Of a DNA stretch of 64,000 nucleotides, positions 1-64,000 are shown piece after piece (positions within the stretch are counted from its first letter, which is position 1; every line of letters starts with the position of its first letter). The notes beneath the pieces were generated by a model. It had not been told where the DNA came from, did not search any database, and saw nothing but the letters and a program-made list of their open reading frames with translations. The stretch covers positions 15,376,001 through 15,440,000 of the forward strand of contig OZ059895.1 of NCBI GenBank assembly GCA_964057225.1. Direction: 5' to 3'. The stretch comes from Auanema rhodensis. Its lineage: Eukaryota > Animalia > Nematoda. The position numbers and the translations under genes were made by a program.

Positions 1-26
1 CCATAGGTAGGTCCAACAACAGTCAT
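1..26 (-). CDS. Possible first codons (MTVVGPTYG...) of a gene running off the left edge
   Basis: Minus strand reads ...ttatag A ATG ACT GTT GTT GGA CCT ACC TAT GG, an acceptor-like AG immediately before an ATG. Too short to identify. Confidence 0.2.
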
Positions 27-414
27 TCTATAATCCGACACAAGATATACAACAAATTATACAAATCAGGATAAATCTGGATGTTTCTAATAAAACACAA
101 GCAGAAACAATACTATATGAACAAAAAGAGCAAGCAAATACTTATATATCGTTGAAATTATAGCAAAAATTACAAGAAAAAATTGAAAATCTAATTTTCG
201 AAACAAAAATCTATCTCAAAAACCCAATGACGCGCAATACTTTAACCAAGCGAGGCGGTCAGCGGGAATTTGAACAAATTTCGCATTGGAGCGCGTTATG
301 AACTAGACCGTGACAATCATAATAGATATTAGAGTTTATTTTATATTGTAACAAATAACAAAAACAGTAAACAATAGATTTTCGTTAATTCTATGAAAAT
401 CAACGATTTAGCAG

Positions 415-1907
415 TTACGTAAACGCAAAAGCATCTTTCAAAAAATCTTCCATAGCCGTCCTTGATGTTAATTCATTAAATACTCTTCTTTGAGTTGGAG
501 AAAATTGATATCGGGTCATATATATAAGGTGCTGATGGAATAACTGAGTAGAAAGCCCTAATTTTGATGTAATATCAATCTGAAACAATTTAGAACATTA
601 CCAAATTTCGATTTTAACATACGAAATCATTCACACATTCTGCAGGAGTATGGTCAAACCCGGCAAATAATGCTGGATTATATAAAAGTCCATTGGCCGA
701 CATTAGTCCTACGATTACTTTTGAATATGTCATTTTAAATTGAAACAAACCATCAACTCCGGTTCTTTCGGCGATTTCTAAAGCTTGGCTCCTAGTTGTT
801 ATGTCTCCATTCGCAATGATGGGAACACTGACAGAATCCTTTAATATTGTTTCTGGTTAAATTAAATAAACTGAGACCTAAGCATACTTTCACTATTCGA
901 ATAGCATCATAATCTACGGGTTCGGCTCTCTGATGCGGTGTGCGACCATGAACAGTTAAATGAGTAACTCCAGCCTTTTCAGCCTACAAATAACCTAATA
1001 TGAATATGAAAAACGTAGAAGTAATTACTTTTCTACAAAGATCAATTGTTCTCTCAAGAGGGTACTGAACACGAATTTTTAAAGACACCTGTGAAAAAAA
1101 GAAATAAAAAATATTAATTATTAATTACAAACTGAATAATTTGGATCATTAACAGCCTCTTTGGTTTGTCTAACAATATCAGCTAGTAATTCGGGTTTAT
1201 TGAGTAAAAAACTACCAAATCCTCTGGCTCGAACATCCCCTTTCGGACATCCACAATTTAGATCTACACCAGTGGAATGTCTTTAAGAATATTTTCAATT
1301 TGAGTACTATTTCAATAGACAAACTTGTAAACTACTTGAGCTGCAGAAGCAAAAATGAATGGATCATCAGCAGCAAACTGTACAATTAGTGGTTTGTCAC
1401 CTTAAAAAAATTAAAATACGACACATCTTATGAATTTTTAATAAAGAAGTTTGCCACGTTTCAATTTACTTCGTCTATGACTTGTTATGTTTTATTGTTA
1501 AAATTACAAGAATGCAACCGCTCCAAATCAAAGAGAAAAAAGAAAGAAATTTCAAACTTTTATCAACATTATTACGTCAAGTTATCTAAGTTGAAAGACT
1601 GAACTATTTCAAAAAAGATAAGAAATTTATGATATAACTAACTTGGAATTGTTGTGAATTCGCTTTTTCTACAATAATCTGATTCTAAAAAATTTTTGGC
1701 ATAAATCATAGGTGTATAACAACAATCAACATCATACTTGCGAACTAATTCTCGGAATGGTAGTCTATTGAATTAAAAATAAAGTAATAATAATATATAT
1801 TGAACTTACTTTGAATATCGAACCATGGGAGCTAAATAAAATAATGGCCTATCCTTTATTTCTTTTATGGATTTATCGCACACATCTTTAACATCTGAGC
1901 TATCCAT
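415..1907 (-). CDS. DUS4L: tRNA-dihydrouridine synthase, DUS4-like (multi-exon)
   Basis: Spliced exons give LAPMVRYSK.LPFRELVRKY, DKPLIVQFAA, GVDLNCGCPK, HLTVHGRT, PIIANGDI and GLMSANGLLYNPALF, which are Dus family motifs. ATG at 1907, TAA at 415-417. Confidence 0.88.
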
Positions 1908-4122
1908 ATTGAATATAAATATGGCTTTAAGGCAAAATGATTTAATAGCCGAAGGCAAAAGTCTGAAGATTAAACAGGTACTGTATAGAAGTTCGAGTTT
2001 TTTTGCGTACTTCACGTATTTGACTTTTACTTTCTGAATTAAGGTCTTGTATATTATGAATAATTCGCTAATTTAATCTAATAAAAGCCAAAAATAGAAA
2101 TAAAAACATCAAAAAACTTATCGGAGGCATCAGTTTTATGATTTTTCTCTTACAGTTTTGAATGTGATAGCATTATTACGCTGTTAGCCGCTTGCAAATT
2201 TTTCTCTGTTTCTCTCGAACAAATCTTATTTCATTCTGCAAATTTGAACACCTTTGTGCTTTCGAAATCTTTGCCGACTATTCGAACTACTACCATCTCA
2301 CTTGTTGTAATCTTTCCATCTGCATCTCATGACCAAAGGGCTTGGCTTTTGTAGGGGCATAAAACGTCTTTTCTCCGAAGAATCCTGTTCGGATCCTAAT
2401 GTAATCGATTGTATGGATTCTGGACTGTTTCTGTCTTGTTTATAGCTGTTTCCTAGATATTCTCTCCTGGTATATTTCATCGAAAGAAAGCATTTGTCCA
2501 GTCTCCGGAAGCTTAATATTCCTAAGTTTACTATTAGCCTAGCTAAATCATTTTAATAACTGTTAATTAATGATTTCTTTTCTATTTTGTTCAATTATAA
2601 GACAGAGACCTCCTTCTTGAAGATTCACAGTTTTTATAACCAGACCCTACATGTAGTGATGTCGTTCTTTCACCATGACCCCAAAATTGGACAAATGCGA
2701 CGTTGTCTTACCTTTGATCGATTTTTCTTTAATTGTATACAGTTACTATTAATTCATTATAATATTAACTTCAAAGCAATTGAACTATCAATAACATGAT
2801 ACAGTTTCTTTTAATTTTTTCAAATTTACTTTCTCGTGTTTATATTTACTTTATAATTATCTTATTAAGTGGTACCAGTTCATGTGACCATCATCATCAT
2901 GATGTTGATGATAATATGTTAAACCTTGTCACTTATCTAAGTGTTGAATGATCATTTTTTTGAATGTTCAGACATTCTTTTGCAATAGATTTCAATATTC
3001 TTAATGGATGACAAGTCTTTTTCGAAGTCATTACGCATGTTTCTTTATCTATGCAACTTTTCTTCCGAATTTCGCAAGGCTGCGACGATGACGATCTATC
3101 CATCTTAGCATATCCCAACGTTCTAGATAATTCTCCCTTTTCGCATACGTGTCTCTAGCATAAGCGACCTTTTTTATATTCAGTTCCGATACGCAGTTTG
3201 GCTCTAATTCAGAAGCGGGTTTCATTCATCCAATCACAGTTAGGTGACAAGACTTCTGAAGAGAGAATATGAATTCGTGAGAGAAAAGTAAGGGGTCATC
3301 TTGAAAAATGAATGCGCAATCGCGCTACTTACAACCCCACAACCACCTTCCTACTTCGGGCTAGAAATCGATCGAGGATCTTTCCATATATCGTCAAACC
3401 GGAATTCTTTTTCATCTTTTGGTGCATACATTTACGTTGTTTCGGGTTCATCACTCATGCTCATCCTCATGTTTCCAGAAATATAAACGAGTATGGTATG
3501 TGTTAGTTTTTTTAGTAGTTTCAACAGACAACCCACCTTAGCATCACTTTGATATAAACTCCGGTCAACTGTCATTGTCTAGTTCATGACAATCAGTGAT
3601 CTCTCCCATTTTATACTTATACTACTTGTTTTTGTCTTTTCATGAGTTCGTTTCGACTTTCGATGTTTTTTTTTGGAAAATTGCGCACTCAATAAGGTAA
3701 TTCCTTATCTCTATCCATCGTGATTCTTATTCATTCTCACCTATTTTAAAATTGTTATCAGTTCATTCATTTATTAAGCTTTTCACATATTCTTTCATAA
3801 ATTGGAAAGGTTATATCATATATTTAACCAAGTTTCTTTTCTAACATATTCTTTACAATATTTTCAAAAAAAAAACAAAACAACAACAACAACAAAAGAA
3901 ATATTGGCATCGGGAAAAATTGAAACATGTTATCAGATTTTTTTTTATAATTTCAATATTGTTAGTTGAAGAAGGTAGAGTGTGTAAATTCGTTTTTTTT
4001 ACAATTGTTGAGTCCATTGATTGTCTCGTGCCTTGATTACACCTGTTTTCAACTTTTATTTTTGATAATTGAAGTTTTATTTAGATTAATGAAGAGACTA
4101 TTATCATATTCCGTTTGTTAGA

Positions 4123-7100
4123 ATGCTAATACTAAGAATATTAATAAGTGTTTGTTTATTCAATCGACCTCTCTCCGTTTCCGGATCTGCTATTGAGCAC
4201 AAGGTTGGACTCTCTGTACTTTATCCGGAATTTCAAATTTTGATCTTTTCTTTTAGTGGGTGTCTTGGGATGGAACAGGTGATTCTCTTGAAGATCTTCC
4301 CGTATTACACACGGCATTTGTTCAAACAGGTTTGTTGTCTTTTGTCAAACAATTACCGAAAACCGTTTGCGTCATGTTGTTATTTCATTCCGTCTCGAGA
4401 TCATCTGTAAATTTCGGAATTTAGGGGAAGAGCTTCATTACTTTAGCGAATCCACTAGATATGAAGCTGATCTCTTCGTGGGACATCGTGCTCAAGAAGG
4501 GGATCCTGGACAATCTCAGTAATATTCTTTCGATATCACCGCTAAAACCTCGTTATAAATTTCAGTTACAAAGAAAGAATATTCACAGTCCGAAAGTTGG
4601 CGGGGGAAGATTCTATGCCTCTAGAGTTCGATCCGCCATTTATGTATTTCGGTGAAAGGTACGTAGTACAGTAATCACATTCACAAATCTTCGGAAGCCA
4701 ATTAAACGATTTCTTTTGCAGCGCAGTCGGTGTTCCCTTACGAAGACGCGTATATCTTCGGAGCAAATTGAATAAGGTTGTGGTGCTTGATACGGTTATG
4801 GGTGAAACTGTGGATTTTCACGCTAGCTTCTTCGATGTTATGGTGAGATGACAAGTAGAGATATACTCAAAACATCGTCTCGCTTTCAGGAATTAGAACC
4901 TTTGGGTACGACCTCTTTCGAAGTAGCATTCTTACCTCGAGAAGAGGGCAAAGTTACAGCAACATTATCAATTCATACTTCTGCTGGCTTGTATATCTAT
5001 GAAGTCAGCGGATATGCATCATCCAACCCATACAGAATAACGCCCTTTGTGGGTAATCGTATACCCTACAATGGAACTGTTGTAAAGGAAATCACTTTGC
5101 ATAATCCCCATCCAAAAACATTCCGTGTTAAAGAAGTTAGTTCGAACTGCGTATAATGTGCTCAACAATAATCTCTTTCAGCTTATGTCATCGGGTGGGC
5201 ATGTACATGCTGAACTTGCATATGATATTGACCCTCTGGTAGCAGGAGAGCCAGTTCAATATTGGGTTAGGATTATAAGCTTTTCTGACTTATCTGCGTT
5301 TTTTCAGGACATACGACCTTATCAAACGAAAACTGTAGGTAAAGCAGTTGTTGTAGGACATTTGCTTGAGAATAACACGGCTTTTGTCAGAGTTAACGGA
5401 GTTTTACTTGATGATAAAGGGTAAGACAGAAATTCTTTTAAATTTTAAAATTATTCTCCTATCCTCAGAAATGAAAGCAATATCAGTAATTTGGTATTCC
5501 CTATACCATATGAAGTCACAAAGAAAAAGGGCGTTTTTACTACGAAAGATATTCTAGATTTTGGACTTCTGAAGTAAGATCTTCGGTCTCCTCATAATTA
5601 ATTGCAATATACTCTTTGTTGCAGGCGAGGCGTCCGTTCTCAACCTCAGTTCTTCTCTGTTTACCATTATGGTTTTGATGGCCGGTTAGAATTTGAGGTA
5701 TTAATGACTTCAGTATTCGTTCTTTGAATCCTTACATGTCTCAGACTCTATACGTAGAAAAGGGAGATGCTACTGGTATTTATATGGAATTTGCATCGAA
5801 CCCGCCTATTGCTGTACATCCTGGAAAGCATCCTAACGAACCAGGTTTTATTTTTGTTTCAATTCCTTTAACTTCCGCCTTTTTGCAGGAAAACCGGTTA
5901 ATCTGGTGAAAGTGCTTTTCGACGCATCACGAATAACGTTTGAGACTAAGGAGCCCAAAGTTAAGACTTTTACAGGAAGAATTATTGCTGTTAGTCGTGG
6001 CGGTAATTACAACGTCACTATTCCATTCCGGGCATCGGTTTTTCAAGGGTGCGACAAGCATAACAGTTGTATTTTTATTGAAACTAGACTTATAGGGGCT
6101 TATCTGCTGTAGGAAATGATCTTGCGATTCGTGAGGATGTTAAACCTCCTTACAAGAGGGGAATTCGGTTGAAGAACAAGTTACCCTTTGGTGTGGCTGT
6201 TTGGAATATTACCTTATCAGCTGATGCGTTACCGTATTTCACTGTGAGTTTAAGACCTGTTTTCAAGTTTTCAACACTTTTTCATTTTCAGGTGAGACTC
6301 TTTGATAGTACCACAGTTATTCCACGAGGCGAAGAGAGATCAGTCTTCTTATTGAAATATAATAAAAAAATTCCGGATGATTTTGGAGTTTCTTTCATTT
6401 ATGTTGAAACAAATGTGACTCGTTTTAGTGTCCAACTTCAACGATACACTGGTAGAATTAAGGTAAAAACTATTATTTCCTTTTTATTCACTTAATTTTT
6501 TAAATTTCAAGGTTGATTTGTTCTCGATTGAACAGGACGCCTTTGACTTTGGCTTGATCTCTCGGAATGATACAAGAACTGTTAGGGTATGCTAATCCAA
6601 TTAGACTTTTAATCAGTTTTTTTTAACTTTTCAAGTTTGCTATTCGTAATCCTAATTGTGCAACAACAACAGTGCGTAATTTGCAAGTTCCTAATTTGTC
6701 AATTTTCCGCCTCTACTTTGTGAATATGTTACCTCTGAATTCTCAAGGTGAACAACTTCCAGCACTTAGTTATCGAGAATGGGAACAGGTAATCATCGAG
6801 CGAGTTATGAATATTATTGACCAAACAAAATGCTTAGGGAAATGATCTAGAGATACCACCTGATCAGTCTGCTCTCTTTGATTTGGAATTAAGAGCACCG
6901 TTTGATGGTGTAGAGCATAAAGGAGACATGGTCATATCAACGGATTTAGAAAGTAAATTGTTTCCAGTAGTTTATGAAATCGGGGAAGGAAAGCTATTTA
7001 CCTTCCCTGATGTTCTATCTTTTGGACCCACTCATCCTGGACGAGTAGTTTATCGTAATATTCATGTATGTGTACTAGTATCTCTTGATAATCTTTAAAT

Positions 7101-10100
7101 TTATGAAATTCAGATTTTCAACTCGTTTACCGAAGATATGAATGTGACTAGATTATCAACATTATCCAAAGATTCCAATGCTTTCTTCGAAACATTAGAT
7201 TCCACTAATCCCCCTCTTCTGCGATCTGGCAGACTCACCAACTTAGGTATGTGTACAAATGGCTGAAACAATTGTATGCCTCAATTTAGGTCGTATAATG
7301 TATATGCCTGAAGCTCCTTGCTCTCACCCATATTGCTATTTAGGATTAGACTTGAAATCTACAGGTATTTTATTTTACTTTCTCGTATTTCACGTTTATG
7401 CTAATAGTGCGTGGCGTAAAGCCATATTTTATTTTATTTTAAGTTGCACTTCAACGCTAAGCGGTTGTTTTCATTCTGGTCTGCAACCGGTTTTATCTTT
7501 TTTGTTTCAGATGGTCAATGGTTTGTTCACGGTTTAACTTTGCCTGCAAATTTGGCTGAAGTTGACAGCTATCTCTACAAGAAGCAAAGAGGGAAGTTCG
7601 ATAGCTTAGTTAAAGAAGGCAAAAACATCATCAACACTACAATAGTAGTTGATACGGATAAAGCAAAAAATATCAAGGTTTTTTTGAATTATTTAACATG
7701 TTTATATTTGAAATAATGATAGATCGCTGCAACAGCGGAAATGGTTTGGCCTCGCTTGTTAACTCGCAACTCGGTACACTTTCCATTGACAGCTTTAGGG
7801 AATTTTACAGTATATTACATATGAGCATGATAATTAAATAATATTTAACCATTTAGATTGTTAATTTAACTCTGTCAAATCCTACGGCTCTACCAATTGC
7901 TGTTCAAGTTATACCCCTTGTAATTTATCCAGACGCTGAAGCTGCCGTGGAATTTTTCAAGGATCACCTGCTTACGCCTTTAACATCAAATGTATTGTTT
8001 TATTGGTACAATTTTGAATTTCAAAATGATTTTTAAGGTTGAAATGAATGAAACATTGATGTTTTCATTACGAGATACCGAACTTTTCACTTTGAAAAAA
8101 GATAGTCCTGTGCCCAAGTTACGAGAAGAATTGGAAGCAGTTGTAGGCCAGAATGTTCCTAGGTACCCCGATTTATCATTTCAGGAAATAATTAACGTTT
8201 TATAGATTCACTCTTTCGTTATTGCTCAAACCTCATCAAAAAGTTCGCTTACGCTTAGGTTTTCTACCAACTGATTATGTACTTCGATCTTCTCTTCTGT
8301 TAATAAGGTGAATATAATCATATTTTATCTGTTTTTATATTTAATATTTCAGAAATAATTTAACTATTATTGAACCTGTTGTGCTATATGGTCGAGGAGC
8401 TAGAATTGATATGAAAATAGAAGATATAGAATCTCGATCTAAAAAGCCTTTGCTATTTGAAATTCGTCATGACCATCTGTCTGACTGTAATAATCCTAAA
8501 CGTGAGTACCATAAAATACTTCTAAAAATATTTTTTGTTTTTGTTCAGGGCTAATGCATAAGCTCAGCTCAACATTAACGGTACGTCGTCCGTTTTCCGT
8601 GTCCAACACAGGGGAAGTACCATTTACTGTTGTCAGTATGAGCATTAATGGAATTCCATGTGAAAACCGTGGGTTCCGGATTCTCAACTGTTATCCATTC
8701 CGGTTACAGCCCAATGAATCCTATGCTCTGGAAGTAGCGTACGTTATAATTTTTTTTCCTTCTTTATTTATTCTCATTTAAGGTATACACCTGATTTTCT
8801 AACTACAACGAATGAAGCTGATCTCCAGCTCTATATGCACATGAACGGAAGCTCCTGGTCATTCCCATTAGCTGCTACGGTTCCTAGCGATATGATGTCA
8901 CGTTGTCATCGAGCTCTTCCTCGTCCACCTTTCGAAAATCTGATGTATTATAGCTGCGTTACTGCTCTAATGTAAGTTTACACTTCTTAATGATGCTTTA
9001 CATCTGTATGCTTTGCAGATTCTGTCTTGTATGTGTACTTGCGTGTGCATACTTGGAAGGTGATCGAGCTATAACTTGTGCCATTCGTGAACAACACACA
9101 AGAACTGTCGTTTTCGATTTACGCGGTGTTGATCGCCCTAAACCGAAAGAACAAAGAACATTTGGTAGGATAAGATTTTTTTTGATCATTGGTGATTTAA
9201 AAAATGTTCCAGACTTCTATGACTATGCTTGGCCTTCACAAATAACACCATCGCCTAATGCTTCAGTGTTTACACATGCATTCTTTGGAATTGCCAATGT
9301 AATAGTTATGTGTCTTCACTACTTCAGAAGGTCTTTCTTAGCATTGAAAATGGATAATCATCTTCGAACAGCTATGGTACGTGCTGTAATACAATTTTTG
9401 GTCAACTGCCTTTTATTTTCAGAAGAGTAGGGAGATGAACAGAGAGCAGAATCTTCAAAAGATCAGAGGTAATAAGAAAGGTGGTCACGATAATGATAAG
9501 TCTAATCCTGATCATAATAAGGACAAAGGAAAGGATAAGAAAGGTAAATCCTAAGCTCTAGCATTAGGCTTAACTTGTAATTCATATACAGATCAAGATA
9601 AATCAGCCAAAAATAAAACTGGCTCTCAGCTTCAATCACAACAATCGCAACAGCAATCTTCTAGTGCTCAACTGCCGAAAAGGACCCAGAACAATAACAA
9701 ACTTACGTAAGATGAAGCATAATATTTCCGTATTTCATATTTTTTCTAATATTTAGTGCCAAGCTTTCTGTTTCTCCCAAGCCCGTTCTAGTTAATAAGA
9801 CAAATCAGACAAAGGGAGTGAATAAGGAGAAGGAGCCTCAACGAAAGAAGAGTTCAGCCAACTCCGATAATGAGAGAAGAATCCTTAAGACTGAACAGCT
9901 TATGGATGGAACAGCTGGCCCTGACCGTAAGCGAGAGAATGTAGCTACTAAGAAACAAGCACAGAAAAGTATTACTTATTAATCACTTGCTGATTACAAA
10001 ATTAAAATTTCAGATACTCGCTTACAAAATGCGAAGGCTAAAAACTTGCCACCTCTGGAAATTCCTTCTGCGGAAGCTCATTCATCCATCTCAGTTTCTA

Positions 10101-11223
10101 TACCAGATTCATTCGATGTTGCACAACAAGAATCGTTGTCACCTGATTCTCTCCAACCAACAACCCCAACTCCATCACTTGCGTCAACATTCAGCAGAAG
10201 CTACTTACCTGTAAGTTTTTCTTTTTTTTGTGGCATTCATTTTTTTATATTCAGCATCATTCATCATCAACTAGCACTGCTACTAGCCGAGATCATTCGG
10301 TGTCACGTCCAACTGCTGGCAGAGTCAGAAGTCCCAGTGAAGGAGAGATGAGTATCGCCAGTGAATTCAGCGAAGCTCCCGTCTGGATGGATGAAAGTGT
10401 TGATATTGGTATGTTATCATGTCATATTTTCTTTAAAATGCTTGATTTATAGCCAACGGTGATGAGGACTTCAGCGCATTTGGAGCTGCTTCAAATATGC
10501 TCACCAGCGGCTCCGAACTCAACGACGCACCTTCTCTGCAAGATCGAAAGAAGAAAAAGAAGAAACGCGCTGAAAAGGAAAAAGAACCGAAACCTCAAGT
10601 TCCAAGCGATCCCATACCTCAAGCTTATCTACCTCCATTCCAACCTGGAGTATCCCCTGTTGCAATTGATCCACAGCTTATGCAACAGCTGAGTGCCGAC
10701 TATCAAGCCTTAGTTGATAGTCAAAAGATAGCTCCTTTGGATTTCAATCTCTTAGAGCCATTCTATGGTCACCTAATGCCTAATGCTTCAACTGTATGTC
10801 ATTGTTTTATTCTTTATTATCCTTATATTCTATTTACAGACATCTGATCCATGGAATCTAGGTGCGCCTGGTAGCTCATCTTGGACGACTCCAACTACTA
10901 ACTGGCTGGATTTAACATCTCTGATGGGCAGTTCGATATCTACAACTCCATCTACCAATACTGGGCCATCTACATCCACGGCCGGACTTCCAACTGCTGA
11001 ACCTCTCCTTGATCCTGTGACCGAGTCTTCATATAATCCTCTAACTTGGGAAGCTCCTGGAGCTAACCCATTTTTGAGTGGATCTATGTTTTCCGGTAGT
11101 GACTTCAACCTCTGGTCATCTGTCTCAAATACTGTTCCTGAAAACAATTCCAACTGGGGATACGAACACCTAGACGATGATGATGACGAAAATGACAACA
11201 AAACACCAGAAGAATCAAATTAG
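4123..11223 (+). CDS. tmem-131: TMEM131 family type I membrane protein (collagen/ER cargo factor), many exons
   Basis: Signal-peptide-like N-terminus (MLILRILISVCLF...). Conserved segments SFEVAFLPREEG, YASSNPYRITP, LVWPRL-like MVWPRL, RNNLT, GIPCENRGF and YTPDF. TM segment (YYSCVTALIFCLVCVLACAYLEG) followed by a Lys/Ser/Pro-rich tail ending at TAG 11223. Confidence 0.9.
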
Positions 11224-11637
11224 AACTGTTTTTTTTTTACAAAAATTCAAAATCATCTTTCGTATCTCACATTGGTCAATCAATCAATCACCTAACCTAG
11301 CTTAGCCTTTTAAGGTATTTATGAAATCCTGTGATTGAAGATTTTTAACATCTCAAGTCACTTATTCCATCCCGGCCATAGTTTCCTTGTTGTTATATTA
11401 AATCTGTTATTTGAAAAAACATTTCTTATTCTAGAAAGAGAATTATTTTTGTTGAAGAAGTCAAAGTTGAAACATGGTTGGCTTCTTCAAATATGAATTT
11501 TAACGTAAATATATTGTCATAATTGAGAAAAAAAATGAAAAATTTAAGATTTAACATCAACATTTGATGTTAATGAAGATCAAATATAATACTGGACTTC
11601 TTTCTTTTTTAAAACAACACGAACATACACATGAATT

Positions 11638-13160
11638 CTAATAATGAAAACGATAAAAGTCTTCTCTGGCAAACAGTGAGTAATCAGGATTCTTAACGAA
11701 TGTGTCGTATCCTAAGACAGAATATATTCTAATGCAGTTATACTCATATACAAACCTAGCGCATCCATTATGGGGGCAAACTTCTGAATGTAATCCAGAA
11801 AATCCTTGGAGTAAAAGTCAAACCAGGCTGTTAATGCTGTTAAGTAGATGGGTTGTTTTACTTGTGAAGCAGAAAACTCTTTTCTAAATAGAAAATCTTG
11901 AATGGAGAGGTTAATAAAACGTACGGATTCACTATAACTTCCTTGCCAATGAGATCTTCATGATGTAAAACTGTTTCAGAAAAAGGAACTTTCAAGAAAT
12001 TTAAGATTCTTGCAGCTTCTGATTCAGGCTTCTGGACCAGCCTTTCATAATAAACCTAAAGTTTACATATCCAAGCATGTATTTTTGATTAGAATGATTA
12101 CCATTAAGCAGGCATCTGCGACATTTCGACACTGCAAAAACATATGTCGAAACTGAGATTCCCACTTCTCAATCATACTATATGGATCTGATAGATTGAA
12201 TCCAGCTACCGGTACATTGCGTGTTATCATTGAATGTATAACAGCTCGTGGATCTCGAATCATGAAAATGAATCTATAATGATTGAAAAACAGATTGAAA
12301 TACTAAACTCATTGTGAATTACTTAGCATTGGGGAAAAGTTCTAAAAGGTAAGAGGTATGCATCAACTGGTATGGATCCTTGTTACATATTCTTGAAGCC
12401 ATTTCGCCATTTTTTGTTATTAACTGCAATAAATGTTTATAATAATAGAACAAGCTTTAAAACAACCGTACATATGTTCATATTAATAGAAAATGAACGC
12501 TTTACCAAGGCACGTGGAAATTATGTTTATTTCACGTGGAATAGTTCACGTGGAAAATTAGGCGGGAACACGTCACGCATGCATTACCTCTGTTATGAAA
12601 GCGGAAACAGCATCATTGACAGCATGTTTCTTTAACGTGGAGTTTGTTAAGTCACGTGTAGCAGTAGCATGAGCATTTAGCAGTAAAGGTATAAGCATTG
12701 TTTCATCACCACTCAAATAAATTTCATAAATTTCATTTCGTAATTTGGACTAACCAACGAATATCTTCATGTGAATCCAGCATAACCCTCATTAATGTTG
12801 TTCCTGAGCGTGGCATTCCACCTAATATAGAAGCATTTATCGCCGTAGTGTCACAAAGCCTCACCAACAAAAATGAAATTTTCTGTATCGTTCAAGATAC
12901 GACGCCCCCATCGACTTGCTTGTTCCTCATTTTGATGTTCTATCTCATTCTTCCATACAGTTAAACGCAATTGTACAAGTTGCTCGAACAGCTTATTTCT
13001 GCAAAATCATTGTAATCATCGAAGCTTCTGGTTTTCAGGTTTCAAACTTTCAAAGCGAACATACATCTCAAGTAACAAACCTTTGATATAGTAGATGAAC
13101 TGAGAATATAACAAAGAATAAAGTAAGAATAACATTGATGGTATAGGTATTGAACCGCAT
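11638..13160 (-). CDS. tpst-2: Protein-tyrosine sulfotransferase (TPST family, tpst-2-like), type II Golgi membrane protein
   Basis: N-terminal TM anchor (INVILTLFFVIFSVHLL), PAPS-binding IFVGGMPRSGTTLMR, then RCGDET, CNKDP, MIRDPRAVIHSMITR and YERLVQKPE. ATG at 13160, TAG at 11638. Confidence 0.85.
12463..12580. repeat. Intronic CAACCG + (TT[TC]CACGTG)n element in TPST
   Basis: CAACCGTA at 12463 followed by three CACGTGGAA units and CACGTCACG inside an enlarged (~160 nt) intron. It resembles the arrays at 55200-55390 and 57600-57815. Confidence 0.6.
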
Positions 13161-14012
13161 TATCAAATGGAAATGTGAAAAGTCGAACTCATATCGTTTG
13201 GTTTCTATTATCTGCTGCTGCTGCTTCAATATTTGAAAATGCTAATTCAATCTCAATTCCAACAGAACTGATTAAAATTCTTTTAAGCATGTTGAACTTG
13301 AAAATAAATATTTGTAAAGTATGCGCCAGTGTTTAGACTTTGGATGTCCATAGCTATATTATTGCTTAGAGCTTCTTCTGCTAGTGTGAGCAATAGAGCA
13401 TTTTGAAGTTGAGTAAGCTTAAGATGAATGCCTTGATTGATAGTTTTCTTGTTTATTCTTATTGAATTCTATGTATTTCCAAGTTTTTAATAAGTTTTTA
13501 TAATATAATCTAAATGCAAATTGTATTCATGTTGATACATAAGGCGTATACTAAACTATAGTTTAAGCTTTACCTCTATTCAATGTATATGAAAATATGA
13601 GTAAAAAAAACATAAACTTTACTATATCCGTATATGATCAAAGCAATTATTATAAATTCGAGATGCAATTTGAAGCAAATTTTTTGTAAAAAAAAAGAAT
13701 AAAAGAAGAAAATTCAAGAAAAACAAATTTTACAAATGTATATGTATATATGTATCATTAGAATATTGTATATTATAGCAAATATTATATATGAAATATC
13801 TATGAATTTATTTGAAAAAACTAGAAAAAGATGACGAATTTGGTATTTTGGTTGACGAATAGTATGAACATCATGTTATGCCAGTATTCAAGTATCATGC
13901 TTTTGATTTTGAACAAATTTTGAGATAATGAAGGAGATTGAACGAGAATCTTAGAAACATATTCTGATAAAAGTGAGATGAACAGTTACAATTTGATGTT
14001 TTGAGAAATGAT

Positions 14013-17000
14013 TTAACTATTTAAAATCTGGTCAGCCGTTAGTGGATATATTGCTCCGGGCATATTGAAACCGTCCATAGTTGAAGGAATGAGATGTATT
14101 GGTCCACTGGATACGGATGAGCGACCACCTAAGGAATTTGTGCGTACTTTTACTGATTTCAATGATCCTGCCTTGTTGTCCAGGCTAGGAAGTACCTACA
14201 AAATGGATATTTTTGCACATTACGATGTAATCGTCAGAGAGGGTTTCATGTGCATGAATACCGTCTGCTGAAACTAACATTTTCTGGCATTATTATCGAA
14301 TAAAGACTATAGCTATGTATGTAGTGTTTAGCGTGAAATACTGCGTGAAAATACAATCAAACACACGGATGGTGAAGCAGGTGTAAGACAGGCCACATTA
14401 GACGACTCTCATGTTCTTGCCATCGGAACCATGTGCAACATTATCCACCGAACCCATTTTGGAGCTAGGTGTCGTATATTCGTATTTCTCATCAAATATC
14501 TGAAAACGGCGATAAAGCTTAAGAAGTATTTAGTCATGATTCCTAGTGTCAATGGAAGGCAGATTCGTATATAAAGACCTGTAAAGCCAGGACTTGAACG
14601 ACAACTAAATGCATTAGTTGACTTTAATCTTATATGTATATATATGAATTGTATGAAAAGTAAAGAAGTTGAGAAAAAGAGAGAAAGAGAGAGAAAAAAG
14701 AGATAAAAAGAGAGGGTGGGGAGGGGGGGGGGAGACAGATCCAACAAATGCTATTCGAGATTAATGAAAGCGAGATGGTTCAACTAGAATATTTAGACTT
14801 GATGCCATCAAATATATCTTATTCACGTTGGCTACTGTATCATTCATTCAGTCAAGTTTAAAAATAAGATGAGCTAAAACGGAAAAAAAAGAAGTTTGTG
14901 CTGGAACGATTGTGAATAATAGAAGATTTGAAAAGAACTTGACGATGTTCGTGTAAATGACATAACACCCACACAACCGTTCTGTTCGTCTGTTCCAACG
15001 TGTTTTTGTCAATTAATTTCCTCAAATAGAAGATAAACTACCTGTGTAACGTAAAATGAATTAATGAAAAATAATACGAAAACAGTAATCAGACTATCTA
15101 TTTCAGAATGGCAGAAGAGGATGAGAGAGTTGAGTGAGTAGTACACGATGAGCTTAGCCATGATATAGCAATCACCTGAATATTTCCTCCACCGGGTTGA
15201 TGACCGATATTATCTTTTGAGCCGACTTTACTTGTAGCATTCCATTCTAGTTTTTCGTGCAAAACCTGCAAAGCAGCAAAAGCTGGTGTGATCAGTGAGA
15301 TTTCAAACAATAAATTTTAGAAAAATCTATCGTCAAAGTCATAATAAGCTGAAGTGCATAATGACAATCAAAACATAAGAGAATGGGTTGATACACACAA
15401 TTCACAGTCACTCAACAATCTCAGAACGAGTGTGATAGCCGTGATATATGGTATAGTTAATTATCAAATCATCATATAGTTTATAAAAAACATAAAACGT
15501 TCACACGTCATTGTTACCTTCACATTTCCACCGCCAGGCTTATGCTTAGCATTGTCTAACGATCCTACTTTAGATTGAGCACTCCAATTTAATTTTTGAT
15601 TAGGAATCTGAATATTATTGATGTGAATCAACATGAAATAGAGCAATTCAATAATACTTTCTTATCTGAAAGCTTAGGAGCATGATCAGATTTCGCATCC
15701 ACACGAGACTTAGCTGTTTCTTTGAAATTTGTTTTGATAGTTTCAATTTTCACATTTCCACCGCCTAAATTAGGTTATGCTGAGAAGGAGTACAAGGATT
15801 CAGTGTTCTTATTGTTTATATATATATACATATCATATATTTATGTTATGAATATTTAATTATTTGGAATATAAAACTCTTACCTGGCACGTGATTTGCC
15901 TTATCCAAAGATCCAACTTTTGAGGTGGCGTTGTATGTCTTCTTCTCATGAAATATCTCTACATTACCTCCAGTTGGCTTATGAGCAGTAATTGAACCAA
16001 CTTTACTATAATTATAAATAAATATAGTTAATATAGTTAAATACAGTTCATAGAAGTGAAATACATTTCAATAAATTACCTTTGAACATTTGCATATTTC
16101 TTATTTACTTTTGGAGTCGAAGGTAAGCTTCCTATGGCACCTACAATGAATTATCAAAGCTAAATCTGCCCTGTTGACTTTAGTATTACCTGCTTTAGAA
16201 ACTGAAAACGTACTTGTAGCCGGACTACGTTGCACTGATCGAGCACGTGTTGAGCTATTCGAGACAGGTGGCTTACCGGCAATCCTAATAGATGTTGTGG
16301 TCGCCGCAGGCTTGGGCATGGCCCTACAAGTACATACATATGATAAGAAGACACATAGTCTTTGAAATTTCTTTTATTTGTGCGGGAAAGTTATTGAAAA
16401 AAAAAGAAAATCTGGATTTCAAATGAAAAAATATTAGAATGAGTTATGGCTGCATCCAAAGTGTTCTTGAAGCTCAAAAATAGAGTATTCACAACGAATC
16501 AATAGAGAGCATGAGGCGTGAGAAGACGATGTATCCAAGAAGAATACGGCTTTACGCGCAAAAATGAGAGAAAAGCGTGGCATAAAGAAAGGAAAACGGA
16601 AAGATGGAGAAAAGGAAAGAGGCAATAATATTGAAGATGGATGATACCTTGATAACTTGACATTGCGACATGCTTTGACTGCTGTTTCTACAGCCTTTGA
16701 TGATTTATATAAATACGAAAGAGAGAGAATAGCAAGTGTGAGATAAATATGCGAGCTAGAGGCCCATTAGCAAACGTACGGCTTAAAACTTCAACGTCGA
16801 AACAAAATATCGACAGATAATGAGCAGGAAATGGAGCTCAGCATAATAGAGAGGTTCACAAGACGAAGCAGGAAAATGCTTTAGAAAAATTGAAAGAGAT
16901 TGTGAAAAGGATGAAAAAGGACGACGAAGGTGGGTTTGCAAAAATCTGCTAAACGACTTAAACCATATGAAGCATATGGAGATTTTCTCAAGGCATTGAG

Positions 17001-19182
17001 TGGTGATGACGAGTTCTACAGCTGAACATAATATGATTTGGCAAGGAAAAGCATCAGCTGCATGTTCAGCTTCAAAAATCATCAAGCATGAGGAAGAGAA
17101 AACGTCAAACTGGCTATTCACTATGGGCTGAATCATAGGAAGTACTAATTAGGATGACAAGTAGTCGGGAAGCATCTTCAACCACAAGAAATAGCAAAAC
17201 AGTTCTAGGAATAATAAAAATAATAATAACATGGAGCGAAATGTCAAAATTTATGTATTGGTGAACCAGCATGACTAGAGCTTATTCTCGATTCTGGATG
17301 TGCTACACTTTTCAGTGAATATATGACGAGATAGAGAAAGAGAAAGAGATGCAGATGCAGATTGGATGAGAAAGAGCTATAGAAGGTACATGAATTCAAA
17401 TGTGAATTAGAGATAAATAGAAAATGAGTTGTCTAACAAGTAAAAGTAATAAAACATGATGTGAACTAATGACAAGCTGTCACCCCTGTGTATACATCAG
17501 GTGAACATCCGACGGATCTGCGTGTCAATGCTTTAACTTTCTACGCAATCCAAGTTTCTTATCTATGTATTAATCGTTGTGTGTGACCACCACATGAATC
17601 AGCTCTAAGCAATTGCTTGAACACCAGCAACAACAACAAATTGCTTTTCCAACTTACGTCGTTCTTCCTGCGCTTGCTCTAGCTGCTGGAGTTCTTGAGG
17701 CTGTGCTTACTTTCGTAGCTGTTGGCATGCTGTAAAAGGTGAAAAATAAATAAAATAATGTTATAAGATCAAATACTATAAAATAAATATTATGTTATTC
17801 ATGTATATTTCATATATAAAAGGATTTACGGAGAAAAAAATTCGAAAGAATGCTAAGAAGAGCATACTGCGTACACTACGTGCCTGATGTGTATATTCAG
17901 CTGTCATTCTTGAAACATGCATTACTATTCAAATCAATTGTTATATAAAATAATTAATTATGCATGAATATATTATATGAAATAATTATTATTTCATAAA
18001 GATGTTATAAATTTAATTATTTAACTTATTCTCACTATAGCATATTTAAAAAGTCTATGAAATAATTTAACTCACGGTGGAATAGTCTTTTTGGTTGGCG
18101 CTTGCATCTTTGTTGCTCCAATAGGACGAGCAGCTACGGAGCTTGTTTTCTGAAATATTCAATTTAAAAAAATGAAAGCTTAATTTTAATTTTGTGTAAT
18201 GGCAATGCAACCTGTTTAATGCTGATTGTTGGGCAAAAAAAAAGCTAAATCAACACGGCCACGTGACAACGTGGAATAAACTACACGTATGCAAATTTTG
18301 ATGTCATTTGAAATTGAAAGTGAAATACTCTTATATGTATGCTAATGAGTGAGATAAGCGTATAACCTTTACAGAAGCTGATTTTGCAGCTGATACAACT
18401 GGAGCAGCTTCTGGATTCTCAGATGGATCGGCAGGAGGTTCAAAAGCTGATTCAATTTTGTTTTCCTTAGAATACAGAATTACTACAGCGAGTTAGAATG
18501 CTAATCAAATACCTCTGAGCAGGATGTTTGAGTTGGGAACGGAGTTGGTTCTTCGGGCAGTGGTTCCTGCAAGTTGTCGTCGACAGCGGACGTCGGAGTA
18601 TTCAATCCGTGCTCGGAGCCAGCTTCCGTTTGCTCTCTTGTGTCGTTTGCATCATCAGTAGATCGATCAGTTGGTTCAGATATCAAATCAGATTGCACAT
18701 GATCATCTGACAAGTCTCGTGTTTGATGAGCATCTTCATTGTCTGCATCAAAATGACTTTCGGCATTCTGCTCAATTTCACGTTCCATCTGCTCAAAAAG
18801 CAGAATTTCGTTTTTCTCATTGTGCCCCATGCTGCCAGTATTGGATGTTTCAAATGCTGTAGTCATTATTTCGCTGGAAATATTCAAACTTTCGCTTCCT
18901 GGATCAGCAGCGAGTGATGATGAATGTGATGATAAGGATAATAGATCTGCACGATGATCAGATTCTAATGCAGTTTCAAGCTGAAAATATTAGATGAAAT
19001 GCTGATGTAGAGTAGCACAAAACAATAGATCAAAGAGATATTTGGACGATTGGTCAGCAAGAAAATGAGAAAAATTCCAAAATAACATGATTGTAGTGAT
19101 GAATACAAGGTTGACAGTCTAGCCAACTAATTTTATAACTACGATGTTCATACATACATACCTTTCTGGTGGATCGTCTTCC

Positions 19183-19244
<62 letters not shown>

Positions 19245-20262
19245 AATATTCTCTTCATGTTAATCTCTATTTCTATTTAGGTTTTTTCAGTATATAAAAC
19301 CATGCTGAGTCCAATTATACTTGACCGAGTTTTCCGGATGAAGAATAGACAACGCCGCAAAAACACAATCAAACCTTCCAGCCCTCCCATTAACAATTAA
19401 AATTTCATCATTGGACATGGATTTTTGAGGAGAAGAGGAAGGAAAGAACATGGAAAATGGAGACTAAGCGCATATGAATGAGAATAAACTTACATTTGAA
19501 GAAATGGACTGTTTGTCAACGTGTTCGTCTTCGTCTTTTTGATCTAAAAAATGGAAATGGAAATAGAAATTGTTCACAAGCATATACAATACTATGCTGT
19601 TTTTCATATAAATGTGTGAAATATTTATAAAAAAAAAAGAATTTAAACAAAGTTTTTCGTTTGATTTGCTTTTTACGTAACATAAAATCTATTTTCTTTC
19701 TTTGTTTGTATAAAAATATTGAAACATACCGATGCTTGAATCAGCTGCAGTGTAGTGTTTGTGATCCGACGGCTCGTCTGTCTCCACCTCTTCGACGTCG
19801 GAATTGCAAATTGATGACCTTTTTAGGTTTCCACAATCAGCAGATTCAACGATGGCTTCTTCTTCTTCGCCTTCGCCTTCGAATGAATTACGCTCTTCCT
19901 CGTATACGTAGTCGTCGTCGTTTCCAGAAGAATGAGATATTGACTGGATATCTTCTCTGTTTTTCTTCTGCAAGTCCTCCTCCTCGTCGTCTATCTTTGT
20001 CTCTTCGATCTCTTCTTGTTCGTCTTTTTCCTGTTCTTCTGGAGCTGAAACATAGAAATAGGTCTATGTATCATCTGATACTCATTGAAATCTAACGATG
20101 TCAATCAAAATATAAAATGAAAAAAAGTAATTTTATATGAATGATAATGGGAAATATGATGAGCTAATGTCACATCTGTACTCATTCACACAAATAGGTT
20201 TGTAGTATTTTTTTCGAAGTTCTTAACTTTAAAAGAAGAAAAAGAGAGGAAGAGAGAGAGAG

Positions 20263-20309
<47 letters not shown>

Positions 20310-20790
20310 GAGAGAAAGAAAGAGAGAGAGAAGGACAGATCCTACTTCCTCTAAAGTTAAAAAGAAAAATGGAAGATGTAACAGCTAAAAAGGAAGTATA
20401 GAAGACAACTACTAACTTATACCATAACAGTTAAGAAATAAAATATAGAAAACATTTTAAGAGAAGGCTTTCTCTTTCTTCTGACTCCCAAAACTTTGTT
20501 AAAAAAAGATTTGAAAAATAAACATTTGGTGATTGAGGATGAGAAGATAATAGAGATAGGCATAGTTCAAAAATGAAGAGAAAAAGCAAAAGAGAGAGGG
20601 GCAAAGTGAAAAGACTGAGTGAGGAAAGGGAAAGGGGGGGGAAGAAGCATAACGAGGGTAAGATGGAGAAACAAATTGAACAACACTGAAAATAAAGAAG
20701 AACTTTGAGAAGACAAACATCAATTCTTCTGTGTATATTGTATGATTTTCTTCATAAAAAATGATTCAAACAAAAGGAAGAACCGTCAGA

Positions 20791-20822
<32 letters not shown>

Positions 20823-21170
20823 TTTCTTGATATTATCATGAAAATTATGCAAAATATTCATAATATTGCATGTGTTAATCAATGAAGAAATGTTTTTTTA
20901 TTTAGAAAAAACAAAGATTATCCTCAAAAATGCTTTTTCCTTCATTCCGTTTTCCTTTAAAAAGAAACGAAAAATAGCAAAACAGCGAAGTATTATGCGC
21001 ATAAAGCTGAAGCAAGTTGATGTCTTGGAAATATCAATTTCCATCTAAGAGCTTTGATAGTTATTTGGAAAAACTGTTATGTTTAACAAACAAAAATGAT
21101 TTTCATTCAACGTTCAAATGGGTTTTGAGGTTATTGAATGAAAGACGAAACTCCTCCCTTGTTCCTCAAT

Positions 21171-21225
<55 letters not shown>

Positions 21226-24200
21226 CCCTCCTCCCAAATATGGTGAAAGGGGATATGAATAGGTGGTGAATGAACGATGAAACAGAATAGCAACATACCG
21301 TTATTGACTTCTAATGTCTGCTGCTCTGCTATGTAGCTGTCGTGAGATTCAGCTGGCTGTTCGGTAGTAGTTGCGTTGGGCTCTGCGGCGTCGTCGAGCG
21401 TGCTCTCTGCCTCAGGCGTCAGAGGGTAATCTTGAGTGGTAGGTACGGATTGCTCGGATTGCTATAAAACATACGGATTATAAACATACATGTGTGGAAA
21501 TACGTGTGAAAGACGGAACATCAGCAGTGGCTGACCCTTCTCCCCTTCAAAAATGAGCAGAGAATAGCAAAGGGAAACGAAAAAAATGGAAATATTTGAT
21601 TGAAAAGTTATAATGTTTATGTTAATATTCATATTTGTTTTTGAGTTAAACTAGACTGATTGCGTAAGGATGCTTTATAGGATTAAACATCTAGTTCTTC
21701 TTCTAGCTAATATCAGAGAAAATGGAGAAGAAAAGCATAATATGATGAAAAGTGGGTTAAGGCAGAAGCAGAAGCACAAGAGATAGTACATGTGAAGTTA
21801 TTTCATAGTCTTTCCCAGAGCAATTTCCAAAAAAAGATGAGAAATCATAAAAAAATATGAAACATCGTCTATAAAGCTTAAGCAATACATCTTCTAGACG
21901 ACGTTTCAAACGAGCAAATCACATAAGTTATGTTGAAATGTCACAAAAGAGCAAAAAAGTGGAATACGGGGCACAAATTTTCCATAGCAGATCAATGACG
22001 GAAAAGCTCTTTGTCGAGAAAAAAACAGAAAGGAGAGAGAGGGGCTGACGACAAAAACACACAAAAACACATGAATAGACATCAGGTTTGACGAACGAGG
22101 AATAAAGTGAAAGCTTCTGAGCAGTCGCATCTCATGTGGTTTAGATCATACAACTTGGCTTTTCACAGTTTAAGAGAAGAAAAATGCATAATAAACAGTA
22201 AGAAGTTGAAATTTATTTCTCATCTCACGGTCATAGTGTTACTGAAGAAATACTCAATGTTATTTATTGAAAAGCTAAAAAACAAGAAGAGGACGAATAG
22301 AGAGAGAAAGAGAAAGAGAGAGAGAGAGAGAGAGAAGAGAGTAGGGCAGTGGTTGGAGAACACCTCAAAAAGGTTCTGTCTGGCCAGCAAACAAACATCA
22401 AAACAAATTGGCTCAAGTACTGAAAAAGCAAAAATAAACTGTCAAATGTAGCTTTTCCTGTGAAGAAAATGAAATATAATTCAATCGAGACTCAATTGCA
22501 GTTATATTTGGAAATGAAAATGAAAATAGAAATCAGAGGGTGAGTAATAACAGTCAAAGACTACTACGACATGCTGAAGGACAATTATAAGAAAAGAGAG
22601 GGAGGAGAGAGGGAGAGAGAGAGAAGGAGAAAGAGACACAGAGAGAGGGAGAGAGAGATTAGAAGAAAGAAAATTTGTGAAATAAATCTAGTAATAACAT
22701 AAAGCTCAAAAGGATAATTTGCAAAAGATAATATCTGAAGCTGAAAAAGAGCCGAAGCAAGGCTCGTTCATGAACTACACACGAAGGCTGATACATGCCA
22801 TATGGGTTGGATATGACCAACTGAGGGACAGATGTCGTTATTTAAACATAAGCTGAGAACAGAAACGGAAATGAGCAGCAGGAAAAGGAACTAAATAAAA
22901 AAATTTTCTGACTCTTAGTATATCGTGAAGAAGAAAAGATCTTCCTTTCTTCAATTCAAAAGATTCGTCTTTGTTCATTCAAAACCTCTGACTGTGTATG
23001 GATGAGGGTAGTGAGAGTAATGCTTAATGTCGTAAAACATGGCAAAATGAAGTAGAAGAAGGTATAAGACAACGACGATAACGACGACAATGACGATGAC
23101 GATGACGAAAAGGAAGTAGAAAGCAACGACAACGACAAATGAATGTATTATTTCCATTTGAAACCGATGAACTTGCCTCAAATCTCAATAGAAATCATCA
23201 AAATTATAAAGAGTATGATAATGAAATGCTAATTCTAATAGAAGAAACGACAATGCGTGCACATCTAATGGCCTCCGTCATGTAAGAGATGGCTTATAGG
23301 CCAATGATGAGTGCAGAGTGACGGAAAAAAGAAAGAAAGTAAGGACGTAAATTGTCTATTTTGCCTATCAATTTCTCTTTCTTTTCTCTACGAAGAAAAC
23401 AAAAAAATATTCGACAGTATGATCATAGAACCTATTTCCAAGTTTGAAAACTACAAAATATAACGAATAGGCGAAAAACAATTGGCATGTTAAGGAACAA
23501 AACTGCAAGTTTTAAGTTATTTTTCTTAAATTCTAAGCCGAGTTAAGTATTAGGCTATTAACTTCGCTTGACGCTCCACTTAACAAATAAGACAACAGCA
23601 ACAGTCGGCAGAAATGATTGTGAAGTTTTACTCGAAATCTCACTCCCTCGCACTTGTTTCTATCTCTAATTCTCTTGCCATTTCATAATCATTTATCTTT
23701 TCTCTCTTTCTTTTTTGATTTGACCAACAATCATTCGACTTTTTAATCTTCTTCATAGGAATGTTTAGTAGTCACAGCAGAAGCAGCTGACCTTCTTCTA
23801 CAAATCATTCAGTATTATAATGATAATTATAAGCTAAAACAAGATATTTATATGTATAATTAGTTATAAAATTTTTGAACATGATAAACTAGATATCGTA
23901 TCATTAATTAGCTAATTATAAATACTCTATAGATATTGAAGATATTGATAGAAATTAATTAAAACACAACCGCTCTCTGCGGGCAATTTCTTAGAAATGA
24001 TTTACATGTCCGACAGCGTTCAACACTTTTTCACGTAAAACACGTTTGAATTCAAATTGTATGTATGAGATATCATGAGGAGAGTTAGTTAGTTTTTCCT
24101 TCCTTGTTCAGAAAGCCATGTAAAAGGTATTCATGATCCAAACATGAAAATACTATAATTCAACAATAGTAGAGATCAAGCAATATAAGATTTGGGAATG

Positions 24201-24883
24201 AACAAGAGTATTGGTAAACACTCAATCGCATTTTATGAAAAGTATAATATATAAATAGTATATAGTCAAGCTTTCAGGAGAAGAGCAACATGAGACATAA
24301 TCTAGACGAGAAATAGGAGAGAGGGAGAGAGAGAGAGAGAATTTGTGTATGTACTAACATACTATATGATAGCCGATGTGCTTAAAAATCCATTTTAAGC
24401 TTATTCTTTTACTATTTGTGTGAATGATTTCAAGCTGACCTTTCTCGTCCAAAGCACGTATTCCATTTCAAAGATCTTACAATAACCAATAATATCAATA
24501 TCAACAGTATATTTCAAGATATAAGGTAATCAATTATTGATTAAAATGAGTATATGGTATTTGATATCATAACCTTTACCAGGTGGATAGGAAGAATCAG
24601 TCAATAAACCAAAGGTAAGAAGTTGTTCTGCGAAAAGAGAGGAAAAGAGGGCCGGAGAGAGGGAGAGAGAATGGAAGAAGAGGGGAGGCAAGATTTGCTT
24701 GAAGGAAATATTATTTTGCTTTTCAGCTAGCTAAAAAAGTTCATAACAGAAGTTGGTAAAGGAAGTGTTGAAAATAAAAAAAATGTTAGAAAACACATTA
24801 AGCTTTCCGAAAGATTAAACACTCACCTGTTCACTCATGATTTCATCGGCCAGATGCATGTCCTCAGTTGATGTCGAGTCCAT
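14013..24883 (-). CDS. ptl-1: Tau/MAP2-like microtubule-associated protein with an acidic projection domain and tubulin-binding repeats
   Basis: ATG at 24883 (MDSTSTEDMHL). Phase-compatible acidic exons at ~21300-21460, ~19730-20045 and ~18530-18980. Repeats SKVGS..HKPTGG, SKVGSLDKANHVPGGG, SKVGSLDNAKHKPGGG and SKVGSKDNIGHQPGGG at 15175-16140. The choice of last exon is uncertain. Confidence 0.85.
19178..19240. repeat. (CT)n microsatellite in a ptl-1 intron
   Basis: Direct reading. Confidence 0.95.
20244..20331. repeat. (GA)n microsatellite in a ptl-1 intron
   Basis: Direct reading. Similar tracts at ~20790, 21175, 22300 and 22595. Confidence 0.95.
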
Positions 24884-26193
24884 AATTGGAAATTCTATCT
24901 AGAAGATATATGATATACAGAACTATGGGAAGGTTTAGTGAGATATGAATAACAATCTGGGTGAATGTAAACGGTGGGGAGATGTTAAACAGGTAGAAGA
25001 AATCTTGTCATATACATGTGTAACTCTAGAGATTCCTTATATTGCGCTGATGGCTGAAATGCTTAGTCGTTGGGGATGATGGTCTATCGGTTACTCACTC
25101 ATTTGCTTTACTTCTCTCTCTCTCTCTCCCTTTGTATCTCTCAAAATCTCGTTCTCGCACTTGAGTTCAGTTAATCTACACTTCTTCTCATTGCTTAGAT
25201 GAGTCAATTAATCATCAATTCAAAAGATATTAGGCTGTCACCCAAGCCTAATTGGTTAGAGCTTACAGCGTACACTGAGAAACAGTTTCTTTGGGTCATT
25301 GAAGCATTCGACTAATCGAAATCATGTCATCAAACCTCTTTTCACATATCTCTTTACCCCTAACTTCATCGCTCTCTCTCACACTTAATAGCATTCACTC
25401 ATTTCATATTTCTTCATAGAATCTCACTGTTCCGCTCACTTGCATCTGTCAGTTACAGAGCCTATGTTGATGTTCTACCAGTCGATCATCTTTCTACTGA
25501 TGTCTCACAATGCGGATATGTGAAGAGCTATTTAAAGAGCGGAAAGAAATAACAAAGATATATAAAAGCAATGAAAAACAACTTAAACAAAACTCAAGTT
25601 AATGAACCAACTACGAGCTTAAATTTCAGAAAACTTACCAAATTATGTTCTCCGAGTATAACTTGGTCTACGCTGATGTGTTGTTATGGATGCTTATAGT
25701 TCCCAGATAGCCATTAACCAATGCTTGTCAAATGCATTTTTGCCGATCTTTCTTGCTTCTCTTGCCTTTTCAGTTCATTTGTTTTGCATAGGAAGCTCGT
25801 GTTGGAATGTAAACTCGATTGGTCATGAATGAGTGGTGAGATATGTTACTTGATGTATGTTCTTGTATGCTTCTCTTCTCAACTTTTTAGCTTCATCAAC
25901 TCATTTTAGTTTTAAAAGAATTTATCACCTAAAACAAGCCAACAACAAAATCAATAAATTATTAAGTTAAGATATCACAATAGTCCAGTGAAGCAGAGGA
26001 CACAAGGGATCAAATACATTCTACAACCCAGAAGGGGACCAGAAATAGTATGAGAACTCGGTAACCCGAGGAAAATACATGTACTGAAACTAGATAATAA
26101 ATAAGTAGCCCCACTTAGAAGAAGAACAGATGCACAAGATATGGGGGGTGAACTGGGAGCAAACATGAAACATAGAACATGATAACAAATCAT

Positions 26194-29100
26194 TTAGGGT
26201 GTGGCCTTGACAACAGTGGGCTTGTTTTTGAATACACCCTTCTTGTTCTTTCCCTAAAACGATCAAAAGTTAGCTAACATTTAGAGACCAGAACTTCTTA
26301 CCTTGCTAGCAGATTTCTTGCCAGCCTTGATTTTACGGTCAGTGCTCTTAAGAGTTGGACGGTTTGGAAGATCCTTAACCTTGTAAATTCTAACGAGCCA
26401 GTTTTCGGTGGTGTAAGCTTCTTCGATATATTCGAGAGTAACGTCCTGAAACAAAAGAATAAATTGAAGACTCGGTTAATACGTTCATCATACCTTCTTT
26501 CCAATAACGTATCCTCTAGTTCTATCAAAACCTCCAGCTTGATTGTATCCGACTCTGGTCTCACCGAAGCGATAATAACTCATTTTGTACATAAGGCAGT
26601 TCAACATAGTCTCAGATGCTTGAGCTCCTACACTGTATTCTCCAGATTCAGTGAAATAGTTAGCTTCCTAAACAAAAAGCAAAAATTCACAATATAGTAT
26701 ATCATTACATACTCTAATTTCCTTTGGATGCTCTCCTTCAGCAATTCTGACCATCCACAAGAATTTGTTAATATCATCTCCAGAATATCCAATAACTCCT
26801 CCGAAGATTACAAGAATGTAATCTACATCGAGTTCCTTCATGATTTCATAAGCAGCAGATTCGTTAGAAGACATAGCCTTTCCGACCTAATATTGAAGCT
26901 TGTTAAACACATGCATGTTTTCACACTCATACCAAAGCGATGTGGGAATTGTTCCAGGTGTTGTTATCAACAAGAGTAGTTCTGTTGGCCATTCCAGCGA
27001 TTTGGTAACCGTAATCCCACCAGGACATGATTCTAGCATCATCAGCAGTATTTTCACGAAGCCAGTGATAGGCCTCACGGAAATCATCCATAATGATTCT
27101 ATCTCTGAACAAATATTTATGAAATGCATTAGATCATGAGAAACAAACCCATCATGAGTAGAACTCTGGAGTACAACAGAAGGGTGAGAGTAAGCATTGC
27201 TGGTAACATAAGTACAATGAACAACGAACATCATCAAAAGAAGGGAAAGAACAACACAGACGATAGATTTGGCGTTAAGTCCAACAGCCTCCTCGGCAGT
27301 TTCACTTCCAGTGGTAGTCTATAACACATCATTGAACAATCGTGTAAAAAATATTATAAAGTCATGCATTAACATATATAACAAGAAATGAACTAAGTAA
27401 ACATAGGACAGGACACTCACAACGCCACCAACTACCTTTTTCTTGCTTGGCTTATCATATTGAACCTTCTCGGATTCTGGCTTAGATGGAACACGTTCCT
27501 CGTCTCTCAAGTACCTGAAATGGTTGGATGAAAACTGCATAGTAAATAATTTACTTACTTTTCGAAGATATGAGAGAAAGCTATACCAGCAAGAACACAA
27601 ACGGCAGGAGTTAATGTTAACATTAAACGGACCATAACTCCGGCGAAATAGACGGAAAAGACAGCATAGAGAATGACTGTAAAATTAATGTTTTAAAAAT
27701 TGGAGTTTTTAATCTTACTGAAGACTCTTTCGTCGTTAACTTTCTTGACACAGAACCATAAACCAGCTGGGAAGATAGCGGCGGTAATGTGAAGATCGAA
27801 GAAGAAAGCAACCCAGGTAGTAGGTTGATGCTCAGAAACAGAAGCGATGATAGGAATGTGAATCTATAACCAGGCGTTCATTTATGGCAAAAAGATGAAT
27901 ATAATACTTTAGCATATCCAGTATCCCAGAGAGAGTAGAAACGTCCAGAGAATGGAGCAACATATCCACCCCAAACGAGAGCAAAGTAGACGATGAAAGC
28001 AAGACCAAAAGTGATGGCCAATCCTCCTCCGAAGATAGTTACGAATTGCTGACGGGTGACACGAGGTCTAAGGTATTGAAGAGCAGCAACGATCTATAGG
28101 AAACAAATTCTTATATAATTTATTTTTAAAAAAAATGATCATACCTGCAAAAGACCGAAAACTCCAAAGGCTGGCATATGCTCAGAAGTGCGGACAGGTT
28201 GGAATCCAACAAATGGAATTTGCATGGATAAAACAGTGGCAAGGCAGTAGAATGTAGTGTATGCAACAAAAAGACGAGATGAATAACGTCCTGCAAAAGA
28301 TAAATATTCTGAGTTTTCAAAGCTCAAATCTTACCCATAACAATGAGAGCTACGACGTGTAATGGGATCAAGTTAATGATGAAGACATATCCTCCCCAAG
28401 CAGAAACCATGTAAAAGTAAGAAAGAGCACAAAGCGAGGCCCACATAACGGATCCAGTTTTCAATGATTTAACCCAGAGGAAATAAGTGAACTTAATAAA
28501 TAACATAATAGGAAAAAACAAACTAATTGCTTACCTGAAGAGCAAAAATAGCAATACCTTCGTTATCGTAAGATCCAGCAACAGAACGACTGGTGTAACC
28601 GGGAGAGATAGCGATGAAACAAGCAGCGAAAAGACCAGCTCCAACACTCCATAACTCTTTAGTCAAGAAGTAAGTTGCAATAGCAGTTAATCCAGAGAAA
28701 GTAGGAGCAAGGAAAACACAGATATCTCTGTAAAAACATGATAAATAACTGAAAATGTTCCCCAAACTTTACCTGATATGAGCCTGGAAGTTCAAGGTCT
28801 CGAGAATCCAGTGAATCAATCCAGAAGTAACCATCAATCCAGGATAGACCTAAAATGAAAAAGAATAAAATATTCAGATTATTTTCCTTACAGTTCCTCC
28901 GACGATTCTACCGAGTGGGTACCAAGCACGTTCATCGAACCAATTCAAGAAGCTATAGAACCCATTTTGTACCATATTGTGAGTTGCACGATAGTTGAAC
29001 CTAAGAAACAACGTTACTGATTATAATTTATTTTTTATACTTACCATGGATCGAATTCGTGGATGATGGATTCAAAACGTACAATAGCAAACAATCGAGA

Positions 29101-29199
29101 AGCAAAACCAACCATCCATGCTAATGATAGAATAGCGAAAGTAAGTAAGGATGTGATACCAAGCGAGTTGCCTCGCAAGAGGCTGGCTTGTCCTGTCAT
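26194..29199 (-). CDS. stt-3: Oligosaccharyltransferase catalytic subunit STT3
   Basis: [37 protein letters not shown] and DNNTWNN motifs. ATG at 29199 follows tttacag. TAA at 26194. Confidence 0.96.
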
Positions 29200-29793
29200 T
29201 ACCTGTAAAAAAAATTGTTAAAAAGTTCAAAAAAACAAGCTCAAAGGTGTTAAATGAAGCATTCTGATACGTCACGTATTATAGAGAAATTATGCGTGGC
29301 ATTCGAATGACACGAAGGGTTGGCCGTGCTAGGACCATTAGCGATATATTGCAAACTGTGCGTCCTTTGCGTAGTGGACACGCCCATCTTTATAAGTACA
29401 TGTGTTGTACTGAGCTTCTGGTGTTTCTTAAGGCTGGATTACCTTTCAGTTATCGCATGTTTACCGTATTCCACTCAATATCAATCGATTAGCTTCACGC
29501 TTTCAATGATGCGAATGCTGCATGTTTCTTAGAAAAGGCTTTGCTAGTTGTTTTTGTGTATGCGATTATCATAAAACTGTATTTCGAATCGATTGAATGA
29601 GGTATGATATTCAAAGAATATCTGTTAATTTCCATTGTCTTTGTATATAAGTCTTGATTATACAATTTACTTTTTATTACTCGCATTTTCACCGTTTCAT
29701 TTTTATTTTATTTTTTATTTAGACCGGTATAACGGATCATCATTTATGATATTCGTGTAGTAATTACTGCAAAGTGGGTTCAGCCTCGCTAAT
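29200..29793. promoter_or_regulatory. Divergent (probably bidirectional) promoter region between stt-3 and gen-1
   Basis: Head-to-head start codons ~600 bp apart, with a locally CpG-richer stretch at 29270-29390. Confidence 0.6.
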
Positions 29794-31702
29794 ATGGGAG
29801 TCACGGGTATCTGGGATCATATGCAGAAATATGCTGAAATTGTTGATATATCTAAACTGAGAAATACAGTCTTAACGATAGGTTTTGTTTTGTTTCTTTT
29901 TGTTTATACTCTCTTCTCTTTTAGATGGTCATATATGGCTATATGAATCAGCCAAAGGATGTCAGGCTCATGGTGTTTCTAATGCATCCTATTTAGTCAC
30001 CTTTTACAATAGGTGTCGTAGACTTCGAGAGCATGGAATTGAACCTATAATAGTTTTTGATAATATTTCTTTCAATACGCTGGAGGCATCAGTAAGATTT
30101 TGTTTAAAGTTGTTCACTGATCAAAACTTTCAGCAAGCCCTGGCCGACAATGTCCGTAGGAAAAGATCCAAACGTTTTGCCAGCAATGGTTGGAGCCCCG
30201 AGATTTGTGCTCAAATTTCTTTAAAGATTTCAAAAGTCCAGGTGAGATATTTGGCTATGTTACATAATTATTACGAAATACCATTGCAGACTTTACTTGA
30301 GCAGATGGGGGTTCCTTGTATATTTGCTGGTTCCGATGGAGAAGCTCAATGTGCCCAACTCGAAAAGGCTGGAATTTCTCATGGATGTGTCACTACAGAC
30401 TTCGACTATTTTCTTTTTGGCGGTTTAAATCTCTATAAGGTTACGATGCGGACAGTTTCATTATTAACTTTTTAATTTAGATAGAATTTATTAATGGAGG
30501 AAGATCTATAAAGCCAACCGTAACTTATTTTTCTATGAAAGTCTTCGAACGCACATTAAGTATACATAACAACCTTCAGTGTTTCAAAATAATAAATGCA
30601 TTCTTTCAGGCCTTAATCGTAATCGCTTAATTGCTCTTGCCATGCTTTTAGGATGTGATTACTTGGAAGGAGGTGTAGGTGGTGTTGGTATTGTTACTGC
30701 ACTGGAAATTCTTTCCGAATTTACTGTACATGAAGATGATCACATAATATCTATACTTGACCGATTTGCGTAAGTATTTCGTTTTTATTCAAATTTACAA
30801 TATTATGCTTAGATCATACTGTAAACAAGAATTACCACAGCGTGAATCTGATTCAGCTGTTAAAGTTAAATTTCGTTCAAATAAGTTCAAAATTCCATAT
30901 GGCTTTCCTAATACTGAGGAATATTGGTTTGTGAATTTTGATTTAAGATTTAGGTAATCTAATGATTTATAGCGAAGCTGCTTCTATATATTTAATACCT
31001 AATGTTGTTGATTTGAAAAGATCTAGTGTTCCTTTGCCAAGAGATATGAATAATCGAACTGTTGCTGTAAGTTTTCGACAAGTTTTATTTATTTAAAATT
31101 AATTTCAGAGCTTGTTATTGAAAGAATGTAATTGGAGTGTTTCTAAATTTAATAAAGAACTTTCTAAAAGTCAACGAAAAGAATTAGCTGTTAACAATCA
31201 CGTTGTAAGCTTTAACATATCGCACACCTACCCTGAATTTATAATTTTTAGATTCAAACTAAAATTCTCGATTATTTTCCTACATCTCGCAGGCGTTCTG
31301 TTATTAAGCCTGTAGTTGAAGCTTGCACTGATGAAGAGAGACGCAAGTGCAGTCAAAGAGAATGGGCTGCAATTGAACGTTTAAGAAATCGTGCAAGCTT
31401 GTACGACGTTGTTGTGAGTTTTAGTAGGAGCATTATCACCTCCCGACTCAGATATTTCAGCTTCAAAGCCAAATAGTTCCTCCGAAGAGGGCTGGACCAC
31501 CAATTGATTCCAAAGATTCGCCTGCTAAGAGAAGTAGCCCACTGTGAGTAGTTAGATGGAGGTTCTCGTTAGCAATCTTGTATTTTCCAGAATCATAAGT
31601 GACGATACAACTCCTACTACTTCTACTCAGCAACAAAATTTGAAAGTATGTGAAGATGGGGAAACGTTCAGTGCCGGAGCTTCTGTAATACTTCTGGCCT
31701 AA
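29794..31702 (+). CDS. gen-1: GEN1 Holliday junction resolvase (XPG/Rad2 nuclease family)
   Basis: MGVTGIW N-terminus, [33 protein letters not shown] and [10 protein letters not shown] motifs. The short N-to-I domain spacer fits GEN1 rather than XPG. Confidence 0.88.
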
Positions 31703-32225
31703 TAAATGAAGCAAACTGTTATTGCTTCTTCTACTTCCACTTTCAAATTCAAAATATAATTTCTTAATACTCATCTAGATATTACCGTCATCTGTATACA
31801 TGCACCGAATCCACATTGTATTTATGCCTAGAAGTTTCAATAATTTTGATATTTACAATTTTGCTCATTCCCCTTTTCATTTTTTTTGTGATAACACCAA
31901 ATCTTTCTTTTGTTTCAGAGCAATGTTTTCATTTTTTATCAAGGACGATGTTTATATTTATACTCCTCTATACATATATGTACGTACAATATGTTCATAG
32001 TCGCTTCATAGATTTAATTTTTTTTTACTTTCAAAGGTTTTACATTTGTATTGTCTTCTTCGCTTTTGTGTGCGTTAAGCCATTTATGAGCATTTTATTC
32101 ATTTGATGCCTAAACTTTTTTGAAAAAAAAATATTTTAATCTTTTATTCCGTATATTGGTATATTTACCTGTCAAGTAGTATCTGAAACCAAATGTTTAA
32201 TTTTGAAACTATTTCCTTTTCTCAG

Positions 32226-33163
32226 ATGTCTGCTCCGGTTCTTGCTCTTACGGGTCCTGGTGGTGTTAATCAAGATGATCAAGTTCTTGTAGATGCATTA
32301 CCTTATTTGGATACTGATTACAATGAGCAAGATCGACAGCTTGCTTTGAAACTTATTGAACAAGAGTGCAAAGTTTGTTCTTTTATAATTGTCAAGCATT
32401 ATAAGTTTGTGCTTCAGATTTTCCGACCAACAAAAAATTATTTGAAACACTTAGCTGTTCCGGATTTTGATATATTCTTATCCCCATGCATGCTCAAAGA
32501 ACATGCTCGTATGGCTAAGAAGCAGGTGGGAATTTGTTGTTGCACCGAAATTCAATTCTTTTTTTTTTCTAGGATATGCCAAAGTTAGACATGACACGAT
32601 GTGAAATTCCTTCACCAGCAGGCACGTCTCGAGCTACTGATCGTGATTCTTGGAAGAAGGTAGCCAATTCATTTTCTACATTTGCTTAAGTTTTGTCCTT
32701 TTAGAGCATTAAGAACGCAAAAACCCAAAATGAACATTTGGTCATGAGACAAATTAATTTGGAGTTAATGAATGATTATGCTGGAGAATGCTATCTTCGA
32801 AGAAACAAGACTTTAGAGGAAGAACTGACTCAAGCTGAAACAATTCTGCGTCATCATAAAGAACAAGTAATTTCATTTTTGGCATTTTCTTCTAAAATTC
32901 AGTTTTATTAGATTATGGAGGTCCACGCTCATCGTAAACGGTCACAATTAGACGCTGGAAGATTACTAAAAGAGAAAGAGCAAAACTGGGTATCTATGGT
33001 TACAAATAATTATAGGTAAATATCATAATTCCTTATTCTTCAAGTAATTTTAAACTTTTTTAGGATGGAAATGGCTATTAATGATTTACAACTGTCGACA
33101 GCTGAAGATGCTAAGCGTTTAAAGTTGGATGACTCTCACTTCCAACAGAAACAGTTATCTTAA
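32226..33163 (+). CDS. bcas-2: Pre-mRNA splicing factor SPF27/BCAS2 (Prp19 complex)
   Basis: VDALPYLD, LIEQECKIFRPTKNYL, MPKLDMTR and INLELM motifs. ttttctcag sits directly before the ATG. TAA at 33163. Confidence 0.92.
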
Positions 33164-34987
33164 GTCATCGTTGTTATTTTCAAGATTTACCGTTGTTGTT
33201 ACCGACTGATCATCTTTTTCATCCCGGGCAATTGCTTGAAACGATCTCTGATTGATTTTACTGCCCAAATATGCAATTTAAACTATTCCCATACAAATAA
33301 ATTCCAAGAATCAAACTATGCTTTTCTCTTTCTCATATTAACATGCAAGTATAATCGCGTTTACAGAGGGTGTTGACGGGTGGAATTTAATCTGAGCAGT
33401 AAGTGAGCCAGTTCGTGATATTTCTCTCTAGTGTACATGAAAAACGGAAATGATGTGAAATAAATGAAAGTTGAAACATTCAATTCGAAGGTGTAAAGTG
33501 TTTGTCTGATGGTTGTCTAACTGACATGTATTGCTGAGAGATAGCTGTGTCACATTGCTTTTGGTTAAGCTAACGCTTTTCCCATGTTTTCGATGTCTTG
33601 GCATGCCAATAGATGTAGGAACTTCCTCTCATTCAATGAAACAGCTGTTATTCTGTATGAAAACAGCTTCACTTTCAAACTTGGTCCCGGAATTCGTAAA
33701 TAAGACATTAGTGCCGTTCAGTTTTCTTTATCTTATCCTCTCCTCTTTCTGCTGTTCTTGTCTGTTAAACACTGAAAGGTGTTCAAATTTATTTCAGTCT
33801 TATACTCGCTTGAGAGCACGAAGATTATGGTTATAAGATTAGAAGAAGAAGAAGGGACGCGTTATCTGAAGCATCTTTTTCAGCCACTAGCTCTTAGAAA
33901 CTGTTTGTCTTAGTCGTACTGAGTTTTCGCCCTTTTAATCAACATACCTGATAGAAATAACTAGCATAAATAGCTAATTAGTCATATTTTCTTGTAAAAT
34001 TTCTGTTCTTTTCTTTCCCAATTACTCATATTCCATTATTTGAAAAGCAATTAGTCAGAAATGCATGTTTTCATCATACCACTATTCCATACTTCCTCAT
34101 CTAATTCTCGCCCAATCTTCATTTTCCCGTTTATTTCTTCAATTTTCGAAATATTATAAGAATTGATTATTTCATATAAACATACAAAAATAGTTTTACC
34201 TTTCACTAAGAGAGACGAACAAGATTTTTAGCAGAATAAGTTGTAATAACTGGTTCTCAACCATCTCTTTTTTTCCTTTTTTATCAACAAATTGTGCCCT
34301 TTACTCTTTGATATCGCTGTCTTTATGTTCTGGAGTAGCACATGCTTATCACCAATTAACTACATTCATAACACACTATCCATATATATGTTTAGGAAAT
34401 TTGACCTCTTGCACTGCTAGTTAGAATTCAACTCTTAATATTTTAGAAAAATCAGACCTTTTCAAGATGATAATGCTGCTTTTACAGCTTTTACGTGATT
34501 TTCCTATGCATATAAAACATCAAATAATTAATATTTATTGTTTTTATAATGATTCTATCGTTGAACAGTTACGGAGAGAGGATAGATAGATAGATGATTG
34601 CTGAAGGTCATCAAGCCTGGTGATCTTTCGCTCTCTATCTATCTATCTCTCTCTCTCTCTCTCTCTATGTATTTCAGCTCGGAAACTGATCATTCTTTAG
34701 CTAAGCAGCATCTCCTATATTGTCACACTAAATTTGTATCACTTTTTTCATGTTTAAATACAATTATTTTCTATTTTAATGACTAATTTAAGCATTGTCT
34801 CGGTTATTTCTATGCTATTTCAAAATATTCTTACATCTCCGCACACTAAGTATTTTACTATTCATATTCTTTAATCCCCGATGTTACAACCAATAAGCAC
34901 AAATTGTGATCAATGCCTTTCTTCAAAAATTCATGAACGTCCAAACACCTCGATGTATTCATTGTTTTCAGATCCCAGAAATTGGCC

Positions 34988-37900
34988 ATGAATGGCCCTA
35001 CTGGCCAACAGCAGAATCCGAAAGGTGAATTTTTTTACAAACTAATAATTTTTGATTTGTTTGAAAACTAATTATTGAAAATCAAGAAAGATAGTAAGTG
35101 AACTATCCTGACACTAATCCACAATATATGAAAAAACCAACCGCTCATTGCATACAGAACGTGGAAAATGAAACATTGTTGTCCCTTTTTTCTTTATTTT
35201 ATCGGCACTTTTCGGTTTTAGTGATAACTCACAAAGATAAAATAAATGAATAACTAAGCAAAAATAGAAGAATATGCGAGTGTTTAACTAATCCTAACTA
35301 ACGCCAGCTGAAGAAAGAAGCCTAAGTTGCCATAGGAAATATTTTTTAAAAATAATCGATTTTCTTGTCGTTTTCTTCAAAAGCAACGAAATGAATTTGA
35401 ATTAAAACTTAAACGTCAAGTTTTCATTCTAAGTTTCGCCTCTATTCTTGACCTTAAAAACATTTTAACAGCATTCTGGTCAAGAACAACATGAAACGAC
35501 GCCTATCGAATGAGGGGAGCGTATGATAGAGTCAGAGAAATAGACTTATCGGATGAAGGCAGAGAACTAGAGCAATGTAACTCATGGAAATGAACCATTG
35601 AGGCAGTTCGACTTTTCATGCTTTGCTTTATTTTTCTTTTCATTCCATGTAATTTCTTCCTTTTCAAACATTCCAATCATTATTACATCAATTTTCAAAT
35701 TTTCTCTAGAGGTTTAGTAGTCGGCCGTTGTAAATATTTGAAAACTTAACACAAAAATCTAAATAGTTATGTATATCTATTGTTATTATTTTGGAAATAG
35801 ATTGCTTTAATGCCACAAAAACTCTTTTGTAAATGATATTCATCACGCCTACAGGTGTTATATGATAGCTTTGGTCAAATTATACGCTTTAAATCTTCTT
35901 TTTCTACCTTGTTTATTTTAATTTTCGTTGTTTTCAAGTGTTTCAGAATTAAATTAATGTTTTTATTTTATAAAATTTGTGGTTATTTCATAAAGGAAGC
36001 ATTTAAGCTCTTTTTCTTTGAATACTATTGAATAAGTTTTTCGTACCTCATATTACTATTGATTCATTTAGTCAGTTTCTACTCTCAGCGATAACAGGTG
36101 TGTTATCTATGAAAATTGTTTTTTTCCGAGTATTTGAAGAGACACAAGTTTATTGTGAACTATGATGAGTTTCCTCACATTCACAGATGAAAAACTGTGT
36201 GAAATGTACTTTTCTTCTTTAATACCAACGCATTGTTGACATTCTGTAGTGCTCATTGCCTTTAGCATCTTTGCAACTTATAGAATAGCCATCCTACCAG
36301 CTGTTTGAACAACGACTGTTTCAGCTCACGCTGTCTCTTTTTTTTTCAAAAAAAGAGGAGCCAAAAGTTGGATAGTCAATTCCTTTCTTTTTATTCACAG
36401 AATCCGCCTTTACGCTGCCTTTCATCATCAGTCATTTTGTTTTCTGTTCAGCATCTTCTTCGTATTCTATCCCTCCTCATAGAACAATATGTTTCATTGC
36501 AATATGCGCTGTCGTTATTCTGGCTCCTAAAGCTTTTTTGAAAGATACTACTTGAAATGCATGTCCCAATACTCAGTTTTCGCTTATCGCTCACAAGCAT
36601 TTCCACAAACTCATCTTTACTCAATTTTTTTTCAATCTCAATGGCTTCTTCAAGATATAGCCGTTTCTATGGACATTAAAACTGCCACAATTTGTCCTGT
36701 TGAAAGTGAAGGCATTGGTTTATGGAAGCACGCTGTGGGATTTCAAATTGGATATATGTCCATATTGTGCATTATCAGACATTTCCAATCATATTCTGCC
36801 TCTTCCATATGCTGTATTATATATTTTCCAAAAGGCCTCGCCATCATTCACTAATATCTTTAATATTTCTTGCTCCCATATCACTCATTTTATTGAATTA
36901 TGCTTGCGTTGATTTACTTCAGAAAACAATTATTACCTATTTACACACAAATATCGCCATTTTTATTTAGAAATGTATAGCTTTTAAAATTTTCTTGTTC
37001 CAGGACCCGTGAAGGACAACATGGGTGTTGAGTCTTACGTCGTATCTGTCGTAAGCTCGGCCATCGTTGTCTTTCTGAGCTATTTCCTAGGCTTATTTGG
37101 ATATTCATGGCTATGGATTTGGATAATAGTGGGCCTTAATTTGGGCAAAAATTACCTATGGAAGAAGAGGGAGAAACAGTAAAAAATAGTAAAATCCGTT
37201 TTAAAACAGTTTAATGTTATAGTTTGATGTCTCTCCGTGCTACTTCTCTCCGAGAACGTGAAGTTATCATGGCTCAACTTCAAGATCTACCAGCTTGGGT
37301 TCAATTTCCGGATACTGAGAGAGTCGAATGGATGAATAAAGTTCTTATTTTCTTAAATTCTTTTAACATCTACGGAATTGCAGGTTATACTTCAGCTTTG
37401 GCCATATATTGGAGAGTATGCTAAAGTTTTCATGACTGATTTCATAATACCACAAGTGAAAGTAGGTTTTTTTGCTTGTTTTTCCTTTTCTGAATGCAAC
37501 CGCTGATTTTGATTTGATGAGTTAAAATGTCGTCACGGCTCACGTCACGCTTAATTTGAAGCCAGCTTGCATCTGGTATATTATGCTAATTTTCTTTGTA
37601 TAGCATATAATTATAGTACGATTTTTCAAAAATAGAAATCTATATATTCTCGATTTTTCGTCTTTTTTATTATATTTCTCTTTATAGGCTCAAATGCCAG
37701 CCATGTTTAAAAATTTTAAGTTCACTAAAATGGATATGGGTGATATTCCATGTAGAGTTGGTGGTATTAAGGTAATTCCATGTTATTCATGTTTTTCATT
37801 CTACAAGAAATTTTCAACATACAGGTCTATACCCATAATGTTGGAAGAGATAGAATTATTGTGGATATGGATGTAGCTTATGCTGGGGATGCTGACTTTT

Positions 37901-40900
37901 CAGTGTCATGCTGTGGATTTACCGGAGGAATGAATAATCTTCAGGTTTTTATAGCGTTTGAGCAGATAATGGAGTGAATTATATTCAGTTTTCTGGAAAA
38001 TTACGAGCTGTTCTAAAGCCATTACTTCCATATCCACCAATGGTTGGTGGTGTATCTGGATCTTTCTTGGAGATGCCTGTAGGTTATCATAATCCTTGAT
38101 ATTGGATGCTTCGTTTTTTAAGAAAATAGATTTTAATCTCACTGGTATGGGTGAAATGGTCGAATTGCCTGGACTGATGAATGCTATTAGGACTGTTGTG
38201 AATAGCCAGGTATAGTCTTCTACATATCATTGAGATCTTATTGATTGTGTTAAGGTTGCTGCTCTGTGTGTTCTTCCTAATGAAATCGTGGTTCCATTAG
38301 CGCCTGATGTTGATGTTACTCGTTTATTCTTCCCTGAACCTGATGGTGTCATCCGTCTTAGAATAATTGAAGCCAAGAACTTGGAAAATCTTGATATTAC
38401 TTTGTTCAAAAAAGGAAAGAGTGACCCATATTGTGAGATTCAAGGTGAGGATTATTCATTTAACTCATTTTCATGACTTTCTTTTGTAGTTGGATCACAA
38501 TTCATGAAAACAAAAACAATTGATAACAACTTAAATCCTATTTGGAATGAGTATTTCGAAGCTGTCGTTGATCAAGCAGACGGTCAGAAACTTCGCATTG
38601 AGGTATTCGATGAAGATCAAGGAAAGGACGAAGAATTAGGTCGCTTAAGTTTGGAACTCAGCAAGATCCGCAAATATGGTTCAATCGATCAGGTTATTTC
38701 CAATATTTCTGAACTGTTCTGACCTTTCTAGTATTTTAGTGGTATGCACTTGAGGGATGTAAACACGGAGATATTCACATTCGAGCCACATGGATGAATT
38801 TATCAACTGTAAAAATATACAAATATACTTAAAATAACTTTAGTTTATTTATTTTTGCAGGATCTTCGTCACTTAGAAATTCGTGAGCCGGAATACTTAC
38901 AATCCGACAAGCCTGTTCATCCAGCTTTGTTGATGGTCTTCATAGACTCAGTATCTGAATTGCCCGTAAGTGATGTTTATAAGAAATTGGTTTGATTGAT
39001 AAATAATGTCTTCAGTATCCAAAATCAAAATTAGAGCCATCACCTTTCGTTGAGGTGACATTAGGAAAAGAAATTCAAAGAACTCCAGTTAAGGTTTGTG
39101 TTTTTAACATTCTTCTCACAATATATTTAAATTTTCTATATTTATTCAATCTTTTAATCTCTTTCCATCTCTCTTATTCCAGGTAAAAACTGTAAATCCC
39201 TTATATCAGTCAAAGTTTATGTTCTTCGTGCGTAATCCCGAAGGTCAAGATCTGAAGTTTGAGGTGATTCATCAAATCATTGTGAAGCAGACACATTAAT
39301 ATCTGCTAAATCTCCTTCATTGTTTTAGTTTGAAACAACAGTTTTTGCTTTTCTTGATTGTTTTACAACTATTTACGCTGAATACGAATATCACTTTTTC
39401 AGGCTTTTGACGATGGCACTCGGCGTAGTTTAGGAGCTTTGACGATTGGCTTGAACAGCTTGATGAAAGAACCTTCTTTGGAATTCTATCAACAAACTTT
39501 CATGTTGACACACGGTGTACACCAAAGTCCCATCGTGGTTACCGTCAGATTAAGGGTTCGTTTTGAATTCCCATTGTATACATTTCACTCAACGTTTCTG
39601 AAATTTCTTATAATTCACGAATAATTTGTCAACACAACTTCTTGCCACTCCATTCTATGCCTGTATTTGCAACATTTAGAGTTTACCAAATAAGTTTTTC
39701 ACAGCATTTGAAAGTTGAGAGCAAAGAGCTCAATGGCTAGCACGTGAATATAAACTTTGAAAAACTTTTTCAAGTTCAAAACGAGAGCAGACCATTTATT
39801 GAGAAGCATGTTTGCACGTGTATCATTCGAATTTTATTGCAAATTGTTTTGTTTTGTAAGCTTTGATCAGTGAAGGTATCATGCAGTTAAGTGGGTGTGG
39901 CAGAAGTGAAGTTTAAGTTCACAGAAGGAGTTGTTTAACAGGTTTCTATGAAAACGGCATTTTTCAATGTTCGGTTTTAATTAGAATTTTTTGAGATGAT
40001 GAACTTTAGACACTACAAAGCTATTTAAGAGCTTTACAGCTCTGAATCCCTCTCTCTTTATAGGGTCTGGCGGCTGTTGATCCCAGCAAGACTTTTCTGA
40101 CTGCTGACAAACCGCCTAAGGTAGTAGATTTGCATCCCGTTGAGAGTGTTATAGCAACTCACATATTGTCTCCTGAACGCAGTTATGAGAACAAAGAACT
40201 GGAGTTTGATTCGAAAGAAATAACAATTGATGAAGTCGCTGAATCTTCGTCGTCTACTATTGTTCAGCCAGATATCTCGAGTGCAGTGATTCCAGATGAT
40301 ATAGCTCTAGCGGTTGCTGAGCCTGCTCAGCCGCGTCAACGTATTCGACCAACAGCAGACGATATTGTCGAGATTGCTTATTAGAATCTGTGTATCTAAC
40401 ATTGCTAACATGCTGAATTTCCATGCTGCTTGCCGTTTGCTCATGCGATTCTCACCTGATTTTGCCTAGTCGACATGGCTTTTCTTTTTCTACCAAAGTC
40501 TGCTTCGGGTTCTACAAGCTACGGCTTCTTACTACGTCATCTATTTTTCCATTTATTCATTTACGGTGTTATTCTTTCTTTCTTTCGGGCCATAGGATGT
40601 TTTCTGAGCTTTTTAGTTGCTACATCGGTGTTATTGATTTATGAAATAAGATGATAGTTAATATAAGTTATTGATAAATGTCACTAATTTTACGTTGTTG
40701 TGTGATTCTGTTGATGTAGGCATTAGTATAGAACGTTAGTATCACTCTCAAATCTCACGTGTTCAGGCACTAGCACGAGGACAACGACATAATAACAAGG
40801 GAGGAGTGTTGGACGATGAAACTCTGCGTCATTACGGCAACGGTAAGCTTCTATTCAGAACAGCAGTAGTAAGTCTATTACGTATTTAGCTTCTCATATT

Positions 40901-41789
40901 GAACGAGCGAATAATTCACGAATCTCAAAGAACGGAGACGTTACAGCTGTTGAACCATCAAAAACTATCAATCCACACCCGGCCCCTAATGAGCCAGAAA
41001 CTAAGTTTAACGTCGATGACATCAATGTAACTTTTCTCATTTCTGTCTGCTTAACCTTTCTTCTGTTTCTTTCAGATTCTTAGATCAGATTCCGTGAACT
41101 CATTGAACACTAGTTCCGGACGATCCAGTCGCTTGGGACGAATGTTCAAGCAGAAACATTTGAAAGATAAGCCTAGGTTGCTGATAGACTAATGATCTTT
41201 AGTTCACCCTCATATGTTTAGGGCTGATGTTCCACGAGGTGATGTTGAAATGGCTGTTCGCTATTCTCCGGAAACTCATAAAATGGTTGTTGTTGTTACT
41301 AGAGCTAGGGATCTATTACCATATGATGCAAAGGGAACTTGTAATCCATACTGTAATGTAAGCTTTCGAAAGATTTTAGATCATCGAACGAACTGAAAAT
41401 ATTTTCAGATAAAACTGCTAGATGTTTCCAATAATAAGGAGATTGCTAAGAGGAAAACATCTACTATTAAGTCAACCCTGTCTCCGGAATTCGATAACCA
41501 GTATGTTTTGAAAATACAATTATTGGGAAATTTCTCATCTTCCAATATTACAGTTTTGAGTTTGATATGGAGCCTTCTGACATTCTCAATTACAAGCTGC
41601 ACCTCGCTGTCAAAGATGATACCAACTATGGAACATTCTCGTCCAAACCTGTTATAGGAATCGTGAGTTCATATTCATGTTGTGCTTAAACTATTTGAAT
41701 CAACTTTACAGATCGAGATTAGGTTGGATTCTCTACATGACAAGCAACTGCCACAACAATGGGTACAGTTACAGCCGGAAAGGAAGTAA
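34988..41789 (+). CDS. esyt-2: Extended synaptotagmin (hairpin TM, SMP domain, three C2 domains)
   Basis: DLPAWVQFPDTERVEWMNK (SMP start), PDGVIRLRIIEAKNL..KSDPYC (C2A), C2B (PSPFVEVTLG) and C2C (NPYCNIKLL..KRKT..TLSPEFDNHFEF). A short first exon at 34988 is followed by a ~2 kb intron. Confidence 0.92.
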
Positions 41790-42297
41790 TCTCGGTGCTT
41801 TCCTAAATGATTTAGCTCAAAAGCTTTTCCAATTTTTTATTGTATGTATTTGTATTATCATCTACTTTCAATTTTAAATATACAATCAATTTTTGTAAAC
41901 TGAAAATTTCGAAAACTATGGAGCCTTCTCATACCGGTAATCTTTCATCATCATCATCATCAGTTAGTCTTCCTTTTCTTCTTCTTTCCATCCAAAAAAA
42001 TAGTGAATGGCATAGCCAATTGAGTAATACTTAATCTTCTTATATATAATTTGTTATAATATTATAAATATTTCTTTTTTTTTGTATTGAATACATCGAA
42101 TGAAGAGTTCTAAATCATATATGTTTCTATTAGTATTATTTGTTCTCGTCTTCCTCAACTAACTATTCATGTTTTTCGGATGCAAATGAATCTAATAATA
42201 ATTTGAGAAACAGTATATATTTATTCTTTTGAGATATTTCAATTGGAAACTGTGTTATGGATTATAATGCGTGAATATTTGTACAATTCTGAATAGC

Positions 42298-42826
42298 TTA
42301 AAGCCTTGTTATAATTGGCTCATCTGTACTGCTGCTGCTGCGAACCATGCCACGAATATTGGAGACAGCATTATTGAATTGAGCAGAAAAGTAATCCGAA
42401 AGGGACTATAAGACAATGAAAATTAAGAAAACCAGAGAAAACAAGTCGTCTTACCTGGTCATATTCGTATTGGTTGATGTACATGTGAGTTTTGAATTGC
42501 TCATCATTTAGTGCTCCACTTTTGTAGTCATCAATTGTTTTTTGGTTAGCATCTTTGAAGGTTTGACGAAGAGTATCGTATTGGCCATCAGAAGAGCTAT
42601 CGAACTTATTCTATAATGGATAACTTTAGAAGATTCAAGATGATTAAAATGAGGTGTAAGCTTGAAGCCTCAGAAAATAACATACTCCGTAAGCAGGCCA
42701 ATTGTCATCTCCATCACGGTATTGGTTTTGATTTTGGTACTGGTTTTGGTATTGCTTTTGCTTAGGATAAGCTGAAGCTGCGACAACTATAGCCAATATG
42801 AAGCTGACAGAGAATACAGAATTCAT
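42298..42826 (-). CDS. Small secreted protein (3 exons), Gln/Asn/Tyr-rich, unknown function; paralog of 43440-43878
   Basis: Signal peptide MNSVFSVSFILAIVVAASA. Two phase-0 GT-AG introns give an open frame to TAA at 42298. TATAAA lies ~60 nt upstream. Confidence 0.8.
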
Positions 42827-42882
42827 TGTTGAATGCAAAAGAAAAGTGTTGAAACTGAGTTTTCAGAAGATTGACTGATGGT

Positions 42883-42889
42883 ATTTATA
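42883..42889 (-). promoter_or_regulatory. Putative TATA box of the secreted-protein gene
   Basis: CTATAAATA on the minus strand ~60 nt upstream of ATG 42826. Confidence 0.5.
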
Positions 42890-43439
42890 GTGTTTTGGCA
42901 GGGGTGCGATTGGCAAATTGGCAGAACTGTTTGCACTGTCAAAAAGACTTCGCAAGCTGATTGTTAAGATGGCAAATAGTCTTTGACTTGTACATTCCTC
43001 TTAATTTCAATGATCTCTCGAAAGTTTTTCTTTCTTTTCCATAGTTAAACTTCTCTTTTCATCATGAATAAAGCACAGAAGGACGTCGAGCGATCAATTA
43101 CTCATCGGACATCAGATGTTCTTTAGAATTTGCACTTACTGCTCTTTCTTAATCTCTCACATGCTTGAGAGATAATATATAGAAGTTTAATTAATGAATA
43201 TCTATTGAATCATTTTTAAATTTCAGAATATGAGGTAATTCAGTAAAATCATTTTACTTGATCATTTTCGAACATAATATCTTTAGATGATGTAATGAAA
43301 ATTGTAAATTTGTTCTATAACTTGCTGGGTAAATATAGTTAAGTTGAACAACATTCAATACGAAACTAGACTTTTTATATAAGAATTTATTAATAAGAAA
43401 CTGTATTTTTGCTGGAATGATGACTATGATTGGCTAAAT

Positions 43440-43878
43440 TCAAGCGTTCAACTTTGGAGCTTGGTTACTGTACACTGGAGCAGCAGCAGCAGCAGACGTC
43501 AATAGGTTCTGTTTTGCCTGTAAGAATCAGGAGATATATATTTATTGAAAACTTGCAACTTCTGCTATACCTGCTTATAGTTTTGCTCATTAGCTCTCTT
43601 CTGTTCTCTGTATTGTTGCTCAGTTATAGCTCCAGTTCTGTATTCGAACTTCGTCTGATCTTTTACAGATTTGTATTGAGCTTTAAGTTCTTGCATAGGT
43701 TGATGCAAGGCGTAGTTGTATTTATCCTGAATCTTTAAGTGTAATAGTGATTAGTTAACTAGGTACTTACATTATCTTCAAATGAGTCGGAATCATCCAG
43801 CTCTCCGGGAAGAAGCTGAACTGAAACAGCAAGAAGAGAAGCAATCATGCAGAAGCTTATAAGAATGAGAGTATTCAT
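43440..43878 (-). CDS. Small secreted protein (3 exons), unknown function; paralog of 42298-42826
   Basis: Signal peptide MNTLILISFCMIASLLAVS, the same 3-exon phase-0 layout, and a shared Y[KR][ST]GA[LI]..[EQ]Q[FY] motif. TGA at 43440. Confidence 0.78.
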
Positions 43879-43938
43879 AATGGAGTATTATGTCAGAGTT
43901 AAACTTGAGTGTGTGTTCGTATAGCCATCTTAACCTTC

Positions 43939-43946
43939 TTATATAG
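43939..43946 (-). promoter_or_regulatory. Putative TATA box of the second secreted-protein gene
   Basis: CTATATAA on the minus strand ~60 nt upstream of ATG 43878, the same spacing as in the paralog. Confidence 0.45.
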
Positions 43947-46026
43947 TTCATATTGAACTTCAATTGATCTTACCAAGTAACAAATGTTAATTATTCCTGA
44001 TTTAGAATTGAACTCAAATATTACGGAAGAGAAGTTAGTTTAAGATCAGACAGCAATCTATGACTCAGATTGCGAGGTTTTGCGCGCAAACTTCCTTTCT
44101 TACTCACTCTTGTGGACATTGCCTAGAAGTAAGAATGCTTGAAGTAAAACACGAACATCAACGGCCAATTCTGAGTAAATATTATCTGTATACATTTATT
44201 ATTTCTTTTAACTTCTTCGGTAAGATATTTATAAAAGATTGCCAATATACAAAGTTCATTTTATAAAATATTTATCGATTGAATAATTAGCATAACAGCT
44301 GATGAGCACTTCACGTGCAGACGTGCATACCGTTATTTCATTTCAGCTTTGCACACTTTCAAGTTTTGTTCACGACACGATAAAGCATATAGGTAAGTGC
44401 TTGCTTCTAGTTGATGTCGAAAATCGTTTTTGTTAAGCTTTTACTTGAACATCTTCTACATGTAATAGCACACTATAGCACAGATTATAGTTAGAGTTTA
44501 CATCAGATATGATGTGCATGTCTCACGACGTGGCGTATACTCACGCAATACTTCATTGCTTCTTGCTGTTAGCGTGCTTAGTGGTTGCATTCCATTTTCT
44601 TTTTTTTCTTTTTGTTGTTGAAAACTTCAAATTTAACTTCATATTAACAACATACTAAAATAGAATATTGTTTTGAATTGGCAGGAAAAGCAAAATTAGA
44701 ATTTTGAAAGTAAAAAAAATAAATTTGTAACTTCATTATAACAACTGAGATCAACCTGAATGTAGTATGTTTCATCCATCACTACTGATCTAAGAAATTG
44801 CATTTACGTAATGATATTATGGCAGAAACTATAAGAATATCTACTCAAATACTGCTGATTTGCATTCTTTAATTTTTAATCAAATTAACGTTCAATAATC
44901 AAAATGACAAAGTACAAAAGTAGTGTTGTGGACTTTTTTCTTATATGAAAAGTTCAAAGTTTTATAGAAATGCTGCTGTATATAGTTAAGCTGCAGATGC
45001 TTTGAGATTTACAAGGAAATTACTATAAATAGTATGCATAATACTGTTACACTATATAGAAAGACATCTGAAATCAAAGTTTTCAAGCTTAAAGATCTAT
45101 TTCAAAACTTTATTTTTAGCATAAAAAGTATTTTTTCAAATTACTGCAAATAGAAACGTTGTTGGTTGAAAAGATTTGTGTGTGTTCATTTCAATGTTAT
45201 CTAACTTAGTTTAAACAAACAATATGACATTGAAATTATACAAAAAAAAACAAAAGAAAATGCTGAACCTGATCATCAATGCTACACTAAGGCTTTTTTT
45301 CCAAAAACATGTGCTCCAGAATGATGAAACGATAAATATCCATCAAACAATTTCTATTTCAGTGTTGAAAAGCTAATGTTATTCAAAAACAGGAATCGTC
45401 AAAGCTCAGAATTCATTTCTAAGTAAGAGAAGAGAGAACAACGGATTTAGTTGAGTTTCAATTATTTCATGCAAATCTGATCTGTAACTATAATGCTGTA
45501 ATTATCAATCTATTATCAACACCATCAGCAGCATCTGCAGCATCATCATCGGAGGAAACACAACGAATTCCATTGCTAAAAGAATGAAAGAATATATTTA
45601 TAATTTGCGAATTTCAGCCTGATATATCCATTCATAATGACGTTTCTGTAGAAAGTTTTCATTTCCTATGCGCCAGGTTTGTGTGTACCATTGTTGCATT
45701 TTAAAGCTTGAATTTGATTTTCAAAAATATTATTTTCATGACACTTCTTCAACAAATTTTATATTTGAAGATGTTAGTAATAGTGTAATTCAATTTTCAC
45801 AAATTATGTTGGTAATATGAGCAGGTGAACTTTTATGATTTAATCATAATAACTATTTTACCGTGGTTTAAATACTCAGTTACTGAAATCATACCATACT
45901 TATAGAGCATTTTACCACTATTAGCCTCTCTCTCTCTTCCTTTTCTAAGTTTTTTCGAGGTTCCCCACCACTTCCACTTGTTTTTTTGTTTGTTAAAAAA
46001 CTATTATTTTTGTAAAAGTTGCAACT

Positions 46027-46636
46027 ATGGAACGTCTTATCAGATATGGAACTATCACTGATGATCCTCTCTATAACTGCAGGTTTGATCTCTCCTTGTT
46101 TCTTCACCAAAGCCTCTTTCAAGTGCTCGAACTCCCGAAATGATTGAGAAGACATATGCTGATCCTGATCCCATCTACGGCAGTTGTAGCTTCGCATTAG
46201 GTGTAATCAACTTGGTATTCCCATTTTTCTGAGCTCTTTTCAATGTTTTTTCTTTCGATCGTCTTCATGCTCTGCGTCAAGGTCATGCTCGAACCAGCTC
46301 ATTTCGTCTATCCAGCTTATAAGATTATGATTGCCATATCATGTTGTGATATGATTGGAACTGCTTACAACAGTCTCATATTCGGTATGAAGTTGCTCAT
46401 TTTCTGTTTTACCAACTTGTTCAAGGCGTTGTCTACTATGCTGGACTGAATTTTTGTGATTCACCTGATTTCATCTACATTGCTGGAACATTTGGAGCAA
46501 GTAATATTCAGAATAAGCTTACATCGGCTGAATCCAATTTGTGTTACAGGTGCTTGGGTTACCGGCTCGATGCTATCGTCTGTCTTGATAATCAATCGAA
46601 CGGTTGAGCTGAATTGCACCAGGTAAGAACTCATAC

Positions 46637-46667
<31 letters not shown>

Positions 46668-47525
46668 TCTCTATCTCTTCAATGAAATTTTATAGGAACA
46701 AGCTATTAGTGAATGTCTTCAATGGAAAACATACACCATTTGTAATACTCTTTCTAGTATCAGCAGGTTTATATTTTGTTCTTTATGAGCCAACCATTAT
46801 ACTTGATCGAAAAAGTGGATTAGCGTTTTGGGATCCTCTAATTTATGACAATGCTTCATCTAAAGTAGGTTTCATCAAGCATTATTAAACTTTACGTTTC
46901 GTTTTAGTATTTTAGTAAATCGATTACATTCAACAACACCGTTGTTGTATCATTTAACAGCATCTCAAGCATTATTCTCTGTTTCAGCATCTCCAAACAT
47001 TTGAAGGAAAATTTTGGTTCAATGATAGATCGACGTCGTCAACTGACGGTATGTAGCATGACGTCAGCCTGGCTATTCAACTTCATCCTTTTCAGCTTTT
47101 CTTCCAATGTTTAGCTGTAGTTAGTTTGTGTAACATAGGAGCATCAATATATCTCTTCAATTACTTGTTCTTCTCTGAATCTCCACAAGTTCTAAAAAGA
47201 ATGGCTGGTGTTATTTATCAGCTCTGTACATGTATCTTCTAAACTTTGATAACATCAATGATTTTATGCCTAATTTCAGGTCTACCTCCATACATCTATA
47301 TGATTCTTAATCATTCAATCCGTCATGGAATTATCAAAATGTTCACAAGATACAATGCAAAACCATTTTTTTCAACCAGTAATTTCGACATAAATCATTC
47401 AAAACTCTAATAATGCTCATTCAGGCGCTAGAACAACCACACATGCAAGTTGCTCCACTACACAAGTACAACGAAAATCTAGCATATCTCCTGTAATTTT
47501 GCCAATAACTAATAATGATATTTAG
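46027..47525 (+). pseudogene. srt-class serpentine chemoreceptor copy 1; open frame but a damaged intron-2 acceptor (possible pseudogene or sequence error)
   Basis: MERLIRYG..DPLYNCS, PAYKIM, FCD.P.FIYIAG, FWDPLI and LPPYIY.ILN motifs. The acceptor before exon 3 reads tttcg|ATC (46253-46260) with no AG. Confidence 0.6.
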
Positions 47526-48842
47526 CCTCAACTTAATTATAAATAATAAGCTTATTCATGTTTTTTTAAAAATTTATTTGCATAATTTCAAGTCACGTAC
47601 GTAAGAATGTACGTACGACTGTACGTAGGATTTCATTTTTTGTAATTTTAAGCTGTAAAGCGGTTGTTTTTTAGTCTTTATATGTTTTACTAAGAATTTT
47701 ATAATTCATATATAAAATCAATTTTAAATTAAAATTTATATATAATTACATTAAAAAATTATTTTATTAAATAGTATGAATGTATTTCTTATACTATATC
47801 AATTAATGAAAAATGTTTGATGTAATTATGAATTATTTGTTTCAAATAACTAATATTTCAATTGACCATCTACTGATAATTAATTATTTTAGTTAATTAT
47901 CAGTAGATTGTCAATTTAAATGTTAGTTTAATATGATATAAATAGCCGAGAATGAGGATAAATCGTGTTAACCATAAGCTGATCAGATCAAAAATCATAT
48001 TTAAATATACTTGCTTCTGACATATGTGCGTGTGTGAAACAACGCAATCACCGACAATTGTATCAATCAAAATTATTATTGAAGCTGTTTTATATTCAAA
48101 TTGAAAAAAATCTAAATGTTGTTAGTTTTTCTTTATTATTTATGTTTAATATCCCCCTTTATTTACTGCAATTAGCATTACAAATGCTAATGAGAATACT
48201 GCTAATACAATAAATACAGGAAAGGAAGGCGAAGAGTTGGACATGAAGACGGAGAAGAAGAGAAGATTCTCTCGGTAATTTGTATCTTTAATGTAAGCTT
48301 TTGTATCTCAATTACTATTTTGATGTTATGTACTTTTGACTGTCCTTTAAACAGAATAAAATGCCATTTGTCTTCAATTACCAATGATTACATGCCATTT
48401 ACACTTGAATGTAGGGTATGAGAAATACCGCTTCAAGTTGGCAAAGTTGGTAGGATGACGATATTTACAATGATTTCAACAGATATAATACTTATAAACT
48501 TTTCGAAGAATACTATATGTTATAATTATATTTAAGAAAAACATAAATTTATAAATGGTAATGCTACAACTGTTCTATTGTAATAATTTCAAGTTGTATT
48601 TTTGTACTCAATCCTCAATTTCCAAATAGCATGATCAGTTCTTATGCTGAGCCATAAATAGTATATATTTGACTAATTATTTAGTTATTTTGTCTGTTAA
48701 ATTAAAGCAAAATCTGAACATATAGTTAGCATATTCAATATAATTTTCTTTCCTTTAATTGCTTTTCTTTCTCTATCTATACAGTTCAATCAGTATTCTG
48801 ATTTCCACTACGAAATCTCAACATTTTGTAAAAGTTGTGACT

Positions 48843-49416
48843 ATGGAACGTCTTATCAGATATGGAACTATCACTGATGATCCTCTCTATAACTGCAGGT
48901 TTGATCTCTCCTCTCTCCTTGTTCCTTCATCAAATCCTCTTTCAAGTGCTCGAACTGCAGAAATGATTGCAAAAGCTTTAACGGAACCTGCTCCTATTTA
49001 TGGTAGTGGCTCTTGTATAATTGGTTTGTTCAATCTTGTAAGTGATTTTCCACACTTGTTAGCCTTACGACATATTATATTTAGATTCTCTTCATGCTCT
49101 GTATCAAAGTCATGCTAGAGCCTCCTCACATAGAACATCCAGCTTACAAGATTATGATTGCTATTTCATGTTGTGATATGACTGGTGTTGTTTGTAACAG
49201 CATATTATTAGGTATAAGTTGCAAAATTTAAAAATTTTAATAAATCAATATACTGTAGGCATGGTTTGTTATCAAGGAATAAGCTTCTGTGATTCTCCTA
49301 ACTTCATCTACATTGCTGGGATGATAGGTACCAGTGCTTGGGTTACAGGCTCAATGTTATCATCTGTCTTGATAATCAATCGAATGGTTGAATTGAAATG
49401 TACCCAGTAAGGACTC

Positions 49417-49473
<57 letters not shown>

Positions 49474-50328
49474 CCTCTCTGAACAAAATATTTCAGAAAC
49501 AAGCTCATAGTGAACATCTTCAATGGGAGTTACATATATCTTACAATTTTGTTTGTTATATTATTCGGATTATACTCTTTGATGTTTCAATCAGCTCTTA
49601 TATTTGAACCAAAAAGCGGTGTAGCATTTTGGGATCCTCTAATTTATGAAAATGCTTCATCTAAAGTAGACTTCAACACCTGAAATCATCGTTAATTGAA
49701 TGTATCATTTCAGTATTTCTCTCCTATTCTCTTCTTCAATAATACCATCGTTGTATCATTCAACAGCATCCTAAGTATCGTTCTATGTTTCAGAATTTCA
49801 AAGCAATTACAGCAGAACATTGGCTCAGTACTATATCGACGTCGTCAAGCAATGGTGAATTACACCAGTCTGAGCTTCAACCCTCTAACATACTATTTTC
49901 AGCTTTTCCTTCAATGTTTAGCTATAGTTAGTTTATGTAATTTTGTGGGTTTAGTTTATGATATCATATATATGTTTGATTGTCCACTGATTATTCAACA
50001 AATAGCTGGAAACTTTTACCATTTATCAACAAGTAGCATGATTCATCCAGCATTCCTCATCTTTTAATCTTTTGTTTAGGCTTACCTCCATATATATATT
50101 TGATTCTTAATCGTTCAATCCGTCTTGGAGTTATCAAAATGTTTTCAATATTCAAACCAACAACTATTTTTCCATTAAGTACTTGTATAATTCTATAAGT
50201 TTTATGATGATCCTTATTCAGATAATAAGACAACCTCAGTTTGGTCTAACCAACGTCCCCAAACAAATATTGAAAGAAATCATTTGAGTACAATTCTGTC
50301 AACTTCTAATAATAGAAATTACTCATGA
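48843..50328 (+). CDS. srt-class serpentine (7TM) chemoreceptor copy 2
   Basis: Same Srt motifs. The frame is continuous after removing GT-AG introns. TGA at 50326-50328. Confidence 0.8.
49421..49480. repeat. (CT)n microsatellite in the homologous srt intron
   Basis: The same intron carries (CT)n in copies 1 (~46637), 2, 3 (~51940, degenerate) and 5 (~56660). Confidence 0.9.
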
Positions 50329-51362
50329 ATCTATAGCAATTATATTAACTAGTAATTTGAATATATGGATATACTTGTACACGTGCAATCTCATCACGTC
50401 AAACTTTTCATTTTGAAGATATGAAATGACGTAAAGCGGTTGGTTATTGAAATATTCATTTTATAACTTTTATTACAAAAAAAAGAAATTAATAATTCAA
50501 AAATTTTCATTTTTTTCTTTCAGAAAACTGAAAAGTTATAAGCCGAACGAAGTTCTAATGAAAGAAAACTCAACTAATCAAAGTGACAATCAATACTACA
50601 GCGAATGCGAAAGGATCAACCCTTCTTCAAATGTTATTTTTGGAAAAACAACAGAATATTTTAATTTTCATTGTTTACTAATTTTGTTTATTTGTAATTT
50701 TTTTAAAAATAAAATAAAAACATTATGTTGAACTCAAATCTTATAAATATTAGATTAGTAGTGATTTGTGGAACTGTTATATCATATATACAAAAATATT
50801 TCTATTTATATATAATATCATGATGAGTTGAAAGTAAAAATAAATTTAAATTAATAAAAATGTATTTATAATTGTTATTTTCATACGTAAATATCAAAAA
50901 TTCTAGTAGATAGACCCTAACTCAAAACAGGATATGATGAAGGTGGCAGAGGGTGGGGTAGACGGCGCTATATATACGCACAGCCATCAGAACTTATGCT
51001 CTATTGTTTTTGTGATAATATGCTTTTGATATTATCAAATACTAATCTATTTATTGAAAATATAACCTTGTTTTATATTTCTTGTAGCCATATAATACAA
51101 AAAGCTGTAGAATATTGTATGAGAACTAGCATACTCTACAAGGATTCATGACCATAAAACCAAACTTGAGTTGTATAAATAGTCAAATTCAACTTATTTC
51201 AGTTCATAATTTCAATTACAAATTAGAAATACCTATGTGGCAAGCAATATAATTAATGATCTCTGTTATATTATTTTAACTATTACGCTTTATTCACATA
51301 ATTTCTCTTTCTCCTTCTCCTTCTTCTTCATCTTCTTCCTTTTTTACAAAATCTTTCACAGA

Positions 51363-52765
51363 ATGGAACGTCTTATCAGATATGGAACTATCACTGATGA
51401 TCCTCTCTATAACTGCAGGTTTGATCTCTCCTCTCTCCTTGTTCTTCATCAAAGCTTTTTTCAAGTGCTCAAACTGCAGAAATGATTGAGAAGACATATA
51501 CTGATCCTGACCCCATCTACGGTAGTTGCTGCTTCGGATTTGGTGTAATCAACCTGGTATTCCTCTCTCGTTTCTTGGTTTTTCCATTCAAATGACCTTC
51601 TCAGATTCTCTTCATGCTCTGTATCAAAGTCATGTTAGAACCAACTCACTTCATCTATCCAGCTTATAAGATTATGATTGCCATTTCATGTTGTGATATG
51701 CTTGGTATCGTCTACAACTGTCTTTCATTCGGTTAAGAGTTAACTCAAGTTTATCACTAAAATGTTTTTTTGAAGGTGTTATCTACTACTATGGATTAAG
51801 CTTCTGTGATTCTCCTAACTTCATCTACATATCTGGGATAATAGGTACCAGTGCTTGGGTTACAGGGGCGATGTTATCATCTCTCTTGATAATCAATCGA
51901 ATGGTTGAATTGAAATGTACCCAGTAAGGGCTCATAACCTTTTCTCTCTCTCTATTTTTCTCTCTTCCGCTTCTAACAACATACAATTACAGAAATAAGC
52001 TGTTACTAAAAATCTTCAATGGAGAGTACACTTCAATTGCTATTTTGCTGATTCTATTACCTGGCATATACTATTTTGTCTGTGAATCTTCTATGATACT
52101 TGATCGAAAAAGTGGATTAGCATTTTGGGATCCTCTAATTTATGAAAATGCTTCATCTAAAGTAGGTTTCATCATCATAAACTTGACAACCAATGTATAT
52201 CAAACACCTTTTAGTATTCAAGTTCAATGCTTGTGTTCAATAACACTGTAGTACTTTCCTGTAACAGCATATTGAGCATTATTCTCTGTTTCAACATCTC
52301 CAAACATTTGAAGGAAAATTTTGGTTCAATGATAGATCGACGTCGTCAACTGACGGTATGTATCATGACGTCAGCCTGGCTATTCAGCTTCTTCCTTTTC
52401 AGCTTTTCTTTCAATGTCTAGCCATAGTCAGTCTATGCAATATCTCAGCTTTAATATATGTATTTCATTTTTTCTTTGAATGTCCCTTCATCATCCAGAA
52501 AATAGCAGGAATGTTATATCATCTAGCTACTAGTAAAATGATTTCTCTTTCACATTCTATCTATAAATCCTTTTTGCAGATCTACCTCCATACATCTATT
52601 TGATTCTTAATCATTCGATCCGTCAAGGAATTTGCAAAATGATCGCAAGAAATGGTCCAAAATTCTATTTTTCAACCAGTAATTTTGACATCAATCATTC
52701 AAAACTCTAATAATGCTCTTTAAGGCTCAAAAATATCTTCAACTATGTCAAGCGGACATCTTTGA
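51363..52765 (+). CDS. srt-class serpentine chemoreceptor copy 3
   Basis: Traced exon by exon with no in-frame stop once the 47-nt intron 1 is removed. TGA at 52763-52765. Confidence 0.8.
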
Positions 52766-52939
52766 ACAAATCCTATATCAATAAACTTTGATACGATCTT
52801 CCTAAAATGAAAATGTAATATTAACCAATATTAAGCTAATATTTCATAAATAAATGGTTTTTCTAATATTTTTTATAACGATAAACTGACTCATATATAC
52901 TGTTTCTGTATTACGGTATACACAAATTTTGTATTTTTA

Positions 52940-52993
52940 CAGTTAGGATACAGTACAACTACAGTACAACTACAGTAAAATACAGTTACGGTA
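52940..52993 (+). repeat. Short tandem TACAGTA(CAAC) repeats
   Basis: tacagtacaac tacagtacaac tacagtaaaa tacagttacggta. Confidence 0.7.
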
Positions 52994-53715
52994 TGCCATC
53001 CGCGCATTATCATTGGAGCGCGATTCTCAATCTAAAGTCATTCCAAAGATTACAGAGCAAACATCAAATATTGTAATTTATAAGAATTATTTAAAAGAAC
53101 ATATGGTTTTGATTATGAGATTTAGATTAATTAATAAATAAATAAATAGTTAAAAGAAAGAAATTGTATAGTGTTTCAATGGTATATCGAATGTAATGTG
53201 TACAAGCTTCACGAATCTGAAGAAGCTCACTTGAAGATAATTCTGCAATCTCTTTCCTATTATTTGAAAAAAGTTCATTTTTTTTACAATATCAATATAT
53301 CAAATATCATATGCTAGTTAATTATATGAAAATTATAATGAATTATGGAAATTTCGTAAATACATTAAAGCCAATTTTCAAATCTCATTTCATTCTTAAA
53401 TTAATAGTTAAAAAAAAATTTTTTAAGCTTTTAATCTCAATAAATCGTTTAAATTATTATGATGATAAGGATGTAATTAGTATTGTTCCCTTGTGTCTGC
53501 AAAGATACACTTCATTATATTTTCAAATGATAGCTTCTAGTTAGCTTATATTCTCACATCTATATACTTCAGAAATCATTTATAATATTTAAATTAAATA
53601 TTCTTTCTTTCTTTCTAATTCTTTTGTTATACTTTGCTTTTTCTATTTTAAATTTTTCTTTTTTTTTTTATTCAAATAGATAAAACAAAATTTTTTTTTG
53701 GAGATACTTCTCTGA

Positions 53716-55153
53716 ATGGAACGACTACTCTCATACGGAAATATTTTGAAACATCCTCTGTATAACTGCAGGTTTGATCTCTCCGTTCTACCTTTGTCAA
53801 CCTTTCACAATGCTTTCAAGTGCCCGTACTCCGGAAATTATTGAGAAGACATATACTGATCCTGATCCCACGTACGGCAGTTGCTGGTTTGTATTGGGTT
53901 TCTTCAACCTGGTACTCCTCTCTCGTTTCTTCGTTTTTCCATTCAAATGACCTTCTCAGATTCTCTTCATGCTCTGCGTCAAAGTCATGCTCGAACCAGC
54001 TCATTTCGTCTATCCAGCTTATAAGATTATGATTGTTATATCTCTCTATGATATGATTGGAACTGTTTACAATAGTCTCATATTCGGTATGAAGTTGCTC
54101 ACTTTCTGTTTTACCAACTTGTTTAAGGCGTTGTTTACTATTACGGTATAATCTTTTGTGATTTTCCAAACTTAATCTATATTGCTGGAGCTGTAGGCAC
54201 ATGTGCTTGGGTAACCAGCTCAATGCTTTCTTCCATTCTGATAATCAATCGAATGGTTGAATTGAAATGTACCCAGTAAGGAGTCATTCCTCACTAATTT
54301 ACCTGAGCTAAAACCATTCAGAAATAGACTGTGTGTCAACTTTTTTAATGGAAAATGCATCTATTTTACAATTTCATTAGTATTATCGGCTGGCCTGTAC
54401 TCACTGGTTTACCATCCACCCACATTACTTAATCCAAAAAGTGGCTTAGCATTCTGGGATCCACTAATTTATAACAATTTTTCGAATGAAGTAGGAAACA
54501 TCGTTAGAAAGTCTAATTCAATATCACTTCAGTATATCAATCCTATGCTTGTATTCAACAACACCGTTGTTGTATCATTTAACAGCATATTGAGCATTGT
54601 TCTCTGTTTTTACTTATCCAAAAAACTTGAACAAAACTTTGGTTCAATGATAGATCGACGTCGTCAACTGACGGTATGTAGCATGACGTCAGCCTGGCTA
54701 TTCAACTTCATCCTTTTCAGCTTTTCTTCCAATGTCTAGCCATAGTCAGTTTATGCAATATTGGAGCTATACTATACTTCATAAACTATTTCTTTCCATG
54801 TTATATCTTTGAGAAAATGGGTGAAATCATGTACCGACTCTGCACTAGTGAATTGATTCTTTTAAAAGTCGTTCATTCTTTGATAATGCTTACAGATCTA
54901 CCTCCATATATATATCTGATTCTTAATCGTTCAATTAGACAAGGAATCATCAAAATGTTAATAAAATATCCAAAATCATATCTTATGACAAGTATTTAAC
55001 CTTATACTATTCAAAGAAATCCATAAACATATTAATTTAGCCACTAAAACAACCTCAACATGGTCAACCGGAGGTCTACAGACGCATCCGAGATCATCTC
55101 GTGTTAGTACGATTGCCCAAGATTATTCAGAAGAACCCAGAACGAGTAATTAA
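53716..55153 (+). CDS. srt-class serpentine chemoreceptor copy 4
   Basis: MERLLSYGNILKHPLYNCS start, Srt motifs, TAA at 55151-55153. Confidence 0.8.
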
Positions 55154-55392
55154 AAGAAAATTTCATTTTCATTGTTAAGTTCGTTCCAATTTTTTTCAGG
55201 TGAACATGTAACTTGAAAAACCTATGTGGATATGTTACTTGAACGATCATTCTACGTGATTACGTGATCATTTCACGTGAAACTATTACGTGAACATTCC
55301 ACGTGCGTGGATATGCAACGTGTTCATTTCACATGAAATCTTTCAAATTTCTTTATGAATATACGCAATAACATAAAACGGTTGATTTTCTT
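55040..55392 (+). repeat. Duplicated 3' segment (last exon + ACGTG array + AACGGTTG), copy A
   Basis: Near-identical to 57448-57818 by direct comparison. Confidence 0.85.
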
Positions 55393-56046
55393 GCCTAAAA
55401 AACACACAAAGATCGCTGATATGCTTAAACAATTTAAAATATTTCAGTTCATTTGTTAAATAAATTGATTGTAAAAAAATGAGACTTAAGCTTACTTTGC
55501 CAAAAGAAAGATAGAATCGAAAATAAAAAAAAACGTGACTTGATATATAACAACTGACAATTAACTATACATAGTAGACATAAACTAAATAAAAAAATTA
55601 AATTATTTAAAAATTATTTTGAAGCTTATAGCTCTTATATTTTAAATTCCCGCAAATTTTGCATTCGAGCGCATATATTCTCATCCTGGTGTTCATACTT
55701 CATCCGTAATGATATGAAAATAACATTAGTATATTTGAGAAAACAAAGCTGTATTGGAACAGGAGTTATCTTTATAATAATTTTTAAAAAAGTTTATAAA
55801 TGTAGGAAAACTTGAATAATTCGTTTATAGTATGACAAGAAAAATTATATGTGTTACTTCAGAGTAACAGTTTTCGTGTTGTTCTTATTGAAATACAATT
55901 TTTATAGCACGCCGAACTAGGAATTCCATTATAATTTCTCATCATTCCATTGCAATAACAATCTAATTTGTGGTCGCCCGTCCACTTTATCTATTTCTCT
56001 TATAATATTAATTAAAAAAACTATTATTTTTGTAAAAGTTGTGACT

Positions 56047-56659
56047 ATGGAACGTCTTATCAGATATGGAACTATCACTGATGATCCTCTCTATAACTGC
56101 AGGTTTGATCTCTCCATTCTCCTTGTTCCTTCATCAAAGCCTCTTTCAAGTGCTCAAACTCCGGAAATGATTGCAAAAGCGTTAACGGAACCTGCTCCTA
56201 TTTATGGTACTATACGAAGTATCATTGGAGCAATAGATCTGGTTGCTTTAGTATAATAATATTTTAAATAGTTTTGCTGTTCAGATTCTCTTCATGCTCT
56301 GCGTCAAGGTCATGCTCGAACCAGCTCATTTCGTCTATCCAGCTTATAAGATTATGATTGTTATATCTCTCTATGATATGATTGGAACTGTTTACAATAG
56401 TCTCATATTCGGTATGAAGTTGCTCATTTTCTGTTTTACCAACTTGTTTAAGGCGTTGTTTACTATTACGGTATAATCTTTTGTGATTTTCCAAACTTCA
56501 TCTATATTGCTGGAGCTGTAGGCACTAGTAACTCAAAGCATTAGTTCAAAGATATAAGATATACTCTTTCAGGTTCCTTTGTGACAAGCTCAATGCTCTC
56601 TTCCATTCTGATAATCAATCGAATGGTTGAATTGAAATGTACCCAGTAAGGAGTCATAC

Positions 56660-56707
<48 letters not shown>

Positions 56708-57561
56708 TCCTCTCTCTGAACAAAATATTTCAGAAACAAGCTCATAGTGAACATCTTCAATGGAAATTACATATATCTTACAGTTCTGTTTGTTATATTA
56801 TTCGGATTATACTCTTTGATGTTTCATCATCCAACTCTACTTGATCCAAAGAGTGGTTTAACTTTCTGGGATCCACAAATTTTTCAAAATGCTGCATCTC
56901 AAGTAGGATTCTAAAGTTGAAACTTCAACTTAACACCATTTCAGTACCTTAACCCTATGCTTGTATTCAACAACACCATTGTTGTATCATTTAACAGCAT
57001 TCTGAGCATTATTCTCTGTTTCAGCATCTCCAAACATTTGAAGGAAAACTTTGGCTCCATGATAGATCGACGTCGTCAACTGACGGTATGTAGCATGACG
57101 TCAACCTGGCTATTCAACTTCATCCTTTTCAGCTTTTTCTTCAATGTTTAGCTCTTGTTAGTTTAAGCAATATAGGATCTATATCATATGTTTTATATCA
57201 TTTCTTTGAACAATATCCCTTTCAAACTATAGGTGAAATTGCATATCCATTATATACAAGTAGGTTTTAGTTTTCTTATTCATTACACATTCAGAACTAT
57301 AGATCTACCTCCATACATCTATTTGATTCTTAATCATTCGATCCGTCAAGGAATTTGCAAAATGTTCACAAGAAATAGTCCAAAAGTCTATTTTTCAACC
57401 AGTAATCTTACTATTCTACAAAATATATTATTTGACTGATCATTTTAGCCATTAAAACAACCTCAACATGGTCAAGCGGACGTCTACAGACGCATCCGAG
57501 ATCTTCTGTTCTTAGTTCGGTTGCCCAAGATTATGTAGTAGAACCCAGAATGAATAATTAA
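56047..57561 (+). CDS. srt-class serpentine chemoreceptor copy 5
   Basis: Srt motifs. The last exon is nearly identical to copy 4. TAA at 57559-57561. Confidence 0.8.
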
Positions 57562-57818
57562 AAGAAAATTCCATTTTCATTATTAAGTTCGTTTAAATTT
57601 TTTTCATGCGAACTTGCAACTTGAACATGCAACTTGAAAATGTAACTTGAAAATGTAACTTGAAAATGCTATGTGGATATGTTACTTGAACGAACATTCC
57701 ACGTGAAACTATTACGTGAACATTCCACGTGCGTGGATATGCAACGTGTTCATTTCACATGAAATCTTTCAAATTTCTTTATGAATATACGCAATAACAT
57801 AAAACGGTTGATTTTCTT
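57448..57818 (+). repeat. Duplicated 3' segment, copy B
   Basis: Near-identical to 55040-55392, with different copy numbers of the internal AACTTG and ACGTG units. Confidence 0.85.
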
Positions 57819-58204
57819 AATTTTTTTATTTATTTATTTCAATTCAAAAGTAATTCAAAATATTTTCAGAAATCTATTGCTTGAGCTGTGATATGAATTT
57901 TGTAGCTGAAATAGTCGGAACCTTACTCTTAAACCAATTGACATGATAATATAATGAACACACGCCTAATACTGCTTTTCATCCGTTTGTGAAGGGAATT
58001 TCCTGTTGTGTAGAATATTCCAAATTGTTTTTAATAAATTCAGGTTAAAACCCAACAGGATATACAAATTTTTTATTTAATTGGTATGAAGCTAGAAATG
58101 AAAGTAATAGTATTAAAGATTATTTTATTGGTTTTTATTAATTTGTTTCATAAAGAAAGTCTTTTCTGTCTTATGTAAATTTGATTTAAATAACAAAATG
58201 AAGA

Positions 58205-58430
58205 GATGTTATAACTTGATGATGATGTAATGTTAAGAAGAAGTCACGCCTCTTTCGATTCTGTGCTTTCCATACCTCTTCACCTCTCCCTCCCCCTCCC
58301 TCCATTTTATCCAGAAATAACTATGTATTGTATTTATAATTATAAGAAAATTATAATTTTTGTATAAAAATTTATAATTATTATATGTATTATTATTATT
58401 ATATTATACTTTATGTAGTTTTATATATAT
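58205..58430 (+). repeat. ~225 bp direct repeat upstream of srt copy 6
   Basis: gatgttataacttgatgatgatg...aagaagaagtcacgcctc...ccctccattttatccagaaataactatg...; recurs at 60747-60990. Confidence 0.88.
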
Positions 58431-58875
58431 AATTTTCATTTCTTACTATATTTGTCTACAACAAAGCTATGAGAAATCTTAACAGTAAATTTTAGTTCAT
58501 TACATATGTTAAAAATAGTAATTTGATTATAATACTCTGATTATATAATTTTATAAAATTTAAAAAAAAAGAAAGAAAAGAAATTAAAGAGAAAGAAAAA
58601 TTTTTTATCAAATTTTCACATCTGCAGCCTAATATGTAAAATTGATACTGTTTTTTAGTTAGTTCATGTATTCGTTATCCGAAACAAACTTTTAAATTTA
58701 TAGTTGTACTAATTCCCTTTCATATCTCTATATCTCTTTCCATCTCTTGCTCTCTCTTTCTCTCGCTCTCTCTCTTTCTCTCTTTCTCTCTCTCTTTCTC
58801 TGCTTCCTCCATTCTCTTTTCGTCATTCTTTCATTATACTAGTCCAAAAAAATTATTTTTGTAAAAGTTACGACT

Positions 58876-60427
58876 ATGGAACGTCTTATCAGATATGGAA
58901 CTATCACTGATGATCCTCTCTATAACTGCAGGTTTGATCTCTCCTCTCTCCTTGTTCCTTTATCAAAGCCTCTTTCAAGTGCTCGAACTCCGGAAATGAT
59001 TGAGAAGACATATGCTGATCCTGATCCCATCTACGGGAGTTGCTGCTTCGGATTTGGTGCAATCAACTTGGTATTCCTCTCTCGTTTCTTGGTTTTTCCA
59101 TTCAAATGACCTTCTCAGATTCTCTTCATGCTCTGTATCAAAGTCATGTTAGAACCAACTCACTTCATCTATCCAGCTTATAAGATTATGATTGCTATTT
59201 CATGTTGTGATATGCTTGGTATCGTCTACAACAGCTTATCTTTCGGTTAAGAGTTAACTCAACTTATTTATAAATAATTTGTATTATTTAAGGAATTGCC
59301 TACTATTTTGGGATGAGCTTCTGTGATGCTCCAAATTTCATTTACATTGCTGGAGCTGTAGGCACAAGTAGCTTGACTATCAAGATGCAGTTATCTAGAT
59401 AACATACTTTTCAGGTACATGGATAACAGGTTCACTGCTCTCTTCTATCTTGATAATCAATCGTCTGGTTGAGCTGAAATCTGCTGAGTATGGCTTCATC
59501 TACTTTTCATCAAATTTCCATTCTTTTCATCAAATAATTCTTTCAGAAACAAGCTAATAGTAAATATCTTTAATGGTCAGTATACATCTCTTGTAATGCT
59601 TGTTGCTATTACATTTGGTATATACTGTTTCATTTACCATCCACCAACACTACTTGATCCGAAGAGTGGTTTAACTTTCTGGGATCCACAAATCTTTAAA
59701 AATGCTGCATCTCAAGTAAGCTTTTCAAGCTGCACACGTTGATGATTATTGAATTCAATTCTATTTCAGTACTTCAATACAATGCTTTTGTTTAACAATA
59801 CCATTGTTGTATCATTTAACAGCATATTGAGCATTGTTCTCTGTTTTTACTTATCCAAACAACTTGAACAAAACTTTGGTTCTATGATAGATCGACGTCG
59901 TCAACTGACGGTATGTAGCATGACGTCAGTTCCCCCCTGTTATTCAGCTTCTTCCATTTCAGCTTTTCTTTCAATGTCTAGCCATCGTCACTCTGTGCAA
60001 TATTGCTGCTTTAATGTATGATTTTAACTTTTTCTTCTTCACTCAATGTCCTCCTTTACTTCAAAAAATTGCTGGAAATCTGTATCAACTGTGCACAAGT
60101 ACATTCTTACATCATCTTTCAATGAATTCTTAGAAATTGCTTACAGATCTACCTCCATATATATATTTAATTCTTAATCGTTCAATTCGACAAGGTATCA
60201 TCAAAATGATCACAAGATACAATCCAAAACCATATTTTACGACAAGTAATATCAATATGCTTCTAATGAATCCTAGTGCTTATTCAGGTGTCAAAACAAC
60301 CTCACAAGCTACTTGGTTTAGTGGTGGACGTCCCGAAGCAAGCATGACCACATCTCCAGCCCGAATGAATATGCAAATTAATTCTGTTACAACTCAATCC
60401 CAATATTTACAAGAAAACTTTAATTGA
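58876..60427 (+). CDS. srt-class serpentine chemoreceptor copy 6
   Basis: Srt motifs. Ends ...QYLQENFN at TGA 60427. Confidence 0.8.
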
Positions 60428-60746
60428 TTTAACCCTATGAACATCACCTAATGCAATGTTTGTTCATTTGAATTTCAGTAAATATAAAGCATATCTGTTT
60501 ACGATCTCATAAGTTTTTAGCATTTGTTTATCCTAAATACTTATAGTTTTTTAACTTTATTTTAGTTTTTATAGATATTATTAGCAAAATAATATTTAGA
60601 AATATACAAAAAAAATGTTTTTTTATAAGCTAAGTAAACATTTTATTCAAATTATTATTATTCTAATAAACTTTATTCTTAAAATCTTATTTCGTTTCAA
60701 GATGTATCATGAATTCAGGAAAATATTACATGAAGAAACTCTTTTC

Positions 60747-60990
60747 GATGTTATAACTTGATGATGATGCAATCCTTAAGAAGAAGTCACGCCTCATTCG
60801 ATTCTGTGCTTTCCATACCTCTTCACCTCTCCTCACTCTTGTCTTCCCCTCCCCCTCCCTCCATTTTATCCAGAAATAACTATGTATTGTATTTATAATT
60901 ATAAGAAAATTATAATTTTTGTATAAAAATTTATAATTATTATATGTATTATTATTATTATTATATTATACTTTATGTAGTTTTATATAA
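60747..60990 (+). repeat. ~240 bp direct repeat downstream of srt copy 6
   Basis: Near-identical to 58205-58430, with a short CT-rich insertion. Confidence 0.88.
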
Positions 60991-61158
60991 ATTATATAAA
61001 ATTTATATAAGAATAATGTCTCATATAAATTATAATTTGCATAAATAGTTTAAGTATAGGTTAGGTGGACAGCTCTATCTAACAACGCAATTAGATGCTG
61101 AGTTCACGTGAAAAACGTCAAAATTATTTTAAAAACAATTTTTCATCAACTCGGTGGT

Positions 61159-62678
61159 ATGTATTCATTCAAACTAGGTAAGTGTATATATAATTATATA
61201 TACTATATAATCAATATAACTATATATATATAATATAATATAATATAGATAATATAACAAATACAATAGAATTAACTGTCTCATCATCACCAAAATTATC
61301 AATAACAGCTGATAATGAAGGAAAATATCATGGATATATAACATCTATACAAGGTATTATTCTTATATTTATAATAATAATTATTATTATATTATTATAT
61401 TATATATTATATATTATATATTATATCTTATTTTCGTTCATCTAGCATAATTAAGATATTAAACGATTATACGTGGCAGAAGATTATGCTGAAATTCAAA
61501 AAATGAATGCCATGACATCATTATCGAAACGTAAACCATTAGCTGATGATGCGAAAAATGGTTAATGCAATATTATTTTATAGCTATACTATACATATAG
61601 TTACAATTCAAAAAATATATTGATGTATTTCAGGTGATTTTGCAGTTGTTAAACTTCTTGATACATATGCTCGTGCTATAATTGAAGATGTGAATAGTGC
61701 AAATAGGACAGCAGTATGTTTATTCTCTTTTATATATTTCTAGCTATAACTATATGTGATATAGTTAGTTAATTCGATTCTATTTAGATTCGTTTGCTAG
61801 ATACAGGTGATGCATTAAGGGTTGATAAGAAGAATTTATTTGATATGCATGAACATCTACGAGCCATACGACGTGAGAGCTTAATAACTATATTTAAATT
61901 ATGCTAATTATGCTAATTATATTTATCTATATATAACATCAAATATCATATTGTAGCATTAGCATTCCCAATAGATGTAGATCATAAAGAAATATACCCG
62001 GAAGCAATAACTAGACAGCTAAACCATCTAATTGGACATAAAATTACATTCAACCTAGGTAATTAGACTAACTATACAATATATATATATATATAAATTA
62101 AAGCTTTATTTTTTTCAGATTATAATGCAACACAATCAACAACAACAACAACAACTCTTCAAACAAATAATTTAATGGTCTTTAATCAATATATGACTAA
62201 CTATATACCATATTTTACATCAATTATGTATAAACAATTATTTAATAACAAGTAAGTTTATATAGTTAAATATATTATATTAACTATATATATATATATA
62301 ATCCTATTTATTATTATTATTAGTTATAATAAGACAACAATATTTTCGAATACAATACGTGAAACAATGATAGTTGAAAGAAATTTCATTGCTACTCAAT
62401 CTACTTCTTCATCTAAAAGTATATACTTTATCTTTATTCTTTTGTTTATTAAGTTTCAAAACAACAACAACAACAACAATAAGTAAACAAACAACAAACA
62501 TATAATTTTTGTTTATTTTCAGTTCATAATATATCAATGATTGTTCCATTTATTGTTATGTTAATGATATTTGGATCAATAGCACTAATTGTTGGAAAGT
62601 TGATATCTGACCGTCGACGAGCAGCTAGTCAAGCTGCAACTACAATAATTCGAGTAAATGATGAATATGATCAACATC

Positions 62679-62712
<34 letters not shown>

Positions 62713-63652
62713 TACCATAATGTAAGAATATATATATACATATCTAATAATAAATTAATAATTAAAGAAAAAATGAAAGAAAGAAGCCGATTGATCCATT
62801 ATCATCAAATATTTCATTTATGAAAACATTATCATCTGTCAGCGAATGTACAACACAACCGACAACGGATTCATCGACTACTAATTCTATGTAAATTTCA
62901 GAATATCGATTGAAAATTATTGATTTTAGAATTAAAATTTTTAAGATCTTCTAAGAATCTTCGACACACAGCTACAACGCAACGAGCTTCTCTATTAGCT
63001 TCACAGCCAAATATGATGTCATTAACTTCAACATCCCGCGGTTCAACATCAAAGTACATACAAGACTATGCATCGATTATATGATATAGTTAATATAATT
63101 GTAGTGAGCTTAGTCGATTAGAAGGAGGAATTAGTATGATATCTTCAATTGCTCCAGAATCATATGATCAGATTCGATACTATAGTAGCTCATCGGATAT
63201 AACATTCTCAAATCCACAAAGGCGGATAGACAGAAAGAAGCGATCAACACCGAAATCATTTCCAAAGGTATATTTATCATAATATTTATTAACTATACGA
63301 TATAAATTAATATATTTAAGAGATCAACACCAATTCATAATCAGACAATCAATTCTGAATTATCTGAAACGGAAGATATAGCCGACAAACACACGTCATC
63401 CATCTATGCAGTAGAAGATGTAACACAAGAATCGATATCAATCAGAAGAAAATCAGCTTTAGGATGTACAATAAAGGTTTGTATACAAGCATAGTATAAA
63501 GCTTATGCTCATAATGCTGCTTGTATATATATGTATTCCAGATTCCATACTTAGTTGAAGAAGCTTCATCATCAAATGATTTGAATAATCGATTAGGATC
63601 AAAAGAAATGAATGATAATGATGAATCGTACTATAGTATTCGTAGTACTTAA
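61159..63652 (+). CDS. Tudor-like domain protein with a single predicted transmembrane helix and a Ser/Thr-rich tail; 5' end uncertain
   Basis: Phase-compatible exons give GDFAVVKLLDTYARAIIEDV..IRLLDTGDALRVDKKNLFDMHEHLRAIRPLAFP (extended-Tudor pattern), then ISMIVPFIVMLMIFGSIALIVGKLI-SDRRR and polyQ, ending DESYYSIRST at TAA 63652. Confidence 0.6.
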
Positions 63653-64000
63653 TAATTCGTTTTTTCCTAGTTTATCTTATATAATATTAATAAATATAAT
63701 AAATATAATATATATATATAGTTTGTACATATTTCAAATATTTCGTCGTCAAGCTCGAAACAGCTTTTTGAACTTCAAGCCAAAGTGTATTCGGTGGTTT
63801 GAATACGGCTTGCTAGTTCAACTGTTCAAAAGGTATTATTGTTGTGTTGTTTCATTGGGATAGAGAAGAAGGTAAGAACGGTAGACGATTATGAGAGAAC
63901 GAGGTGGGGAGAGGGGAGGGGGAGAAATGATTAGATTAAGCTTCTAGAATTGAAAACACTGTTTAACAAACTGACAACATTCACGGCTTTTAGACATATG

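Follow-up and report, generated by a model that had tools for sequence, protein, structure and literature searches.

A dispersed element in introns and gene spacers of Auanema rhodensis is a candidate TATA-less Inr+DPE-class start cassette

Why does one exact 8-mer, CAACCGCT, recur in the introns and gene spacers of the nematode Auanema rhodensis, and what might it do there? Within the window, by which we mean the whole 64,000-nt stretch of DNA that was analysed, CAACCGCT occurs eight times against 0.61 expected, with 0/100 shuffles reaching eight copies. Its Markov-3 Poisson P of 1.4e-7 is significant after correction over ~33,000 words, and it ranks first among the 8-mers of the window once low-complexity words are excluded; the sample is small, with 8-12 sites that include paralogues. 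The original prediction had listed seven exact copies and set them against a rough chance expectation of ~0.5. Every one of the seven coordinates was verified. That all copies are non-coding proved right for these seven and wrong for the eighth, 40309(-), which falls in a coding exon of esyt-2. One-mismatch variants of CAACCGCT were ruled out as an enriched class, the 17 further sites equalling the expectation of ~17. Among the variants previously listed as members of the element, those at 12463, 18208, 44580, 55377 and 57803 do possess partner elements, which were looked for and found absent at 14974 and at a further variant site, 46599. An enriched palindrome, CGACGTCG, was also rejected as a motif, being a conserved block in six srt paralogues.

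Reading the word on the other strand provides an important clue. The reverse complement of CAACCGCT, AGCGGTTG, fits the Drosophila word KCGGTTSK, which is DPE-like, directional, precisely positioned and co-occurs with INR, one variant of which is TCATTCG (PMC1779564). Agreement with KCGGTTSK in the form GCGGTTG[T/G] is seen at 5/7 non-coding exact sites, while 8/8 exact sites carry GGTTG[T/G/C], matching the DPE consensus RGWYV(T), which is located with strict spacing at +28..+32(33) (PMC5580651). Furthermore, the "AAAATGAA" of the original prediction, counted there as spacer, is a TCATTT initiator read in reverse. With the initiator A numbered +1, the sites and the one assembled host transcript are as follows.

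P1, 1515..1585, minus strand: AGCGGTTG at 1522-1515, predicted +1 at 1546, where TTCTTT is not a good initiator, and TGACGTAA at -31; sense in a ~245-nt DUS4 intron, the following exon beginning at ~+144.
P2, 7385..7467, plus strand: TTATTT with +1 at 7436, AGCGGTTG at 7460-7467 (+25..+32), CACGT/CGTG words upstream; sense in a ~144-nt TMEM131 intron whose acceptor, tttcag, ends at +75.
P3, 12463..12580, minus strand: TCATTT with its A at 12494, TACGGTTG over +25..+32 and, at -21..-79, TGACGTG together with three TCCACGTG E-boxes; sense in a ~155-nt TPST intron that it almost fills, the following exon at +72.
Weaker cassette, 18208..18295, minus strand: ACAGGTTG, with a T-run where +1 falls (18239) and three words of the CACGT type at -25..-49; sense in a tau/MAP-repeat (ptl-1-like) gene, in an intron of ~215 nt with its acceptor at ~+90.
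P4, 23967..24052, minus strand: TCATTT with its A at 23998, followed by G at +24 and by AGCGGTTG over +25..+32; upstream, ACGTG words at -38 and -47.
esyt-2 mRNA, 34972..39556, plus strand: from spliced RNA contigs, exon 1 at 34972-35022 after ttttcag, 14 GT..AG introns.
P5, 35138..35172, minus strand: TCATTT with its A at 35169, followed by G at +24 and by AGCGGTTG over +25..+32, an ACGT cluster upstream being absent; antisense in the 1979-nt first esyt-2 intron, with 147 nt between +1 and the exon 1 end.
P6, 37497..37556, minus strand: ACATTT with its A at 37528, AGCGGTTG at +25..+32, GTGACGTGAGCCGTGACG immediately upstream; antisense in a 226-nt esyt-2 intron (37462-37687).
Non-cassette site, 40309..40316, plus strand: AGCGGTTG in an esyt-2 coding exon, where both the initiator and the ACGT cluster are missing; regarded as due to chance or to the coding sequence.
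Weaker cassette, 44520..44587, plus strand: TCATTG 1 nt further (GGTTG at +29), AGTGGTTG, CGACGTGG at -28; ahead of srt copy 1, whose strand it shares.
P7, 47590..47666, plus strand: TCATTT with its A at 47635, AGCGGTTG over +25..+32 and, upstream at -12..-40, four ACGT words; in the spacer behind srt copy 1, on the array strand.
P8, 50375..50442, plus strand: TCATTT 1 nt further (GGTTG at +29), AGCGGTTG at 50435-50442, CACGTG at -30 and CACGTC at -15; in the spacer behind srt copy 2.
AACGGTTG variant, 55260..55384, plus strand: several TCCACGTG/TTACGTG words upstream, no fixed-spacing initiator; in the spacer after srt copy 4.
AACGGTTG variant, 57690..57810, plus strand: duplicate of 55260..55384; in the spacer after srt copy 5.

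The distance between the two boxes was quantified across the window, where TCATT places GGTTG exactly at +28..+32 in 4/19 CGGTTG sites (binomial P 2.5e-7). A histogram of TCA[GT]T-to-GGTTG spacings peaks at +28 with four sites versus a mean of 0.34 elsewhere, and +29 holds two. TCATTT is present at P3, P4, P5 and P7, and shifted by 1 at P8; two further sites carry CA or TA initiators at the identical offset (ACATTT in P6, TTATTT in P2), and P1 and both AACGGTTG copies have no initiator there. AGCGGTTG lies exactly 24 nt past the initiator A, the 21 bases between the boxes are without constraint, and +24 is G in 4/8 cassettes. The peak is specific to the CGGTTG form, as the generic consensus RGWYV after TCAKTY gave none at +28. 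A GACGY peak at +24 was rejected as a signal, since it arises from conserved srt coding sequence. No TATAWA was found within -45..-15 in any of 11 cassettes.

Overall, we favor the prediction, which we regard as reasonably probable, that the element is a compact, TATA-less start cassette of the Inr+DPE class for RNA polymerase II with upstream bHLH/bZIP sites. Its predicted parts are, in order, between one and four activator sites with an ACGT core (E-boxes of the TCACGTG type, CRE words of the TGACGT type) at ~-80 to -12, the initiator TCATTT with its A as +1 and, after 21 free bases, AGCGGTTG at +25..+32 (GGTTG at +28..+32) leading into a T-rich tract. TFIID would touch both boxes at their fixed distance and would be recruited by the upstream bHLH/bZIP factors, and Pol II would begin at the initiator A. 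The parallel with Drosophila Inr+DPE promoters (KCGGTTSK is DMp5 of FitzGerald et al. 2006; INR/INR1 are TCAGTY/TCATTCG) covers the letters, the +28..+32 position and the single sharp spacing peak, as well as directionality, the lack of TATA, upstream activator sites and a G that is frequent at +24. Unlike the fly promoters, the cassettes reside in a nematode, are enriched only in the CGGTTG form, are mostly intronic and sometimes antisense, and are known here from sequence.

The ACGT-containing words obey the same polarity. Counting over 11 cassettes in the 105 nt on the side called 3' by the original prediction and on the other side gave 23 ACGT words upstream of the predicted start versus 1 downstream, with 2.7 expected randomly, so that the one-sided arrangement of ACGT/CACGTG words relative to CAACCGCT was confirmed. 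TCACGT/ACGTGA is found in 8/11 upstream zones (P 1.4e-8), and the ACGT, E-box and CRE words sit at -79..-12, except for two within the spacer between initiator and downstream box. With the core read on the AGCGGTTG strand, these words fall on the upstream side of a predicted start, and not 3' of a Myb site.

Were the former orientation nevertheless correct, CAACCGCT would be a SNAPc/PSE-like or Myb site driving a small RNA gene within the ACGT region, or else a CDE-like structural site. We find this hardly credible. CAACCG fits the loose Myb core YAACNG, CACGTG is the CDEI word of yeast CDEI-II-III, and an A+T-rich stretch lies between them, yet the strand and spacing logic is wrong for all of these systems, given that the fixed-spacing partner TCATTT is on the opposite strand. 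The ACGT regions share no sequence able to encode a common RNA, and searches of the window with Rfam at gathering scores and with a tRNA scan returned no match. The Myb-type assignment lacks support: it reads the core on the wrong strand, the word fitting KCGGTTSK as AGCGGTTG 24 nt after the TCATTT A. A SNAPc-type promoter in that orientation lacks support as well, with no conserved RNA downstream, and no support was found for a centromeric or CDE-like structural role.

Flanking sequences of the copies were compared. All-against-all BLAST of +/-300 nt revealed no colinear similarity beyond the tandem srt duplicates, in agreement with the original view that the element is not a recent transposon. 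Within the srt array, the copies at 55377 and 57803 are 84% identical over 340 nt, with similarity stopping near +40, and P7 and P8 share ~61% identity; both pairs are paralogous, and the copies are therefore not all independent. In a four-way alignment of the srt spacers, the longest invariant run is TAAA.CGGTTG, i.e. the DPE-like block. Fly LINEs use internal Inr+DPE promoters, and the host introns exceed an ordinary intron by roughly 100-200 nt, which gives the impression of an insertion. Both would agree with decay of some mobile element, be it a MITE, an introner-like insertion or the 5' end of a LINE with such an internal promoter. We judge this very improbable, as the BLAST result speaks against it, neutral decay would not leave just three short boxes at fixed spacing, and the ACGT cluster lies upstream of +1, outside the expected LINE start.

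The genomic placement of the cassettes was established from RNA contigs and translations. Six are intronic, four sense (DUS4, TMEM131, TPST and the tau-like gene) and two antisense (both in esyt-2); the spliced esyt-2 mRNA fixes the intronic, antisense position of P5 and P6. The remaining cassettes that could be placed sit in srt spacers just behind the preceding gene. As originally noted, the host introns are long, at ~245, 144, 155 and 215 nt for the sense copies and at 226 and 1979 nt in esyt-2, versus 43-53 nt for ordinary esyt-2 introns. The GT..AG splice consensus is weak in this species. Pfam searches on single exons recovered only C2, BCAS2 and one tau repeat, insufficient for gene models, and a 162-aa ORF at 18504-18989 had no usable match in a protein-atlas search. 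The true 5' ends of DUS4 and esyt-2 are without a cassette. Copies in host introns, some of them antisense, are odd for a plain gene promoter.

The cassettes in the window do not serve their host genes as main promoters; lying in long introns and srt spacers, they are therefore read as start sites within genes or spacers. From sense copies, transcripts would arise that are trans-spliced to the next exon 72-144 nt downstream, and antisense copies would yield enhancer-type or non-coding starts. Truncated TPST or DUS4 products from such internal starts would miss essential motifs. The intragenic enhancer or alternative-promoter starts of C. elegans, with their trans-spliced outrons, likewise occupy long introns, and the 3' splice site found 72-144 nt downstream of each sense copy here could receive a spliced leader. 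In contrast, those starts have been described with Inr and T-blocks and without a DPE, whereas here conservation is greatest in the downstream box.

Over 33900-39800, RNA contigs contain the esyt-2 mRNA and nothing from P5 or P6, although contigs are blind to starts and to rare RNAs. This would also be expected of a composite site that does not initiate at all, such as an enhancer, insulator or architectural module binding a Myb/SANT-type factor on CAACCG together with bHLH/bZIP proteins, its likeness to Inr+DPE being coincidental. Agreement of CAACCG with YAACNG and an enhancer-like occurrence inside introns, in either orientation to the host genes, are consistent with such a site. On the other hand, coincidence is very unlikely to produce the rigid 21-nt gap, GGTTG at +28 and an eight-letter fit to the fly word, the ACGT words are strictly one-sided, and enhancers bound by TFIID-like factors usually initiate as well. 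Overall, we hold a non-initiating site to be doubtful. In line with the original prediction, the element is probably a protein-DNA module that is oriented, made of several parts and under selection, and it lies in non-coding DNA.

A further possibility concerns the kind of RNA that would be made. The cassettes may be dispersed minigenes for piRNA-like or short capped RNAs of the Pristionchus type, which we consider unlikely while giving it some weight. Pol II would start at the TCATTT A and pause or terminate where the G+C-rich block (+25..+32) steps into the T-rich tract, affording a ~30-nt capped precursor and a mature 21-mer from the U at +3 to +23, just before the conserved block. The initiator C-A-T-T supplies a Y-R-N-T start with T at +3, and the unconstrained 21 bases between the boxes would suit a variable body. 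GC falls from 0.61 at +25..+32, a value partly fixed by anchoring on the motif, to 0.22 at +33..+44, where T reaches 0.52; in P-type species a high-to-low melting-temperature step marks the precursor 3' end (PMC6436959). P-type piRNA loci lie in introns of active genes, sense about as often as antisense (PMC6436959), a layout that the four sense and two antisense intronic cassettes fit, and P5 and P6 have no assembled long RNA. Against this reading, no GTTTCA (the Ruby core) occurs at -70..-20 of any cassette, and the nine CTGTTTCA words (the Ruby motif) in the window are all coding or splice-acceptor sequence. E-box/CRE clusters typify ordinary regulated promoters or enhancers and not known piRNA genes, germline-active chromatin would not be expected in the srt spacers, and the DPE match alone accounts for the +28 geometry. 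A small-RNA or piRNA-like promoter, as first suggested, is the less likely reading, and it would run in the orientation opposite to that proposed.

Compared with the Pristionchus-type minigenes of Beltran et al. 2019, the cassettes are similar as autonomous ~70-100 nt units in introns of expressed genes on either strand, with a Y-R-N-T start, a ~21-nt variable body and a high-to-low Tm step near +30. They differ in lacking a Ruby/SNAPc-derived motif and bearing E-box/CRE clusters instead, in lying partly in chemoreceptor gene spacers, and in being known here from DNA letters. More speculatively, and with a slightly smaller chance of being right, fly-type Inr+DPE cassettes could serve as autonomous mini-transcription units in introns and spacers, on both strands, of this DNA-eliminating nematode. 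They would make short capped RNAs resembling piRNA precursors, with the DPE/pause-button-like block at +25..+32 plus the T-tract as pause or termination signal and E-box/CRE factors replacing the Ruby/SNAPc motif. If true, dispersed small-RNA genes of nematodes would have a second type of promoter, built independently of the first.

Fly promoters are typified by the DPE, an element that is rare or ill-defined in humans. In C. elegans, DPE and MTE have been reported as not enriched at start sites (PMC3730108). A fly word at fly spacing in a nematode would mean that part of the phylum retained initiation through the DPE, which the model worm lost or blurred. It would also allow start sites to be predicted from sequence alone in an animal whose mRNA 5' ends are removed by trans-splicing. 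What is new is that most cassettes occupy introns that are otherwise tiny, at times in antisense, and do not act as main promoters for the host genes. Such intronic cassettes point to a hidden layer of intragenic initiation, whether as internal promoters, enhancer-type starts or small-RNA units.

The original prediction had placed an 8-mer core, CAACCGCT, at seven positions with ACGT/CACGTG words on its 3′ side, and the exact word was indeed found at all seven, as well as at an eighth site, 40309(−), that had been overlooked. Dinucleotide-preserving shuffles of the window (100) contained CAACCGCT 0.61 times on average and three times at most, versus the eight copies seen, and the Poisson probability under a third-order Markov model (P = 1.4e-7) survives correction for all 8-mers. 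Once simple repeats and one srt-coding palindrome are set aside, no 8-mer in the window is more over-represented; one-mismatch variants, taken as a class, occur there at chance level. Scanning the window for Rfam families and tRNAs returned no matches. The palindrome, CGACGTCG, has seven sites (14 counted over both strands, versus 0.6 expected so counted) at 47031, 49837, 52338, 54656, 57068 and 59893, and also at 19793. We rejected it as a dispersed motif, as six of the seven occupy the equivalent place in six paralogues of the tandem srt chemoreceptor array and represent a conserved coding block. Also very abundant in the window are (GA)n/(CT)n microsatellites (AGAGAGAG counted 164 times versus about 10 expected), for example at 34622-34677, 46640-46700 and 49400-49480, which recur in or near every srt copy.

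Read as its reverse complement, AGCGGTTG, the core forms part of a candidate unit, or cassette, comprising upstream ACGT words, an initiator (Inr) with its A at +1, and a GGTTG box at +28 to +32. At 12463, 23967, 35138 and 47659, the A of TCATTT lies exactly 24 nt before AGCGGTTG, which sets GGTTG at +28 to +32. The offset is identical at 37497 with ACATTT and at 7460 with TTATTT, while TCATT is one base more distant at 50435 and 44580. Alignment on the AGCGGTTG strand revealed no initiator at the fixed offset for 1515 or the AACGGTTG copies. The A-rich “AAAATGAA” tract, previously described as a spacer, is present but is instead the reverse of the initiator-bearing TTCATTTT. At 1507-1522, 18200-18215, 37489-37504 (−) and 44580-44595 (+), CATTC or CATTG directly follows GGTTG (GGTTGCATTC); these are the four cassettes whose TCATTT is weak, shifted or absent, and the added word may represent a second initiator or define an element sub-type. 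The 7460 cassette has an inverted CAACCGG word at 7484-7491, 17 nt downstream of AGCGGTTG, such that two related words face each other.

A window-wide tally of the distance from each TCA[GT]T to the start of a downstream GGTTG revealed a peak at +28 (n = 4), followed by +29 (n = 2), with the other 56 spacings averaging 0.34. The window contains 19 CGGTTG sites, and four of them have TCATT at the exact offset (binomial P 2.5e-7, from a TCATT per-position frequency of 0.0029). The cassettes themselves are a sample of 8-12 sites from a single window, some of them paralogous. The general consensus RGWYV gave no peak in the same tally, and therefore only the CGGTTG form is used. Half of eight cassettes carry G at +24, for which Kutach and Kadonaga reportedly found a preference, and a TATA box at −30 was found in no cassette. 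In flies, the downstream promoter element (DPE), RGWYV(T), spans +28 to +32(33) relative to the initiator A, and a one-base shift cuts activity several-fold (PMC5580651). FitzGerald et al. described KCGGTTSK (DMp5) as DPE-like, directional, precisely positioned and co-occurring with INR, with TCATTCG as an INR variant (PMC1779564). The window cassettes match Drosophila Inr+DPE both in position (+28 to +32) and in the letters of KCGGTTSK, with GCGGTTG[T/G] conforming in five of seven non-coding sites. In contrast, DPE and MTE were reported not to be enriched at C. elegans start sites (PMC3730108), whereas a DPE-like box is enriched in this A. rhodensis window.

The ACGT words are strikingly one-sided. 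Across 11 cassettes, 23 fall in −110 to −5 versus one in +35 to +140, and random sets of 11 windows hold 2.7 ± 1.9, with none of 20,000 sets reaching 23. They span −79 to −12, with two exceptions within the spacer. TCACGT/ACGTGA is the leading upstream 6-mer (8 of 11 zones, P 1.4e-8), and CACGTG, TGACGT and TACGTG also recur; these words are putative E-box and CRE-type sites for bHLH/bZIP factors. Overall, the letters, rigid spacing, one-sidedness and lack of a TATA box favor the cassettes as putative TFIID-type Inr+DPE start units, the best reading and a reasonably probable one. A composite site that does not initiate ranks lower.

The cassettes are placed as follows, with host-gene exons at 1515 and 12463 assigned by translation.

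1515, sense, DUS4 intron of ~245 nt, between exons encoding LPFRELVRKYDV...EFTT and GDKPLIVQF
7460, sense, TMEM131 intron of ~144 nt
12463, sense, TPST intron of ~155 nt, nearly filled, between exons encoding ...AFITEVM and ITKNGEMASRICNKDPY
18208, sense, intron of ~215 nt in a tau-repeat gene
35138, antisense, esyt-2 intron of 1979 nt
37497, antisense, esyt-2 intron of 226 nt
Remaining copies with an assigned gene context, srt spacers in the orientation of the array, 130-350 nt past the preceding gene and 0.7-1.4 kb before the next start-codon exon

The intron lengths in these five genes bear out the earlier placement of the motif in longer introns. Given such positions, a simple role as promoter of the next gene fails for at least six cassettes, and no cassette was found at the 5′ ends of DUS4 or esyt-2. 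The tau/MAP tubulin-binding repeat gene lies on the − strand (15101-15316 and 18149-18989; Pfam PF00418, E 9e-16), and its long upstream acidic, serine-rich exon looks like a ptl-1-type projection domain.

Spliced RNA contigs of three runs define a + strand esyt-2 mRNA. Its exon 1 (34972-35022) directly follows ttttcag, and at that point the contig includes several additional letters; the message is therefore probably spliced-leader trans-spliced. The first intron measures 1979 nt (35023-37001) and later ones 43-53 nt, save three of 89, 139 and 226 nt. The cassettes at 35138 and 37497 are the two best-matching; no RNA contig covers either, and contigs cannot reveal start sites. From 39556 onward the contigs show two continuations, one being the exon at 40064 and the other unmatched in the stretch compared, which suggests alternative splicing. 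Upstream, an exon of a homologue of the spliceosome component BCAS2 lies at 32187-32585 (+), and the roughly 2 kb separating this exon from esyt-2 (about 32900-34970) contains no evident gene, with no RNA contig at 33900-34884.

All-against-all BLAST of ±300 nt flanks detected colinear similarity only in the tandem srt spacers (55377 versus 57803, 84%; 47659 versus 50435, about 61%), which argues against a transposon relic, a lower-ranked reading. The srt cassettes are consequently not independent. A four-way alignment of these spacers retains TAAA.CGGTTG as its longest invariant run, in agreement with the original prediction that the motif is kept as flanks diverge.

The main rival, which we regard as unlikely, is that the cassettes are dispersed piRNA-like minigenes. 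The predicted start is C-A-T-T with T at +3, and a mature RNA would cover the 21 variable bases. GC drops from 0.61 at +25 to +32 to 0.22 at +33 to +44. Beltran et al. describe species in which active genes harbor intronic piRNA loci, with sense and antisense orientations in roughly equal share, and a high-to-low melting-temperature step ends the ~28-nt precursor (PMC6436959); six cassettes here are likewise intronic, four sense and two antisense. However, the Ruby motif is absent from the cassettes, and the DPE match alone accounts for the +28 geometry. Also counting against this rival, piRNA genes are not known to carry clusters of E-boxes. The SNAPc and CDE analogies proposed earlier rank lower as well.

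If the cassettes are Inr+DPE units, the sense copies could serve as internal promoters, with the outron trans-spliced onto the next exon, 72 to 144 nt from the predicted start; against such output, TPST or DUS4 truncated by an internal start would be without essential motifs. The antisense copies would instead give rise to non-coding or enhancer-type RNAs.
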